Of a stretch of 64,000 bases of DNA, positions 1 to 64,000 are shown one piece after another (positions within the stretch are counted from its first letter, which is position 1; each line of letters begins with the position of its first letter). Made by a program: the position numbers and the translations under genes. Under the pieces are notes generated by a model. It ran no database searches. It was given only the letters and a program-made list of their open reading frames with translations, and was not told the DNA's origin. The DNA is taken from assembly GCA_048213135.1 (NCBI GenBank), contig PS015187.1, positions 1 to 64,000 of the forward strand. The letters are read 5' to 3'. This DNA is from Reclinomonas americana ATCC 50394. Its lineage: Eukaryota.

Positions 1-495
1 CCTCTGCTTCTCATCATCACAAGTCGATGAGTGATTACACGACGACGCATGTTGTGAGTGTGATTGATGATGATGATGATGATGATGATGATGAGCCGGA
101 GTCAATGTCAAGGAATGGGCTGGCGTCGCCGGTGGAGGTGAGTGCTATGAAAAGGGGAGGAAAAGGGGAGGAAAAGTGGAGAGGGTCGGATCTTGTGTGT
201 GCGTCGCGGATTCTCTCTCAACTGTGTCTTTGTTGCTTTCTTTCTTTCTCTGGCTCTCTCTCTCTCACTCACTCTTTCTCACTCACTCATTCTCAGCGCA
301 CACTCATTCTCAGCGCACACTCATTCTGTTTCTCACTCACTCTTTCTCTCACACTCTTACGTTCACACTCACACTCACACTCACACTCGCACACACACAC
401 ACACACACACTCTCTCTCTCTCTCTCACACCTCACTCAATCACTCTTTCCTCACTCTTTCCTCTCTCTCTCTCATTTCAGACACACACTCACTTG

Positions 496-537
<42 letters not shown>

Positions 538-1010
538 TACACATACACACTCTCCTTTGTGTGTGAGAGAGAATGCAGATTCGAGTCCTTGAGAGAAAGA
601 GAGTGACTCCTCTCACACACACACTCTCACTCTCACTCACTCTCACACACTCTCACACACGCACTCTCTCACTGTTGTGTTGCATGAGTGGCCTCGTGTG
701 GTGCATCACTGCATTTGGCGACCAGAGGCGCACTCGGACACAATCAATGTTCTCTCTCTCACTCACTTGCCACTCTCCTCTCTGTGTGTCTTCTCAGTTT
801 CTCTCATGTGTGCGCGTGTTCTCTCTCTTTTGTGTGGTTTTGTTCACCTTCAGTCATTGCATCTTGTCTGATTTCTATTGTTGCACACTTGCTCTCTGTG
901 TTGAGTTTCTCCCTGTGAGCCTCGTGAGTGGAGTCTCACTGCGTCTCTCTTGCTCATCCCGCCTGTCACACGCTCATTATCTTTATCTTTTCTTCTCTCT
1001 CTCTCTCTAT

Positions 1011-1055
<45 letters not shown>

Positions 1056-1681
1056 CTATTGTTCTCGGTGTCTCTCACTCAGGGTCACACACTCTCCTGC
1101 TCATCACTCATACACACTCCCTCTCTCTCTCTCTCTNNNNNNNNNNNNNNNNNNNNNNNNNNNNNNNNNNNNNNNNNNNNNNNNNNNNNNNNNNNNNNNN
1201 NNNNNNNNNNNNNNNNNNNNNNNNNNNNNNNNNNNNNNNNNNNNNNNNNNNNNNNNNNNNNNNNNNNNNNNNNNNNNNNNNNNNNNNNNNNNNNNNNNNN
1301 NNNNNNNNNNNNNNNNNNNNNNNNNNNNNNNNNNNNNNNNNNNNNNNNNNNNNNNNNNNNNNNNNNNNNNNNNNNNNNNNNNNNNNNNNNNNNNNNNNNN
1401 NNNNNNNNNNNNNNNNNNNNNNNNNNNNNNNNNNNNNNNNNNNNNNNNNNNNNNNNNNNNNNNNNNNNNNNNNNNNNNNNNNNNNNNNNNNNNNNNNNNN
1501 NNNNNNNNNNNNNNNNNNNNNNNNNNNNNNNNNNNNNNNNNNNNNNNNNNNNNNNNNNNNNNNNNNNNNNNNNNNNNNNNNNNNNNNNNNNNNNNNNNNN
1601 NNNNNNNNNNNNNNNNNNNNNNNNNNNNNNNNNNNNNNNNNNNNNNNNNNNNNNNNNNNNNNNNNNNNNNNNNNNNNNNNN

Positions 1682-1722
<41 letters not shown>

Positions 1723-1797
1723 TCGTCTTTTCTTCGTCGTCGTCTCTCTCTCGTCGACACACTACTCTCTCTCTCTCTACTCTACTACTACTACTAC

Positions 1798-1842
<45 letters not shown>

Positions 1843-4326
1843 GTGTCTATTGTTCTTTGTGTCTCTCACTCAGGGTCGCACACTCTCCTCTCTCAGACAC
1901 TCCTGACATCTTCTGTCACTCTTTCCTTCTCTTTCTCCTCACCTTCCCTCTCCTTCCCTTTCCCCCTCTCCTTCCCTTTCCTCCCTCTCCTCACCTTCCC
2001 TCTCCTTCCCCTAACCCCTCTTCCATCCCTTTCCCCCTCTCCTTCCCATCCCTTCCCCTCAACACCCCCTTCCCCCCCTGCAGCGCCGCCCCGGTTCCGC
2101 CGCCTCCATCCGACTCTCCCCCACCCCACCCGCCTCCCCCGCCTCCCCCGCCTCCCCCGCCTCCTCCGCCACCAGCAGCCTGCGACGCTCCTCACTGCGC
2201 CGCTCCGGCGAGCTGATGCTGCCGACGCTGCCGGGGTGCGCGTCGACCGAGGCCGAGGAGATTGCGAGGTTGCAGGCCGCGTTCCGCGCGGAAAACGAAT
2301 TGCAATTGTCACTGGCGCGCCTCGGCAGCGTGCAGGATGATGTATTGCGCAGGCGGTCGCGGCCATGGTGGCAGCGACAGCGGCCGCAATCGTCGACGCC
2401 GGTCAGCAGCAGAAGTTCGTCGTCGTCGGGAGCCTCGTCGCAGCATCAGCACCATCAGCAGCGGCAGCTGCGTCAGCGGAGTGCGCAGCCTGCGCGCGGA
2501 GGCCACGAGAGACGGGAGAGTTTGCTCATGGAGTCGCCGAGTGGCGCGGCGCACGGCGAGTCGATGGTGGTCGTCGAGGCGTTGGAGGATGATTTGTTGT
2601 TTGAGTTGGAAAATAGTCAGGTGCGAAGGGGAAGAGAAGGGGGAAGGGAAAGGGATAAAGGGGGAGGGAGAAAGGGACAAGGGTGGTGCCTCATTCGTGT
2701 TCGCTTCTTTTCTTTTTGTTCCTCAACGCTCACCTTCTCTCTCTCTTGTTATCGCTTGCCCTTGTTCCCCAGATTCTCGTTTCGCTCCTGCTACGTTTTC
2801 TCTTCCGTCTTCCGCTCCGTCTTTCATTCATCTCTCATTTTCTTTTGGCTGTTTTCTCCTTTGCTCTCTTTTATCTTCTCTTCGGTCTGCATTGACTTTT
2901 TTTATTCTCTCCCTCTCTCTCCCTCCCTCCTCTCTCTCTCCCTGCCCCTCTTTACACTCCCTCTCTTTCGTCACCGAACTCACTTCCCCTTGCCTCACAG
3001 ATGGGCTTTGGCACACGGAGATCAAGCGGTCCCACCATACTCGTCACTGGCTGCGAAACCATGTCCGCTCGTCACAGTGTGACATCAGGCACGCTCACGT
3101 TTGACAGCAGTGCTGGTTCGTGCCTTAGTCGATGGCAATGCTGTGTTTGATGTCGCCCTGACACTCTGTACAGCCTCGACAGAACTGGACGGCGCTCGCT
3201 CGGTGCGATCTCGATTCGGCAGCGTATGTTCAGGCTCATCACCATGCTTCTTCACAACGGCATGCGACGGCATTGAGTTGACAGACGATAGTCGCACGGC
3301 GCATGGTGAGTTCGGCGATCGTATTGACAGGGTTTCATTCTGATCTTCGCTTTTGTCTCGCTTTCTCTCGCGCCTCATGTTCTTCTGGCTCTCACTCTCA
3401 CGCGCTTCGTGCCCCCCTCTCTCTTGCACGCTGAGTGTTCCTCTCGCTCTTGCGCGCTTCGTGTTCCTCTCGCTCTTGCACGCTTCGTGTACCCCTTTCT
3501 CTTCCGCGCTTCTTGTTCCCCTTGCTCTTCTGCGCTTCGTGTTCCACTCGCTCTTGCGCGCTTCGTGTCCTCGCTCTCTCTCGCGCTCCTTGTTCCTCTC
3601 GCTCTATCTCGCGCTTCGTGTTCCCCTCGCTCTCTTGCACGCTTCGTGTTCCCCTCGCTCTTGCACGCTTCGTGTCCCCCTCGCTCCTGCGCGCTTCGTG
3701 TTCCCCTCGCTCTCTTGCGCGCTTCGTGTTCCCCTCTCGCTCTTGCGCGCTTCGTGTTCCCCTCGCTCTTGCACGCTTCATGTTCCTCTCACTATCTCTT
3801 CGCGTTCCTCTCGCTCTTGTGCGCTTCGTGTACCTCTCCTCCTTCCCCCTCCCTCTCCCCCTTTCCCCCCTTTCCCCCCCTTTCCCCTTTCCCCCATCCC
3901 CCCCCTTCCCCCTCTCACCCCCTTTGCCCTCGTGCAGGCCTCGACCACAACCCCGGCGGCCTGGCGGTGACCAACACATGCATGTCGAGCGGGCGCCACT
4001 ATTTCGAACTCAACATTGACCGCTTCGATGCCAACTTTGTAATGAGCATCGGCCTGGTCGACTCCAACATTGGCAACCTCTCCAACACCCCAATCGCCAA
4101 GCAACAACGCTTCGCCTTCAACGACCACAATCTCGCCAGCCGGCGTGTGGGCCTGCTGGTCGACTTTAACGCCAATCGGTTGGTGAGCTACGTCGACGGG
4201 TGTCCGACGGGCGCCGTGGTGGAGCCGGCCGGTCTCGAGTCATGTCGCGGCTGGTCGTTCGCCGTGTACCTCTACCGCAGCTACCACTCGGTAACCATCG
4301 AAAAGTATGGCCACGAATCTGTCTAA
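1..4326 (+). CDS. SPRY/B30.2 domain protein (5'-partial, multi-exon)
   Basis: Exons at about <1-137 (donor GTGAGT), 2084-2620, 3001-~3070, ~3108-3305 and 3938-4326. The last exon reads GLAVTNTCMSSGRHYFELNIDRF...MSIGLV...RVGLLVDFNANRLVSYVDG...WSFAVYL, the SPRY pattern (G.hYFE, hGh, VGhhhD). Confidence 0.75.
3390..3830. repeat. Intronic minisatellite, ~27-30 bp unit (CTCGCTCTTGCGCGCTTCGTGTTCCC-like)
   Basis: Visible tandem repetition inside the last intron of the SPRY gene. Confidence 0.9.
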
Positions 4327-4634
4327 TCTCGCCGTCGTCGTCGCCCTGTAGTAGTTCGTCATGGTGCAATGCTCGACGACACCATTGTGCTGTACTCTTT
4401 GTGTAATCGTTTTCACTAATCACCTAATCCGTCTTGCCCACTCTTGTAATTTTCTTGTCTTCTATGCGTCGTTTTCCACCCTCCTCTTCCTCTTCTTGTA
4501 TTCGGCCAGCTCCAGAGCTGGTCGCGAGGTGCATTGCGTGCATTGCGCCGCTCTTCATCCTCGCATTGTTTGTTTCTTTTTTTCTCCATAATGATAAGAA
4601 TGCAGTGTGCTCGTCATTGTGGGAGATGTTGTCA

Positions 4635-7600
4635 TTACGCGGGTGGTGCGTCGAGGAGCGCCTCGAGAATGGCCGTCATGTCGGCCTCCCGGGGGGTGCC
4701 CTCGTACAGCTCGGTGAGGGAGCGTCGCAGCTGGCCAAACTGATGCGTGCTAGAGGGAAGGGAGTCAAGGGAGCGCGATCGACAAGAGGGTACGGGGCAA
4801 GGAGAGTGTGTGTCAAAGGATATTCTCTCTGCAGCGTGGACTGCAGTCGTGGATGCTGGGCGATCATGTTGCGCATGAGTCGTAGGAGGGCAAAGATGGC
4901 GTGTCGACAGTCGTTGACGTTGGTGAGCTGTGTGGGGAGGGTGTGAGCCGAATAGGGGAAGAGTCAAGGAACGGCCGAATCCCCTCTACCGTTTGCTGCA
5001 CGCCTAATTCTTCTTTCTTCCAACGCTCTCCCTCAAGAGCTGCCACAGCTGGCGATTCTATCAGTCCCAACACTTCCTTCTTTGTTATTTCTGCTTCACC
5101 ACTTTCTCTGCTCCCCAGCAACGCTAATTTCATGACGAACAGTTCTCCACTGTCTTTCGTGAGTGTGCTTCTCTCACTCTCCCTTCGTTCCCATCGTCGA
5201 CCATTTGCTCCAGGTCACTTGTCTCATTCTTTCTTCACTTCCTCTTACCCTCTCTGTACTTCACACTTCATTCTGACTCCTCTGCAAGCCTCTCATCTTT
5301 AGCCATCGATGACGGTGCACAGTGCCAAGAGTTGGAGACAAGGAATTACTGCGAGCGAATACGGAGGAAAGTGCGGAAGAGAAGGAAAACGACCTCACTG
5401 TGCCCACCTCTCCACTCAATCTCCTTTGTCATTGTACTCACATCTCGTACCTCCTTCCTCCTCCCTTCCCCTACTTCCCCCTTCCCCTTTCATCACCCAC
5501 CTCTGGCCTCCTGTGCATCTCATGCAGCACAGCCTCCACCGCCCGCACCACCGTTGCCGTCACATCACCGGCCTGCAGTAATCTCTTGGAAAACGTCTGT
5601 ATCATCACGATGAGCGCCACTCTCATTACCAACACCTCTTGTTTGTCAAGCTCACCAAATCACTCTCGGTAATGGCGCACAACAAGGCCGCCGACAGCGC
5701 CACCACTCCCGGCTCGCTGTCCGTCAATCGTGACAACACTGTCGAAACCCAGCTGTCGCGGTGACTGAGCCACTGCTCGGCGGCGCGACTGTGGCTCACA
5801 AACCGCGAGAACACGCGCAGCGAGAAGAATCTGGTGGTGGGGAGGAAATAAGCTATCGAGAGAGAGAGAGAGGTGTAGAAGGGCGTCCTACGCACCGCAG
5901 CGACGGATCCGTGGAGACGGCCAGCGCACGCAGTCTTTCGTACAGCTCGCCTCGTCGAACGTGGGAGTGCACAATCTCCACCACAGCCGCCCCGTGCAGA
6001 CTGACGGCGTAAAGCCACTGCAAGGAAAATGATAAACGAAGAGATGGGCATTGCCTAACACGTATACGTTGACCAACCTGCAAACCCAGCAGTTGCAGGT
6101 CACCATGCGTCGCACCAAGAGCAGCCGTCATGGCTGTTACGAGGTCGACGCGCGGTGACTTGAGGCACAGCGTGACCAGGGCCTTCGACCCGTGCAGCAA
6201 GGCCGTGAACAGAGCGCCCACTGCATGCATCAGTCAGCAAGTGTTGGGGAGAAAATAGAGGCAACAAGGCTCAACTCTCAAACATCTCCTCTGGTGGCAC
6301 ACTGCCGTACGCCACCTCCAGCGCTTCCGCGATGATGCGGTTGAGGGATCCTGACTCCTGAGTGATTCGTCGCACACTCGCCTTATGATGTTGACAGAGA
6401 ACACACAGAGATCTGGCGCCGAGAAGGAGGTGAGAAGGGAGTGGACGATTGCAGGAACATAGAAGTGACAAACCTCACAGCTGCCCATTTCACGTGTTCG
6501 TCCGTCGCCGTGACACAGCGGCACAGTTTCTGTGCCAAGGTCAGCTCTTCTCTCGCAAGAAACGGCAGCGTCAATACGACAGGAACCTGCACGATGCCCG
6601 GCTGAGACAGAACAGCGAGATTTGCTGGTTTGGAGGCGGACACCACACTGCCGAATGAAGTCGCCGCCAGCTCCACCTGCGCCAGCACACAACATGAGGG
6701 AATGCCACACCAAATGCATACACGAGATGGCGCACCAACGAAGAGGCACCACAGTCAAGCAATCGGTCGAGTGCACGCACGAAGGCTTCGAATCTCGCCA
6801 GCACGTGCAGTTGAGTGCGACCCGACTCCACTTTCTGTTTACACCATCGTCATCAGCACACTAGTCATCAGGACACGCAAGCGTTAGTACCACCAACCAC
6901 AACAGCTTTCCTCTCCTGCGGCGGGCCACCACTCGATGACGATGGGGAGGTGAGAGTAGCTGTGCGGACGAATCATCAGGCACCAGCAACACAACACGAG
7001 TGCGACGATGGAGAACGCACCAATGTCAAGCGTCTGCATGGCCTCGGCAATCATCTCATCCATGCTCGGATCCTCCACCACCGCCTCTTGCTCCGCTGAA
7101 CCACCCTCAAGCTCGCCGACGAGACTGGCTTCGGGCAGCACGAAGCGCGCCAGCAGATGCTCGTACACCGAGGACACCGTGGCGAATGCGAGCCACGCCA
7201 GCTCCACATTGCGCTCCAGCTGCGGATCCAGCTGCGCCGACGATTGCTGGCGCTCTCGCTCCTCGTCACTCATCGGGCCGCGCACAGTGGCGTCGCGAGG
7301 GAGGGAACCGAGGGCGCTGAACACGTCGTCCGGCATGTTCTGAGAGATGATGCGAAAGAGTACGTCGATTGGCACGTGCTGGGGGTGGGGGGGTGGGGGG
7401 GGGGGGGGAAGGGAGAAGGTTGAGGGACCTGGTTCACGAGGGCTGTAGACGATAATTGATACCTTGAGTGTGGTCTCACTCGACTCAAAGCCCAGCACCA
7501 GTTGACCGACGAGCAAGAGACGCAGACTGCACAGCGTGCAATTAGTAACCATCGCGAGAGCGATCGAGAATCCTGCACCAAAACAGACGCAACCACACTT

Positions 7601-9100
7601 GCTGCTCGTCCCACGACACACCCACATCGCGCGACAGCACCTCGGATGCATGCACCAGCACCAGCTCACCCAGAAACGCTTCACGGACAATGGCCGTCGG
7701 CGCACTCTCCAGCATCTGGCAACGAGAACGAGGAGCGATGTCAGCTGATGATTATAGCAACGGCAACCACTGTCACTCTTGCACCTCGGCTAACTGCGTC
7801 GCGTGCACGATATCCATGGTTTGCACGTGGTCAGCAGAGTCAGCATCCGGAAATGCATCGGCAACAAGACGAGCGAGTTGCGGGCCAGAGACTGGTGGGA
7901 TGCTGCCTCTGTAAACACAGAATGAGAGACTTCTCAAGGTGTTGGTTGCTCTGCCGGTGGACGCTCTGTCTTTCGCTGGACGCTCTGTCTTTCGCTGGAC
8001 GCTCTGTCTTTCGCTGGACGCTCTGTCTTTCGCTGGACGCTCTGTCTTTCGCTGGACGCTCTGTCTTTCGCTGGACGCTCTGTCTTTTGCTGGACGCTCT
8101 GTCTTTTGCTGGACGCTCTGTCTGTCGCTGGACGCTCTGTCTGTCGCTGGACGCTCTGTCGGTCGCTGGACGCTCTGTCGCTGGACGCTCTGTCGCTGGA
8201 CGCTCTGTCTGTCGCTGGACGCTCTGTCGGTCGCTGGACGCTCTGTCGCTGGACGCNNNNNNNNNNNNNNNNNNNNNNNNNNNNNNNNNNNNNNNNNNNN
8301 NNNNNNNNNNNNNNNNNNNNNNNNNNNNNNNNNNNNNNNNNNNNNNNNNNNNNNNNNNNNNNNNNNNNNNNNNNNNNNNNNNNNNNNNNNNNNNNNNNNN
8401 NNNNNNNNNNNNNNNNNNNNNNNNNNNNNNNNNNNNNNNNNNNNNNNNNNNNNNNNNNNNNNNNNNNNNNNNNNNNNNNNNNNNNNNNNNNNNNNNNNNN
8501 NNNNNNNNNNNNNNNNNNNNNNNNNNNNNNNNNNNNNNNNNNNNNNNNNNNNNNNNNNNNNNNNNNNNNNNNNNNNNNNNNNNNNNNNNNNNNNNNNNNN
8601 NNNNNNNNNNNNNNNNNNNNNNNNNNNNNNNNNNNNNNNNNNNNNNNNNNNNNNNNNNNNNNNNNNNNNNNNNNNNNNNNNNNNNNNNNNNNNNNNNNNN
8701 NNNNNNNNNNNNNNNNNNNNNNNNNNNNNNNNNNNNNNNNNNNNNNNNNNNNNNNNNNNNNNNNNNNNNNNNNNNNNNNNNNNNNNNNNNNNNNNNNNNN
8801 NNNNNNNNNNNNNNNNNNNNNNNNNNNNNNNNNNNNNNNNNNNNNNNNNNNNNNNNNNNNNNNNNNNNNNNNNNNNNNNNNNNNNNNNNNNNNNNNNNNN
8901 NNNCCCTCCTTCTCTCCCTCCTTCCCTCTCTCTCTCTTCTCCACTCTCCTTCCCTCTCCCCTTCCCCCTCCTATCCACTCACTTCCTCCTCGCCTCCTCC
9001 GCTCGACTCCCACTCGGCGACAAGTGCGTCGCAATCAGATACAACAGAAAGCCGGAAGCCGCAGTCGCCCCGCCCAACAAGCCCAGATCGATCAACTGTG
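4635..9100 (-). CDS. Multi-exon, probably alpha-helical (ARM/HEAT-like) protein of unknown function; start not located
   Basis: More than 10 GC-rich minus-strand exons with GT-AG boundaries, e.g. HVPIDVLFRIISQNMPDDVF..., VGALFTALLHGSKALVTLCL..., ending ...MTAILEALLDAPPA* at 4635. Leucine-rich amphipathic helices; no recognisable catalytic motif. Confidence 0.55.
7957..8256. repeat. 19-bp minisatellite (GCTGGACGCTCTGTCTTTC)n with 15-bp variants, running into an N-gap
   Basis: Direct head-to-tail repetition with no unique spacers. Confidence 0.95.
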
Positions 9101-9635
9101 ACAGTGAGAGTGAGTGTGTGTGAGAGAGGGAAGAGGGAGAGAGGGAGGCGCAACGCGATCGAGTGGCGATGCGCTCATTCGGATTGACAACGTCGAGACA
9201 CGACAACAAGAAGAACAGGACGCAGTGAGAAAGCCATAGTGTCGTCCTCCTCTCTTTCTTCTGTCTCAGTGGCGGTGACGAAGGGAACACGCTTGCAGCT
9301 CACAGTCTCATAGAGTCTTCATTTTGTGTCGACGTTGCCGATGTACTCGCTCGCAGGAAGCTCTCCTGACGCGGCTCGATATGCATTCATATGCTGCATT
9401 GCATGTCCACCTATAGCAGAGCGACAAAGAACCTTCTACATCGTGCATTCTCTCGATACCCTCGACGTCGACGTCGACCACTTGTCAATGAGCTTCGCTG
9501 AACAACGACCAGCATTGCACTACGACACTGCGATTGTATGATGTCTGACGCGCAAGAAGTCTCCGGCGTGATGTGTTCTGGCGTGGCGCGTTGCACTGTC
9601 GTCCAACAGGACGAACCCTCTTTTCCCCTCCGTCC

Positions 9636-12600
9636 ATGGCCGCATCAGACCCGCGCCTCTCCGCTATCCAACGCGAGGCCGAGCTCGCCGTCGACCGCGG
9701 CGACGACGCAACCAGCGAAAATCGCTTCGCCACGCTCGTCCGCGAGTGCGCGCGTGTGCTGGGTTCCGAACATCCGGACACACTCTTCTCCACCGTCAAG
9801 CACGCCGATGCGCTGCACGACCTGCGCGACTACTCGCGCATGTTGCACGTGCTGGAGAAGGTCATCCCGACACTCAACCGCGTGTGTGGCATGGATCACG
9901 AGTGGTCGATTGGCGCCGTGGCGCTGCTCAGTGAGGCGCTGATTGGTCTCGGACGTGTCGACGAGGGCGTCCGACATGCGCGCGATGCACTTGATTACGC
10001 GGTGGGGTACATTGTAGATGCCGATCATTGGGTGATTGGTTATGCGAGACAGGCGCTGGCCAGTGCCTTGTCGGCCTCGTCGGGAAATCGCAAGTTGATT
10101 GAGGAGGCGGTGGAGTTTGGGCGTGAGGCGCTGGAGTCTCGTCGGCGCAGTCACGGGGACGATCATCGAGCGACGCTCAATGTGGCGCACTTGTTTGGGT
10201 TGGTGTTGATGCGGTGGGGCAGTGTGGAGAGTGTGCGCGAGGCCGTGGAGTTGCTGGAGGGAACGGTGGAGCGGAGGAGGCGCGTGTTGGGTGCGGCGCA
10301 TGCGCATGCGCGGGAGACGGAGCAGTTGTTGGCCAATGCGCGGGGTCAGTTGGCGTCGTTGGCCATGGAGGAGTTGCAGCCACGGGAGGTGGTGATGGAG
10401 AGGGGGGAGCAAGGTGGGAAGGGAGGAAAGGGAGGAAAGGGAGGAAGGGAGGGAGAGAGGGAGAGATGGAGAGAGGGAAGGGAGTGGAAGGGAGTGGAAG
10501 GGAGTGGAAGGGAGTGGAAGGGAGGGGAAAGGAGGGAAGGGAGGGAGACAGGGGGAGGGAAGGAGAGGGAAGGGAGAGGAGGAGGAAGGAGAAGAAGAGG
10601 TGATGGACTGAAGGAGAGAGGGAGTGGCGAGGAAGGAGGGGGAAGGGGGACTGAGAGTGAAAGAGGGAGAGAGAAAGAGGGAGCGGAGGCAGCTTGGGTG
10701 GAGAGGAGATTAACAGAGACAAAAGGGGGGAGCAGAACGTGAATGAGACGGGCTGAGACTATTGGACGGAGAGGGAGGGAGAGGGAGAGAAAGGGAGCGA
10801 AGCAGCCTGACTGGAGAGGAGCTTAATAGAGACAGAGGGGGAGCAGAATGTGAATGATGACGGGCTGAGGGAGGGAGAGGGAGAGGGCGCACAGGCAGCT
10901 TGAGTGGAGATGAAAAACAGAGACTGTTGGCCAGGGCTGAGGGAGGATTGGATGAAGAGGGAGAGAGGAAAAGAGGAGAGGAAGGAAAGAGAGGAAGTCA
11001 GACAATGGAGAGAGAGGGAGACATAATGAGAAGGTGTTGTGCGAAAGAGGAGAGGAGCATAAGGAACACCCCCGTCCCCTCTCTCTCTGCTGTGTTGTTT
11101 TCTTCTCAAGTCTGCCTGTCTCCCTCACCTCCTCTCGCTTTTCTCATTCTCTGTACCTCATCACCTCCTTGCTTCTTCCTGCCTTCAATCCTCTTCATTC
11201 TTTTTTCCTGCCTCCCATTTTCATTCTCCCCCCTCTTTCCCCTTCCTGGCTCACCCCGTTTCTCACGCACCCAGCTGTCCGTCCCATTGCCAGCTCTCCG
11301 GTCAACGCCGTTTCTCCTCTGAACGCTGTCTCTCCAGTCCGCCCCATCTCGCCTGCCATTCCCAGCCCATCCGGATCCGCCAACACCCTGTCGCCCACAA
11401 GCGCTGTCTCTCCAGTCCATGCTGTCTCGCCCTCCGTGGCTGCCCTCCAAGCGCGCCCCATCTCGCCTATCAATGCGTTGCCTGTGCACTCCCGATCGCC
11501 CTCCGCCCCTTCTTCTTTTCAAGTGCGCCCCATCTCGCCTGCCAACTCCCTTTCGGCCTCCGACATGGCGCCTCTCGTGCGCCCCATCTCGCCGTCCCTG
11601 GCGCGCGAGATTGCCGCGGTTGATCGCGAAGCGGCACCACCGCTGGCACAGCCTCCGGTGCGTAATCGACCGCTTCCGCCACTGCCACCTGCTGTGCAGC
11701 CAGCGCCACCTGTGCAACCGGCGGCCAACGCAGAATCGGACGCATTGTTGCAGGTTCACTTCTCCTCTCCCGCGACGTCCTCCATTCACTCACTTGCGTA
11801 CACGTGCTGCAGGCGTACGCGCAAGATGCCGCAGAACAAGCGCGCCTCCGAGCTGCGACAGTCGCAGGTTACTTGCTGTACCCCCGCGCGTCTCTTTCGT
11901 CATTCTGCTCATTCGTGCCAGATCTGGAAGCGACTCGCCGCGAACTGGCAGCGGCCATGGACAGCCGCCGCAGGGTGAAGGAGCGGCTGCAGCAGCAGCT
12001 GGACGAGGCCATGTGCGAAGTACAGCGGTTGCAGGTCGCACTGGAGCACATGGACCGACATCGCGAGAGTGCCGTGGAGCGTGCCAAGACCGCCGAGCGC
12101 GATCTGGCGGCCCTGCTACAAAATGCCGCTGTGTATGGTTCTCTCTCTCTCTTCTATCGCTCACGCTCTCTCCTCATGAGCAGCTGACCATGCGCGCCAC
12201 GCAGAACCACCGATTGCATTCTCGTGGGAGCAGATGGTGTCCATGTCGGGCGGTTTTCGGGAGCCAGTCGGCGAGGGTGGGTCGGCCAGAGTATTCCTTG
12301 GCTTCTGGAACGGGCGGCGTGTCGTGGTGAAGCGATTCGACTCGACGGCCCCGTGGGCTGTGGCGTCGTACGACAGAGAGGTTTTGTTCGCCGAGGGTTG
12401 TACATGTTTCCCTGCGTTTTGTGTGCCCAGCTCATCAAATAGATAACAGGTGGAAATGTTCAAACGCCTCCTCCTTCCCGGTCTGCCTCGCATGTACGGC
12501 TACGCGCAATCCGATGCCGGAGAACGATGCATTGTGATGGAGGCCATGAGGTGTGCGGTCTTCTCCTATTTTTCCCTCAAAGGTCGAGCCCTCATTTTCT

Positions 12601-13745
12601 TGCAGTGAGCACAATCTGGAGCACCGCCTCTTGCACTATCGCGAGCGCGGACTTCCGGTGATGACCATTGAGGAGCGTATGGCGTGCTTCCAGCGGTGCT
12701 GCGAGATCGTCGCCTCTATTCAGAAGTTTCGTCACCGCTGTCATAGAGAGTGACGAGTGCGTGTGCACGTGCAGTGTGTCTTACTTGCTTTTCTATGTCT
12801 TTTGCAGGCTGGTGTGTATGCGCTGCTGTACGATGTTCCTATGTCGTCGTTATTGCTCACCATACCATCCGTGTGACATGTTCACAGGGTGGTAAGTCGA
12901 CGCGCCTTACTGCAAGTGCACTGATTTTCGCGATCCCCTCACCCCGTTCACAGTGATCCACCGCGACATCAAGCCAGACAATATTCTCTTCGACCAAGCC
13001 AACGTGGCGTGCGTGGCGGATCTGGGTATTGCCCACGGGTACTCCTCCGACAAGGTGACACTGTCGCACAGCATCCTTTTCTCGGTTCTCGTCACTCACT
13101 CCACTCGCATGCAGACGCACGTTGTCACGCAGTGGGCGGGCGACTTGCGTTACGCCGATCCACGGTCGCTGCATGATGAACTGACGCCAACCGTCGACGT
13201 CTTCGCGCTGGGCCTGGTGCTGGCACAGTTGTACATGGGCGTGGACACGGAGCACGTCCACGCGATCTTGCGGTCCGTCCGACGCCTGAGCGACGAGGAG
13301 CTCGCTCGCACGTGCGTGCAACATGCCGACACCGGTGTAGGGCGTCCTTGGCCGGCACCTCTGTGTGAGGGCATGGTCAGACTGGTGTTGCGGTGAGTGA
13401 TCCCCCGCAGCTCGTGAATTCCCTTGATCTTCTCAAAAAAGAAACGGCAGCTGCACGAGCATCACCGACGAGGGCCTTCGTCAGCGACCGACTGCGGCGG
13501 AGCTGGTGGTCGCCGCCCGCGACTTGGCCGTCATGTCGACCCGCCGTGCGTGTCTCGTGTGCAACGCGCTGCGCAATACGTGCCTGTATCCGTGTCGGCA
13601 TCAGGTGCTGTGCGCCGAGTGTGCGACGACGCTGGCTGAGCGTGGCTCCGAGTGTCCGATGTGCCGCGAGAGGTTTACGCGCTTTGAGAGCGATGATGCG
13701 CGGTTTGGGTATTGCACGTTTGTCGAGGAAGTGAAAGACAAGTGA
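9636..13745 (+). CDS. TPR repeats - Pro/Ser-rich linker - coiled coil - IRAK/Pelle(RLK)-like Ser/Thr kinase - C3HC4 RING protein
   Basis: Exon 1 has kinesin-light-chain-type TPRs (RVLGSEHPDTL, RRSHGDDHRATL, RRVLGAAHAH). A phase-1 donor at 10414 joins the phase-1 acceptor at 11274. Kinase motifs: FSWEQMVSMSGGFREPVGEGGSARVF, VVVKR, HRDIKPDN, DLG, GDLRYADP, DVFALG. RING: CLVC...PCRHQVLCAEC...CPMCR. Stop TGA at 13745. Confidence 0.8.
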
Positions 13746-13871
13746 TGTGGGGAAAGGGATGTAAAGGAGAAGGGGGTGGGGGGTAGGGGAAGGAGAAGGG
13801 GGTGGAACCGGAAGGGCGAGGTAGAGAGAGAGAAGAAACAGTGGTCGCATTCCATCATCTTCACCACAGTC

Positions 13872-16800
13872 TCATTCCTTGGCCGGTCGTGCGGCTGGTG
13901 GTGCGGCCGCCGACACCACGGGCAATGGACGCGGCGGCGGAGGAGCGGCTTCGTTCAAAAAGAGTTGATGCAACTCCGCGAGGTGGGCCTCGTTCTCCGG
14001 GCCGCACACCCTGGCGAGGCCGAGAACGAGCTCGCCGAGGCATTCGCTGTGCGCCACCACGTCGGCGAAGCCGGCGTGTGGTCGCATGAGCAGCCACTGG
14101 AGGGTGACCAGGCCGGAGACGCCATCGCGGCGGCCGACTTCGGAGTAGGACCAGAAGGAGCAGAGGGCGAGTGGGGGGCCCTGTGAGGGGGGAAGGATGA
14201 TGAGGGAAGGGGGAAGGGGAAGGGGAAGGGGGAAGAGGGGAAGGGGGAGGGGAGGCAAGAGGAGAAGGGAGAGGGAGAGGGAGAGGGAGAGGGAGAGGGA
14301 GAGGGAGAGGGAGAGGGAGAGGGAGAGGGAGAGGGAGAGGGAGAGGGAGAGGGAGAGGGAGAGGGAGAGGGAGAGGGAGGAGGGAGAGGGAGGAGGGAGA
14401 GGAGGAGGNNNNNNNNNNNNNNNNNNNNNNNNNNNNNNNNNNNNNNNNNNNNNNNNNNNNNNNNNNNNNNNNNNNNNNNNNNNNNNNNNNNNNNNNNNNN
14501 NNNNNNNNNNNNNNNNNNNNNNNNNNNNNNNNNNNNNNNNNNNNNNNNNNNNNNNNNNNNNNNNNNNNNNNNNNNNNNNNNNNNNNNNNNNNNNNNNNNN
14601 NNNNNNNNNNNNNNNNNNNNNNNNNNNNNNNNNNNNNNNNNNNNNNNNNNNNNNNNNNNNNNNNNNNNNNNNNNNNNNNNNNNNNNNNNNNNNNNNNNNN
14701 NNNNNNNNNNNNNNNNNNNNNNNNNNNNNNNNNNNNNNNNNNNNNNNNNNNNNNNNNNNNNNNNNNNNNNNNNNNNNNNNNNNNNNNNNNNNNNNNNNNN
14801 NNNNNNNNNNNNNNNNNNNNNNNNNNNNNNNNNNNNNNNNNNNNNNNNNNNNNNNNNNNNNNNNNNNNNNNNNNNNNNNNNNNNNNNNNNNNNNNNNNNN
14901 NNNNNNNNNNNNNNNNNNNNNNNNNNNNNNNNNNNNNNNNNNNNNNNNNNNNNNNNNNNNNNNNNNNNNNNNNNNNNNNNNNNNNNNNNNNNNNNNNNNN
15001 NNNNNNNNNNNNNNNNNNNNNNNNNNNNNNNNNNNNNNNNNNNNNNNNNNNNNNNNNNNNNNNNNNNNNNNNNNNNNNNNNNNNNNNNNNNNNNNNNNNN
15101 NNNNNNNNNNNNNNNNNNNNNNNNNNNNNNNNNNNNNNNNNNNNNNNNNNNNNNNNNNNNNNNNNAGAGGAGAGGAGACGGGAGAGGAGAGGAGAGGAGA
15201 GGAAGAGGAGAGGAGAGGAAGAGGAGAGGAGGAAAGAGAAAAAACAGATGAAATAAGGAAAGAACAGGGAGATAAGAGAAGATGTGAACAGACGAAATAG
15301 GAAGAGGAGATATGAGAAGTGGTGAGATGACAATAGAAGTGAACAAGAAGCAGAGAGGAGAATGGTGGGAAGGAGAGAAAGAGAAGAGATGTGAACAGAG
15401 GAGCAGCGAATGATGAAAAGAGAAAAAACAAAAGAGAATGAGATGACAAGGAGAGGGAAGAAGAGAAGGGACGACAACAGAAGAGAGGAGCAGTGAAGAG
15501 ATGAGAGGAGAAGAGAAGAGAAGAGGGGAAGCAACAGTGTCATCCCCTTTCCATCCAACAACGCACCGCCGAGCTGGCCGGTGCCTGCGTGTCCAACGCC
15601 ACGCGGAAGAGGCAGCTGTTGGGACTCAGCGCCACGTAGTCGCTCCCGTGCACAAACAGCATCTGCTTGCCGAGCTCGCCGAATTTGATCGCGGCCGGCG
15701 TGTCTTCCGGTGACAGACCGTGGCACGCACGTGGGGCGGCGCCAGCTGTGCTTCCGCTCGCCGCACTACTGCCGCTTCCGCTGCCCGATGCGCCGGCCTT
15801 TGGTCGCTTCAGTCCACCAAGCAGGCCTCCTATACTCTGGTCAAAAAACAAGGCGTGCTCATCGGTGCGCACAGCTGTCGCCTCACCGGCTTTCGGAGGC
15901 TTCGGTTGTTGCACCAGTGCCTCCACGGTGCCTGCGATCTGGGGCATGCAGGTGGGGAAGATACCGCAGCGCACCTCGAAACGCGTGCCGGGACCCTCGT
16001 CGACGAATGGGAAGGAGAGCTCGCGAAAGACCCAGCCGTGTTGCACAAAATTGAAGGTTTGGGTCATCAGGCGCGGACTGTCATCACATGCGGGTGAGGC
16101 AGAGCAGGGCAAAGAGAGAAAAACAAAAGAGTGAGGTATACCCTTCTGTCCTCCGGAAAAACTGCGACACGTCGGACACGGCCCAGGCGAATTCGATCGA
16201 CCCGGCGGCTGCGTCGCGCTTCGACAGCAGGTCGCGGATGACGGGTGGGAGAGTCAGAGGGTGCAGGCCGAGGCGGCCGAGAACCAGCACGCACAGCTCT
16301 CCTTTTGGGTATTCAGGGCCGTATTGGCCAATGTAGGGGACACTGGGGAGAGGGAGAGGGTGAGGAGAGTGGGGGAACAGAGAGAATCAGAGTGCATAGA
16401 CCTGAACATGCCCATGATGGGGTGCATGATTTCGTCCACGGTTCTGCCGTCCTCTAGGTGCAGAAAGAAGCGACGAGGGTCGTTTTGTTCCTTGCGTTTT
16501 TCCACGCAGACCTGCGTGGAGGATGGAGAGGAAAGAGGGAGTGAGGAAGGGGGAGTGAGGAAGGGGGAGGGGGAGGGGGAGTGAGGAAGGGGGAGAGGGG
16601 AAGGGAGGGGAAGGGAAGAGAAAGGGACAAGAGTATGGAGCGGATCAGGGGCAGTAGAAAGGGTGAAGAACAGTGGAAAGGATAAAAGTATCTTGAACAG
16701 GGTCAAGGTTCTGGAACGGAACGAGGGTTGTGAAAAGTGTCAAGAGTCGTGAAATGGTCAAGGGTGGCGGAGAGGATCAAGCGTCGTGGAAAGAGAGGGC

Positions 16801-18276
16801 CAAGAGTAAGGGAAACGGCCTTGGAACTGGAACGGGTCATGGGTGGTGGAAAGAGTTGAGGGTCGTCGAAAGGAATGAGCTGTTCCCACTTCTGACCCTC
16901 AACCATTGCACCTCGCCCTTTCCACGACCCAAGAGTGAAACTATCAGGCTACTGATTAGAAAAGCAGGGAGTGAATATGGAAGGGAAAGAGTTGTGAGTG
17001 ACACCGAAGCTGGTGAGAGAAGGAGCGGCGGATTAATAATTGAGGGTCGGAAAAACAAAAGCAAAGAGAGGGAGGCTCGTTGCGAGTGACAGCGAAGCTG
17101 ACGAGAGAAGGAGCGGCGAGTCAATGGTTGGGGGTCGGAAAAGCACAGCGGAGACACACCAAGGAAAGAGAAGGAGACTCGTTGTGAGTGACAGCGAAGA
17201 TGACGAGAGAAGGAGTGGAAACTCAATGGCACAGGGTAAGAAAACAAAAGCAAAGAGGATGAAACTCGTTGTGAGTGACAGCAAAGATGACGAGAGAAAG
17301 AGCGGCGGGTCAATGGTTGAGGGTCGGAAATCCAAGAGCAAAGAGAGGGAGACCGTTGTGAGTGGCAGTGAAGCGGAACGGACGCTCAACGGTTGAGGGC
17401 CAGAAAAGTACAACAGAGACACACCTAGGAAAGAGAAGGAAACACGTTGTGAGTGACAGTAAGACGACGAGAGAAAGAGTGCAGGATCAGTGACTGCGGA
17501 TAAGAAAGTACAACAGTGAACACTATGAGGCTGTGCATCACAAGGGAATGCAGAGGAAAACTCATTGTGAGTGACAGCAAAGAGGAGGAGAGCCATCGTG
17601 CTACATGGCAACGAGTCAATCAACACAAGAGCACGTTGAGACTGACCTGTTGACCTCCCACTCGCCCGTCCACCATGTCCAGTTGTGCGACATCAGCTGC
17701 CAACAGATCCACGGCATGGGCATGATCGCCGACGGGAGCCATGGAGGGTGGCGAGGGAGGTGGAGTGTGGACTTCGTCGCGGAGGGCGGAGAAGGTGAAG
17801 TAGGTGTTGAGGGCGGCCTGTGGCGGAGGGGCATGAGAAGTGGGAGAAAAGAAAAGGCGAGTGGGACGTGAGGAGATATGAATAGTGAAGGGTGAGCGAT
17901 AGGGATGGAGAAGAGTGTGAGCAATGGACGGTGAGAGAGATGGAGAGAAGAGAGGAAGATGTGACGCCTTATCGCTTGCCTAACTCACAGTATCTCTCTC
18001 ACTCACTCACTCCTCACTCTCTCACTCACTCACTCACTCACACACACATACACACTCACACACACACTCACTCACTCACTCACTCACTCACTCCACACAC
18101 ACACACTCTCTCTCTCTCTCTCTCACACTCACTCACTCTTCTCTCCTCTTCTCCCCCTCCCTCTCCTTATTGCTCACCTGCACATCCCAATCATGCGACC
18201 TCAGCATCTCCCTTGCTGCATCCTCATCCCGTGTTCCGCTCAGCACACAAAACTGCGAAACCTTCACTGCATCCAT
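13872..18276 (-). CDS. Protein with an N-terminal UBA-like (UBA_4-type) domain and an uncharacterised C-terminal domain
   Basis: Exons 1+2 splice to MDAVKVSQFCVLSGTRDEDAAREMLRSHDWDVQ|AALNTYF, matching the QF..hTG....A...L....WDhQ.Ah..YF UBA-like pattern of DCN1/p47/TDP2. Further exons at about 16400-16510, 16140-16335, 15568-16075 and 13872-14180. Confidence 0.7.
16990..17590. repeat. Degenerate ~88-100 bp tandem repeat (about 7 units, core GTTGTGAGTGACAGCGAAGATGACGAGAGAAGGAG) in an intron
   Basis: The core recurs near 16991, 17079, 17180, 17268, 17355, 17446 and 17565. Confidence 0.8.
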
Positions 18277-18335
18277 GACGATAAAGTGACTTACAATGTC
18301 CTGTGAGCGTCTTGAAACGTTTAGTTGTTCATTGC

Positions 18336-21300
18336 ATGAGGTGTGTTGCATGTTGCTCTCTCTCTCTCTCTGTGCGCGCGCGTGTGTGTGTGATGTTAAT
18401 TGCTTGTTGCCAGTCAACCAGAGAGGAAGAAGGCATGGGAGATGGGGAGGGATGGTGATGTGCAAGCGTTGCGCGAGTTGGTGGCTTGTGAGGGAGCAGA
18501 GATTCTGCTGAAGAGTGAGGAGACGAGTGGATTGCAGTCGGCATACTACTTTGCTGCTTTCAGTGGCCACATGCCTGTGCTGGAGTATTTGTGGGAGGAG
18601 AGTGGCGTCGGACCTCAACTTGCACAGATTGTCGGGGATGGCGGCTGTACGCCACTGCAAACAGCTGCTTGCAATGGACATCTGCCAGTGGTGGAATGGT
18701 TGCTTGCCGATGAGCGACGATGCCCGCCCGAGATTGCGCGTGTTGTCAACATCCACAAGTCCACTGCACTGCATTTGGCTGCCTTGAACGGCCGCGAAAT
18801 GATTGTGCGACTCCTCGCCACTCGCTATCCCGACCTTATTCCCATGGTCAACGATTTCGGCAAGACAGCGGCTCAGTGGGCTGGCGGGCATACCCCAGTA
18901 GGCGAGATATTCGATCGCCTTGCTCTATCGTTACCAGGTGTTTATCGTCATCGTCATGTGTTTTTTGCTGCCGTTGTTCATCTCTTCCTCCTCAGCTGAA
19001 ACTCGTGCTCCTCGTCAATTGAGGAAGAGGGCATTTGAGATGGCGCAAGGAGGCGACATGGAGGCGCTGCGCGAATTGGTGGCAATGGAGGGCTCGCAAG
19101 TGCTGCTGAAGAACGAGGAGATGGATGCCAATGGCAGCTCGGCATTCTATTTTGCCGCACGCAGTGGCCATCTCTCAGTGTTGGAGTATTTGTGGACGGA
19201 GAGTGGAGTTGGACCGCAACTCGCACAACAGGTATCCGTGTATGGTGTGACGCCACTGATGATAGCTGGCAGCTGTGGAAATCTGCAAGTGGTCGAGTGG
19301 TTGCTGGCTGACGAGCGTCGATGTTCGCTGGAAATGGTGCGGACGGTCGACAAGAACCAGTGGACTGTTCTGCATTATGCCGCTCGGAATTCCCGTGAAG
19401 CCATCGTGCAACTCCTCGCCACTCGCTATCCCGACATCATACCTGCAGTCAACAAGCATGGCAAGACAGCGGCACAGCTTGCACGCGACAACAAGAAACA
19501 GCGAGTGGCCGCGATGATTGATCGTCTGGCTGCGCAGTCGTTGCACCAACCACCAGCACAACCTGAACCATCACCACCGTCATCATCACCACCAGCACCA
19601 CCAACACAGCAGCAACAACAACTGCAACCACGACAAGATCCACCGCCGCGACCACCTGCAGGTGTGATCTCATTCGTCTTGAGCAGAAAGTTGATTCATC
19701 ACACACCTCAATCCGTGTTACTATTGCTTTTCGCCACTGTAGAGCACGCAGTGCCAGCTATTCGACAGGTGCGAGAATGTGTCATCGTTGGCGCGCGCGA
19801 CATTTGTGTGACTTCAACCCTCCCTTGTTTTTCCTAGCAGTCGGAAGATGATGCCTTCGTTGTGTATCGCCAGCTCGCCGACAAGGACGCACTCAACGTT
19901 CAACTCCAGCTCGACCTTGCCGCAGCACAGCAGGAGCGAGAGCATCAGCAGCTAATGTGGGGCCATGAGCGACGAGAGTGTGAAGCCATGGTGGCTCAAC
20001 TGCAACGGGCCATCATTGAGTGTCAACAAGGCAAAGCGGAAGAACAACTGAAGACTTACCAACTACAGCTAGCAAATGCAGAGTTGCTTCGAGGGAACTC
20101 CGAATTGCAGCGAGATCATGCTGAACTTCAGCACCAGGTTGCCCAACTGCAGCGGGATTCCTCGGAGTTGCAACAAGGCAGGGCTGAGGAACAGCAGATG
20201 ATAATTCAACTGCAGTCTCAGCTCTCTGCGTCCCTTCGCGGCAAGGATGTTCTCACCACGCAGTTGGCCACTATTCAGCAGCAACTTGAAGAGAGAGACC
20301 TTCTTGTTTCGCAGCTTCGGCAGGAACTTCTCCTCGCTCAAGGTCTTTACGTCTCTGTTGTTGCTTGCGTGCACATCAGTAGTTGACTCTCTTTTCACCG
20401 CTTATTCGGTAGTCAACACTTGCGTGCAGCGCTTTGAGTGGACCGAGATCGTGCACGCCACAGACTCGTTCTCTCCTCGTCTTAAGGTCGGCGAAGGTGG
20501 CCAGGGTGCTGTCTTCATTACTCTGCTTCGTGAGATGCATGTGGCCATCAAGGTACTCGACCCCGATGCACCGTGGACGATGGAGTCATTTGAGAGCGAG
20601 GTCTGTATCACTCCCTCTCCTGTTTCCTCTCTTTTTCTCCCCCTCCTTCTCCTCATTCCGTCTTACAGGTCGCCACCCTCGGACGCCTTCGTGATCGTCG
20701 CATTGTGCCTCTTGTCGGATACTCGGTGGGTGACGACAAGGCTCGCTGTCTGGTGTACAAGGCACTGCAGTGCGTTACTTATCTCCCTCTTCTTCTCCCT
20801 CTCATCCATCACCTCCTTACTGTGAAGGCACACAGAATTCCCAATCTGGAAGATATGTTGTTGCTTCGCACTGGCCGTGCACCACTCTCCGTCGTGCAGC
20901 GTGTGCAGATTGGTCTCGGACTGGCCGAGGCTGTGACATTTTTGCACAAGGTTAGATTTCTACATGGTTCGGCGGATTTTGTTCTCATGCACGTCCTCAC
21001 CACCTCTCTCACAGAACGAGGTGGTCCATCGCGACATCAAACCCTCGAACGTGCTTCTCGATCACCGTTTCGAGCCGTGTCTCGGTGACTTTGGCATCGC
21101 ACGGTCGATAGCTGATGGCAAGGTTTGCTTCTCTCCTGTCACATCTGCTTTCTCTCTGTGACGACTTCTCACTTCGACCCTGTGCAAGTCAACCGTCGCC
21201 GCCGGCACACTCGACTACTTGGATCCACTGGCCCTCCGCGCTCGGCGTCCGCTGCCCAAGCACGATGTCTTCAGTATGGGTGTGGTGCTGGTGCAGCTAG

Positions 21301-21554
21301 TCACCGGCAAGCCGGTGATGACGGTGGGCGAGTGGTCGCTGGAGTGGGACGACTCGCCTGCCTCATTGCGCGTCATGGAGCTGGTGGACAGCAGCGAAGG
21401 AGTGGAGTGGACTCCGCGTATCGCTGAAGCCATGTTCACCGTAGGCATACGATGCATGAGTCTGCGACGTGATCGGCCGACAGCGCAGGAGGTACTCGAC
21501 GTGATGCGGGCGTTGCGGGAGGCGTGCGGACAGTTTACGATGGTCATTGATTGA
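18336..21554 (+). CDS. Ankyrin module x2 - Pro/Gln linker - coiled coil - IRAK/Pelle(RLK)-like kinase
   Basis: Two homologous ankyrin blocks (GCTPLQTAACNGH...STALHLAALNGR; GVTPLMIAGSCGN...TVLHYAARNSR) and a Q/E/L-rich heptad region. Kinase: FEWTEIVHATDSFSPRLKVGEGGQGAVF, VAIK, HRDIKPSN, DFGIAR, GTLDYLDP, DVFSMG, RRDRPT. Start is 18336 (ATGAG|GTGTGT) or 18296. Confidence 0.85.
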
Positions 21555-22055
21555 ACTGGGAGGCAGAGACAGTGCGATTCAGTCTGCAAAAATCTTGCAC
21601 TGCCTGCACATCGAGCACCTCCTGTGCCATCTATTGACCGCGTTACAGACTTATGCAACGTCAAGCATGGCATCAGCGATACGTGAAACTGTCGTCGACC
21701 ATATATATATATGCGTGACGCACTTGATTTAAAGTTGGTTAGAAAGAAAGCACTCACAAACAAAACACTTCATTCACCACATTCCAATAATGCGACAAAC
21801 GACCACATGTACAAATCCCTTGCCGACAATCACCTTGGCACACCAACAATATAGAAACGCATAATTACATTCTCCTCAATGATTGCGATCGCGAAGTCGA
21901 CCTGTCTTCCCTTGCATTAGTTTTAATTCTCCCTCCTCTTTCTTCCCGATCAGCTGACGGATGCAACCAAGTATCTTCTATTCCGTCCTTCGCTCTCCCC
22001 GTCCTGTCCGTCTTGATCTTCTCCGGATCTCTCCGCCCCTTCCCCCTTCTCCTCC

Positions 22056-23141
22056 ATGATCCCCCACAAAACCATCCTCTCCGACTTCCTCGCGGTCCTC
22101 ACCCTCACCCTCACCCGCGACGGCCGCCACCTCATCACCGGCGGCCACGACCACATTGTCCGCGTGTGGACACTCACCGACAACGGAACTTCTGTGCGTG
22201 CAGAAGAAGAGCCACTCAAGCTGGAGGGCCACACCAGTGTCATCAAGTGCCTCGCCACCACACCCGACGGCATACGCGTCGTCTCCGGCAGTCAAGACTC
22301 GACAGTGCGCGTGTGGTCACTGGCCACTGGCGAGGCACTCTTGCCGCCCATGCAACACGCCCGCCTCACCTGTCTGGCAGTGTCGCCTTGCGGTGAGCAC
22401 GTGGCCACCGCCAGTCGGGACACCAGCATATGCGTGTGGTCGTTGCGCACGGGGCAATTGGAGCACGTGCTGAGCGGGCATCACGGACCGGTGACGTGCA
22501 TGGCGTACACGGCCGACGGAGAGCGCATCGTGGCGGGGGACTTTGCGGCGAAAATACGAGTGTGGTCGGCAGCACGTGGAGAACTGCTGCGGCACGATGA
22601 CGCTGGGCGCACGGGTATTCAGGCGCTGGTGATCACAGGCGACTACATTGTAACAGCGAGCATGGACCACGTGGTGCGCGTGTGGTCGCTGAGCAGTGGG
22701 GAGCTCGTGCGGGAGATGGCCGGCCATACGAGCTTCGTGACGTCACTGGCGGTGGTGCCGAGCGGGCGATTCGTGGTGAGCGGCAGTGATGATAGGGATC
22801 GGTCGGTGCGGGTGTGGGCGGTGGAGACGGGCGAGGAGGTGCTGGTGTTGAGGGGCGCGACGGCCAAGGTGAATGGTGTGGTGGTGTCGCCGTGCGGGGG
22901 GCGCATTGTGGCGTGTGATGGGCACGGGGAGGTGATTGTGTGGTCGACGGTGTGGGGGTTGGCGTGCGAGGAGCTGGCGGCGGCGCAAATGGCGGCCAAG
23001 GTGGTGAGGGAGGAGATGTGGAAGGAGGGGGAGGATGGGGTGAAGGGGGAGGAGCGGTGCTTGGCGGAGCAGGTGCTGCGGTGCTTTATGGTGGAGGAGG
23101 CGCAGGTGGTGGTGAGGAGGAGAAGGGAGGAGGGTTGGTGA
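22056..23141 (+). CDS. Intronless WD40-repeat (about 7-blade) protein
   Basis: Repeated GH...V..LA.TPDG.RVVSGS.D.TVRVW units in a single 361-aa ORF. Confidence 0.85.
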   Translation: MIPHKTILSDFLAVLTLTLTRDGRHLITGGHDHIVRVWTLTDNGTSVRAEEEPLKLEGHTSVIKCLATTPDGIRVVSGSQDSTVRVWSLATGEALLPPMQHARLTCLAVSPCGEHVATASRDTSICVWSLRTGQLEHVLSGHHGPVTCMAYTADGERIVAGDFAAKIRVWSAARGELLRHDDAGRTGIQALVITGDYIVTASMDHVVRVWSLSSGELVREMAGHTSFVTSLAVVPSGRFVVSGSDDRDRSVRVWAVETGEEVLVLRGATAKVNGVVVSPCGGRIVACDGHGEVIVWSTVWGLACEELAAAQMAAKVVREEMWKEGEDGVKGEERCLAEQVLRCFMVEEAQVVVRRRREEGW

Positions 23142-23362
23142 GCTTGATGAATAATATAGGGCTCACCATCACTTCTGCACATGTTCCCTCTCACTCTCTC
23201 CTCCCACCCTTCCAAAAGCAAGCTTCCAACGACATTCTCTCTCTCGCACACTCATTATTAACAGTGCTGATCTCTCTACTTCTCCCCCCGTACCAAACAC
23301 ACTCACTCCGATTCTCTCTCTCTCTCTCTGTTCCCCTCTCTTTCGTTTCTTGATCTGTACAC

Positions 23363-24163
23363 TTAAAGTTCCATCGTAAACTGCCCACACGCCAGCTGAT
23401 GTGCCACCGCCGCGGCGGCGTCACTTGCCTGTGAATAAGCGAAAAACCCAGAGTAAAGAGCTCAGCAAGCGAGGCATCAGCACACCAACACAGCCGCCTC
23501 TCGGATCTCACCAGTGGCTGGTGTCGTAGCGTCGCAGCAAGTCGGTCGAGCAAATCGGCCACGTGCGGCTTGCCGTCTTCGCGTGCCAACTGAGCCGCTG
23601 TCATGCCGTCCTTGTCGACCATGGGAATGAGATCGGGAAAGCGTGTGGCGAAGAGCCGTACATTGTCTTCTTTGCCGGTCATGGCAGCTCGATGGAGAGC
23701 AGTCCACTGATGATTGTCGACTGCGCGCACCATCGCTGGCGGACATCGTCGCTCATCGGCCAGCAACCACTCCACAACATCCAGCAGTGCATTACTCGTC
23801 GCCACCATAAGCGGTGTGCGGCCTTCGTCGTCGACTGCCAGTGCAAGTTGTCCGCCAACTCCACTCTCCTCCCACAAGTACTGCAGCATGTCGGGGTAGC
23901 GAACGCTGACGGCAAACGAGAATATCGTCCCGCCACCAGAGCTCATCTGCTCTCGCTTGAGCAGAACTTGTGCGCCCTCACGCGCCACAAACTTGCGCAC
24001 GCCTTTTACGTCGCCAAGCACCGCCATCTCCCATGCTTTTAAATTTTTCCGCGGTTGATCACGAGAAGCACTGGCAATGCACACACACACATGCTTTTCT
24101 TTTGAGGGAGTGTGCCAACACAAAAGCGACACAAAGCGCGACACACCTTTGCGATGAGCCCAT
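23363..24163 (-). CDS. Short ankyrin-repeat protein with a putative N-myristoylation motif; kinase-less paralog of the 18336-21554 gene
   Basis: Three exons give MGSSQS|ASRDQPRKNLKAWEM...YLWEESGVG...EWLLADERRCPP...LDRLAATLRHQPL|ASDAAAAVAHQLACGQFTMEL*. The ankyrin block is collinear with both blocks of the ANK-kinase. Confidence 0.8.
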
Positions 24164-24502
24164 TTCACCGACGTGCACACCGACCGGACACCAATCAATC
24201 ACAGGACGAACGCACGCCGCGAGGCGTTGTGTGCTAGGTGCAGCCGGCAGCCCAGCTACAGAGGTCGTCGATTCCACTGCGAGTGTGCAGACATGGTACC
24301 GGAGACATCTCTGAGCGCGTGCACAACTTCGATATATCGACGTCGACGTCGACGTCGCGCGCGTTCGAGAACTCAAGGTCGCATGCTGCATCTCTCTCAA
24401 TCACACCCTTGGTTCTATGCACAGCACTACACACAGCTCACTCTTCACCACCTCCACCACACTCTGTGTCTCCCTGCAGGACAAAAACCTGTTTCAGACA
24501 GA

Positions 24503-27500
24503 ATGGGCGCCACTCAAAGCACCACTCACCCCCTGTCCTCCCGCCCTCACCGCTCCCACTCCACACACAACGACCCTCGCCTGCACACTCCACACTCCTC
24601 CACATGGACCACACGCTCGCGAAGTCACACAACATCAGTGCCAAAGAGGAAGGAAAAGAAGGACAAGCCACACGATGCAGAGGACGCCGCGTTGCTGGTG
24701 TTGTTAGTCGGCGAAGTTCCGTTGTTTGAGGCACTGGAGGAGCCGACGTTGCGTAAGAGAGAGAGAGAATGCAATCAATGTGATGATTGCGTGTTCGATA
24801 TTTTCTTCTTATGATTTTTTGTTGTTTTTTTTTTGTTTGAAAAGGCGACCGGCGCCGGCTTCTGTGCCTGTGTGTGGTGGATGCGGCAAGTCGTTTGCTG
24901 TGTTTGTGCGAGGACGAGTTGCGGTCGATGTTTCTTCTTTCATTTCTCAGTTGATCTTCTTTTCTTGTACCTTTTGCCTCTGTCGTTGCTCTTCTCTCTC
25001 CCTCTGCGCCCACTGTTCCCTCCTTTCCCTCTCTTCATTGTCTTCTGTCTTCTTCTCCTCTCTCCTCCTCGCTCTCAATCTCTCCGCGCTCTCGCTCGCT
25101 GGCGTTCTTTCCCTCCTTGAACTTCCCTCCCCCTTCTCATTCCACTTCTTCTCTCTCTCTCAATCTCTGTGTGCTGTCTTCTGCATCTCTTCCTTCCTTC
25201 GCGCTTGTCTTCCCCCTTCTCTTTCCTCTTGTCTTCCACCTCTCCTCTTCGCGCCCACTCTCTCTTCCTCACTCTCATTCTCTCTTCCTCACTCTCTGTC
25301 TCTCTTCCTCGGTCTCGATCCTCCTCGCTCTTTCTGTCTCCTCTCTTCCTCCCTCCCTTAAGCTTCTCTTCTCCCCTTCTCCTTCTCTCCCCCTTTGCTC
25401 TTCCCCTTCTCTTCCCCTTCTCTTCCCCCTTCTCTCCCCCTTCTCTTCCCCCTGTCTCCCCCTTCCGTCTTCCCCCCTTCGTCTTTCCCCCTTCGTCTTC
25501 CCCCTTCCGTCTTCCCCCTTCCGTCTTCCCCCTTCCGTCTTCCCCCTTCCGTCTTCCCCTTCTCTTTCCCCANNNNNNNNNNNNNNNNNNNNNNNNNNNN
25601 NNNNNNNNNNNNNNNNNNNNNNNNNNNNNNNNNNNNNNNNNNNNNNNNNNNNNNNNNNNNNNNNNNNNNNNNNNNNNNNNNNNNNNNNNNNNNNNNNNNN
25701 NNNNNNNNNNNNNNNNNNNNNNNNNNNNNNNNNNNNNNNNNNNNNNNNNNNNNNNNNNNNNNNNNNNNNNNNNNNNNNNNNNNNNNNNNNNNNNNNNNNN
25801 NNNNNNNNNNNNNNNNNNNNNNNNNNNNNNNNNNNNNNNNNNNNNNNNNNNNNNNNNNNNNNNNNNNNNNNNNNNNNNNNNNNNNNNNNNNNNNNNNNNN
25901 NNNNNNNNNNNNNNNNNNNNNNNNNNNNNNNNNNNNNNNNNNNNNNNNNNNNNNNNNNNNNNNNNNNNNNNNNNNNNNNNNNNNNNNNNNNNNNNNNNNN
26001 NNNNNNNNNNNNNNNNNNNNNNNNNNNNNNNNNNNNNNNNNNNNNNNNNNNNNNNNNNNNNNNNNNNNNNNNNNNNNNNNNNNNNNNNNNNNNNNNNNNN
26101 NNNNNNNNNNNNNNNNNNNNNNNNNNNNNNNNNNNNNNNNNNNNNNNNNNNNNNNNNNNNNNNNNNNNNNNNNNNNNNNNNNNNNNNNNNNNNNNNNNNN
26201 NNNNNNNNNNNNNNNNNNNNNNNNNNNNNNNNNNNNNNNNNNNNNNNNNNNNNNNNNNNNNNNNNNNNNNNNNNNNNNNNNNNNNNNNNNNNNNNNNNNN
26301 NNNNNNNNNNNNNNNNNNNNNNNNNNNNNNNNNNNNNNNNNNNNNNNNNNNNNNNNNNNNNNNNNNNNNNNNNNNNNNNNNNNNNNNNNNNNNNNNNNNN
26401 NNNNNNNNNNNNNNNNNNNNNNNNNNNNNNNNNNNNNNNNNNNNNNNCCCCTTCTCCTCTCCCCCTTCTCTTTCCCCTTCTCCTTCCCCCTCTCACCTTC
26501 CCCCTCCCCCTGCAGCGCCACTGCAAACGCTGCGGCAACCCGGTCTGCTCCGACTGCTCCCGCCAACGACGCGTCATTTTCCGCATGCTCTCCGTCTACC
26601 GCGACGTGCCACAACGATTATGCGAGTCGTGCGGTGCGCACCTCTCTCTCCCCCTTCTCCAATCACTCTCCATTCCTTGACTGTTGGATCGTTGTAGCCG
26701 CCCTGTGCAAGCGCGACAACGAGTTCATCCAGTCGATGCACAGCGATCAGTACGGCATTCGCCTGCGAGTGGCGCTCTTTGATCACATTCTCCCCGCGCT
26801 TCATCGGCGACTGGAGCAGCTGGTGCCAGCGTTCCTGTCGGTCGTGCGGAGCGAGGGTTTCGAAGTGGCGGGTTTTTGCGGGAACGGCGGGTGGAGGTGG
26901 GTCTTCTATCAAGAGACTTCCCCTCTCCTTTCACTTTCACTTCCTCACTTGCCCCTTTCCCCCCAATCAAGGTACCGGCTGCCCACCTCCTCCTCCCGCC
27001 ACGAAATCTCCGTCCTCCCACGCTCCGCCAGATCTCTGGACCGTCGCACCGCTACCGCCCTCCACAATCTCTTCCACCCCGACCACCCGCGCGCCTCCGG
27101 CTGCGACATTTCTCTGGCGCGCAATCTCCTTCGTTTCGCGTGTTATTGGCTGCCGTCGCGCATTCAGGCGGCGGGTGCGCGCCCACCGGATGTGTTTGAG
27201 GTGGATGTGCAGGGGTCGGACGCGGTGGTGATGCTGGAGCGGAGTGCGGATGTCGTTGTGTGCTGGGAGAGGGGAGGGAGGGAGGGAGCGATAAAGAAAG
27301 AAAGGAGCAGAACGTGAGAGAAGAGCTCTTCTCTCATTCCTTCCTTCGCCGCAGCGCCGCGCGGTCGAGGAAATCTACGTGCTGCGCAACGAGACCGCCG
27401 GCCACACCCACGAATTCAGCATGACATACCAGGGCTTTCGACGGGTGATGGATGGACTGCTGCTGGCCGCCACTCTTTTCGACGAGGCGTGTGTCGTGGG

Positions 27501-30500
27501 CGTGCGCAGCTGTGCAGAGAGTTGCGTCTCGTGGAGAGAAGGCTGTGAGGGCCTTTCATTACCCCCTCTCGTATCTCTTTGCAACCTCTTTCTGTAGCTC
27601 TGATTCTCTTTCCCTCTCACGCCACCCTCTCCTTTTTCTCGCTCTTTCGCGCTCGCTTCACTCCTATCTTCCTTATTATCTGCATCTGCGTTGCAATTGT
27701 CTCGCTTCCCTGCCTCTTTCTCTCTTTTGTTTCCCGTCCTCTTTCTTGCAACTGCGTGTCCGTCTCTGCCCTCCCATCCCAGTCCCGCTTGTATGTCGAT
27801 TCACTTGCGCAGTGCAGCTCTCTCATTGTCATGCAAGATCGGCAGTTCTCTGCCTCTCGCTTGAACTCTCGTCTGCCCTCCATCTCATCGCGTCTTGTCT
27901 CATCCCCAGTGCATCTCCCTCCCACTCACTCCGCTACATCTCTTTGCCTTCTCCTGCCCTCACCCTTTTCCCTTCTCAGAACCCCTCGTCACCATCCTTC
28001 AAAACCTCGACTCGCACCTACAACACTTTGGCCAGCAGCAGAGCGTGCGCCTGCGCTCTGCCTTTGCCGTCACCTTCAGCACGCTCGTGCGTCAGTGTAC
28101 ACCATGGGCACCGCAGACATCATCAATACCGCCGCCATCCGTGGACCTCGCGCACCAATTCGACTCGTTCATCTCCTCCTCCACGCACGACGTCATGCTG
28201 CTGCTGGGATCCGCCGGCACCGGCAAGTCCTCCATCCTCGCCGCCCTCGCCATTCGCGCCTGCGAGGCGTGGCTGGAGAAGGCGCCCAACTCGCGCCTGC
28301 CCATTCACATCAACATTGCGGCGCTCACCGACCCGCGTCACGGCCTCTTGTTGGAGACACTGCAGATGGCGAATCCGGAATTCTGCGAGGCCGACCTGAC
28401 ATGGATGTGTCGCATCCCACTGCTGCTGTTGGTCGACGACTATCACCTGCTGCCGGAGGATGTGAATTTGTTTGCGTCAAACAAGGTGTGGTGCGCGTGG
28501 GAAAGGGTGTCTTTCTCGGGTCTCTCGCCACCATTCTGTTTCATCCTGCACTCACTCTCTCTTCCATGGCTCTGTTTCTTTCTTCGTCATATTGCGGGGT
28601 TTGGTGGCAAACTACGTGTGCTTGCTAGTGGTGCCCGTTTTTCTTCTTCTTCTTCTTGTACTCCTTTGACTACCACACTCTTCTTCTGTCCAGTTCCGCT
28701 CTCTCACACAGTTCCTCGTCGTGGGCGAGTGTGACACTCTTTCTCTTTCTTCTTCTTCTTCTTTCCTTCTTCTCCTCCTTCTCGTTCTTCTTCTCCTTAC
28801 TCTCTTTCCTTTTTCATGTCCTCCTCTTCCTCTCTCCTCCTCCTCATTATCCTCCTGCACCTCCCCTCGTCCTTCTTCTTTTTCTTGTTTCTCTTCTTCC
28901 TCTCCCTCTCTTCTTGTTCCTGACCTTGTACTTGTCGTTCCCCCTGTTCTCCTCTCCTTGGTGTTCTTCTTCTTCTTCTTCTTCTTCTTCTACTTCTTCT
29001 TCTTCTTCTTTTCGTTCTTCTTCTTCTTCTTCTTCTTCTTCTTCTTCTTCTTCTTCTTCTTCTCCTTCTCACTTTCCTTCTTCATGTCCTCCTCTCCCTC
29101 TCTCCTTTTCCTCCTTATCCTCATGCACCTCCTCCTCGCCCTCTTCTCCTCCCCCTCCTCCTTCTTCTTCAACTTCTTTCCTTCTTCTCTTCCTCCTCGT
29201 CGTCTTCTTCTCCTCCTCCTTCTTCTCCTTCTTCTTCCTCTCGCTCTCTCATTCACTCACTCTATCTAGTCATGCCATCTTTGCCACGCACTCGACCAAC
29301 CAATGCATCGTTTCTGCCACCCTCACTGTATCGCTCGCTGTCTTCCTCGTCTTCTTCTCCGTCTGGTCACTCATCTGCACTCAACGATCAATCATAACTC
29401 TTCTTTCCTTCAGCGTTATCTTCATTCCCACCTCTGCTTCTCTCGTGTCTGCCTCTTCCCTTCTGTTTCACAGTTATTCTCACGCATTCTTCTCCCTTTC
29501 CCTTATCTCCCCCTTCCCCTCCCCCCAGCTCTTCCGCTACGGCGACATCAAAATGCTGCTCACCCTCCGCCCCGAACGCCTCTCCCGCATGGGCGACACC
29601 CCCCTCCTGTATTTCGCACCCCCGGCCAGCGCCGACTCGCCCTTTCTGCGTTTCGACGCCGTGCACCAACTGCGACTCGGTCCACTGGACTCAGACAGCG
29701 CCTCGCTATCTACCCTGCGCGTCATGATGCAGTCGGCCGAATTTGCGACGCACGACCTGCGCCTCCTGTCGACTCGTTGCGAGGACCGCCTGCGCGCTGC
29801 CGACGCACCCATGCGTCAGCTGTGTCGCATTTCCGCGGTGTTGCTGGAGTGGTTGCGGAGGGTGGCGGCCGGGCAGGGTGCGACGCAGACGTGGCGCACA
29901 CTGGCCGAGTGGTGGATCGAGCAGGAGACGGCACGACTGGCGCGTCCCGCCACTCGGCATTATTTGCCGACGGCCGCACAATGCCTGCGCTTCTGTCGCC
30001 ACATGGCGCTGTGCATGCAGCGACATGCGCAGACCAGCACCCTCGTGCACGTCAGTGCCTCGGACGAGTTGCCGACGGAGATTGCCGAGCATTTGCAGAG
30101 TTTCCGTGGACCGCCAGCCGCGCACCTGGACGACGTGCAGCCGTTCTTCAGTGACACGGCGACTGCGCGCCTGCTGCGCCGGTGCACGCCCCTGGTGCAG
30201 CTGGTTGGCCCGAACACGTGGTCGTTTGTCGGTGCCGATTTGGCGGGCGTGTTGGCCTCACTGCCCGTCGAGCCGAATGACACGTTGGAGAGGTTACGCA
30301 AGAGGGACAGAAGAGTGAGAGAGGGTGATGTTATGAAGTGAGTTTTGATTGTCAGTCAGCGCAGGTTATTCATGGAGATGCGAGGAGCTGAGCTTGTCGG
30401 TGAGGATTGCTTCCGCATTCACTGATGTGGCTTTTCATTTCATCTTTATCACTCCTTCTCCGCCCTGTCCTTTTGTTCACGACTGTCGCAGTGAATCTGC

Positions 30501-33500
30501 AACCGGTGACGTCGGTCGGCGACGAACTGCAGCACGAGGAGGAGGAGGAGGAGGACGTCGATGCAGTACCCTCTTCGCAAGCCTCGCAGCAGGAGTTAAG
30601 TGGCGCCATGCGGAAAGCGGATCACTACATTGCAACCTCACTCATTCTCCATGATCGCAGGAGGCACGCCTTGTCTGTTCAGTTGCAGCGCGCCATGGGC
30701 ACCGTGGTCCTCGGTGTGGTGCGGCAGTTGCTCGAATTCTGCTGGCCGCGGTTCATTGCGGTGGTCGGTGTGGAGGAGCCTCCGTTCCGCATTGACAAGC
30801 TGTGGGCCGACAAGAGTGATCCGCAGTTCTTTAGGTGCGTTCTTACTCGCACAGGGGTTTGCATGAGGGTTCACATGGTCTATCTCTCTCCCTCGCTGTT
30901 ACGCTGCTTGTCTCGCTCGCCGTATCGCTCCCTGACTCTCTCCCTGTCGCACCCCCTCTCTCGCGTTCTGTCTCGTTCCCGGTCTCGCTGCCTGTCTCGC
31001 TTCCTGCCTCACTTCCTGTCTCGTTCCCTGTCTCGCTCCCTGTCTCGCTCCCTGTCTCGCTCCCTGTCTCGCTCTCTGTTTCGCTCCCCGTCTCGCTCTC
31101 GTTTCGCTCCCCGTCTCGCTCCCTTTCTCACTCTCCGTTTCGTTGCTTGTGTCGCTCCCTGTCTCACTCCTCGTTTCGATCCCTTTCTCGTTCCCCGTTC
31201 TGTCCTTGTCTCGCTGCCCGTTCTGTTCCTTGTCTCGCTCCCTGTCTCGTTCTCAGTCTCGTTTTCTGCTCACTTTCTGTCTCGCTCCCTGTCCTGCTCC
31301 CTGTCTCGTTTTCTTCTCACCTCTTGTCTCGCTCCTTGTCTCGCTCTCTGTCTCGCTCCTCGCCTCGATCCCTTTCTCGCTCCCTATCTCGCTCCCTGTC
31401 TCGTTTTCTCTGTTATGGTGTCTCTCTCGCTTGTTTCATTGTTCTCGTCAACACACCCGCTGTCTTTATATTCTTGACTCCCGCCCTTCCTACACTCCCC
31501 TTCCCGCCCCCTTTCCCACTCCTTCCCCCTCACCCTCCCCCTTCGCCTCCCTCCCCGCTCCCCCCCCCCCCCCCCCCCAACGGTACGAATGCGACCACGG
31601 CCGCGCTCGCATCGACTCCTACTTTCAGCGAGAACACGTGAGCAAGTTTGCGCACACTGGCGTCGCCGCGGAATTGGACCTCAGCACCATGTGCACTCTC
31701 CTCACGCGCCTCTGCTATCGACTGCCGAGTCAAGACGCACTGTCGCGACAGCGTAGCCTCGTGCACAACATGCTGGGGGCGTCGACCGTGCACAGTGCGG
31801 CACTGCTGGTGCGCGGCTCGGTCGACCGCAATCGCAACTGGGACGTTGCCGCCGACCACGATGACGCATCGCTGGCGTTGCTGTTGCCACGACCCGCGGT
31901 GGTGAGTGGCTTCGAGATCTGTCTCTTTGACGGCTTGTCGTTGACCTCTTTTTTTGCGCAGCGCGAGGCCGTGGACACCATTCGACTCGTTCGAAACGAG
32001 TCGCAGCACTTTCTCACGCAGTCCGGTGTCGACAAGACGGTGTTTGAGGCGTTGAGCGCCCGCTTGGAGACGCAAGTGCGAGTCATTCACGAGTACCTTG
32101 GTGGTGTGGCGAGTTGCAATTGGGTGGATGAGCTGCGCGAGGCCATGTCGGTGGTGGCAGGTGGGGTGGAAGGGAAAGGGAAGAGGGAGGTCGTGAGGGG
32201 AGAGGGGAGAGGGGAGAGTTGAGAAATGGGAGAGATTCACTCATTTCGCTTGCCCGTTAGCTTGCTGCATTCTTTTCACTTAGTGAGAGCTTTCTTAACG
32301 TCGCCATGTCACAACAGAGGCAGGGAATGTGGTGCGAGTGAAGAGAAGCCGCGAAGAGAATGCAGCGCATAAAGTACGACGACGAGAGAGAGGGAAAGAG
32401 GGGCCATGGAAGTTACATGAGAGAGGCGACGAGTACGTGAGAACGAAAGGCGAAACTTGACCTGATGAAGAGGCATGATCAAGATGCTAACTTTCCCCTC
32501 CCTTTTTCCCCTCCCTCCCTCACTCCCCCTTCGCCCCTCCCCCAGTGGGCCTGCGCAACGTCCGCTCCCTCACTGAACGCCTCCACTCTGCCTGCCGACT
32601 GCAAGCCGCCATGATGGACGAAGACGCGCAACTCTGCAAGCTCCTGTCCTCCTTTGTCAACCTCGACTGCACACCCACGGCTGGCGACTCTGAGCGGCGA
32701 CTGGACCTGCTCTCTGAGGTTTTGTACAAGATCGAGAAATCCCTTTCTCTCCTCTTTGTCAAATCCCCTCACCTGTTTGTGCAGATGAAAGCCTTCGTTT
32801 CACACCCATCCGCCCGCGTGCTGCTGGTGATGGGCGAGAGCGGCGCCGGCAAGTCGCTCAGTTTGACCGTGTTTGCGCGCCAGCTGCTGACAACGGGCAA
32901 TCCGCTCGGACATCGCTTCGTGCTGCGAGTCACACTGTCGTCGTTGCGCAACGCCCGCGAGACGCTGCTGTTGGAGACGCTGCAGCATGTCGACGAGTCA
33001 TTCACAGCGGCCGATGTGGAGGCCATGCACAACATTCCGCTGTTGCTGCTGCTCGACGGTTACGACGAGCTGTATTCGCGTGTCAACTTGTATGAGAGCA
33101 ACCAGGTGAGATGGGAGAAGGGGAATAGAGCAGAGAGACGACCGTTATTACAGAGCGCTGTGTCACTTTCTTCTGTGGCAGCACATTCTCTCGTCTCGTG
33201 CTGATGAAGTTGGCACGAAAGGCACAACTGTCTGCACCGTTTGCTCACTTCACTTCTGCCTCTCTCCTCTTCCTTCTTCACCTTCTTCCTTTTTAATGCG
33301 GTTGCTCACACTCCACCTTCTCCCTCTCTTCTCTTCGCCTTCTCCGCCTTCTCCCTCCTTCTCCGCCTTCTCCGCCTTCTCCGCCTTCTCCGCCTTCTCC
33401 GCCTTCTCCGCCTTCTCCGCCTTCTCCGCCTTCTCCGCCTTCTCCGCCTTCTCCGCCTTCTCCGCCTTCTCCGCCTTCTCCGCCTTCTCCGCCTTCTCCG

Positions 33501-36500
33501 CCTTTTCCATCCCTTCTCCCTCCCTTCTCCCTCTCTTCTCCCTCCCTTCTCTCTCTCTCTTCTCCCTCTCTCTTCTCCCCTTCCCCCTCCTTCTCCCTCT
33601 CTTCTCCCTCTCCTCTCCCCTTCTCCCTCTCTTCTCCCTCTCCTCTCCCCTTCTCCCTCCTTCTCCCTCCTTCTCCCTCGTTCTCCCTCCTTCTCCCTCC
33701 TTCTCCCCCTTTCTCCCCCTTTCTCCCCCTTCCCCTTACCCCTTCCCCCTCACTTCCCCCTCACTTCCCCCTCACTTCCCCCTCACTTCCCCCTCACTTC
33801 CTCCTCCCTGCAGCTCTTCCACTTCACCAACCTCAAACTCATCATCACCTGCCGCACGGACTACGCCGGCCTCCTGGCGACATCATCAACCGCCGCCGGC
33901 CACTCGCACCTCGCATGCTTCGCCCCCGTGCCCCACCTCGGTGGCAAGCCGCAGGAGCACCTGGTCGTGGAGCGCTTCGTGGCGCCCTTTTCACCGGCGC
34001 AGATTCATCGCTACCTGCTGCAGCGGCAGAATACTGCGAGAGACGATGGCGACAATGACGATGACGAGCAAGGGGGTGGAGGTGACAAGCGACAGAGCCG
34101 TCGCCGAAAGCGAATGACGGTGGAGGTGAGCTTGGAGAGGCAGCTGGAGGCGGTGCCGGGACTGGCCGCACTCGTCACCACACCGTTCCTCCTCGCCTCG
34201 GTGGTGGACGTACTGCCGCAGCTGGTCTCCACGCCATGGCACCTGCAGGATGATGCTTCTGCTGCTGTTGGGAATATTGACTTGCGACCGCCGATGCACA
34301 AGGCGCAAGTGTTGGACTTGATTGTGGGTCAGTGGATTGAACGTGAGCGACAGCGGCAGGCGAAACTCGCACACATTCATGTGCCGAGTACGCGCGCCTG
34401 CTTGGAGTACTGTGAGGCACTGGCCGGCCTGATGCATCGTCGTGGACTGGTGCGCCTGTCGCTGCAGGAGGCAGAAGAGGAAGACGTGGATCGTGAATTT
34501 CGCGTGTTCTTCCACCACGAGCGATGCGTGCCACTACTGCAGTGCTGTCCGGTGGTGCAGCGTGCGGGAGCGTCGTCGTGGTTCTTCTTGCATCCGTCGC
34601 TGCAGGAGTACTTTGTGGCGCGCCAGGTGTTTGCGCTGGCCTCGTGGCCCGGCGACGACGCCATGACGCACGACGCGATGCGTGCACACATTCTCAATGC
34701 GCGGCCGCTGGCCGAGCATCCGTCGCTGTTGCGCCTGATCGGTCCGGTGGTGCGCCAAGATGCGGGTGGCCCGCTGCAGCGTCGCCTGTGGGATATGGTA
34801 TACGGCAGTCGAGTACCGGCGGCGCGCCTGCACGTGGCCTCGGTCAATGCCGCCACGATTCTGTGCGCCGCGCAAGTCTCATTCTCCCGTCGCGATTTGT
34901 CGTTTGTGGATTTGGCCGGCGCCGACTTGCAAGACGCCATCATGCACCGAACAGTGTTGCGTGGGGCCGACTTGCGCGGTGCAAACTTGTTTAGTGCGTT
35001 CTGTCGGGAGGCCGTGATGGTGGAGTGTGCGCTGTCCAACTCGTGCTTGCCGCGCCTTCCCCTGGCCGGTCACGCCGCCGTCGTGTGCTCGGTGGCGGTG
35101 GCGCCCGACGGCCGCCGTATTGTCAGCGGCAGCCTCGACGGCACTGTGCGTGTGTGGAATGCGGTGACGGGTGAAGAGTTGCGGCAGGTGTACGGTCACG
35201 CCGGTGCCGTGCACGCCGTGGCGGTGTCGAGCAGCGGGCGGGCGTTGGTGACGGGCTGCGTGGACAAGCGTGTGCGTGTATTTGTGCTCGACACGGCCGC
35301 CATTGTGCGCGTGTGGCACGGCCACGAGGACCCCGTGTTTGCCGTGGCGGTGTCGGTGTGTGAAAAGTACGTGGCCAGCGCGAGTGCCGAGTTTTTCGGT
35401 GGCGAGGAGGCACCGCTGCGCGTGTGGGCCGTGATCACTGGCGAAATGTTGTTTGCGCTCGAGGGACACACCAGTGGCGTCACCTCCGTGGCCTTTGCGC
35501 CTGACAGCCGGCGCGTGGTGAGCGGCAGCTGGGACCGCAGTGTGCGCGTGTGGTCGGTGGAGAGCGGCTTGCAGTTGTTGCAGTACGACGTGCACTCCGA
35601 CTACGTCATGTCGGTGGTGGTGACGCCGGACGGGCGGCACGTGCTGTCGGCCAGCTCCGACACCACGGTGGCCGTGGTGGCGCTGGAGAGTGGGGCATTG
35701 GTGCGCCGCCTGCAGGGCCACACCAAACCAGTGACGGCGGTGGCGCTCTCGCCCGACGCGCGTCTCATTGTGACCGGCGGCGATGACCGCTCGGTGCGCG
35801 TGTGGTCCGCCGAGACCGGCGACCAGCTGTACGAGCTCGACAGTCAGGCGCAGCATGTGCGCTCCATTGGTATGACGCTCGATCAGCAGTACGTGGTGAC
35901 CGCCGGCGGCGACGACAACCTCATTCGGCTCACGGGTGTGTCGGCCGACAACAAGGCGCGTCGTCTGGAGGGTCACACCGCCGCCGTGGTGGCCATGACG
36001 ACGGCCGCCGACGGTCGCTACATTGTCAGTGGCACGGCCGACGACAAGGTGCATGTGTGGCTCGCCAGCACGTGCGAGGAGGTGCGACAGTGGCGAGTGC
36101 CGGCGCACGGTCTCACCTCACTCGCGGTGACGGCGGACGCACGCTACGTCATCACGGGTGGCGCCACCGACAAGTCGGTGCGCGTGTGGTCCGTGTGGAG
36201 TGCCGAGGAGGCGCGCAGCGCGGTGCGACGGCACAAAAAGGCGGTGACGGCGGTGGCCTGCTGCGCCGACGGCCACGTGGTGGTGTCGTGCGCCGCCGAT
36301 GAGTGCCGCCTGCTGGTGTGGCACCACTTGCTCGACGACGACTCTCACGCATTGCGTCCGATCAAGGTGCGCGTCGACGGCGAGCGCTTCCTGGCGGTGG
36401 CGGTGTCGGCGGATGGCGTGCGGGTGGCGGCCTCGTGCACCGACGGCCGCGTATACATTTTCATGGCCGAGACGGGCGAGCAGAGTCGCGCGCTGCTGGC

Positions 36501-37817
36501 CGGTGCCGGCGGTGATCTCGCATCGCCGTGCGTGTGCTTCTCGGTGGGCGGCGATCTGGTGGCGGCCGGCTGCCAGTCGAAGACCGAGGGGCACGTGGTG
36601 CGCGTGTGGCAGGTGCTGACCAAGGAGGAGACGCACTGCTTGCGTGGTGCGCTCGACGCGGTGCGCACTGTGGCCTTCCTTCCGCAGCAGCATCGGCGGG
36701 AGACGCCGGTGGTGGTGGCGGGTGGCGTGGATGGGATGGTGCGGGTGTGGGCGTGTGGGGAGGATGGTGGTGGGGAGGTGGTGGGGGAGCTTGGGGGGCA
36801 TACGGAGGTGGTGACGGCGGTGGCTGCTGGGGTAGGCGGGAAGGGGGTGCAGGTGGTGTCGGCCAGTGCGGATCGGTCGGTGAGGGTGTGGAGCGGGTGT
36901 GGGGAAAGGTTGGTGGATCCGAAGGGGAAGGCTGAAGGGGAAGGCTGAAGGGAAAGGGGTAGAGAGGGAAAGGGGCAGAGAGGGAAAGGGGCAGAGAGGG
37001 AAGCGGTGAAAAGGGAGGGATTGAAGGAGAAGGAAGAGGAGGAACGCAAAGAAGTCCAGCATGCTTATGAGAAGAACAGAAGTTGAAAGCGAGGTCAGAG
37101 AGAAACGAGACCGAATAGGAGAGCAGAGATTCGTTGACTGTGGGGAGCAGAGATGACAGAGTATCAGTGTTTCGAGAGTGCCATGTTGGAAGCGTTAAGG
37201 TCCACATGGGAATAGGAGCAGTGGACTCGAAAGGAGAAGTGCCATGTGCTGCTGATGGTGGAGGGCTTAGAATGTTGGTTGGATGTCTGTCAAGCTGTGG
37301 GCGGTAGCACATCAAGGGATGGAATGCAGAACGAAGACTGGGTCTGCAAGTGAACGATGTTGTGATACTGACGGCAGTGTTGCAAAGCATTGAAAGAGAT
37401 CGAGAGCTGAGGGAAATTGAGTGACGACTGAGATGTGAGTGGTTGGAGAGAAGTGAGCGGCGATGGACATGAGAGTGACGTTGAAGGGATTGTTGAGAGA
37501 TACAACTTGGGTTGGCAGAGATGAGAGTGGGTAAGATGGAAGAGGGATAGTACGATGAAGACATGATTGACTTGGTGGAAGTGTTTCGATGGCACAGTTG
37601 GAGAGGTGTGTGCCTGAATGCGTCCTGGTTCTCAATCCTTGCTTCCCCCTTTGCGCGCAGTCCCTCGCCACCCGTTCTGTGGCAAGTCATCGGCACCTTC
37701 AACGCCGACTTTCGCGGCTGCAACACGAGTGATTCCACCGGCAAGGACACGGTGGCGTCGGCGAATGTGCGTGCGCTGGCCGGAATGTCAGGCATGTGGA
37801 GGCCGGTGGTGACGTGA
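24503..37817 (+). CDS. NLR-like STAND protein: FYVE-like zinc finger - unknown region - NACHT (degenerate) - NACHT - pentapeptide repeats - WD40 repeats
   Basis: Start MGATQS. FYVE-like: CGGCGKSF..FVRGR|RHCKRCGNPVCSDC...RLCESC. Walker A/B pairs: GSAGTGKS / LLLVDDYH and GESGAGKS / LLLLDGYDE. Winged-helix motif WFFLHPSLQEYFVA. Pentapeptides: DLSFVDLAGADLQDA...GADLRGANL. About 14 WD40 units. Terminal exon 37661-37817 is phase-compatible. Two internal junctions (near 30300 and 31580) are ambiguous. Confidence 0.75.
28965..29060. repeat. (TTC)n microsatellite in an intron
   Basis: Visible directly in the sequence. Confidence 0.95.
30950..31400. repeat. Degenerate 12-bp tandem repeat (CTCGCTCCCTGT)n in an intron
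   Basis: Visible directly in the sequence. Confidence 0.85.
33335..33505. repeat. 9-bp tandem repeat (CTTCTCCGC)n in an intron
   Basis: About 16 perfect units. They produce the artefactual LLRLLR / EKAEKA ORF text. Confidence 0.95.
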
Positions 37818-37882
37818 GAGTGAAAAAAAGTGGCAAACAACATTAGGTACATTACTCGTGGCTCTTGTTTTCGCGGGGGCTG

Positions 37883-40610
37883 TCATCTGGGAGTCAGCGG
37901 CGCGCCCAGGCGACCGGGTGTCTGTGCCGCCTCCATGGTGGCACTCATGCGTGGTGGGGGCATGGGGATGCTGGCAGGTATGTCGTTGGCGGCAACTGGT
38001 GCGACGGGTGGCAAATAGTTGCTCTCCGATGGGATGGATTGCATGGGCACGAGGAGCTGCGATAGGGGGAAAGGGTGAGGGGAGGGAGAGGTGTGAGGAA
38101 GGGACAACAAGAGGAGAAGCGCTCTCTCCCTTCCCCCTTCAACCTTGCGATCTGCACTCGTCAGCTCCTCGGCATACGAATCCACATCATCATCGTCGCG
38201 ATCGAGCAACTCGCGCGAATCAACACGCCCACCAAACAGTGTGTCGAGCGACTCCACCGTGCTCATGCGATAGCTGCTGCTCTTGCGCGAGAAGCCGCCC
38301 TGCTCCTGGCCGTACCGCTTGCGCGAGTTGAGCATGAGACACAGCTCGTAGGTCTGCGCTCCGCGCAGGATGAGTCGCAGCATGTAGAACACCAGCAGGT
38401 TGTTCCACACAAAGTCGCCCAGGTCGGCAATGGTGCTGATGACGCAGATGATGGCCAGGGCGGCGGTGGTGCTGGCGATGATGCTGGTCTGGGGGAGGGA
38501 AAAGGGAGATGAGGATGGGAAAAGGAGAAGGTGAAGGAGAAGGGCACAAAGAGAGGTGGTGATGGGGCAAAACTGGCGGTTTCTCGCCTTTGGAGTAATT
38601 CACTCGGTGAGGAAGCGAGACAGAAACGGGTGATGGGGAGAGCGAATCAGAGAGAAGAGAGCAGAAAGAGGAAGAGAGACAAGAGAGACACGAGAGAAGG
38701 GAGAGAGAGAAGAGAGAAGACAGAGAGAGAAGCGAGAAGAGAGAGAGACAAAATAGAAGAGAGAAACAAGAGGGAGAACAGAGAGAGAGAGAGAAAGAAA
38801 GAGACGCGAGAAGCGAGAAGACGGAGAGGAAATAGAGAAGCGAGAGACAAGAGGGAAGCGAGAAGCGAGAAGACAAGAGACGAGAGAACAGAGAGAGAAA
38901 TAGAGAGTAAGAGAGAGAGAGAAAGAGAGAGAGAGGGAAGAGAGAAGCGAGAAGACAGAGAGATGCGAGAAGAGAGTGACAAGAGAGAAGAGAGACAAGA
39001 GAGAACAGAGAGAGAGAGAGAGAAAACAGAGAGAGAAGTGAGAAGACAGAGAAGAGAGAGAGAGAGGAGGGATGCAAGAAATCAAGCGCTGGAAGGAAAG
39101 AGAGAAATGATGTAAAAGATAGAAACAGAGGGAGAGGGATGAGTGACTGTAAAGAGGGAGAGAGAAAGCAAGAATGACAAACGGCTCGGCATCATTCTCT
39201 CAATCAAGCCTTTGAGTCTCCGTTGCATATTCACGAAGATGGCACACGCGAGTGACTATGACTTTCAGAGTGACTCTCCCTTCAGTCTCCCTCCGCCCGC
39301 CGCACCTTGATGATCGCTCGCTTGAGCCTCGTGCTCGTCCCCACAAACGTGGTCGACTTGACAGTGAAGAACACGGCCACCATGAAGGCGCATTGGAAGG
39401 TCGACAGCGCCGTGGCCGACGTGAAGATCTACGCCAGAAAAAGTAAGTCTCCTTCGTACCCCCGCCGTCCTCTTCTCCGCCTCGACGCAACGATTTCCGC
39501 CGCCAGATCCAGCCCGCGGCAGTGCTTGTCGTGCAGCGTCAGTTGCGGGCACGCCGCATACGAGGCGATCTCGATTATGACGAGAAGGCCGGCCACGCCA
39601 AAGCAAATGTACTCGACGATGAGCATGGTCAGGTATCTCTTGTCTTGGTTCCACTGCAGGCGCAGGCTTTGCAGGATGGTGGCCCTGTGGCGCGGTTGGG
39701 TGAGGGAGGTGAATCGAGAGGGGAGGGGAGGCGACGCACCAGTATGTGGGCAGTAGGGCGCAGGTGATGGCCAGGAAGCCGTTGCAGAGGAATAGGGCGC
39801 CGCGGTCGGTGAAAGTGGAGGTCCACACGAAGACCACGAGGGCTGCGTGAGGCAAAAGAGAAAGGGAGGAATGAGGAGAAGGAGATGGGTTAGGGCCTGC
39901 GGGCGAGGGTTAAGGGTGAGGAGAACGGAGAGGGGAAGAAGAGACAAAGGAATTAGGGAGACAGGGAGAGAGAATGGGAGAGGGACAGTGAAGGGTAAAG
40001 AGAAGGGAGGAAAAGGAGATGGGTTAGGGATTGAGGGCGAGGGAGAAGGGAGAGAGGAAGAAGAGACAAAGGAATAAGGGAGTGGCAGAGAGGAGCTGAT
40101 TGTGCCAGGAGAGCGCGACGATGACTAGAACGCAACAGACAGCCTCGGCAGAGGCGGACGTGCGGATTGCTTGCAAGAGCCAGAATCGTCGACGTGAGGT
40201 CAGCAGGTGGGCGGGTCTGGATGAAAGAGAAGAAGGTGAGAAGGAAGAAGAAAGAAAGAAAAGAAGAAGACGGTGAGGGAGTTGAGAAGGAAGGAGAATG
40301 AGCGACAGAGTCTGAGTGGGAATGAGCGAGGAGGAGACAGCGACTGAGCGTGAGAGGCCTGAGGAGAAGGACAGACACAAAGAAGGATGGAAATCCTGGG
40401 ACTGAGGTTGGTCATGATAATATAGTGAGATAAACAAAGGAAGAGAAGGAGAGAAAAGAACAGGGGTGAGAGACAACAAAGAGAGAGAGAGAGAGAGGAG
40501 GCAGATGACAGAGAGAGAGAGAGAGAGGAGGAGGAGGAAGAAGATCAGAGAGAAATGACAGAGTGAGGGTGATCATACAGATAGATTGCATCACTGACTG
40601 CACTCTCTCA

Positions 40611-40642
<32 letters not shown>

Positions 40643-40738
40643 ACACTCCTCTCTCTCTCTCTCTTTCCCCTCTCTCTTCTGTCAAGTCGTGAGTGATGCA
40701 AAAAGACGGCAATAAGTGACTGATATCATTCTCTCCCT

Positions 40739-40809
<71 letters not shown>

Positions 40810-41802
40810 NNNNNNNNNNNNNNNNNNNNNNNNNNNNNNNNNNNNNNNNNNNNNNNNNNNNNNNNNNNNNNNNNNNNNNNNNNNNNNNNNNNNNNNNNNN
40901 NNNNNNNNNNNNNNNNNNNNNNNNNNNNNNNNNNNNNNNNNNNNNNNNNNNNNNNNNNNNNNNNNNNNNNNNNNNNNNNNNNNNNNNNNNNNNNNNNNNN
41001 NNNNNNNNNNNNNNNNNNNNNNNNNNNNNNNNNNNNNNNNNNNNNNNNNNNNNNNNNNNNNNNNNNNNNNNNNNNNNNNNNNNNNNNNNNNNNNNNNNNN
41101 NNNNNNNNNNNNNNNNNNNNNNNNNNNNNNNNNNNNNNNNNNNNNNNNNNNNNNNNNNNNNNNNNNNNNNNNNNNNNNNNNNNNNNNNNNNNNNNNNNNN
41201 NNNNNNNNNNNNNNNNNNNNNNNNNNNNNNNNNNNNNNNNNNNNNNNNNNNNNNNNNNNNNNNNNNNNNNNNNNNNNNNNNNNNNNNNNNNNNNNNNNNN
41301 NNNNNNNNNNNNNNNNNNNNNNNNNNNNNNNNNNNNNNNNNNNNNNNNNNNNNNNNNNNNNNNNNNNNNNNNNNNNNNNNNNNNNNNNNNNNNNNNNNNN
41401 NNNNNNNNNNNNNNNNNNNNNNNNNNNNNNNNNNNNNNNNNNNNNNNNNNNNNNNNNNNNNNNNNNNNNNNNNNNNNNNNNNNNNNNNNNNNNNNNNNNN
41501 NNNNNNNNNNNNNNNNNNNNNNNNNNNNNNNNNNNNNNNNNNNNNNNNNNNNNNNNNNNNNNNNNNNNNNNNNNNNNNNNNNNNNNNNNNNNNNNNNNNN
41601 NNNNNNNNNNNNNNNNNNNNNNNNNNNNNNNNNNNNNNNNNNNNNNNNNNNNNNNNNNNNNNNNNNNNNNNNNNNNNNNNNNNNNNNNNNNNNNNNNNNN
41701 NNNNNNNNNNNNNNNNNNNNNNNNNNNNNNNNNNNNNNNNNNNNNNNNNNNNNNNNNNNNNNNNNNNNNNNNNNNNNNNNNNNNNNNNNNNNNNNNNNNN
41801 NN

Positions 41803-41865
<63 letters not shown>

Positions 41866-42019
41866 TCTCTCCCTCTCACACTCACGGTATCTTCACCACG
41901 AAGAAATGATATAAAATGGAGAGCACTGCAAGTGCACAAGCCGGCGCCATGATCAGTGTGGTGATCACTGAGGCCCACAGTGGCACCTCACTGTGTAAGC
42001 CGAAAGAGGGGTCGTCCAT
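37883..42019 (-). CDS. Multi-pass (about 7 TM) membrane protein, GPCR-like topology, with an acidic/Pro-rich cytosolic tail
   Basis: Successive minus-strand exons each encode hydrophobic helices (LWASVITTLIMAPACALAVLSILYHFFVV; AVCCVLVIVALSW; ALFLCNGFLAITCALL; YLTMLIVEYICFGVAGLLVII; FQCAFMVAVFFTV; IIASTTAALAIICVISTI; LLVFYMLRLIL), followed by a polar tail ending ...GAPLTPR*. Confidence 0.6.
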
Positions 42020-42283
42020 TCTCTCCCAAACACACGACTGAACACTAAAATGAAAAGTGGGAGGACGGAAGGACTTCTCTTTGTTTGCTTTTGTTGACAG
42101 TGTTTTCGTGGAGTGAGGCGAGGGGGAGTGACTGTATAGTGTGTACGTCAATGAGCGAGCTGCACGCAAGGAATGGCCGAAGACGTGCTGGACTTCGAAC
42201 AACTGCAGTGCGACACCTCCAACAGAAGTGAGAAGAAAGGTATGGAGTCACACCCTCCACCTTCTCCTTCCTCCTCCTTGAAT

Positions 42284-45200
42284 TCACTTGCCACCTGTAA
42301 ACTCAATAACATCATACGACGGCTCCTGCGCTCCACTGCCGCGTCTCCTCCTGCGCTTCTTGCCGGTCTTCACCGGCGTGCCCGTCATCAACGGATCGCC
42401 CGCCTCCTCCTCGTACTCGACGCGCGTGGCGTCCGTGTACGCCGACTTGGAGGGAGGTAGTCGTCCACTCGCCCCTCCATCTCGCGGTGGCGGTGGTGTC
42501 GACGACGCCGAGGCATCCAACTCCCAGCTGGGCTTGGACGGCGGGCGGAATTCGTTGCGCTGCGCATTCCAGCCGTCGGCGAGGCGGCGGTAAAAATGAT
42601 CGCCCACGCGCTGTGTCATCTGGTACCCGAGGGGCTCCAGCAGCGTGTCGTAGGCCGCCAGTTGCATGCCGTAGTGGTTCTGCACCGAGAGGAGATCCAC
42701 GGTCACGGCGCCAAAGTCGATGCCGCGGAGGACGGCCAGGTCGGCGCCCTCCACGTCGATGCTGAGGTAGTCGATGTGCTTGATGCCGCGCTCTGTGGAT
42801 GAAAGGGAAGGGTGAGGAGAAGGAGGAAGAGGAAGGGGGAAGAGGAAGGGGGAAGAGGAAGGGGGAAGAGGAAGGGGGAAGAGGAAGGGGGAAGAGGNNN
42901 NNNNNNNNNNNNNNNNNNNNNNNNNNNNNNNNNNNNNNNNNNNNNNNNNNNNNNNNNNNNNNNNNNNNNNNNNNNNNNNNNNNNNNNNNNNNNNNNNNNN
43001 NNNNNNNNNNNNNNNNNNNNNNNNNNNNNNNNNNNNNNNNNNNNNNNNNNNNNNNNNNNNNNNNNNNNNNNNNNNNNNNNNNNNNNNNNNNNNNNNNNNN
43101 NNNNNNNNNNNNNNNNNNNNNNNNNNNNNNNNNNNNNNNNNNNNNNNNNNNNNNNNNNNNNNNNNNNNNNNNNNNNNNNNNNNNNNNNNNNNNNNNNNNN
43201 NNNNNNNNNNNNNNNNNNNNNNNNNNNNNNNNNNNNNNNNNNNNNNNNNNNNNNNNNNNNNNNNNNNNNNNNNNNNNNNNNNNNNNNNNNNNNNNNNNGG
43301 GAGGGAAGGAAACTGGAAGTGGAGCAGAACTGGAGAACACAGGAGGAAGAGTGAAGAAGTTGGATAGACCTTTGAGGATGTCCCGCAAAGGGCGACATTG
43401 CACCACGCGGCCATTGTCGAGCTTCTCACGCTTGATGCGCTCCAAGTGCTCTGCCAAGAAGCGGGAAGTGGTGAGTCCGCCGCTCCCCTTTGCCACCTTT
43501 CCCCTTCTCCCCTTCAAACGCAACTGGCCGGGAAGTACCGCTTCAATCCACTCTGCATTGCCGAGTCGATGAAGTCGTCGACCGACTCCTTCACGTCCGT
43601 GACGCACACATTGATGGTCTCACACTTGCTGCGGTTGTCACCGGCGGCGTACTCGAGTTCCGTGTCGCTGGCGTCGATACAGAGGCCGCGCCAGCCGAGG
43701 CACTTTTCGAGCAGGTACGTGTTGGAGCCGTTGATGCCGTGTGAGCCAACGTCGACAAAGAAGCCGTCGCGTTTCCAGCCGTAGAATTGGGCAACGTACT
43801 TGTCTTGACCGGCGGAGCTGACGCCTTGGAAGCGTTGCGTGGCGCAGATGGGCTGCACGATGCATTGCTCCAGGCCTGCGATGTAGGGAAAGGGTGGGTG
43901 GGTAAGAGGTGATGAGGAGACTGAATATTTCCTGTTTCTCACTTGCTGACCACTTGCGATCAAATAATAAACTACCGAAGACAGTCGTCCACAAAATGTG
44001 CAAGGAAGCTCTCTTTCTTTCACATTGAGTTGCAAGAAGCAGCAGGCGGACGAAAAGAGAATCAGTCAAAGAATGCAATATCACCTCCACCGCTGTGCAG
44101 AAAGCAACTATCAGAAAAGGGCAACTGACACCTTCTCTCTCCCTTAGATAAGCTTCTGAGCGACGCTAGCAAGCAGAAGTCACACCTCCGCTCACTTCCT
44201 CAAGAGAATTCATCAACAATCGTGCGAAGAGGAGAGTGGATGCAAAAAGCTTGGTGAAATGCACACCGTCTCTTCTCCATTCCATTTTCCCCATGGTGAT
44301 TCTCCCAAACTCTCTCTCTCTCTACTTTCTCTTGCTCATCTGCTGCCTCTCTCTCTCTCTTACACACACAGCCACTCTGCTACCTCCACTTGTTCTTTCC
44401 CCCTTCCCCTTCCTCCTTCTCATTCACCCTTCCCTTCCTTCACCTTCTTCCCTCCCCATTCTCACTTCCCTTGTCCACTCACCCTTCCCGTTCCTCTCTC
44501 CCTGTCCCCCCTTTCCCCTCTCCCCTTCTCCTTCCCCCTTTCTCCTCTCCCCTGTTCCCTTGTCCCCCCTTCCCTACTCCCTCCCCTTGAACTCACCCAA
44601 CACGCCATGCGCGGTCCACGGCTTCTGATTCTTGTGCCGATGCGTGACAAAACTGCCCGCCACCTGTGCATATTGGTGCAGCCAGCGGTCGCAGTTGATG
44701 GGCTCCTCCGAGGCCGCATTGGCCTGCGCCACCGCCGCCGTCAGCGCAATCTGATCGTCAATGAGCGACTCCACGCTGTTGCGCGGCAACTGCGGTCGCG
44801 GCTGCGTCTCGTTCACGTCGCCGGTGATGGTGGCACCGGCCAGGGCCGCGGGCGTGGAAGGGGTGGAGGGAGGAGAAGGAGAGGGTGCTTCTGCTTCTTT
44901 TGTTGTCAGTGTCCATGAGGGTGTTGGTGGTGGTGTTGGTGGTGGTGGGACTGCGGGAGGCGGTTGCGGGGCGCGGAGATCGGGGGGCACAGACGGTGCG
45001 GCGGGTGGCACCCAGGCAATGGGCACAATGGGTGTCGCTGAGGCTTCTCGTTCGGCGATCTTGGATTCGACGCGACGGCGTTGGGCGAGCATCTCGACGC
45101 GAAGGGCCTCCAGTTCCTGGGGGTGAAGGAGAGGGAAAGGAAGTGAGGGAGGGGAGAAGGGGGAAGGGGGGAAGGAGCAAGGGGGAAGAGCGAGGGGGAA

Positions 45201-46097
45201 GAGCGAGGGGAAGAGCGGGAGGAGAGTAAGAGAGTGAGAGAGCAAGGGGAGATGAGAAGGAGGAAGAACATGGGGGGGCATGGAGGGAACAGCAAGGGAG
45301 GGAAGAGCAAGGGTGGAAGAGCAAGGGTGGAAAAAGGGAAGAAGGGTCACAGAGGAGAAAGAGAGGGGAGAGAAAAGATGAGAAGAAGGAGCAGAGAGAG
45401 AGAGAGAGAGGAGCGTGAGAGAGAGGGAGGGGGGGAGCAAGCAAGGGGAGACGAGAACAGAAGAATGAGGAAGCGCGAGAGGAGTGAGAGAGGGCGAGAG
45501 CGAGAAAGAGAGAAACAGAGAAAGGGAGAGACAGAGAGAGAGAGAGAGGGCGAGAGGGCGAGAGGGCGAGAGAGAGAGAGACAGAGAGAGAGAGCGCCAA
45601 CACAGATGCGAGACACAAGAATCAGAATATGAGCACACACAATCACACACACGTGTTCACTCTCTCTCTCTCACACGCACACACACACACACACACACAC
45701 AAACCTCCTCCAACAACCTCCTCCTCTGCGCCTCCTCGCCTCCATCCCTCACCGCCTTCTCCGCCACCACCACCGCCAACGCCGATCGCGATCGCTCACG
45801 ACCACCACTCTCCTCATCACCACCATCACTTTTCATCGCTGTTTCATCGCCTTCTCCTGCCATTTTCATCACCGCGACGATCGCCAGGCTTTCGTCGGGC
45901 GGTCTGCGCATGGCCAGAACGACGGTCCATAGCACGAGAAGCGAGGTGAAGAGGAGAAGAGCGCCTCCGATGCGCCACAGACATTGTGATTGAGAGGAAG
46001 AGTGAGCAGTTGAGGAGGATCGGTTGTGCCACCACACACTGTTGTCAGTGGAGGTGTGAGGAGCGATCATTACTCCTGACTGACTGCCTCGTGTCAT
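42284..46097 (-). CDS. Membrane-anchored FkbM-family (Methyltransf_21) SAM-dependent methyltransferase with a Pro-rich stalk
   Basis: Motifs SSAGQDKYV..Y..KRDGFFVDVGSHG.NGSNTYLLEKCLGWRGLCID and IDYLSIDVEGADLAVLRGIDF. N-terminal TM segment LWRIGGALLLFTSLLVLWTVVLA. Exact 5' and 3' ends uncertain. Confidence 0.8.
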
Positions 46098-46695
46098 CGC
46101 TCACGACTGCAACCAACAAAGTAGTGATCGTCAATGTAATGTGTCCGGAGTGCCTTGTATTGCGACGTTGCAAACTCATCATCAACAACACAACAGCAAT
46201 TCTACTAATCCAAACAGCAACATAGGCATGATAATCACCATCTTTAGTGAGCACCAGAAACTCGAAAATCACGGAACAACGAGAAAAGGTTGATCGCGAG
46301 ATGGCTAATGCTTGCGTTTCTGCAACAGAAACCACGGCTCGTAACAAGCATATATTCTTCATTGGCCTGAGATGCGAGGTGAAGAGGAGAAGAGCGCCTC
46401 CGATGCGCCACAGACATTGTGATTGAGAGGAAGAGTGAGCAGTGGAGGAGGATCGATTGTTGTGTCACCACACACTGTTGTCAGTGGAGGTGTGAGGAGC
46501 GACCATTACTCCTGATTGACTGGCACCTCGTGTCATTGCGCGCTCTCTCGCGATTGCAACCGAGTGGTGATCGTCAATGTAACGTGTCCGGAGTGCCTTG
46601 TATTGCGACGTTCCTTTGCCATATGAGCACGAGAAGCGAGGAGAAGAGGAGAAGAGGGCCTCCGAAGCGCCACAGACATTGTGATTGACAGGAAG
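45930..46695. repeat. Partial triplication of the methyltransferase 5' exon (copies near 45935, 46373 and 46630)
   Basis: GAAGAGGAGAAGAG(C/G)GCCTCCGA(T/A)GCGCCACAGACATTGTGATTGA occurs three times. About 230 bp is shared between the first two copies. Confidence 0.85.
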
Positions 46696-47229
46696 AGAAA
46701 GAGTGAGCTGTCCATTGACCCTTCGACGTCGAGGACCGAAGTGAGAGAGTGTTTACACAACGAACGGAAGAGTGACCGACACTCACCCGTTCGTATGAAG
46801 CGACGACGTGCAGCAGTGCGAACGAAGGGCAAGAAGGGAAAGAGAGGAGTGAAGAATTAAATGTGGAACAGGAAGAGGACGTGGAGGACGAAGCACAAGA
46901 AGACGAGCAGCAGCCGCAACGCAAACGCAGAAAGGTTGCAGAGCTCGGATGCGTGGCGACTGTCGTGGATGGTGAGCGGAGATGAAGACAGAGAGAGAGA
47001 GGAAGTGACATCTTCTGCCTTTTCCATCTTCCAGTGTCTCGCTCTCACTCTTTTCTCTCGCTCGCATGCTCTTATCTTTCTCTTTCGCGCGCGCGTGTGT
47101 GTGTGTGTGTGTTCCTCCTTCTCTGTCTCTTTGTTCAGTCACTCTGGTCTCTCGCTCGCATGCGTTCTCTCTTGTGTGTGTGCCTCCTTCTCTGTCTCAC
47201 TTTCCTCCTATGTCTCCTTGTGTGCAAGC

Positions 47230-50200
47230 ATGAGTGAGAGATGTCCTCTTCTCCTATCCAGTTGTGTGACTGATTGCTGCTCGCTGTGACAGCTGCAGCT
47301 GCCATTGATGCCGCTGTTCGACTCATGCCTCCAGATCCTCCTCCAGCAGCAGGTGTGCCATCATCTCGTTGGGATTTCTCCCGCTGTTTGTGTCTCCTGA
47401 CGATGATGATGGTGCCTCCTGAGAAAGAGGTGTTTGATGACTTTACACCACGGCCAGCATTCATGATTCACAGCTGGTTAGGCGACGACATGATCACTGA
47501 TGCCGACTATGTCGCTCGTTTCGTCTGGTCATCTGTGCTCTCACTGCTGGATGTTGGACTCCTCGCATTCATTCGTCACATGCAGTGCGCGTGAGACGTC
47601 GACAAAATGTGAGTGTTCCACATCTGTCGGTCGATGGAAATGTCACTCTGCGTGCGGCTGGGGTTGTGCACGATCCAGATCCCTTCCCGACGGATGGCCA
47701 GTGGCTTATCGACGAGTGCGACTTACTCAAGCCATACGCACGGTTGTTTGGAGAAAAGTGCGTTCCGTTTGCCCACCAATGCCTCTCTTCTTCCACGAAA
47801 CCAAGCGCACACTCTCATGCTGTCTTTCATCTGTTGGTGTTTGTTTCTCTCGCTCTCTTTCTGCTCAGTCGCAGTCTTTTCGCAGATTGTGGCCCTTCCT
47901 TAAACTTTTTTCTCCTGTGCATTCTGCGTTCTCTTTGTGCGCTTTCAGCCTTCCACCCTTGCTCGAGTTGTACTTCTTCCTGCAACGTACGCGCCGTTTA
48001 TGCTCTTCAGACTGATTGAATACTCTTGAGAGACTCTTTCACTTCCTGACATTGCGCACACGCACTCAATGTGTTTTCACAAACCTGGAGTCGTTGGGCT
48101 TCCTCTCTCTCTCTCTCTCTTCCTCTTTCATGCTGCGGAGACACTCGCTTGCGCTTGTTTCATCTACAAGCTGCAAGGCGTTCGCTCCAGTTCGTTCTCT
48201 CTTCGTAGATGCCCTTTCCCCTGTGCCTCTGTTTCTCACCTTTCATTCTGTGACATGCAGTGATGGGAAAGAGATCCCCGACGAGCAACAGCGTCGGTAC
48301 GTCAGCGAGTGAGTCTATGTCACTCGCAAGAATTCCCTGACTCAACCCATTCAGCGTGCAAGTTGGTGATGTATGCAAGGAACCCCCGCCACCAGAACCT
48401 CGCGACAAGGGAATATGGCCTCTGACTGGCGTCCTTTCGCTTGCCAGCTTGCACAAATGGTGTCCGACGGGCTTGATGCAGCATATTTCACGTTCGGCTG
48501 AGATCAGCTCCGAGGCCATGTTGCAGCTCATGTCGCTTGGTGCAATCGGGCAGTTGGTGCACAACTCGGTGTGTTTCGTATTGCTGTATTCACGTTGTGG
48601 TCAGTGATGATGTTGATCTTAATCAGTCTCTTTGTACAGTGTCGTGGTGATGTTATGATGACGAGCAACACAGACGCCGCTGCTTTCCCGATCACGCGAA
48701 CCCGCCCCAAGCCGGATATCGAAATAGTTTTCAAGTGCTATTACCCTGTGTTGATTGGCGAGCTGAAGCAAGAGAATGCATCAACTGCGAGCAGTGAGAT
48801 TGATATGTTCATTCTGCTGCTGCAAATGGCGTACAGCCTGTGGTGGCGGGTCTGTGAACTTGACGACGAGGAGTTGACGCAACATCGTGTTTACGGGTGG
48901 CACCAGACTGGAACCAACGTCATCTTGATACAGATGAGAGCCACGGTGGACAGTGTCCGTGGCAAGGTCCGTACACATCAATTACTGTATGCTGAGCCGT
49001 TGAGTGTTGACCTCTCCTTGTGCATTGCAGTCGAGATTTCTGTTTCGGTACCAAAACGTTTATCGCCGCGACAAGCGTTGCACACTGGTTCCATTTCTGG
49101 AGTGGTCGATTGTGCGCACCGTGCTTTTGTCATTGTTCGAGATCACCAGACAGTGCGTGGAGTTGGAGGATGAGCGACCATTACCCGGTTTGACCACGCT
49201 GGTGTTCAAGTTGTCGAAGGTGAGCAGTGATTCTTATCACACCTTTCACCTGTTCTCCTGATTGATCTGTTGGCCAGCCACGTGCGAGCGGTGAATCCTC
49301 AGATGCCGGACCACATGTCGAGGTGGACGACGCTGGTGGTGGTGGTGGTGGTGCTGGAATGAGGATGCGCAAGACGGTCAACTGCGACTTTACCAGTGCG
49401 CGCCTTGTCAATGGCCTACCCGTGGAGCTGGCTGTCCTCCTGGTTTGTTGGAGATTTTGATGCATCTCCCTCGCGTGTAACTCACCGATGCTTTGTCTCT
49501 TCTCATGCCAGCTACGACTGCCGCACACGGTTCCGCTGTTGCAATACTGGATTGATCCAGACCGTGACAAGTACGGATACATCATGCCTCGACTTCATCC
49601 GTGTGAGCCGCAGTCTGTCGAGGAGGCACTCGCAGCCACACGTGACGTGTGTGTGGCGCTCGCCGCGCTGCACGGAGCCGGATTCGTGCACTGCGATGTG
49701 AAGCCGTCGAATGTGATGAAGGACGAGACTGGGAACGCCGTGCTGATTGACTTTGATCACGCGCGTGTAGTGGAGGGCGGTGGTGGAACGCGGCAGCAGC
49801 AGCAGCACATGAGCGCGCACAGTACTGGGACTGTGGGGTATCAGGTGTGCATTGCACGAAAAGCAAATAGCACAACACTGCACACTTGTCTGACATCGAG
49901 TGCGGCACACACAGGCACCAGAGATTGTGGAGAGTGGCCGTGGTGACGAGCGAGTGGACACGTGGGGCCTTGGTGTCACTCTCGGTGCATGGGTCGCACG
50001 TGTGGCTCCCAGTGGGTGCTCGGCGATGTTGAAGTGGCAGCACGGCATTGACGAACATTTGTGTTGCACTGACGACAGCAGCAGCAGCAGCTGTAGCAGG
50101 TGGGAGGCGGCAGTTGGTTGCCTTGTGGGTGACATTCGCAGTTGCTTCGGCAAGAGTTGTGCGAGTGCTGTGAGATTGTTGGAGACGATGCTGGTGGTGG

Positions 50201-50253
50201 CGGCTTCGCAGCGGAAGATGTGCGCTCAGTTGCTGGAGGGTGGTTTGTTGTAG
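47230..50253 (+). CDS. PD-(D/E)XK nuclease-fold + protein kinase fusion (Crinkler/CR-effector-like); apparently intact copy
   Basis: About 10 exons splice in frame. Nuclease-like: RPKPDIEIVFKCYYPVLIGELK...LLQMAYSL...RVYGWHQTG. Kinase: LHGAGFVHCDVKPSNVM, LIDFD, GTVGYQ|APE, VDTWGLG. Stop TAG at 50253. Confidence 0.75.
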
Positions 50254-51128
50254 TGTCGCCGGGTGAGGCGTTGACGCCTCGGTTGGGGTGCGTGTGGGGC
50301 GTTGTGCAAATGAAAGGCAATGATGAAGTCGCTGCGGGAGGAGCGGCGGAGGGACGAGCGAGCAGTAGTTGTGGTGTGTTGTAGGCAAGAAGCTGGTGAT
50401 GACTTGGTCGGATCATGGCGCACTGAATGCATGACACCTCGTGCCTCCTTGCGGAACGCCACATTGCTGTCTCCTGGTTCCTTGCACTGTTTGCATCATG
50501 CAGTTGCTGCTCTGTCATCCTCAGCCTCAGAAACAACATTATACTCAGATTCACACCTCTCAACAACGCGCCACCTCCTTGCACGACACTGCGTTCCATT
50601 GCAATGCCAGCGACGTCGAGACCTTCATTGCAGGACGGAAGTGAGAGAGTGTTTACACAACGAACGGAAGAGTGACCGACACTCACCCGTTCGTATGAAG
50701 CGACGACGTGCAGCAGTGCGAACGAAGGGCAAGAAGGGAAAGAGAGGAGTGAAGAATGTGGAACAGGAAGAGGACGTGGAGGACGAAGCACATGAAGACG
50801 AGCAGCCGCAACGCAAGCGCAGGAAGGTTGCAGAGCTCGGATGCGTGGCGACTGTCGTGGATGGTGAGTGGAGATGAAGACAGAGAGAGAGAGGAAGTGA
50901 CATCTTCTGCCTTTTCCATCTTCCAGTGTCTCTCACTCTTCTCTCTCTTTCGCATGCTCTTTCTCTCTCTCTTTCGTGTGTGTGTATGTGTGTGTGTGTG
51001 TTCCTCCTTCTGTCTCTTTGTTCAGTCACTCTGGTCTCTCGCTCGCATGCGTTCTCCCTTGTATGTGTGCCTCCTTCTCTGTCTCTCTCTGTTTGTTGTC
51101 AGTCTTCAATGTCTCCTTGTGTGCAAGC

Positions 51129-54100
51129 ATGAGTGAGAGCTGTCTTCTTCTCCTGTCCAGTTATCCGACTGATTGCCGCTCGCTGTGACAGCTGCAGCTG
51201 CCATTGATGCCGCTGTTCGACTCATGCCTCCAGATCCTCCTCCAGCAGCAGGTGTGCCATCATCTCGTTGAGATTTCTCCCTCTGTTTGTCTCTCCTGAC
51301 GATGGTGCCGTGCCTCCTGTGGAAGAGGTGTTTGATGACTTTACACCACGGCCTGCGGATGTGATCCGCAAGTGGTTGGGCGACGAAATGATCAAGGACA
51401 CCGACTATGTCGCTCGTTTCGTCGTGCGCTCACTTTTGGTTGTTGTTCTCCTCACATTCATTTCGCATGCAGTGCGTGTGAGACATCGATTGGAAAGTGA
51501 GATTCTTACACATCACATCTGTCGGACGGTGGAAATGCCACTCTGCGTGCGGCTGGGATTGTGCACGATCCAGATCCCTTCCCGACGGATGGCCAGTGGC
51601 TTATCGACGAGTGCGACGTACTCAAGCCCTACGCACGGTTGTTTGGAGAAAAGTGCGTAGCTTGTCGCCGACGCCTATTACCTGCACAACCAAGTGCACA
51701 CTCTCATGCTGTCTTTCATCTGGTGGTGCTTGTTTCTCTCGCTGTCTTTCTGCTCGGTCGCAGTCTTTTCGCAGATTGTGGCCCTTTCTTGAACTTTTCT
51801 CTCCTGTGCATTCTGCGTTCTCTTTGTGCGCTTGCAGCCTTCCGCCCTTGCTCGAGTTGTACTTCCCCCTGCAACGTCCGCGCCCTTTATGCTCTTCAGA
51901 CTGATTGAATACTCTTGAGAGACTCTCTCACTTCCTGGCATTGCGCACACGCACTCAATGTGCTTTCGCAAACCTGGAGTCGTTGGGCTTCCTCTCTCTC
52001 TCTCTCTCTGTTCCTCTTTCATGCTGCGGAGACACTCGCTTGCGCTTGTTTCATCTACAAGTTGAAGGCGTTCGCTCCAGTTCGTTCTCTCTTTGTAGAT
52101 GCCCTTTCCCCTGTGTCTCTGTTTCTCATATTGTGTTCTGTGTCATGCAGTGATGGAGAAGAGATCCCCGACGAGCAGCGTCGGTACGTCAGCGAGTGAG
52201 TCTATGTCACTCGGAAGAATTCCCTGACTCAACCCATTCAGCGTGCAAGTTGGTGATTTATGCAAGGAACCCCCGCCACCAGAACCTCGCGACAAGGGAA
52301 TATGGCCTCTGACTGGCGTCCTTTCGCTTGCCAGCTTGCACAAGTGGTGTCCGACGGGCTTGATGCAGCATATTTCGCGTTCGGCTGAGATCAGCTCCGA
52401 GGCCATGTTGCAGCTCATGTCGCTTGGTGCAATCGGGCAATTGGTGCACAACTCGGTGTGTTTCATATTGCTGTATTCACGTTGTGGTCAGTGATGATGT
52501 TGATCAGTCTCGTTGTACAGTGTGGTGCTGCTGTTGTGTTGACGAGCAACACAGACGCCGCTGCTTTCCCGACCACGCGAACGCGCCCAAAGCAGGATCT
52601 CGAAATAGTTTTCAAGCGCTTTTACCCTGTGTTGATTGGCGAGCTGAAGCAAGGGAATGCATCAACTGCGAGCAATAAGATTGACATGTTCATTCTGCTG
52701 CTGCAAATGGCATACAGCCTGTGGTGGCGGGTCTGTGATCTTGACGACGAGGAGTTTACGCAGCATCGAGTTTACGGGTGGCATCAGACCGGAGCTAGAG
52801 TCATCTTGATACAGATGAGAGCCACGGTGCAGTCTGTCCGTGGCAAGGTCCGTGCACATCAGTTACTGCACGCTGAGCCGTTGAGTGTTGACCTCTCCTT
52901 GTACATTGCAGCCAAGATTTCTGTTTCGGTACCAAACCGTATATGACCCTGACAACTATTGTACCCTGGCTCCATTTCTGGAGTGGTCGATTGTACGCGC
53001 CGTGCTGCTGGCGTTGTTTGAAGGGACCAGAGAGCGGAGGGCATGTGTTGAGCGACCATTGCCCGGTTTGACCACGCTGGTGTTCAACTTGTCGAAGGTG
53101 CGCAGTGATTCCTATAACGCCTTTCACCTGTTCTCCTGATTGATTTGTTGGCCAGCCGCGTCCAAGCGGTGAAGCTCCAGATGCCGGACCACATGTCGAG
53201 ATGGACGACGTTGGTGTTGGTGGTGGTGGAGGAGGAGGAGGTGGAGGCGGAACGAGGATGCGCAAGACGGTCAACTGCGACTTTGCCAGTGCGCGCCTTG
53301 TCAATGGCCTACCCGTGGAGCTGGCTGTCCTCCTGGTTTGTTGAAGATGCCGATGTATCTCCCTTGCATGTAAGAGAGAAAGAGTGAGCGCGGTACTCAC
53401 CGATGCTTTGTCTCTTCTCATGCCAGCTACGACTGCCGCACACGGTTCCGCTGTTACAATACTGGATTGATCCAGACCGCGGCAAGTACGGATACATCAT
53501 GCCTCGACTGCAGCCGTGTGAGCCGCAGTCCATCGAGGAGGCACTCGCAGCCACACGTGACGTGTGTGTGGCACTCGCCGCGCTGCACGGAGCCGGATTC
53601 GTGCACTGTGATGTGAAGCCGTCGAATGTGATGAAGGACGAGACTGGGAACGCCGTGCTGATTGACTTTGATCACGCGCGTGTGGTGGAGGGCGGTGGAG
53701 GGCGACAGCAACACATGAGCACGCACAGTACTGGGACTGTGGGGTATCAGGTGCGCATGGCATGAAAAGCTTATAGCACACCACTGCACACTTGTCTTAT
53801 AATGGGCGCGGCACATACACAGGCACCGGAGATTGTGGAGAGTGGCCGTGGTGACGAACGAGTGGACACGTGGGGCCTTGGTGTCACACTCGGAGCATGG
53901 CTCGCACGCATGGCTCCCAGTGGGTGCTCAGCGATGTTCAAGTGGCAGCACGGCATTGACGAACATTTATGTCGCGCTGGCGCCGGCAAGAGCGGGAGGT
54001 GGGAGGCGGCCGTCGGTTGCCTTGTGGGTGACATTCGCAGTTGCTTTGGCAAGAGTTGTGCGCGCGAGCGCTGTGGGATTGTTGGAGACGATGCTGGTGG

Positions 54101-54156
54101 TGGCGGCTTCGCAGCGGAAGACGTGCGCTCAGTTGCTCGAGGGTGATATGCTATAG
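51129..54156 (+). pseudogene. Second nuclease-kinase copy with frameshifts
   Basis: Relative to copy 1: net +8 nt in the exon at about 51480-51540, and a 4-nt GCGC insertion near 54060 in the last kinase exon. Otherwise collinear. Confidence 0.65.
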
Positions 54157-55014
54157 TGTCGCCGGGAGAAGCGTTGACACGGCGGTTGGTGTGCGCGCGG
54201 GGCGTTGTTCGAATGAAAAGCGATGATGCGGAGGGACGCAAGCAGTAGTTGTGGTGTGTTATCGACAGGAAGCTGTCGACAACTCGGCCGGCATGCATGA
54301 CGCCTCATGCATGACGCCTCGTGCGTCTTTGCGAATTCGAAACCCCAGACTGTTGTCTCTTGGTTCCTTGCACTGTTTGCATCATGCAGTTGCTGTTCTG
54401 CCATCCTCAGCCTCAGAAACAACATTATACCCAGGTTCACACCTCTCAACAACGGGCCACCTCCTTGCACAGCGCTGCGTTCCGTTGCAAAGCCAGCGAC
54501 GTCGAGACCTTCATTGCAGGACGGAAGTGAGAGAGTTTTACACAACGAACGAAGAGCGACCATCACCCACTCGCATGAAGCGACGACGTGCAGCAGTGCG
54601 ACAGAAAGGCAAGAAGGGAAAGAGAGGAGTGAAGAATGTGGAACAGGAAGAGGACGTGGAGGACGAGGAACAAGAAGACGAGCAGCCGCAACGAACGCAG
54701 GAAGGTTGCAGAGCTCGGATGCGTGGCGACTGTCGTGGATGGTGAGTGGAGATGAAGGCAGGAAGAGAGAGAGAAAAAGTGACCTTCTCTGCCTTCCCCA
54801 TCTTCCATGTCTCTCACTCATCTCTCTCGCATGCTCTTTCTCTCTCTTTCGCACGCGTGTGTGTGTGTGTGTGTGTTCCTCCTTCTCTGCCTCTTTGTTC
54901 AGTCACTCTGGTCTCTCGCTCGCATGCGTTCTCCCTTGTATGTGCCTCCATCTCTGTCTCTTTCTGTGTGTTGTCAGTCTCGCTCTGTTCTTCAATGCCT
55001 CCTTGCGTGCGAGC

Positions 55015-55872
55015 ATGAGTGAGAGATGTCTTCTTCTCGTGTCCAGTTGTGTGACTGATTGCCGCTCGCTGTGACAGCTGCAGCTGCCATTGATGCCGCT
55101 GTTCGACTCATGCCTCCAGATCCTCCTCCACTAGCAGGTGTGCCATCATCTCGTTGAGATTTCTCCCTCTGCTTATCTCTCCTGACGATGATGATGGTGC
55201 CTCCTGTGGAAGAGATGTTTGATGACTTTACACCACGGCCTGCGGATGTGATCCGCAAGTGGTTGGGCGACGATATGATCAAGGACGCCGACTATGTCGC
55301 TCGTTTCGTCTGGTCATCTGTGCTCTCACTGCTGGATGTTGGACTCCTCGCATTCATTCGTGGCGTGTAGTGCGCGTGAGATACTACGCACAAAGCGCGA
55401 TTCGGGGCTTTTTGTCCAGAGATGGCAGTGTCACTCTCCGTGCGGCTGGAATTGTACACGATCCAGATCCCTTCCCGACGGATGGCCAGTGGCGTATCGA
55501 AGAGTGCGACGTTCTCAAGCCATACGCACGGTTGTTTGGAGAAAAGTGCGTTCCGGTTCGCCCTCCGACGCTTCTCTGTCTTCTGTGTAGATCTGTAACC
55601 AACTGCATACACTCTTGACTCTCTTTCATCAGCTGGTCTTCGTTTTATTGCTCTCTCTCTCTCTCGTTCTGTTTTCTTGCAGTTTGTGTAGGTTGCGCCT
55701 CACCTTTGGATCCATTCTCTCCCTGCCATTCCCTTCGTCTGCTCCTCTTTCTCATTTTGCGCATTATGGTTGCTTTCAGTCTTCCATCTTTGTGAGTTTG
55801 TGCATACCTCTCTCTCTCTCCCGTCACAGAATGCGCGCGCTCTCTGTATATCCTTGCCAACCCCATAGTCGT

Positions 55873-55903
<31 letters not shown>

Positions 55904-57405
55904 CCTCGCTCTGTTCTGTCTCACACTCGGTTAGATCATCCATATCCTACATATCGTTGATATTCCGTTCTTCTTCTCCCCTCTGCCTTAACTTCTCATC
56001 TTGTGTTCTGTGTCATGCAGCACTGGACAAAAAGTCCCCAACGAGCAGCAGCGTCGGTACGGGAGTGAGTGAGTCTATGCCATACGCAAGGGCCCCCCGA
56101 CTCAACCAGAGGTCTGCATATCCCATTCAGTTTGGATGCTATTGGTTGTGGGAGGAAAGGGCCACCAAGAGAACGCAGAACGGGTGACTGGCCGCTCACT
56201 CAAGTTCTTCCGCTTGCGACCTTTCACAACTGGTGTCCGCTTGGCTTGTTATTTGTGATCAAGCCAATCGACACGAAAGTTTCCGAATCCATGCTACAGC
56301 TATCATCCCTTGGTGCTATAGAGCAACTGTTGAACTACACGGTACGGTTTTTGCTCGATGTCGCACTGACGCTCACGGATATTGTAATCAATCCGTCTCT
56401 GTGTACAGGACAACACTGTTGCTGCAATGACCAGCAACACAGACGCCGTTCCCGCCCGAGAGCTGACTTCGAAATTTATTCTGCTGCAACTTGTAAGCTT
56501 CCGGTGTTGATTGGCGAACTGAAGCCGATTAGTGCATCAACTGCGAGCAGTGAGATTGACATGTTCATTCTGCTGCTGCAAATGGCATACAGCCTGTGGT
56601 GGCGGGTCTGTGATCTTGACGACGAGGAGTTTACGCAGCATCGAGTTTACGGGTGGCATCAGACCGGAGCTAGAGTCATCTTGAGATCTTGATACAGATG
56701 AGAGCCACGATGCTGTCTGTCCGCGGCAAGGTCCGTACACATCAGTTACTGCGCGCTGAGTTGTTGAGTGTTGACGTGTCATTGCAGCCAAGATTTCTGT
56801 TTCGGTACCAAAACATGCATCCCACAGCAACGTCGGCATACAAGCTGCATCCATGTGTGCCGTGGCCAGTAGTGCGCGTCGTGCTTTTGTCATTGTTCGA
56901 GATCACCAGACAGTGCGTGGAGTTGGAGGATGAGCGACCGTGCCCCGCTTTGACCTCGCTGATGCTCAAGTTGTCGAGCCGGAAGGTACGCAGTAATACC
57001 TGTGCGGTGATCCCTCTCACTCACTAAGTTCGATTTCATTGTGACTCTCCTTCCTCCTTCTCCACTTTCGACAGGTCGACTTGTGCTGCGCGGCGCCTGC
57101 AGGACAGATTCTAGTGTAAACATTTGCGTTTGAGAACCGCACGACGATGCTTCGCCGCCTGCTCGCTCAACAGTGCCCAGAGTGCCACTTCAACTGGGAT
57201 GAAGTGCCTGGTGTGTGGTCTGCAATGCCGTGTCGTCATCTTGCTCTAATATATCCTCCTCATGCGCGCGCGTGCAGACAAAGAAAATGATGATGATCAT
57301 GATGATGATGACGACGACGACGAATGTGAAGAGGAAGACTTGACTGACAATGAGCAGTGTGCTGAGATGGAGGAGAAATATCGCGGTGCGTGTTGTGTGA
57401 CGTGA
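55015..57405 (+). pseudogene. Third, diverged copy: nuclease-fold domain followed by a CxxC/acidic tail instead of the kinase; disrupted
   Basis: Frameshifting deletion near 56445, 8-nt duplication (TTGAGATC) near 56681, and an in-frame TAA at 57117-57119. The tail reads ...LLAQQCPECHFNWDEVP|DKENDDDHDDDDDDDECEEED. Confidence 0.65.
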
Positions 57406-58210
57406 TCTGTGTACGCAAATGATTCACGCAAGAAACTTAGCCTCGCTGCATCCCGTCATGCGACAAAAGTGTTGCGTCGTCGTGCTGTACTGTTTACCAC
57501 CTCTGAATGCGGCTGATCGCTCTCGGTAGCGCGATTCACGTACGCCGCTGCGAAGACGCCCACGGTGACGGAGAGTGCTTAAGCGGTGGTCGAAGGAACG
57601 GAAGGAGGAGAAGGAGAGGAGGGAGGAGAGACTCGCGCTTGAGTGGTCATCGGCGATCATTTTCGGCTCTTTTCGCGGCGGGCCGAGGAGTAGCTTGATG
57701 GTTCGAGAGTGAAGCGCATGTGAGTGGGGAACATGGACAAGTCGTTTGTCATGGGCATTAAAATAGGCACAGAGGCGCCAGAGGAGATGTCGATGGAGGG
57801 TGAGAATACGCCGATTTTCTCGCGCACAAGACAGTTCTCAGCACTCGATACCCAAGCCACCCTCGCATCCATAGAAGCTGACTTCTTCGAAATCTTGCGC
57901 CCTTGCGTTTTAGTCAACAGTGCCTTTGCTGAAATATTTTGCGCCATGAAGTACTAGTCCTGGACCACACCAGCCAGCACGCGAATGCTTGGCATTGCCT
58001 CCTGAAAGGGAAGATGACTATTTGGAGAAGAAAATGGTAGTTTGTGCCTTGGTCATTGTCGACAAGGGATTTGTGGGCGTTTGTCGACGTCGCATTATTG
58101 GAGGTGAATCAATTGTTTTGTTGTCAGTTTCACAGCGGACGCAACAAGAACATCGAGAGTGCTGTGGATTGGCAATAGGCAGGTTGCACAGCACTGTATT
58201 CAGCAACGCG

Positions 58211-58241
<31 letters not shown>

Positions 58242-58296
58242 ACTCAACGTCGCATGTCCTAATCCAGATATCGAAATTACTCCGTGTCTCTTGAGA

Positions 58297-58698
58297 ATGG
58301 ATCAAGACGAACGCCCTCCCTCCTCCTCCTCCTCTGCTCCCACTGCTCCCATGAGTGAGGCCGAGGAGTCGGCCACACGAGAACGCATGCGAGGGGAGTT
58401 GGAGGCGACAGCGGCGGCGGAGATGGAGGAGTTGTTGTTTGAGAGGGCGGGTGGAGTGCGATTGGAGGCCAGGGTGTTGGTGAGAGAGAGAAGAAGAAGA
58501 AGAAGAAGGGAAGGGGAAGGGAAGAAGGAAAGGGGAGAGAGAAGGGGAGGAGAAGGAAGAGTGAGTGAGTGAGGGAGAGAAGGAGAAGGGAAGGAAACGC
58601 GCATCAATCACTCAATGTCAGTCATGTGTGTCTCTCGCACTCACTCACACACTCACTCACCCACTCATTCTCTTGCTCACACACTCACTCACTCACTC

Positions 58699-58752
<54 letters not shown>

Positions 58753-61700
58753 TCCAATCTCTCTGTGACAATCTATCGATGTCTGCCTCATTCAGAGTGA
58801 CTCTGACGTTTCCCTCAGTCCCCCTCTCTCACACTCACTCTCTCTCACTCACTCTCACTCACTCCTTCCCTCTCTTAAGCGTCCGACTTGCCCTCTTCCG
58901 TCACTCAACCTCGCCTTTACTCGTTGTGCCTTGCCCATTCACTCTGCCTATGATCCACTGGCGTGGGCCTTGCTCACCTCACCCTCCTCTCGTTGCCCTT
59001 CTCTGCCCACCCCCTGGCCTTTCCCCTTGCCCTTCATTAGCCACCCACTGTGCCTTGCTCACTCACTCTTCCCCCTGCTCGCCCTCCTCTCTTTGCCCTC
59101 CTCTTTCTTCCGCCCGCTGTGCCTTGCGCACTCACTCGTTCCCCTTGCCTGTCACCTCTCGTTGCCCTTCTCTGTACCATTTACTCATGCACCCCCTGGC
59201 CTCTCCTTCTTCTTCTTCTTCCCCTTGCCCTTTATTTTTTCCGCCCGTTCGCTCAGCAATTCGGTGCCGGCTGGGATACCTACGACGGCTCCGAGGTCGA
59301 CCTCGATGCCTCTGCCTGTTGCGTCTGCTTCTCTCCCCCCAGGCCTCACCTCGCAGTCTCATTCTTTTGTTCCCTTCCCTTCCACAGGCGCCTTTTCCCG
59401 CGACGGCGACGTGCTGGAGACGATCTGGTTCGGCAACCTGCGCGGTCGCAACGGTGCCATTGTGCACTCGGGCGACAATCGCACTGGTGATGCCGAGGGC
59501 GATGATGAAGTGATCACAGTGCGTATGTGTGCGAAGGCAGGGATGGATGCGTGGCGCTGCCTCATTGTGCGTCTCGGTGCAGGTGTACTTTGACAAGATG
59601 CACAGCGATGTGTTTGCCATTATTTTCGTGCTCAGCAGTTTTGAGGGTGTGACGTTTGAGAGCATCGACGAGGGTGAGTAAGAAGAGGGAAAGTAAGGGA
59701 GAGAGGAAGAGGGGGAAAGAGAGGGAATGAGGAAGAGAGGGAGAGGGAGAGAGAGAGAGAGCCCTCTCTTCCTCGACTCGGCATCGAAAAGTGCGTCATT
59801 GTGTTCGACGGAGGCCAGATGTTGGTGACAGATCGCTGGCTGCACATGTCATCCTCGTCGCCGTTCTCTGCCATATCTCTCGTCTTCTTGTATATTAGGA
59901 GTGGAGAGGAGTGGAGAGGGAAACGAGATGAGACGAGAACACGAGAAAGAAGATCCGCGATGGGAGGAGAAGAGCTTTCCGCTTCTCGTCTCTTCTATTT
60001 CTTCTCTCCTCTCCTGTCCNNNNNNNNNNNNNNNNNNNNNNNNNNNNNNNNNNNNNNNNNNNNNNNNNNNNNNNNNNNNNNNNNNNNNNNNNNNNNNNNN
60101 NNNNNNNNNNNNNNNNNNNNNNNNNNNNNNNNNNNNNNNNNNNNNNNNNNNNNNNNNNNNNNNNNNNNNNNNNNNNNNNNNNNNNNNNNNNNNNNNNNNN
60201 NNNNNNNNNNNNNNNNNNNNNNNNNNNNNNNNNNNNNNNNNNNNNNNNNNNNNNNNNNNNNNNNNNNNNNNNNNNNNNNNNNNNNNNNNNNNNNNNNNNN
60301 NNNNNNNNNNNNNNNNNNNNNNNNNNNNNNNNNNNNNNNNNNNNNNNNNNNNNNNNNNNNNNNNNNNNNNNNNNNNNNNNNNNNNNNNNNNNNNNNNNNN
60401 NNNNNNNNNNNNNNNNNNNNNNNNNNNNNNNNNNNNNNNNNNNNNNNNNNNNNNNNNNNNNNNNNNNNNNNNNNNNNNNNNNNNNNNNNNNNNNNNNNNN
60501 NNNNNNNNNNNNNNNNNNNNNNNNNNNNNNNNNNNNNNNNNNNNNNNNNNNNNNNNNNNNNNNNNNNNNNNNNNNNNNNNNNNNNNNNNNNNNNNNNNNN
60601 NNNNNNNNNNNNNNNNNNNNNNNNNNNNNNNNNNNNNNNNNNNNNNNNNNNNNNNNNNNNNNNNNNNNNNNNNNNNNNNNNNNNNNNNNNNNNNNNNNNN
60701 NNNNNNNNNNNNNNNNNNNNNNNNNNNNNNNNNNNNNNNNNNNNNNNNNNNNNNNNNNNNNNNNNNNNNNNNNNNNNNNNNNNNNNNNNNNNNNNNNNNN
60801 NNNNNNNTCCCTCTCCCTCTCCCTCTCCCTCTCCCTCTCCTTACCCCTTCTCCCTCCTCCCGCCTTCTCCCTCTCCCCTCTCCCTCTCCCGCTTCTCCCT
60901 CATTCTCCCTTCCCACCACGCGCAGCCCACGTCCGCATCGTCGACGGCGACGGCAACGAGCTACACAAGATTCTCGTCAACAATGTCAAGGGAGCTCACA
61001 CCGGTTTGTCACGCCCCCTTCATTCACTTTCCCTCATTCTTCTCATTCACCCCTTTCTGCCGCCCCCGCAGGCCTGCTCCTCTTCAAGCTGTACCGCGAG
61101 ACCGACGGCTCGTGGATGCTCTACCGCAGCACCGACCGCGCCGCCGGCCGTGTGATTGACGACCTGGTGCCACTGATGCGGGTGCGATTCCGTTGCCTCT
61201 TTTGCCATCGCATGCGCGCACATCTCCTCCTCATCCGCCTGTGCAGTCGGTGGTGCGCGAGGACTGGCCCGAAGGTGTGCCGTGCACCGAAAAGGGGCTG
61301 ACGGCGGCTCTCGGTGGCATGCGACTCGTGCCGAGCAGCCCAGGCGGCTCGTACGGATACACAACGTTGTTGCTAAAGGTGGGCTGTTTCTGAGACGACG
61401 TTGTCATGAGCCTGCGTCGACTCATTCATTCGTCGCCGACGACAGGGGAGCGCCTTGTTGGATTTCTCCGGCGCCGCGCAGTTCACCACACTCGAGCACA
61501 TTGATGTGTCGGAGAACTCCATCCTCGACGTGTCGTTCATACGGCAGCTGCGCAATGTGCGCACCTTTAACGCCGCGCACAACTTCATTCGCGACATCAC
61601 ACCGCTATTGCATCTGAGTGAGTACATCCCCCACGTCTGCTCTACCATCGCTGTGTCGGTCTTCTCACTCCCCTTCTACCTTCTTCATCCCTCATCCGTC

Positions 61701-63033
61701 GCCCAGCCAACTTGCAATGGCTGAACGCATCATACAACTCCATACGCAAGCTGCGCGCACAAGTCTCCAGCTCGGTGCTGCGCGTGCTGGATCTGAGCTG
61801 TTGCGTGGGAGGACAGGGGAGGCGAGGTGCGGAAGGAAGGAAGGCTCATTCTCTGTGCCTCTCCTCGCAGTCTGCAAAATCTCCTTTGTCGACGTGCGCG
61901 GCCTGCACGAGTTGCTGGAGCTCGACATGAGCGGCAACGCCCTCACCGACATTCCAGTCGTTGACGCACCGAAACTGACTGTCCTCCGAGTGGTGCGTTT
62001 TGGTGTGACTTTCTGGCTCTCCATTCGCTCTCCTCGCTCACACTCCACTCTGCCAGTCGACCAACGACATTCGCTCACCCGAGGGCATCGAGAACTACCC
62101 CAACTTGACGGAGCTGTCGCTGCGCAAGAACCGCATCAGCTCGCTCGCAATCTTCTCCACGGGCGCCTGCCCGCACATGCGTGTGCTGGAATTAAGGTGG
62201 GTGGAGGGAATGGGGAGAGGGCGTGGCTCGCGTGGTGGTGGTGGCGAGCTGATTGATGTGGTGCAGCGACAATTACATTACGCCGGCCGAGGAGATTCAT
62301 CATTTGCGCAGTTTGCGAAGGTTGCACAGCCTGCATTTGATTGGTGAGGAGAAGGGGGTGAAGGAGAAGGGATGGAGGCAAAGGGGAAGGGGGATGAAGG
62401 AAAAGGGAAAAGGGGTGAAGGAGAAGGATGAGGGGTGAGTGGAGAGGGAGACTGGAAGAGGGAAAAGGGAATAGGGAGAAGGGGATGAGCTGTGAAGGGG
62501 GCGAGAGAAGGGAAGAGGGGATGAGAGAGAAGGGTTGAAGGAGAAAGGATGAGCGAGGAAGATGGAGAAGTGGTGAGAGAGAGAGAAGAGATACACTGGA
62601 AGTATCCTTCGCTGCTCGCCAACTCTGTCTTGCTTACCCCTCTTCCCTTATTTCGTTCACAGAGACCATGGAGGACATGAGTCGCCACGACATGCTGGTG
62701 GCGCTCATGGGCGACGCGACAGACCACGCGTCGCCGCCGGGCAGTCAGATTGCCATTTTGGTGCGCACTCCCATCTCCTCGCCCGCACCCTCAACTCCTT
62801 GCCGCACTCACACACTACTACATTCACCGCACAAACAGGCCGACGAACCGGTGACCGACGGCGAGCGCGAGGCCGCCGCCAGCGCCTACTGGAGCCAGTA
62901 CGAGGACAAGGTCAACCCGACGCCGGCGCCAACGCCACTAATGACACCCAAGTCGTCGGTGCGCGAGGAGGCCGACGCATTCGTTTCCTCGAGAGACATG
63001 GGCACGGGGCCGCGCATGCCCGGGGGTGCATGA
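58297..63033 (+). CDS. TerD/TerZ-domain + SDS22-type LRR (LRRC23/LRGUK-like) fusion protein
   Basis: TerD signature GAGWD...VDLDASA...IWFGNL..RNGAIVHSGDNRTGDAEGDDEVITV...AIIFVLSSFEG.TF. Then YGYTTLLLK|GSALLDF...LEHIDVSENSILDVS..LRNVRTFNAAHNFI and further LxxLxLxxN repeats, ending in an LRR-cap-like EPVTDGEREAA. Junctions are phase-compatible. Confidence 0.75.
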
Positions 63034-63061
63034 TTGAAAAAAAAAGAAGGGAGAAGTGTGA

Positions 63062-63450
63062 TCACGTGGAGACCGCGTAGAAGAGGCCGGCGCACAGCTG
63101 CGGGGGGTGGTGAGGGGAAAGGCAGGGAGACGTGGTGTGGAGAAGAATGGTACGAACCAGGGAAAAGATGGAAAAGCCGACGAGGACGGCCACTTCGAGT
63201 TGTCGTGAGGGGCCGGTGCGGGAGGAGTCGCGGAGGGAGACCGCGGCCATGGCGGCGAGTTTAAGGCCTGTGGGAAGGGAAAGTGGGGAAAGGGCGAAGG
63301 AGGAAAGAAGAAGACAAAAGAGGCGAGGGTTAGAGAGGAAGTTGGGGAAAGCGCGCACAAAGCAGAGAGAAGAGACAGGGATGGGAGAAGGAGCAGTCTG
63401 GGCGGTGAGTGCTGAGAGATAGGGTGCTCGAGGAGGGGCAGCAGGCCTGG
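63062..63450 (-). CDS. 3' exons of a gene that continues beyond the window; hydrophobic C-terminus
   Basis: Exon-like GC-rich blocks after CAG acceptors: GLKLAAMAAVSLRDSSRTGPSRQLEVAVLVGFSIFSL|LCAGLFYAVST*. Confidence 0.4.
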
Positions 63451-64000
63451 ACAGAGTGGGCAGAGAGTGAGAAAAGAAGACAAAGTAGGAAGCAGAGGTA
63501 GATAAGCGAGAGAGGGAGAGCGAGGACGAAGGCAAGAGAGAAACATAGCACGAGATTCACGAGGTGATAAAGAAAGAGAACACGAGAGAGAGAATGACGG
63601 GAACAGAGTGAGAGTCAGAGCGAGGCGCAAGCGTAAAGAAAGTGTGCAAGAGAGCAGAGGCAGTGACGAGCGGAGAAAACAGCAGAAAGAACAGCGTGAG
63701 GGGAGGAAGCAATGTGGCAGACAAAGACGAAACCAAAGAAAGGAGACAGCACGGAAGACCAGCAAGAGAGAGTGAGTGGAGAGAGCAAAGTGAAGCAGGG
63801 AACGTGACAAGCATAATAGACGACAAGCAAGGAACGAAAAGGAGTGAGAAAACGCGCGAGTGGCGATAGAGAGAGAGAGAGTGAATGAATGAGAGAGGGA
63901 GGGAGAGCAGCAACACAGAACGTAATGAGGAATGAGAAACAAATAAAGGAAACGAGACAGATAGAGAGAGATGGAAAGAGAGCGAAGAGGAGAAGGAAAG

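Follow-up and report, generated by a model that had tools for sequence, protein, structure and literature searches.

Seven clustered signalling-type genes in Reclinomonas americana, and their probable origin in large part by old local duplication

Does a 28-kb stretch of the Reclinomonas americana ATCC 50394 genome, in which genes for repeat-bearing kinases, ubiquitin-related domains and STAND NTPases lie side by side, encode an innate-immunity locus whose products work together, or did the genes come to be neighbours by other means? The stretch is part of the window that we analyzed, i.e., positions 1 to 64,000 of contig PS015187.1, and the original prediction read it as six consecutive genes that form a fast-evolving defence locus. 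Comparing the translations of 134 stop-to-stop ORFs located at 9-39 kb with Pfam, at a threshold of E ≤ 0.01, we identified a family in 15 ORFs, and these cover each domain class that had been named. Nearly all of the predicted domain list is therefore present, with the gene count raised from six to seven: the locus at 9.6-37 kb contains seven intron-bearing genes, which we call A, E, B, C, D, F and G in order of position (Table 1). The domain anatomy of the locus is real, and the gene map bears out the physical clustering, with 166 bp between the start codons of E and B, 502 bp between B and C, and 389 bp between F and G. The map runs from the ATG of gene A at 9636 to the stop of gene G at 36948, and positions 36949-37817 lie outside any recognized gene of the set. 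The models of E and F and of the ends of gene A are those of a home-made codon-score predictor, whose first-pass models of A and B erred. Our protein and metagenome searches found no close relatives of the locus genes. Within these 28 kb, TPR_10/12, ankyrin and WD40 repeats, all of them repeat types typical of NLR sensors, lie alongside a pair of NACHT genes and a pair of IRAK/RLK-like kinases.

Table 1. Positions in the window of the genes, exons and domain-bearing ORFs of the locus
Feature	Position	Strand	Description
Gene A	9636..13745	+	8 exons, 702 aa; TPR array, coiled coil, IRAK/RLK-like kinase, C-terminal RING
Gene A, exons 1-4	9636-10413, 11922-12137, 12184-12380, 12450-12550	+	
Gene A, exons 5-8	12606-12739, 12954-13054, 13115-13392, 13442-13745	+	
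Gene A, last exon	13442..13745	+	Kinase end runs straight into C3HC4 RING finger, then stop codon
Gene E, first coding exon	18178..18276	-	ATG, UBA-like domain, GTGAGC donor
Gene B	18442..21554	+	8 exons, 847 aa; two ankyrin modules, P/Q-rich linker, coiled coil, kinase
Gene B, exons 1-4	18442-18937, 18996-19663, 19838-20342, 20413-20600	+	
Gene B, exons 5-8	20669-20769, 20836-20950, 21015-21122, 21189-21554	+	
Gene C	22056..23141	+	Single-exon WD40 propeller protein, 361 aa; ATG-to-stop ORF; Pfam WD40 164.6 bits
Gene D	23363..24027	-	Exons 24027-23512 and 23428-23363; one ankyrin module and short tail
Gene F	26736..32222	+	NACHT-like P-loop NTPase, ~902 aa; dynamic-programming model, outer exons uncertain
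Gene F, P-loop exon	28036-28485	+	
Gene F, winged-helix-like exon	29535-30290	+	
Gene G	32611..36948	+	NACHT NTPase, pentapeptide repeats, about two WD40 propellers
Gene G, exons	32611 or 32785 to 33105; 33814-36948	+	
Gene G, pentapeptide segment	34894..34989	+	PF00805 at aa 361-392 of translated 33814-35100; between NACHT and WD40
Gene G, WD40 repeats	35071..36927	+	Pfam WD40, 8 stretches scored; about two propellers
TPR_10/TPR_12 ORF	9549-10739	+	Pfam
Pkinase ORFs	12896-13393, 20937-21158, 21162-21551	+	Pfam
RING zf-C3HC4_3 ORF	13428-13742	+	Pfam, 43 bits
UBA_4	~18178-18276	-	Pfam, 29.7 bits scanned alone
Ank ORFs	18400-18996 (+), 18902-19834 (+), 23194-24198 (-)		Pfam
WD40 ORFs	22017-23138, 33208-36945	+	Pfam
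NACHT ORF (gene G)	32491-33201	+	Pfam, 29.8 bits; cut-off 26.7

Two of the seven genes encode kinases. The RING, which had been taken for a separate gene, is the last exon of the first of these, gene A. We modelled gene A manually and by dynamic programming; it is in frame, has no internal stops and has GT-AG introns throughout, its weak points being a poor donor at 12740 (GTCATA) and, least certain of all, the first of the long introns, of 1508 nt. Pfam scores along this gene are 47.9 bits for TPR_10, 47.3 for TPR_12, 46.9 for Pkinase and 43 for zf-C3HC4_3 (cut-off 27), and the NCBIfam model FxSxx_TPR scores 67 bits on residues 22-247, which is under its cut-off. The best solved relatives of the RING are those of MGRN1 (E 2.3e-6), MUL1, CGRRF1 and the cIAPs, and alignment on the MGRN1 RING showed every Cys/His ligand to be present. 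The manual model of gene B likewise keeps its frame without internal stops, its GT-AG introns being 58-174 nt long, and contains Ank_2 (58-70 bits), a coiled coil of ~165 aa and an IRAK/RLK-like kinase (Pkinase 36.5 and 30.5 bits). As read from their motifs (VVVK, DRE, HRDIKPDN and DLG in A; VAIK, ESE, HRDIKPSN and DFG in B), both are RD kinases with intact catalytic residues.

Comparison with solved structures placed IRAK4/IRAK1 or plant RLKs as the best natural relatives of three of the four kinase exons tested (E 7e-8 to 1e-4), with no significant match for the fourth. For example, the best PDB matches of the gene B C-lobe are a plant lectin-RLK, IRAK4 and BIK1, and those of its N-lobe exon are a LysM-RLK, IRAK1 and CERK1; the segment in front of this kinase also aligns with a LysM receptor kinase (FEWTEIVHATDSFS in gene B vs FSYDELATATDNFS). 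The kinase exons also matched the chains 2qkw_B and 3hgk_A, listed as “Protein kinase”, which we take to be tomato Pto. The predicted likeness to IRAK/Pelle kinases is borne out in three of the four exons, and a resemblance of the A and B kinase domains to IRAK/Pelle and plant receptor kinases is supported, as judged from exon matches; the two may belong to this family. Both genes differ from these kinases in what lies in front. IRAK/Pelle proteins carry an N-terminal death domain, whereas A and B start with TPR or ankyrin repeats followed by a coiled coil, and no Death-fold family of Pfam was found in any ORF of the two genes. Plant RLKs have a signal peptide, a membrane span and an ectodomain, none of which we recognized by reading A and B; since both models begin with soluble repeat domains, we would class these genes as RLCK-like at most.

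Other known proteins and loci share parts of this arrangement. Arabidopsis KEG consists of a kinase domain, ankyrin repeats, an N-terminal RING and HERC2-like repeats, i.e., it has a RING E3 and a kinase on one polypeptide, as does gene A, and ankyrin repeats with a kinase, as does gene B. In gene A, however, the TPR array is in front and the RING is at the extreme C-terminus; KEG (Keep on Going) is given as a RING-type E3 in an excerpt of PMC3697954. The tomato Pto/Prf gene cluster has paralogous cytosolic kinases of RLK/Pelle type and NLR-type genes in one short interval, as found here; an excerpt of PMC11537850 names this cluster. The NLR type of the present locus is NACHT-WD40 and that of Pto/Prf is NB-ARC-LRR, and this likeness is one of arrangement only.

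The ankyrin modules link gene B to gene D. Three modules are present, two in tandem in B and one inverted in D, and their identities are 53-54% at the protein level and 66-72% at the DNA level, with the D module showing 53-54% protein and 66-70% DNA identity to both modules of B. The last seven residues of the gene D tail are identical to the C-terminus of gene B, and 23 nt match at 91%; the second exon of D comes from the dynamic-programming model alone. Judged by this similarity, gene D is a paralogue of gene B in inverted orientation, truncated so that coiled coil and kinase are missing. An “ankyrin decoy” had been proposed, of which the truncated, ankyrin-only paralogue is borne out by the module identity and the shared tail, “decoy” being a label only. 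The ankyrin paralogues have a dN/dS of 0.33-0.39 (165 codons), and because of this ratio gene D is not decaying freely.

Two further genes lie near gene B. The best relatives of the WD40 protein C in a search of 5.8 billion proteins are just 33-40% identical and are mostly bacterial or metagenomic WD40 proteins, and C shares 33% identity with the WD40 portion of gene G. The UBA_4 match of gene E (29.7 bits) exceeds its Pfam cut-off of 21.8; this domain type is known from p97 adaptors and is not known from immune proteins. The remainder of gene E would lie somewhere within 15.5-18.2 kb on the minus strand, and a coding-like exon at 15543-16085, downstream of exon 1 of this gene, had no Pfam or NCBIfam match.

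A single NLR-like gene had been predicted. Gene G answers to this description as a NACHT-WD40 gene, and the number is two, with gene F in tandem before it. NACHT (PF05729) in gene G scores 29.0-29.8 bits (cut-off 26.7), and we read the motifs GESGAGKS (P-loop), LLLLLDGYDE (a DGxDE-type Walker B) and IITCR (a TCR sensor motif). The C-terminal repeats score 275 bits for WD40 and 37.7 bits for Pentapeptide in Pfam, with NCBIfam pentapeptide models giving the latter segment 25 bits. From these domain and motif matches, we take gene G to be a genuine NACHT-plus-WD40 STAND protein. Its intron, read directly, is 708 nt long, CT-rich and GT-AG. The ~65 residues between the first ATG and the P-loop had no Pfam match to an N-terminal effector or adaptor domain (CARD, PYD, TIR or HET), and because there is an acceptor-like site at 32545, a further upstream exon may exist. 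Gene F has a NACHT score of 19.6 bits (ORF 27865-28731), which is under the Pfam cut-off of 26.7, and an AAA_16 score of 24.9 bits, so we assign it as NACHT-like on its paralogy to G. The P-loop exons of F and G share 37% identity (E 3e-19) and the intron position at which they end, and the exons that follow them show 26% identity over 119 aa (E 1e-6). No recognized repeats were found in the tail of gene F (30.5-32.2 kb).

We predicted the fold of the putative helical/winged-helix module of gene G (33814-34878) with AlphaFold from a 10-row alignment (pLDDT 70.1, pTM 0.67). The Foldseek matches listed were NLRC4, NLRP, NAIP and NOD2 chains or oocyte complexes; all were weak (TM 0.3-0.4), the best having an E of 3.6e-3 and none among those listed reaching E ≤ 1e-3. 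No NLR was returned when the gene G P-loop exon was compared by sequence with solved structures. Six WD40 units of gene G could be cleanly delimited, with a mean pairwise identity of 0.38 and a maximum of 0.52, and no internal DNA repeats were found in the WD40 region at E ≤ 1e-5. Fungal HET-E-type genes, in contrast, have near-identical WD40 repeats. Since the units of gene G are divergent, the fungal-type hypervariable repeat signature is absent from it. Neither these units nor the ankyrin dN/dS (0.33-0.39 over 165 codons) agrees with the “fast-evolving” part of the original prediction.

Gene G belongs to a family of like architecture that is found elsewhere. Searching 1.84 billion representatives, we identified 110 relatives at E ≤ 1e-3, and in the best 20 of these WD40 is present in 18, NACHT in at least 5 and pentapeptide repeats in at least 3; in a further search, 37 of 38 matches either were pentapeptide proteins or had a query coverage of ≤35%. 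Relatives of the gene G NACHT module are also encoded at 44 prokaryotic loci, with identities of 20-29%: 28 in Mycoavidus, 10 on the chromosome of a Gammaproteobacteria MAG, 2 in another Gammaproteobacteria MAG, 2 in Tatlockia, and 1 each in Chlamydiae and Bacteroidota. The NACHT-pentapeptide-WD40 order was present in one of three scanned prokaryotic loci (L044, from a Gammaproteobacteria MAG). Together with P0160 and P0161, this locus represents relatives from metagenomes and intracellular bacteria that share the domain order of gene G and a homologous NACHT module, with ~30% identity and E values down to 1e-13 in the NACHT part (tblastn E 2e-21 within the candidate set). The alignment consensus shows conserved motifs. 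Unlike gene G, the bacterial genes of this order lack introns and are very distant in sequence, and the Mycoavidus and Chlamydiae versions have an ARM_5 domain in front instead. Our literature search on the NACHT-pentapeptide-WD40 family found no paper on it. Animal NLRs (NLRC4, NOD2 and NLRP3) and the fungal, Chlamydomonas and cyanobacterial NACHT-WD40 proteins have NTPase motifs and C-terminal repeats like those of gene G, which differs from them in the pentapeptide segment between NACHT and WD40, in that no N-terminal effector was found and, from the fungal HET-E type, in its divergent WD40 units. According to an excerpt of PMC4773052, a NACHT-WD40 protein of a green alga resembles one of Nostoc.

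Much of the locus thus consists of copies. The kinase domains of A and B show 33.5% identity (89 of 266 aligned residues) and have four common intron positions, and one kinase exon is 101 nt long in both. Taken with the ankyrin modules and the F/G pair, this suggests that the clustering comes largely from old local duplication. Because these are duplicates, we count about four independent founders, a number that is a judgement. Assuming, rather than measuring, domain-class frequencies of 5-20% of genes and a genome of 10,000-30,000 genes, the expected number of such runs per genome is 0.06 to 48 for four founders, so a chance run is possible; counting all seven genes as independent gives <0.4 per genome even at 20%, and from this a real enrichment is possible.

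The flanks had been said to hold an upstream SPRY gene and a downstream nuclease-kinase array. The supposed SPRY exon (3937-4323) had no Pfam match at E ≤ 0.1, and TRIM9/TRIM67 SPRY chains were all that it matched, weakly (E 0.047-0.053). Of the array only the kinase part was recovered: Pfam found no nuclease among 113 flank ORFs, and the two ORFs with matches are both kinase-like. The window also contains further LRR and kinase-like genes, which may point to a larger specialized compartment, and unrelated genes encoding an FkbM-type methyltransferase, a membrane protein and an ARM-like protein.

On this evidence, we lean slightly toward a neighbourhood of lineage-specific signalling genes that arose for the most part through old local duplications and the shuffling of domains, and in which one functional unit is not demonstrable. 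Two ancestral gene types would have been copied in place. One would be a cytosolic kinase with a catalytic domain of IRAK/plant-RLK type behind a coiled coil, represented today by gene A, with TPR in front and a RING E3 behind, and gene B, with two ankyrin modules in front, gene D being a remnant of the B type, inverted and without kinase. The other would be a NACHT STAND NTPase that gave rise to F, without recognized sensor repeats, and G, with pentapeptide and WD40 repeats; the WD40-only C and the UBA-like E would sit between the two gene types. G, and perhaps F, may act as nucleotide-driven switches that are probably held off by the C-terminal repeats and oligomerize when a ligand binds to these repeats. 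A and B would be active RD kinases, recruited through TPR or ankyrin surfaces and dimerized by their coiled coils, and A may also ubiquitinate through its RING. Since these proteins are of surveillance and stress-signalling types, they may plausibly have some part in the sensing of non-self or damage, and it is solely by analogy of domain classes that the neighbourhood might be called a defence locus.

The original reading, taken further, would have selection keep the genes together as one co-functional unit, i.e., NACHT sensors F and G, kinases A and B, a RING E3, a UBA protein, and C and D as adaptors or decoys, comparable to the Pto/Prf cluster, in which an NLR lies amid the kinase paralogues that it guards. 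Its parts list matches that of plant and animal immune signalling, with kinase exons matching IRAK4/IRAK1, 2qkw_B/3hgk_A, BIK1 and CERK1, and with NLR entries only, if weak ones, among the matches listed for the gene G fold; the tight gene spacing, the purifying selection on the kinase-less D, as might be expected of a decoy or adaptor, and the relatives of G in intracellular bacteria, which frequently copy host signalling proteins, are also consistent with it. However, duplication, and not the assembly of unrelated partners, accounts for much of the clustering, and Pfam found no death-fold, TIR, CARD or other adaptor that would link the NACHT proteins to the kinases, with just ~65 residues before the P-loop of G. 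The UBA_4 type of gene E is known from p97 adaptors and is not known from immune proteins, and the locus was selected from a very large scan, in which striking coincidences are expected; we hold this reading to be unlikely. At the other extreme, ordinary genes of unrelated housekeeping or developmental signalling, including NACHT proteins with non-defence roles, could have become adjacent purely by chance. Kinase, WD40, ankyrin, TPR and RING domains are among the commonest families in most eukaryotes, unrelated genes do occur in the window, diversifying selection was seen neither in the ankyrin dN/dS nor in the gene G WD40 units, and the expected-number calculation permits chance. This too we find improbable: two NACHT genes beside two RLK/IRAK-like kinases are more specific than “common domains”, the retained paralogues show that these families are actively maintained here, and NACHT followed by C-terminal repeats is rare and specific as an architecture. 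Excerpts of PMC7159879 and PMC4773052 tie it to apoptosis, immunity and conflict systems.

We give very little credence to a landing zone for foreign genes, i.e., an island of acquired genes in which NACHT-pentapeptide-WD40 genes were exchanged with intracellular bacteria. The 44 prokaryotic loci, the domain order of L044 and the bacterial or metagenomic relatives of gene C would fit such an exchange, but the prokaryotic identities are only 20-29%, and for endosymbionts the direction from host to bacterium is more likely. F and G moreover have spliceosomal introns at a common position and the same codon bias as their neighbours, and because of this they are long-resident.

Beyond the neighbourhood of duplicated signalling genes that we favour, NACHT sensors, IRAK/RLK-type kinases, including one with a fused RING E3, and a kinase-less ankyrin paralogue could conceivably work together as a Pto/Prf-like guard-and-signal module, which we consider quite unlikely. 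If they did, such a module would exist in a sparsely sampled eukaryote that is neither a land plant nor an animal, and kinase-NLR partnerships would either have arisen separately from plant and animal immunity or predate it. The relatives of the sensor in intracellular bacteria would then represent mimicry of host surveillance proteins.

Our domain search confirms that every domain class named in the original prediction is present between 9 and 39 kb, where 15 of 134 stop-to-stop ORFs of at least 60 aa, with extreme composition excluded, match a Pfam family at E ≤ 0.01. The genes carrying these domains were modeled as codon log-odds exon chains, an error-prone procedure for which splice sites were read by hand and frames verified. 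The predicted set of repeat, kinase, ubiquitin-related and STAND genes is therefore borne out in its domains but comprises seven genes (A to G) instead of six. The anatomy is real and more sharply defined than in the first reading. All results are based on the window sequence and on distant relatives. The 64-kb window is eukaryotic, with GC-rich exons (GC3 about 0.74 in the training exons), GT-AG introns usually 46-70 nt long, plus a few long low-complexity ones, and spacers filled with CT/GA microsatellites. The seven N runs are intergenic or in long introns and interrupt no reported domain.

The flanks are domain-poor, with Pfam matches in 2 of 113 ORFs; the two are kinase-like and belong to the downstream tandem array. 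Of the nuclease-kinase array predicted there, the kinase-like part holds; these ORFs have no relation to the A and B kinases. The array yielded no nuclease domain. The predicted upstream SPRY gene found no such backing: a coding-like exon at 3937-4323 (+) weakly resembles SPRY chains of TRIM9/TRIM67 (E about 0.05), and there is no Pfam SPRY match at E ≤ 0.1. The leucine-rich repeats near the end of the window represent a further repeat-protein gene.

Features of the window, and bacterial loci encoding relatives of the NACHT module of gene G
Feature	Position	Strand	Details
Gene A	9636-13745	+	8 exons, 702 aa; TPR array, coiled coil, kinase, RING
Gene E	ATG 18276	-	UBA-like first exon (29.7 bits), GTGAGC donor at its end
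Gene B	18442-21554	+	8 exons, 847 aa; two ankyrin modules, P/Q-rich linker, coiled coil of ~165 residues, kinase
Gene C	22056-23141	+	single exon, WD40
Gene D	24027-23363	-	one ankyrin module and short tail
Gene F	about 26.7-32.2 kb	+	NACHT-like NTPase; C-terminal half without explanation
Gene G	32611-36948	+	NACHT, pentapeptide repeats (37.7 bits), WD40
TPR_10/TPR_12	9549-10739	+	Pfam
Protein kinase	12896-13393, 20937-21158, 21162-21551	+	Pfam
C3HC4 RING	13428-13742	+	Pfam
UBA_4	near 18.2 kb	-	Pfam, 29.7 bits
Ankyrin	18400-18996, 18902-19834	+	Pfam
Ankyrin	23194-24198	-	Pfam
WD40	22017-23138, 33208-36945	+	Pfam
NACHT	32491-33201	+	Pfam, 29.8 bits vs cut-off 26.7
Weaker P-loop/NACHT-like match	27865-28731	+	Pfam
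N runs (seven, 401-993 long)	1137-1681, 8257-8903, 14409-15165, 25573-26447, 40810-41802, 42898-43298, 60020-60807		all inside GA/CT-rich simple sequence
FkbM-type methyltransferase exons	42353-42793, 43526-43885	-	Methyltransf_21, 27.7 bits; unrelated to the signaling genes
Three tandem copies of ~3.9-kb unit	45500-57100		many ORF pairs 70-98% identical
Kinase-like ORF of ~3.9-kb unit	49461-49943, copy 53388-53762		42 bits (49461-49943); Pkinase, APH, Pkinase_fungal; one per unit
Leucine-rich repeats, several short exons	61443-62366	+	LRR_4, 25.6-25.9 bits, just under cut-off
Relatives of G's NACHT module (44 loci)			Mycoavidus MAGs 28, one Gammaproteobacteria MAG chromosome 10, another Gammaproteobacteria MAG 2, Tatlockia 2, Chlamydiae 1, Bacteroidota 1
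Ten head-to-tail copies (L002-L006, L008, L009, L011, L012, L044)	about 1.175-1.220 Mb (~45 kb)		one Gammaproteobacteria MAG chromosome

Comparison of the window with itself identified three sets of local paralogues. The kinase domains of A and B are 33.5% identical (89/266), and these kinases have four intron positions in common and one exon of exactly 101 nt in each. The ankyrin modules, two in B and one in D, are 53-54% identical at the protein level and 66-72% at the DNA level, and D and B end in the same seven residues, with a 23-nt match at 91%; D is thus an inverted B-type copy that has lost the coiled coil and kinase. The third set is the NACHT pair, F and G, whose P-loop exons are 37% identical (E 3e-19) and end at a common intron position, and where the exon following the P-loop in F is homologous to that of G (E 1e-6); F and G are tandem copies. 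The duplications are old, since dS is 0.84-1.07. Two other arrangements were rejected while these models were built: the ankyrin modules of B as two genes, by a clean in-frame 58-nt GT-AG intron between them, and C as the C-terminus of B, by the stop and tail of B being conserved in D. The start codons of E and B, on opposite strands, are just 166 bp apart, which suggests a common divergent promoter. Degenerate tandem DNA repeats of 70-77% identity occur at 16991-17592, within E outside its defined first exon, and at 30884-31432, in a presumed intron or the tail of F.

Both kinases look active, because the catalytic lysine, helix-C glutamate, HRDIKPxN and D(L/F)G are all present. Their predicted IRAK/Pelle-like character stands as a resemblance in three of four exons searched against solved structures: the C-lobe exon of A matches IRAK4 first (E 7e-8), then PERK, FERONIA and CERK1; that of B matches a plant lectin receptor kinase, IRAK4, BIK1, SYMRK and BRI1; and the N-lobe exon of B, in an alignment spanning the pre-kinase segment, matches a LysM receptor kinase, IRAK1 and CERK1, plus one designed repeat protein. 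The fourth, the N-lobe exon of A, had no significant match in the PDB sequence search. A and B both lack a death domain, and nothing in them points to a receptor ectodomain; in a word-index search of longer proteins with the C-lobe exon of B, 0 of 806 candidates reached E ≤ 1e-3. In A, the last exon places the RING directly after the kinase; this RING, a C-terminal one of the C3HC4_3 type, is nearest to those of MGRN1, MUL1 and cIAP, and the TPR array matches NCBIfam FxSxx_TPR over aa 22-247 with a score below the family cut-off.

Gene G contains GESGAGKS, LLLLLDGYDE and IITCR in the expected order and, with a coding sequence divided by one 708-nt CT-rich intron, scores above the Pfam NACHT cut-off, whereas F scores below it. 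A sequence search of solved structures with the P-loop exon of G returned solely ABC and DotB ATPases at E>0.2. For the 355-aa module that follows the P-loop in G (33814-34878), an exhaustive HMMER search covering 1.84 billion representatives identified 110 relatives at E ≤ 1e-3, of which 7 reach 1e-10 and none 1e-30, at ~30% identity. The best 20 of these 110 contain WD40 in 18, NACHT in at least 5 and pentapeptide repeats in at least 3, and the consensus of the relatives' alignment has G's motifs too; a word-index search with the module retrieved pentapeptide proteins for the most part, and a single long protein from a eukaryote (25% identity). A fold model of the module from a 10-row alignment has pLDDT 70.1, and the top matches listed by Foldseek against the PDB are chains of NLRC4, NLRP14, NLRP9, NAIP, NOD2, NLRP3, NLRP7 and NLRP2 or oocyte lattice/SCMC complexes, which contain NLRPs, with a best E of 3.6e-3 and none reaching 1e-3. 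The model thus gives a weak but consistent indication of an NLR-like fold. No effector or adaptor domain was found ahead of the NTPase in F or G, and PADLOC returned P-loop-level matches alone (11-18 bits). Within 32490-32611, upstream of G's first ATG and in frame with it, an extended run of pyrimidines closes with CAG at 32545. There may therefore be a further exon ahead of G, or a single transcript may span F and G and carry both NACHT modules.

Our scan of prokaryotes, with one genome per species, gave 86 pattern matches, of which 46 encode relatives of the NACHT module of G, in 44 loci. These come mostly from intracellular or endosymbiotic bacteria. The one scanned member of the ten head-to-tail copies (L044) is NACHT-pentapeptide-WD40, like G, and L010 and L001 are ARM_5-NACHT-WD40 (3 of 44 loci scanned, including L044). 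Identities to G are 20-29%, and therefore point to a family in common with bacteria, not to recent transfer. A word-index search with C gave 388 matches at E ≤ 1e-3; identity among the best is 33-40%, and none is a close relative. A metagenome scan with the ankyrin-module alignment gave 168 pattern matches and one weak relative at 29% identity. The absence of close relatives from very large databases may mean that these sequences diverged fast, or just that the lineage is unsampled.

The locus had also been predicted to be fast-evolving, and the dN/dS check speaks against this. Across 165 aligned codons of the three ankyrin modules dN/dS is 0.33-0.39, with dS near saturation, and these modules are under purifying selection, somewhat relaxed. 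Fungal NACHT-WD40 genes have near-identical, hypervariable repeats. Such repeats are missing in G, since its six cleanly delimited WD40 units are divergent (mean identity 0.38, maximum 0.52) and it has no internal DNA repeats.

Gene A resembles Arabidopsis KEG, a RING-type E3 (PMC3697954), in joining a RING and a kinase in one protein. The domains of KEG stand in the order RING, kinase, ankyrin. The arrangement here, kinase paralogues next to genes of NLR type, is like that of the tomato Pto/Prf cluster, which is named in PMC11537850. G belongs to the NACHT-WD40 STAND proteins, an architecture that in animals, fungi and multicellular bacteria has been tied to apoptosis, immunity and conflict systems (PMC7159879) and is reported from Chlamydomonas, in a form similar to a Nostoc protein (PMC4773052). 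Fungal NLRs whose sensors are ankyrin, TPR or WD40 repeats are the subject of PMC4986451, and the origins of algal NLRs that of PMC7145615. In the literature searched, supplements aside, we found no paper on the NACHT-pentapeptide-WD40 family or on the TPR-kinase-RING fusion.

How surprising the run is depends on how its genes are counted. As a bound, assuming independence, genome-wide fractions of 5-20% and 10,000-30,000 genes, the expected number of runs per genome always stays below 0.4 for seven independent genes and is 0.06 to 48 for four independent founders (the kinase ancestor, the NACHT ancestor, C and E) under the same assumed fractions, i.e., the expectation is set entirely by the discount for duplication and the genome-wide frequencies. 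The finding was, moreover, picked from a very large scan, in which coincidences are favored. This, with the upper end of the founder range, fits ordinary genes that are adjacent by chance, a reading that we consider unlikely.

A co-functional immune locus would fit the Pto/Prf-like arrangement and the close spacing of the E and B start codons; the cluster claim is at present only an analogy, no effector or adaptor domain was found ahead of the NTPase in either NACHT gene, and we consider such a locus unlikely as well. A foreign-gene island could draw on the bacterial relatives of G, and is set against distant identities and eukaryotic introns, making it very improbable. The best-supported account, to which we give slightly better than even credence, is a neighborhood of surveillance-type signaling genes built by duplication.

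If these genes do act together, they would provide a rare linkage of an NLR-type switch and a Pelle-type kinase outside plants, animals and fungi, and a handle on the first assembly of immune signaling modules. Should they not act together, the neighborhood still supplies three reference points that bear on the evolution of their domain families: the fusion of TPR, coiled coil, IRAK/RLK-like kinase and RING; the double-ankyrin kinase with its kinase-less paralogue; and the NACHT-pentapeptide-WD40 family, which also occurs in endosymbiotic bacteria.

What the first reader, a model, noticed from the sequence alone, without database searches (positions are those of the whole stretch)
12720..12960. 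Two consecutive 4-nt microexons complete the kinase just before the catalytic loop
Seen: direct splicing of ...CAG AA|GTTTCG to CACAG|TG ATC CAC is out of frame. Between them lie TTTGCAG|GCTG|GTGTGT (12808-12811) and TTCACAG|GGTG|GTAAGT (12888-12891). Including both gives AAG CTG GGT GTG ATC CAC CGC GAC = KLGVIHRD, the expected subdomain VI context, with three ordinary-sized introns (about 60-80 nt). Skipping either one frameshifts the kinase and RING, so this could act as an on/off switch. Gene predictors would miss it.
Basis: partly seen in the sequence, partly recalled or inferred. Interest (0 to 1): 0.7.

Follow-up and report, generated by a model that had tools for sequence, protein, structure and literature searches.

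The report
Two four-base exons in kinase gene
A kinase-plus-RING gene of an unidentified short-intron eukaryote most likely needs two back-to-back 4-base exons to stay in frame just before its catalytic loop, which is a neat annotation trap of a kind already known, and no RNA data were available to confirm it.

Summary
GCTG (12808-12811) and GGTG (12888-12891) each lie between an AG acceptor and a GT donor. Splicing 12725 directly to 12954 breaks the frame.

With both 4-nt exons, an 11-exon model gives an uninterrupted 512-aa protein: coiled coil, protein kinase, C-terminal RING. The three introns here are 82, 76 and 62 nt; the 17 introns I curated in the window are 54-71 nt.

Support for the two-microexon route:
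- It ranks first of 293 in-frame, stop-free GT-AG routes.
- It uses the three best acceptors and the best donor in the region.
- It reproduces the 5-residue spacing before HRD seen in a paralogue 8 kb away and in 3 of 18 kinase-RING relatives.
- In shuffled controls, a route through good sites that inserts exactly 8 nt appears in about 1%, and two 4-nt exons in 0 of 9000.

These have poor donors and unseen spacing, but they are not excluded.

No RNA run, whole genome or orthologue was available, so the model remains a prediction (about 0.68). The "on/off switch" idea is untested. Ultra-short and adjacent microexons are already documented, so this is a new member of a known kind.

The parts
11565..13745 (+). 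Coding region of the coiled-coil + protein kinase + RING gene: 11 exons in the preferred model, 512 aa. The start codon is provisional; an open frame with VRPISP-like repeats continues upstream.
   Evidence: model and translation; Pfam by exon; alignment with kinase-RING relatives
12606..12725 (+). Exon 6 of the model (kinase helix before the catalytic loop, ...CCEIVASIQ + AA). It ends in phase 2 at donor GAA|GTTTCG.
   Evidence: Donor score 2.9 bits, inside the leave-one-out range of true donors, 1.4-10.5
12726..12807 (+). Intron of 82 nt, with CTTAC branch-like motif, pyrimidine tract and TTTTGCAG acceptor. It lies within 1 nt of the paralogue's intron after LHK.
   Evidence: Acceptor 11.2 bits, the best of 10 AGs in 12740-12960. 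Paralogue intron 20951-21014
12808..12811 (+). Microexon 1, GCTG. It completes the Lys codon and gives Leu.
   Evidence: The donor after it, CTG|GTGTGT, scores 8.1 bits, the best donor in 12700-12960
12812..12887 (+). Intron of 76 nt, with CTCAC branch-like motif and GTTCACAG acceptor.
   Evidence: Acceptor 4.1 bits, third best in the region
12888..12891 (+). Microexon 2, GGTG. It gives Gly and the first base of Val.
   Evidence: The donor after it, GTG|GTAAGT, scores 4.2 bits
12892..12953 (+). Intron of 62 nt, with CTCAC branch-like motif 13 nt before the GTTCACAG acceptor.
   Evidence: Acceptor 9.7 bits, second best in the region
12954..13054 (+). Exon with the catalytic loop and the DLG (DFG-like) motif: (V)IHRDIKPDNILF...VADLGIA...
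   Evidence: Pkinase PF00069, E 8.3e-07, profile positions 120-151 of 263
13451..13745 (+). Last exon: end of the kinase domain and the C3HC4 RING finger, up to the stop codon.
   Evidence: zf-C3HC4_3, 43.2 bits against a cut-off of 27, E 3.4e-11
12750..12755 (+). Alternative in-frame donor AGA|GTGACG, 24 nt downstream of the preferred one. Used with both microexons it gives KFRHRCHRELGVIHRD.
   Evidence: Second-ranked route; donor score -2.3 bits

Best explanation
The gene encodes a coiled-coil + RLK/Pelle-like protein kinase + C-terminal RING protein. Between the exon ending at 12725 and the catalytic-loop exon starting at 12954, the mRNA most likely keeps two constitutive 4-nt exons, GCTG and GGTG, separated by three short introns (82, 76, 62 nt). 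Together they supply the 8 nt that keep the frame and encode K-L-G-V before IHRD. The inferred mechanism is this. In a genome whose introns are all about 55-70 nt, each short intron is recognised as a unit (intron definition) through its own donor, branch-like CTCAC/CTTAC motif and CAG acceptor. The tiny exons therefore need no recognition of their own, and the three introns can be removed one after another. Shown here: the sequence, the frame arithmetic, the site scores and the spacing match. Inferred: that the spliceosome uses these sites, and that inclusion is constitutive.
For: (1) Frame: only with both pieces does the 11-exon model read through as 512 aa. The direct join is out of frame.
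(2) Site quality, scored with matrices from 17 hand-curated introns of the window (7 from this gene, 5 from the paralogue, 5 from a duplicated gene). The three acceptors used (11.2, 4.1, 9.7 bits) are the three best of 10 AGs in 12740-12960. Donor 12812 (8.1) is the best donor in 12700-12960. Donors 12726 (2.9) and 12892 (4.2) fall inside the leave-one-out range of true donors, 1.4-10.5.
(3) Ranking: first of 293 GT-AG, in-frame, stop-free routes with 0-2 internal exons. It is also the only route whose weakest site exceeds 2 bits.
(4) Intron length: the 17 curated introns are 54-71 nt. The model needs 82, 76 and 62 nt.
(5) Each of the three introns has its own branch-like motif (CTTAC, CTCAC, CTCAC) with no AG between it and the acceptor, like the known introns.
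(6) Protein spacing: the result SIQ-KLGVI-HRD has 5 residues before HRD. The same spacing is found in the paralogue at 19850-21555 (FLH-KNEVV-HRD), whose only intron here lies within 1 nt of the first intron. It is also found in 3 of the 18 kinase-RING relatives where the motif could be read (P0035, P0012, P0177); 14 have 9-11, one has 6, none has 4 or 7.
(7) Chance: see the shuffles (about 1% for exactly 8 nt; 0 of 9000 for two 4-nt exons).
(8) Feasibility, from passages I read. 1-nt microexons and two adjacent microexons (5 + 12 nt) were validated by RT-PCR in plants (PMC8831610). Microexons flanked by very short introns are spliced without the extra factor PRP-40, consistent with intron definition (PMC8378409).
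Against: There is no transcript evidence, and no orthologue shows that the two pieces and their splice sites are conserved.
The first donor has A at -1 (GAA|GT), seen in only 1 of the 17 curated introns.
Two of the three introns (82 and 76 nt) are longer than any of the 17 curated ones (maximum 71).
The matrices rest on only 17 introns, seven of them from this same gene. The thresholds in the shuffle test were chosen after seeing the data.
In-frame routes without microexons exist.
The prior frequency of two adjacent 4-nt exons is very low in every genome studied.
Peptide plausibility does not separate KLGVIHRD from KLVLIHRD, because V at that position is common in the family.
Confidence: 0.68

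Rival explanations
1. One long intron and no microexon. The exon runs on to an alternative donor at 12731 (TTC|GTCACC, 223-nt intron, product KFLIHRD) or at 12740 (GCT|GTCATA, 214-nt intron, product KFRHRLIHRD). The internal acceptor/donor pairs are chance look-alikes.
For: Both routes are in frame and stop-free with GT-AG ends. They need no rare 4-nt exons. GTC donors occur in 3 of the 17 curated introns. Insertions before HRD are tolerated in this family, where spacing of 9-11 is common.
Against: Donor scores are -2.9 and -1.0 bits, below every leave-one-out true donor (minimum 1.4). C or T at -1 is seen in 0 of 17 introns. The introns would be three times longer than any of the 17 curated ones. 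Spacing of 4 or 7 before HRD is seen in 0 of 18 relatives and not in the paralogue. The strong acceptor at 12807 (11.2 bits), 68-82 nt downstream, would have to be ignored. Total scores are -7.4 and -5.6 against 22.0.
Confidence: 0.1
2. A single small exon instead of two. The options are GCTGGTGT (12808-12815, donor TGT|GTATGC, product KLVLIHRD), GGTGGTAA (12888-12895, product KVVMIHRD), or a 41-nt exon 12808-12848 (product KLVCMRCCTMFLCRLIHRD).
For: All three are in frame. The two 8-nt versions give the same 5-residue spacing as the preferred model. The KLVLIHRD peptide is compatible with family patterns such as KPVILHRD.
Against: Donors 12816 (-4.8) and 12896 (-2.8) are far weaker than the competing donors 4 nt upstream of each (8.1 and 4.2). 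These routes need introns of 138, 162 or 105 nt. The 41-nt exon would insert 12 extra, Cys-rich residues into a conserved turn.
Confidence: 0.07
3. No productive mRNA. The locus is a recently disabled gene copy, or the draft assembly carries an error near the junction, and the apparent solution is a coincidence.
For: The window is a draft with 5006 N in seven gaps. Related kinase genes lie in the same window, so redundancy is possible. No expression data were available.
Against: All ten other exon junctions are in frame and the catalytic motifs are intact. A 1-nt assembly error that made the direct join in-frame would leave only 2 residues between the helix and HRD, where the paralogue and relatives have at least 5. 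No N lies within 1.4 kb of the site.
Confidence: 0.1
4. Add-on to the main model: inclusion of the microexons is regulated, so that skipping works as an off-switch for the kinase-RING protein.
For: Skipping either microexon creates a TGA exactly at the new junction. Retaining the first intron stops translation after 9 further codons. Any lapse therefore removes the catalytic loop and the RING.
Against: There is no evidence of alternative use. In short-intron, intron-definition systems, exon skipping is uncommon (general knowledge; PMC8378409 passages). The same truncating outcome would follow mis-splicing of almost any exon.
Confidence: 0.06

Closest known systems
Ultra-short coding microexons (1-15 nt) of plants, including the validated pair of adjacent 5-nt and 12-nt microexons in a rice transcript (Yu et al. 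2022, PMC8831610; abstract and passages read)
   Same: Internal coding exons of a few bases with canonical AG/GT flanks. They are needed to keep the frame and are usually missed by annotation. Adjacent microexons occur. That paper lists Pkinase among the top domains hit by microexons in Chlamydomonas.
   Different: Here both exons are 4 nt and consecutive, so three introns interrupt 8 coding bases. The organism is an unidentified short-intron eukaryote. There is no RNA or conservation support, which the plant cases have.
C. elegans microexons flanked by very short introns, which are independent of PRP-40 (Choudhary et al. 2021, PMC8378409; passages read)
   Same: Tiny exons between introns of about 50-60 nt. 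The proposed recognition is by intron definition rather than exon definition.
   Different: Those exons are mostly alternative, neuronal and at most 27 nt. Here the exons are presumed constitutive, and the mechanism is only inferred.
3-nt and 6-nt microexons in heterolobosean receptor-kinase genes noted earlier in this scan (e1-636620, e1-682912; AI notes, not checked here)
   Same: Microexons inside the kinase domain, between 40-50-nt introns. They were judged to be annotation traps of a known kind.
   Different: They are in other genomes, at another site in the kinase (the APE motif), and are single microexons.
RLK/Pelle-like kinases with a C-terminal C3HC4 RING, mostly unnamed environmental eukaryote proteins (P0009, P0012, P0020, P0035, P0103). 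Named examples are from Triparma verrucosa and Klebsormidium nitens.
   Same: N-terminal region, then Pkinase, then zf-C3HC4_3.
   Different: They are only distantly related (best RING match 59 bits). Their gene structures could not be seen.

Membership tests
Ultra-short coding microexon (15 nt or less) | Internal segment bounded by a 3' splice site (AG with pyrimidine tract and branch-like motif) and a 5' splice site (GT) | tested here: met
   Acceptors score 11.2 and 4.1 bits, donors 8.1 and 4.2 bits, within the range of the window's true sites.
Ultra-short coding microexon (15 nt or less) | Inclusion is required for an open, homology-consistent reading frame | tested here: met
   (frame). 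(5-residue spacing before HRD, as in the paralogue and 3 of 18 relatives). In-frame routes without microexons also exist.
Ultra-short coding microexon (15 nt or less) | Exon-exon junctions observed in RNA | not testable with these tools
   No RNA run was listed. The junction pattern was not found in metagenome or metatranscriptome contigs.
Ultra-short coding microexon (15 nt or less) | Microexon and its splice sites conserved in orthologues | not testable with these tools
   No genome is held. There is no close protein relative. Only two weak metagenome loci were found.
Protein kinase domain (Pfam PF00069) | Catalytic loop HRDxKxxN and a DFG-type motif | tested here: met
   IHRDIKPDN and ADLG lie in exon 12954-13054. 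Pkinase E 8.3e-07, profile positions 120-151. Alignment.
Protein kinase domain (Pfam PF00069) | Whole-domain score above Pfam's gathering threshold | tested here: inconclusive
   Only single exons could be submitted. The best scored 29.1 bits against a cut-off of 31.7. The spliced protein aligns over the full domain with five kinase-RING relatives.
C3HC4 RING finger (Pfam PF13920 zf-C3HC4_3) | Score above the gathering threshold, with the Cys/His ligands present | tested here: met
   43.2 bits against 27. The ligand columns are conserved in the alignment.
Kinase-RING (RLK/Pelle-like kinase + C-terminal RING) architecture | Pkinase followed by zf-C3HC4_3 in one polypeptide | tested here: met
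   Model. The same order occurs in 5 of the 21 RING-search hits that I scanned.

The most novel reading that the evidence does not exclude
Three introns packed into 8 coding bases act as a splicing-fidelity gate. Because skipping either 4-nt exon creates a TGA exactly at the junction, the cell could tune the level of this kinase-E3 ligase by regulated unproductive splicing. The cluster may also mark a hotspot of recent intron gain next to an ancestral intron shared with the paralogue.
Probability: 0.07. Interest if true: 0.55.

Novelty: new member of a known kind. Interest (0 to 1): 0.3.

Why it matters
If the model is right, any automatic annotation of this genome will truncate, frameshift or mis-splice this kinase-RING gene. 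The case also shows that a spliceosome working by intron definition can tolerate two adjacent 4-nt exons. It is a useful test case for microexon-aware gene finders and for the lower size limit of exons in short-intron eukaryotes. It does not change what is known about splicing, because 1-nt exons and adjacent microexons have already been validated in plants.

Tried and rejected
- RNA evidence: the look-up of sequencing runs listed no RNA holder, so read laying could not be used.
- Whole genome: none is held.
- Spliced junction in public contigs: a pattern allowing 1-30 nt between the two exon ends found nothing in metagenome contigs.
- Orthologous loci: the search for related loci returned only two weak, partial matches (45% over 33 residues; L001, L002), which I did not use.
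- Annotated protein of this gene: none found with exon 13115-13390 as query ('longer'; 421 candidates, none scored).
- Rfam scan of the window: no matches.
- Automated intron discovery by flanking ORFs and codon usage: too noisy, abandoned. I used 17 hand-curated introns instead.
- Origin by duplication or introner-like elements: the introns show no internal similarity beyond the 8-mer GTTCACAG shared at two acceptors, and no copies of them occur elsewhere in the window.
- Direct join plus assembly error: rejected on kinase spacing.
- A 1-nt second microexon (route KLVIHRD): rejected because the donor scores -1.1 bits and the spacing would be 4.
- An 84-nt exon made by retaining the middle intron after donor 12740: rejected because it inserts about 28 Cys-rich residues before HRD.
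- Organism identity: not established. The window holds only fast-evolving families (kinase, ankyrin, WD40, NACHT, TPR, TerD).

Full report
**Observation**

- The exon carrying ...CCEIVASIQ ends ...TTCAGAA|GTTTCG at 12725, with two bases of a codon left over.
- The catalytic-loop exon begins ...GTTCACAG|TGATCCACCGCGAC at 12954 and needs one base before TG.
- Between them lie TTTTGCAG|GCTG|GTGTGT (12808-12811) and GTTCACAG|GGTG|GTAAGT (12888-12891).
- The direct join is out of frame.

**Gene**

I built a full model on the + strand. The exons are 11565-11753, 11813-11867, 11922-12137, 12205-12380, 12450-12550, 12606-12725, 12808-12811, 12888-12891, 12954-13054, 13115-13392 and 13451-13745.
- The model is 1539 nt and reads as 512 aa plus a stop, with no internal stop.
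- The introns are 59, 54, 67, 69, 55, 82, 76, 62, 60 and 58 nt.
- I scanned seven exon translations against Pfam, one exon at a time. The exon at 12954 matches Pkinase (E 8.3e-07, profile positions 120-151). The next exon matches it weakly (E 0.017). The last exon matches zf-C3HC4_3 at 43.2 bits (cut-off 27). Two N-lobe exons gave no match on their own.
- A search of 1.84 billion representative proteins with the RING exon gave 467 hits at E <= 0.001 and none close (best 59 bits).
- I scanned 21 of those hits. Five (P0009, P0012, P0020, P0035, P0103) have the same Pkinase + RING order and align with the model over the whole kinase and RING.
- A profile of those five recovered many more such proteins. 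Most are unnamed environmental eukaryote sequences; named ones come from Triparma verrucosa and Klebsormidium nitens, and plant RLK/Pelle kinases follow behind them.
- The organism was not identified. It is a roughly 58% G+C eukaryote with short introns, in a draft assembly with seven N gaps.

I enumerated every route from the upstream exon to the HRD exon with 0-2 internal exons and introns of at least 40 nt. There were 1536 in-frame, stop-free routes if GC donors are allowed, and 293 with GT donors only.

Some of these need no microexon:
- donor 12731 (TTC|GTCACC, 223-nt intron, KFLIHRD);
- donor 12740 (GCT|GTCATA, 214-nt intron, KFRHRLIHRD).

Others use one small exon: GCTGGTGT (KLVLIHRD), GGTGGTAA (KVVMIHRD), or a 41-nt exon.

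**Splice-site evidence**

I curated 17 introns of the window by hand: 7 from this gene, 5 from a paralogue and 5 from a duplicated gene.
- They are 54-71 nt long, mean 64.
- 16 of 17 have G at donor position -1.
- Their donor consensus after GT is weak.
- Most show a CTCAY- or YTNAY-like motif 10-30 nt before a CAG/YAG acceptor.

I scored the region with position matrices built from these introns.

| Site | Sequence or position | Score (bits) |
|---|---|---|
| Acceptor, model | 12807 | 11.2 |
| Acceptor, model | 12953 | 9.7 |
| Acceptor, model | 12887 | 4.1 |
| Donor, model | 12812 | 8.1 |
| Donor, model | 12892 | 4.2 |
| Donor, model | 12726 | 2.9 |
| Donor, rival | 12740 | -1.0 |
| Donor, rival | 12896 | -2.8 |
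| Donor, rival | 12731 | -2.9 |
| Donor, rival | 12816 | -4.8 |

- The three model acceptors are the three best of the 10 AGs in 12740-12960.
- Donor 12812 is the best donor in 12700-12960.
- All three model donors lie within the leave-one-out range of true donors (1.4-10.5). All four rival donors lie below it.
- With a length term added, the two-microexon route ranks first of 293 (22.0). Second (19.9) is the same route with an in-frame alternative donor at 12750. The routes without microexons score -5.6 and -7.4.
- Each of the three short introns has its own branch-like motif, with no AG before its acceptor.

**Protein evidence**

A paralogous ankyrin + coiled-coil + kinase gene lies at about 18400-21555.
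- It shares intron positions with this gene.
- It reads ...TFLHK|64-nt intron|NEVVHRDIKP. That is five residues between the helix-end H and HRD, with its intron within 1 nt of the first of the three introns here.
- The 8-nt solutions give the same five residues (KLGVI).
- Of 27 kinase-RING relatives, the motif could be read in 18. The spacing is 5 in three, 6 in one and 9-11 in fourteen. It is never 4 (the donor-12731 route) and never 7 (the donor-12740 route).
- A direct join repaired by a hypothetical 1-nt assembly error would leave only two residues, so an assembly error is not a good explanation.
- The peptide itself does not separate KLGVIHRD from KLVLIHRD. That choice rests on the donors (8.1 against -4.8 bits) and on intron length (76 + 62 against 138 nt).

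**Chance**

I shuffled the 192-nt interior three ways: mononucleotide, dinucleotide-preserving, and a Markov model trained on the curated introns. Each was run 3000 times.
- Some in-frame route through good internal sites appeared in 297, 420 and 426 shuffles.
- A route inserting exactly 8 nt appeared in 30, 28 and 33.
- Two microexons of 15 nt or less appeared in 4, 3 and 2.
- Two 4-nt exons never appeared.
- In the real sequence the same filter finds exactly one route, the proposed one.
- The thresholds were set after seeing the data, so about 1% is the fair order of magnitude.

**Consequences of mis-splicing**

- Skipping either microexon puts a TGA at the junction.
- Skipping both shifts the frame.
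- Retaining the first intron stops translation after nine further codons.

It is not evidence for a regulated switch.

**Origin**

The three introns are not detectably related to each other beyond a shared GTTCACAG at two acceptors. They have no copies elsewhere in the window. The paralogue suggests that the first intron is ancestral and the other two are additions, but this is an inference only.

**What could not be done**

- No RNA run was listed and no genome is held.
- No annotated protein of this gene was found.
- The spliced junction was not found in metagenome contigs.
- Only two weak related loci were found.
- Cluster names were unavailable.

The model is therefore a well-supported prediction, not an observation of RNA.

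**Comparison with what is known**

Ultra-short coding microexons are established.
- Yu et al. 2022 (PMC8831610; abstract and passages read) report 2,398 microexons of 15 nt or less in ten plants, most of them unannotated. They include 1-nt exons and a validated pair of adjacent 5-nt and 12-nt microexons. Pkinase is among the top domains affected in Chlamydomonas.
- Choudhary et al. 2021 (PMC8378409; passages read) show that microexons flanked by very short introns are included independently of PRP-40, consistent with intron definition.
- Earlier notes of this scan describe 3-nt and 6-nt microexons in heterolobosean kinase genes. I did not check them.
- My two literature searches did not turn up a described case of two consecutive 4-nt exons. 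They were not exhaustive.

**Verdict**

The probability that both microexons are in the main mRNA is about 0.68.
- It is a new member of a known kind.
- Interest is modest: a good annotation test case, with no new mechanism.

Noticed in passing
window 18400-21555 (+): A paralogous gene encodes ankyrin repeats, a coiled coil and an RLK/Pelle-like kinase without a RING. It shares intron positions with the kinase-RING gene and has a single 64-nt intron where the focal gene has three. One of its acceptors is AAG and one is TAG.
   Followed up: partly
window 48400-50260, 52287-54163 and 56501-56977 (+): A tandemly repeated gene (copy 2 is 88% identical to copy 1; a third copy is partial at 83%) encodes a divergent kinase-like domain (…ALHGAGFVHCDVKPSNVM…). 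Each of the two full copies has five 58-71-nt introns.
   Followed up: partly
window 32491-36948 (+): A NACHT-domain ORF is followed by a 1246-codon intron-free ORF with many WD40 repeats. It is preceded by a long (LLR)n-type low-complexity tract.
   Followed up: no
window 14190-14408 and next to other N gaps (1137-1681, 8257-8903, 14409-15165, 25573-26447, 40810-41802, 42898-43298, 60020-60807): Long purine- or pyrimidine-only microsatellites such as (GGGAGA)n border an assembly gap, and composition between genes is strongly strand-skewed.
   Followed up: no
window 12750: An in-frame alternative donor (AGA|GTGACG) lies 24 nt downstream of the preferred donor. It could give an isoform with eight extra residues (FRHRCHRE) before the microexon-encoded LGV.
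   Followed up: partly
window 10956-11565 (+): The frame upstream of the provisional ATG stays open and encodes VRPISP-like Pro/Ser-rich repeats, so the true N-terminus of the kinase-RING protein may lie further upstream.
   Followed up: no
window 58769-59590 (+) and 18136-18924 (-): ORFs with weak TerD and UBA-like Pfam matches. Like the rest of the window, they belong to fast-evolving families that gave no handle on the organism's identity.
   Followed up: no

Follow-up and report, generated by a model that had tools for sequence, protein, structure and literature searches.

Gene model and coding potential

The + strand locus at 24503-37817 of the window (the whole stretch of DNA that was analysed, 64,000 nucleotides) raises the question of whether a zinc finger, two NACHT modules, pentapeptide repeats and WD40 repeats that follow one another belong to a single receptor, and of what is encoded ahead of each NACHT module. 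Pfam matches and direct reading place all of these domains on the + strand in the order and at the places given by the original prediction, with the finger split over two exons, and Pfam and PDB sequence matches agree with its description of an NLR-like STAND region fronted by a FYVE-family finger. Mostly phase-compatible junctions had been anticipated, and all 13 can be closed: a model of 14 exons has an in-phase GT-AG intron at every junction and comprises 6,990 nt, or 2,329 codons with one terminal stop. Since the junctions were picked to preserve the frame, the model demonstrates feasibility rather than a transcript. The likeliest product of the region is a single NLR-like STAND protein of approximately 2,330 residues, in an intron-rich eukaryote.

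In the proposed frame, the held-out exons 4-11 score +0.43 to +0.75 codon-usage log-odds per codon, whereas the remaining two frames score negative. The signal is weak in the first exons (exon 1, +0.21; exon 2, -0.44; exon 3, +0.05 per codon). Exon 13 ends at one of several donors within 36858-36909, and exon 14 (37661-37817), whose acceptor at 37659 has a pyrimidine tract, encodes the C-terminal tail (about 51 residues), closed by the TGA at 37815-37817; codon log-odds prefer frame 0 here (+0.27 versus -0.09), and the tail has no family match in Pfam. Between exons 9 and 10, the best donor (30835) keeps the frame solely when joined to the third AG (31641), and loses it with the first (31627). 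That the locus makes no such protein, being a pseudogene in decay or in part an artefact of assembly, is very improbable: seven runs of N occur in the 64 kb of assembly and the junctions at 30325 and 30835/31641 are awkward, whereas about 7 kb of exons lack an in-frame stop, the held-out exons carry a strong, frame-specific codon signal, and the second NACHT module (module B) retains Walker A, Walker B and sensor-1.

The N-terminus and the FYVE-family finger

Exon 1 (24503-24747) opens at ATG 24503 with the motif M-G-x-x-x-S (MGATQS), continues through a Ser/Thr/His/Pro-rich part and a polybasic KRKEKKDK at 24644-24667, and ends at the donor GTTGCG at 24748, for which the sole in-phase acceptor is at 24843. 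Two further ATGs, at 24293 and 24383, lie upstream in the same open frame, and so the N-terminal glycine, a putative myristoylation site, is not assured. The first half of the finger is encoded by exon 2 (24845-24917; CxxC, GKSF and RGR, with CxxC to RGR at 24873-24917), which ends at a second GTTGCG donor at 24918. Intron 2 (24918-26515) is CT-rich, of low complexity, and contains 875 N at 25573-26447. The second half of the finger (RHCKRCG ... RLCESC) is encoded by exon 3 (26516-26633).

The 26-residue exon 2 piece alone has no match in Pfam. Exon 3 alone matches Pfam FYVE at 28.3 bits (cut-off 27.8; E 1.9e-6), and all six of the matches at E<=1 in a PDB sequence search are FYVE domains (best E 6.3e-4). 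The finger possesses four CxxC pairs (CGGC, CKRC, CSDC and CESC) that would supply eight zinc-binding cysteines, and its sequence makes a FYVE family fold likely. FYVE domains that bind PI3P are characterized by three signatures: WxxD, R(R/K)HHCR and RVC. Here RGRRHCK stands in the place of the basic motif and RLC in that of the last signature, and no W..D is present before the first cysteine of the finger, so that the original prediction was correct in reading RGRRHC and in seeing no WxxD. With a signature that departs from the PI3P-binding subgroup, PI3P binding by the finger is not assured.

Two NACHT modules and the sensor repeats

In NACHT modules, Walker A takes the form GxxxxGK[ST] and Walker B the form hhhhD followed by an acidic pair. 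Module B, encoded by exon 12 and the first part of exon 13 (32546-33105 and 33814-34881), retains Walker A (GESGAGKS, 32833-32856), Walker B (LLLLLDGYDE, 33040-33069), sensor-1 (33838-33864) and a winged helix with its His (34579-34614), and exon 12 matches Pfam NACHT at 29.0 bits, above the cut-off of 26.7. Module A, encoded by exons 7 and 8 (27980-28485 and 29529-30324), possesses Walker A (GSAGTGKS, 28207-28230) and sensor-1 (TLRPE, 29553-29576). Its Walker B at 28420-28446 is degenerate, reading LLLLVDDYH with DDYH instead of DGYDE, and the acidic pair is therefore lost; its winged-helix stretch (30216-30242) lacks the His that is present in module B. The first exon of module A (exon 7), a partial domain when taken alone, scores 19.6 bits against NACHT, below the cut-off of 26.7, and 24.7 bits against AAA_16. 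Once spliced, module A matches database NACHT proteins at up to 46.6 bits by local phmmer, whereas its best match of all is module B, at 75.2 bits. For module B there are 87 relatives with E<=1e-3; the top one reaches 66 bits at 30% identity, and the best ones are only 29-33% identical. No close relative was found among 1.84 billion representatives, and so nothing in the gene is confirmed by conservation.

Downstream of module B lie about 11 pentapeptide units at 34882-35049, a short stretch of beta-helix type (Pfam Pentapeptide, 44.4 bits against a cut-off of 20.2), and WD40 repeats at 35062-36891, which Pfam WD40 recovers at 278.8 bits in 11 stretches. Counted by eye there are 14 repeats, which would suffice for two seven-bladed propellers. 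The order NACHT, pentapeptide, WD40 is present in 21 of the 87 nearest relatives; this core is an already catalogued, mostly bacterial layout.

An internal duplication

Exons 7 and 12 are 37% identical (E 2e-19) with an identical intron position at their ends, and the C-terminal arms of the two modules also align (E 1e-6). The similarity extends upstream of the NACHT modules, into stretches designated here X domains. X domain A is a predicted helical, possibly HEPN-like, segment encoded by exons 4-6 (26698-26896, 26972-27257 and 27355-27520; coding log-odds +0.43 to +0.64). X domain B, possibly HEPN-like as well, is encoded by exons 10 and 11 (31643 (or 31629)-31901 and 31962-32160) and is preceded by an acidic linker in exon 9 (30492-30834), with exons 9-11 together spanning 30492-32160. 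The X domains align collinearly at about 25% identity overall, with a z of 3.1 in local alignment (22 of 2000 shuffles reach the score) and of 4.7 in semi-global alignment (0 of 1000). Both have an intron immediately before an R-x-A-V ... RNE stretch, and conservation between them is highest in the RNE block. The X stretches upstream of both NACHT modules are paralogous, which gives the architecture [FYVE]-[X-NACHT]x2-pentapeptide-WD40.

This duplicated X-NACHT block, as deduced from the sequence, goes beyond the original prediction. Block A is the diverged copy, in which the Walker B acidic pair is lost, the winged-helix His is absent, and there are no sensor repeats of its own.

The X domains and a HEPN-type RNase lead

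The two regions in which a cryptic effector domain had been sought (26700-27500 and 30490-32150) are paralogous and carry a HEPN-type motif that had gone unseen. X domain A contains RNETAGH (Rx5H) at 27385-27405 and CDISL...LL at 27102-27131, and X domain B contains RNESQH (Rx4H) at 31992-32009 and LDLST...LL at 31674-31703. HEPN RNases, in the passages devoted to them in PMC9646362 and PMC3710099, have an Rx4-6H motif in which Asn typically follows Arg, and the fold as outlined in PMC3710099 is a four-helix up-down bundle in which helix 3 ends with the motif. Both X-domain motifs (RN-x3/4-H) fit this pattern, including the Asn after Arg. AlphaFold run on the single, unspliced X domain B sequence gave an unusable model (pLDDT 36); it puts the motif at a helix end with a further helix after it, an arrangement that is compatible with HEPN and to which no weight is given.

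HEPN was proposed from the motif before the language-model look-alikes from Atlas were consulted. For 31629-32160 these include Csm6, ApeA, RNase LS and Cas13a HEPN clusters at scores of 0.80-0.90, and the named families among those shown are all HEPN-type, with the sole exception of one DUF on 11% of its members. The match values lie below the tool's confidence marks (recognition 1851 against 2300, shared features 140 against 170), where according to the tool matches can arise by chance, and the look-alikes may respond to this very motif; for exon 10 taken alone nothing usable was returned. For exon 11 alone the only Pfam row is DUF3644, a weak match (E 0.15) to a family listed in Table 1 of PMC3710099 as overlapping a HEPN family. 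No HEPN family was returned by hmmscan of the exon pieces and the exons 10-11 read-through in Pfam, NCBIfam and PADLOC at E up to 10. PF18738 gave no row at E<=10 for exons 5, 6, 10 and 11 or for the read-through 31584-32150, in which the domain is either split or carries 20 intron-derived residues. X domain A has no family match in Pfam, NCBIfam or PADLOC, PDB sequence searches with the X domains returned nothing HEPN, and the X domains found no database relative at all.

On the basis of the motif, the language-model look-alikes and the helix order, a HEPN-type RNase identity for the X domains is taken as a lead. The X domains could instead be a lineage-specific helical adaptor or a membrane-acting domain of another fold, as in fungal NLRs, with an RN-x-H motif that is structural, or a coincidence retained by the common descent of the two copies. 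This alternative, which is judged rather unlikely, is favoured by the lack of a HEPN profile match in three libraries, by X domains that match neither PDB sequences nor database relatives, and by Atlas values under the tool's own confidence marks; moreover, the copies share the motif by descent, and it therefore counts as one observation. It sits less well with the RNE block, which is better conserved than any other part of copies whose identity is otherwise 25%, with a motif spacing, Asn and helix-end position that fit descriptions of HEPN, and with Atlas named families that, one DUF aside, are HEPN-type among those shown and came after the motif-based proposal.

One fused gene or two adjacent genes

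Whether blocks A and B form one protein depends on the junction at 30325-30491 (+ strand). Read as a 167-nt intron with donor GTGATG at 30325 and acceptor AG at 30490-30491 in phase 1, it fuses A to B; left unspliced, the exon 8 frame meets a TGA stop at 30339-30341. GTGATG is a modest donor, and the consensus donor GTGAGT that lies 13 bases downstream, at 30338, is out of phase, such that its use would shift the frame into a stop near 30652. Coding log-odds are negative over the final 60 nt of exon 8. A separate gene B could also open with a first exon of 28 nt (ATG 30372 to 30399) that is followed by the donor GTGAGG at 30400.

The preferred reading is that 24503-37817 is probably one fused gene. 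The phase of the acceptor at 30491 is that of the acceptor opening block A, the strong coding signal of block B begins exactly at this acceptor, and the block B motifs are intact despite an old duplication. The competing possibility, which is distinctly less probable, is a pair of adjacent genes acting together: A (FYVE, X and the degenerate NACHT), ending at TGA 30339-30341, would be a membrane-bound helper, and B (X, NACHT, pentapeptide and WD40), beginning either at an internal Met or at ATG 30372, from which the 28-nt exon would be joined to 30492, would be the sensor. The stop in the exon 8 frame and the fading of its codon signal ahead of 30325 agree with such a pair, as do an ATG 30372 and GTGAGG donor in phase with the acceptor at 30491 and the superiority of GTGAGG over GTGATG as a donor. 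The original prediction had also flagged a possible break near 30300, and adjacent NLR-like gene pairs are described for plants in passages of PMC12258605. However, only 30 nt separate the stop of A from the nearest candidate start of B, the ATG at 30372, too short a gap to hold a terminator and a promoter, whereas the other head-to-tail spacing here is about 1.36 kb (from the end of a WD40 ORF at 23141 to ATG 24503). The Kozak context at ATG 30372 is poorer than that at 24503, and 30325-30491 is GA-rich and then CT-rich, like the other introns of the gene.

Proposed mechanism

For a single fused protein, the WD40/pentapeptide part would bind a trigger, and the intact NACHT B would exchange nucleotide and oligomerise. 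The X domains would be HEPN-type metal-independent RNases. HEPN RNases of the Cas13, Csm6 and RNase L/Ire1 type need pairing, and the X domains might likewise become active once two Rx4-6H motifs meet, whether those of A and B in the same chain or those of separate chains, and then cut RNA, with cell arrest or death as the outcome. The N-terminal module, with its possible myristate, polybasic patch and FYVE variant, may hold the protein on an endomembrane. Taken as a whole, this explanation (a single STAND protein with HEPN RNase X domains and an endomembrane tether) is the best available and is given slightly less than an even chance.

A more specific version is improbable when all of its parts are required together. 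A single chain would contain two HEPN RNase halves, each borne by a NACHT switch of its own, such that ligand binding by WD40 drives NACHT B onto the degenerate NACHT A and completes a composite HEPN active site, a Cas13-like arrangement that arose independently. A myristoyl/FYVE head would pin the protein to the endosome or phagosome, and RNA would be cut only at the site where an engulfed microbe or virus escapes.

Animals, plants, fungi and bacteria are all known to have NLR-type sensors, but knowledge of such sensors in other eukaryotes is scant. If the locus does encode one protein with RNase X domains, it would offer a case from nature of NLR signalling restricted in space, with a degenerate 'helper' NACHT in the sensor's own chain where plants use gene pairs, and its many introns would be a dated trace of an old bacterial-type immune module in a eukaryote.

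Comparison with known systems

The original prediction had not recognised FYVE plus tandem NACHT as a described architecture, and the combination of known parts does appear to be new, although FYVE domains on NLRs are already published and tandem NACHT modules occur in one relative. The Sordariales survey of fungal NLRs (PMC12258605) describes, in its relevant passages, the NACHT and WD40 combination shared with the present gene and 23 treble-clef zinc fingers, two of them FYVE; zinc fingers in that survey lie mainly at the C-terminus (52 of 57), whereas the present finger is N-terminal. The same survey has 0 occurrences of HEPN, and tandem NACHT is not described in its text. Two NACHT modules are present in one of the 87 nearest relatives, the predicted hypothetical protein KAG0271483.1 from Linnemannia exigua, where local phmmer places them at 677-1014 and 1070-1408 and Pfam reports one of the two. 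Unlike the present gene, it possesses an ARM-like N-terminus (Pfam ARM_5) and lacks FYVE, pentapeptide and WD40.

The joining of HEPN to NACHT or other STAND ATPases has been published for animals, Capsaspora and bacteria, according to passages in PMC3710099, PMC9646362 and bioRxiv 10.1101/2022.07.19.500537. The DZIP3/hRUL138-like HEPN-NACHT proteins of animals and Capsaspora (PMC3710099), and of the pearl oyster (PMC9646362), likewise have an N-terminal Rx4-6H motif with Asn after Arg directly before NACHT. As these two papers portray them in the passages concerned, some carry C-terminal WD40 or TPR, they are proposed to be immune RNases, and, unlike the present gene, they have one block without a FYVE finger or pentapeptide repeats. 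Cas13, Csm6 and RNase L/Ire1, with their paired HEPN domains, offer a comparison of how the protein may work and not of sequence membership: the present gene would offer a pair of Rx4-6H motifs within one chain, as in Cas13, but it has no guide RNA or second-messenger sensor.

The order of NACHT, pentapeptide and WD40 propeller is shared with bNACHT (Kibby et al., bioRxiv 10.1101/2022.07.19.500537). One relative with this layout (P0007) lies beside three paralogues in a Gammaproteobacteria MAG. Bacterial NACHT effectors, as covered in parts of the same preprint, include HEPN RNases, the sensors include beta-propellers and pentapeptide repeats, and eukaryotic NACHTs are derived repeatedly from such bacterial forms. 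In contrast to bNACHT, the present gene is eukaryotic, has 13 introns in the model, contains the effector-NACHT block twice and has a FYVE finger in front, and its identity to any relative is 30-33% at most. Its appearance is that of an old copy of the bacterial NACHT-pentapeptide-WD40 design that has been invaded by introns and duplicated internally. The gene couples a sensor core of bacterial style to a membrane-address module and carries the effector-plus-switch block twice, the parts themselves being ordinary.

Domain content and order

The original prediction placed an N-terminal lipid-targeting module, two NACHT domains, pentapeptide repeats and WD40 in an NLR-like STAND gene at 24503-37817 on the forward strand, and translation of that strand together with a Pfam scan of exon-sized pieces bore out all the domains named. 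The FYVE domain is detected from the exon at 26516-26633 alone (28.3 bits, E 1.9e-6, cut-off 27.8), and all six PDB sequence matches of this exon at E<=1 are FYVE domains. The first half of the finger, CxxC-GKSF-...-RGR, was read directly at 24873-24917 (+), as was the M-G-x-x-x-S start followed by a polybasic patch at ATG 24503 (+). Further in-frame ATGs lie upstream at 24293 and 24383, and the true start of the protein is therefore uncertain. The basic motif of the finger is RGRRHCK and the WxxD is missing, both of which depart from the PI3P-binding FYVE signature. A myristoylation-type start, a polybasic patch and a FYVE fold together give the N-terminal module the look of a membrane address.

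The second NACHT domain (NACHT B, exon 12) scores 29.0 bits against the Pfam NACHT cut-off of 26.7, and the first (NACHT A, exon 7) lies under that cut-off at 19.6 bits. Pentapeptide repeats are present at 34882-35049 (44.4 bits, Pfam), and the WD40 part reaches 278.8 bits, with 14 repeats readable.

Gene model and introns

All frame-keeping GT/AG pairs were enumerated and junctions were picked for phase, giving a 14-exon model with GT-AG junctions only, 6,990 nt or 2,329 codons long and with a single terminal stop. Because the junctions were selected for phase, the model shows a single gene to be feasible and is no demonstration of transcription. The DNA here is eukaryotic, with exons of 55-65% G+C. 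When a codon-usage log-odds score was trained on exons 12-13 and applied to the held-out exons 4-11, the proposed frame scored +0.43 to +0.75 per codon and both alternative frames fell below zero; exons 1-3 were weak or ambiguous (+0.21, -0.44 and +0.05).

Eleven junctions are without problem and two, exon 8/9 and exon 9/10, are awkward. Three of the eleven (24748, 24918 and 27521) use an unusual donor, GTTGCG, which at the last of these is the sole in-phase option free of stops. At exon 9/10, GTGCGT at 30835 is the best donor (phase 2), and the third AG past the pyrimidine tract, at 31641, is the one acceptor that keeps it in frame; pairing this donor with the first AG (31627) leads to a stop three codons on and was rejected. 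The 30835/31641 pairing is favoured by the phase of the homologous intron in the first block, which is likewise 2.

A strong strand asymmetry marks the introns: GA predominates just past the donor and low-complexity CT toward the acceptor. Several are microsatellite-like, for example at 33330-33500. The 64-kb window contains seven runs of N, varying in length from 401 to 993, one of which (25573-26447) falls in an intron of the gene amid CT-rich repeats. An Rfam scan of the window gave no match.

Duplication of the X domain-NACHT unit

Each NACHT domain is preceded by a stretch termed here an X domain: X domain A (exons 4-6, 26698-27520) forms block A with NACHT A (exons 4-8), and X domain B (exons 9-11, 30492-32160) forms block B with NACHT B (exon 9 to the start of exon 13). 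Exons 7 and 12 share 37% identity (E 2e-19) and terminate at a common intron position, and the C-terminal arms of the two NACHT domains align with E 1e-6. The X domains also align collinearly, sharing the blocks C-D-I-S-...-L-L-...-C-Y-x-L-P-S (E 0.006) and R-x-A-V-x-x-I-x-x-x-R-N-E (E 0.013), and an intron ahead of the second block is common to both. The local alignment score of the two X domains (z 3.1) was reached by 22 of 2000 shuffles and the semi-global score (z 4.7) by none of 1000. BLASTP gave no alignment between exon 6 and exon 11, whereas MAFFT and Smith-Waterman did align them. The acceptors opening the two blocks are both phase 1. The collinear X domains, aligned NACHTs, common intron and equal phases together indicate that an X domain-NACHT unit is present twice.

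The best match of NACHT A is NACHT B, at 75.2 bits, no fetched protein exceeding 46.6, whereas NACHT B matches database NACHTs (108.9 bits) better than it matches NACHT A (75.2 bits); NACHT A is thus the diverged copy. NACHT A retains the Walker A motif and the sensor-1 Arg, but its Walker B reads DDYH where that of NACHT B reads DGYDE, and its winged-helix stretch has a Gly where NACHT B has a His. Block A has no repeats of its own.

One fused protein or two genes

The exon 8/9 junction determines whether the two blocks belong to one gene. Unspliced, the frame of exon 8 ends at a TGA stop at 30339-30341, and coding sequence is preserved in phase only by joining the donor GTGATG (30325) to a strong acceptor at 30490-30491. 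The textbook donor GTGAGT at 30338 was rejected as a coding junction, being out of phase; the frame it leads into is negative for codon usage and meets a stop near 30652. Two separate genes in this position would account for the in-phase donor being weaker than two adjacent donors and for the negative codon signal in the final 60 nt of exon 8, and ATG 30372 with the donor GTGAGG at 30400 would supply an in-phase 28-nt first exon for the second of them. Only 30 nt, however, separate the stop from this nearest candidate start, compared with ~1.36 kb in the other head-to-tail gap visible in the window, and the stretch 30325-30491 resembles the other introns of the gene. The acceptor of this stretch shares phase 1 with the one opening block A, its counterpart, a match that is expected if an intron-bounded block was duplicated or if tandem copies were joined by deletion; either event would leave block B without a promoter of its own. 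Block B has clearly been maintained by selection since an old duplication, given that its motifs are intact and that its codon signal begins at the acceptor. A single fused protein is predicted with moderate confidence, a pair of genes is less likely, and any other outcome is quite improbable.

Identity of the X domains

The best conserved block of the X domains, which are otherwise 25% identical, contains R-N-E-x(2-3)-H, present as Rx5H in X domain A and Rx4H in X domain B. HEPN RNases carry an Rx4-6H signature in which Asn usually follows the Arg, as described in PMC9646362 and PMC3710099, and the X-domain motif fits both the spacing and the Asn. Its predicted place would also fit the position that PMC3710099 gives for the motif, a helix end with the last core helix next.

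Database searches were performed with the contiguous stretch 31629-32160, comprising exons 10 and 11 around a 60-nt in-frame intron that adds 20 extra residues. No HEPN match to this stretch was found in Pfam, NCBIfam, PADLOC or PDB sequence searches; for X domain B, NCBIfam and PADLOC returned nothing better than chance-level matches, and a PDB search with its protein sequence gave no match. A PDB search with a two-row X-domain profile gave two chance-level matches (E 0.45 and 1.3), neither of them HEPN, a word search with X domain B found nothing at E<=10 among 4,226 candidates, and interrupted X-domain pieces did not place with PF18738, a DZIP3-like family. The sole hint is a DUF3644 match of exon 11 (E 0.15, Pfam), a family that PMC3710099 tabulates as overlapping a HEPN family. 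AlphaFold run without an alignment on the exon 10-11 read-through, with its 20 intron-derived residues, gave a pLDDT of 36.

Atlas, a protein-language-model look-alike search, matched 31629-32160 to named clusters of Csm6 HEPN (0.90), Cas_Csm6_HEPN (0.90), RNase LS (0.81) and Cas13a (0.80), and to a cluster in which 33% of the members carry HEPN_Apea (0.84). The recognition of 1851 and the 140 shared features fall below the tool's own marks of 2300 and 170, which makes this a lead possibly due to chance. Exon 10 alone gave no usable Atlas match. The idea of a HEPN domain, drawn from the motif, preceded the Atlas result, which gives their agreement some weight, although the same motif may underlie both. 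The X domains are probably members of the HEPN superfamily.

Proposed mechanism

From established knowledge of STAND/NLR proteins and HEPN RNases, a mechanism can be proposed for the domain content, order and duplication observed directly here. The propellers and the pentapeptide stretch would bind a trigger. NACHT B would exchange nucleotide and promote oligomerisation, and NACHT A, probably poor in hydrolysis, would serve as an internal partner. RNA would be cut by the X domains once drawn together.

Neighbouring genes

The upstream neighbour at 18400-23141 (+) is seemingly another multi-domain signalling gene, with a paralogous pair of ankyrin-repeat ORFs (18400-18996 and 18902-19834, +; Ank_2, 58 and 70 bits), protein-kinase-like exons after them (~20200-21551, +) and a WD40 ORF (22017-23138, +; 164.6 bits) that is 28-38% identical to the WD40 part of the gene at 24503-37817. 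The ORF listing shows about three tandem copies of a kinase-like gene at 46800-56900 (+) with a period of ~3.9 kb, represented by near-identical ORFs at 48502-49170, 52389-52943 and 56069-56689 (+) and by a second near-identical set at 49461-49943 and 53388-53762 (+). Elsewhere lie a TPR_10/TPR_12 ORF (9549-10300, +; 44 bits), a kinase-like exon followed by a RING-like Cys-rich ORF (12896-13742, +) and LRR-like ORFs near 61400-62350. Lineage-specific signalling genes are thus densely packed in the window, and no housekeeping genes were seen among the window ORFs scanned.

Comparison with relatives and known systems

The NACHT B arm (33817-34830) was run in a full HMMER scan against 1.84 billion representatives, which retrieved 87 relatives at E<=1e-3, the best at 30% identity and 66 bits; the protein itself and close relatives are absent from this library. 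In local searches with the pentapeptide and WD40 parts of the gene itself, WD40 was found in 50 of the 87 and pentapeptide repeats in 24, and 21 share the order NACHT, pentapeptide, WD40 with the gene under study. One of these, P0007, belongs to a Gammaproteobacteria MAG and adjoins three paralogues; on that contig, four NACHT-pentapeptide-WD40 paralogues with 47-49% identity (L001-L004, 1176075-1221034) lie within ~45 kb. Other relatives are annotated as metagenomic 'WD40 repeat proteins'. A word search with exon 13 against relatives of 1,827-5,000 aa gave five matches, all confined to the pentapeptide part. Two NACHT modules were detected by local phmmer in one of the 87, a hypothetical protein of Linnemannia exigua.

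The N-termini of 15 of the 87, picked for their length, were scanned with Pfam: ten carry ARM_5 ahead of the NACHT and one carries a kinase. ARM_5 is a recurrent N-terminal module whose carriers include P0085, P0008, P0013, P0037, P0070, P0065, P0043, P0049 and P0051, with P0013 and P0065 being WD40-rich. No FYVE or HEPN was found in the 15 among the best 25 matches per protein, a limit that matters for WD40-rich proteins, and local phmmer found nothing for the gene's N-terminal regions among 92 fetched proteins.

The NACHT-pentapeptide-WD40 layout is common and already known. Bacterial NACHT proteins have been described with effectors including HEPN RNases, and eukaryotic NACHTs as having arisen repeatedly from bacterial forms that carry repeat sensors of this kind, in Kibby et al. 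(bioRxiv 10.1101/2022.07.19.500537), which likewise reports HEPN with NACHT in bacteria. HEPN ahead of NACHT is reported for animals and Capsaspora in PMC3710099 and PMC9646362, and FYVE on NLRs for two Sordariales proteins in PMC12258605. Judged from the literature listings, no tandem NACHT architecture was found, such phrases referring to NACHT-NACHT contacts between chains, and the full combination, in which a FYVE head precedes two effector-NACHT blocks and a sensor core of bacterial type in a gene with 13 introns, is undescribed in the literature searched. The weight of the finding hinges on the transcript structure and the X-domain fold; the parts are individually known, and their combination is new within the literature searched.
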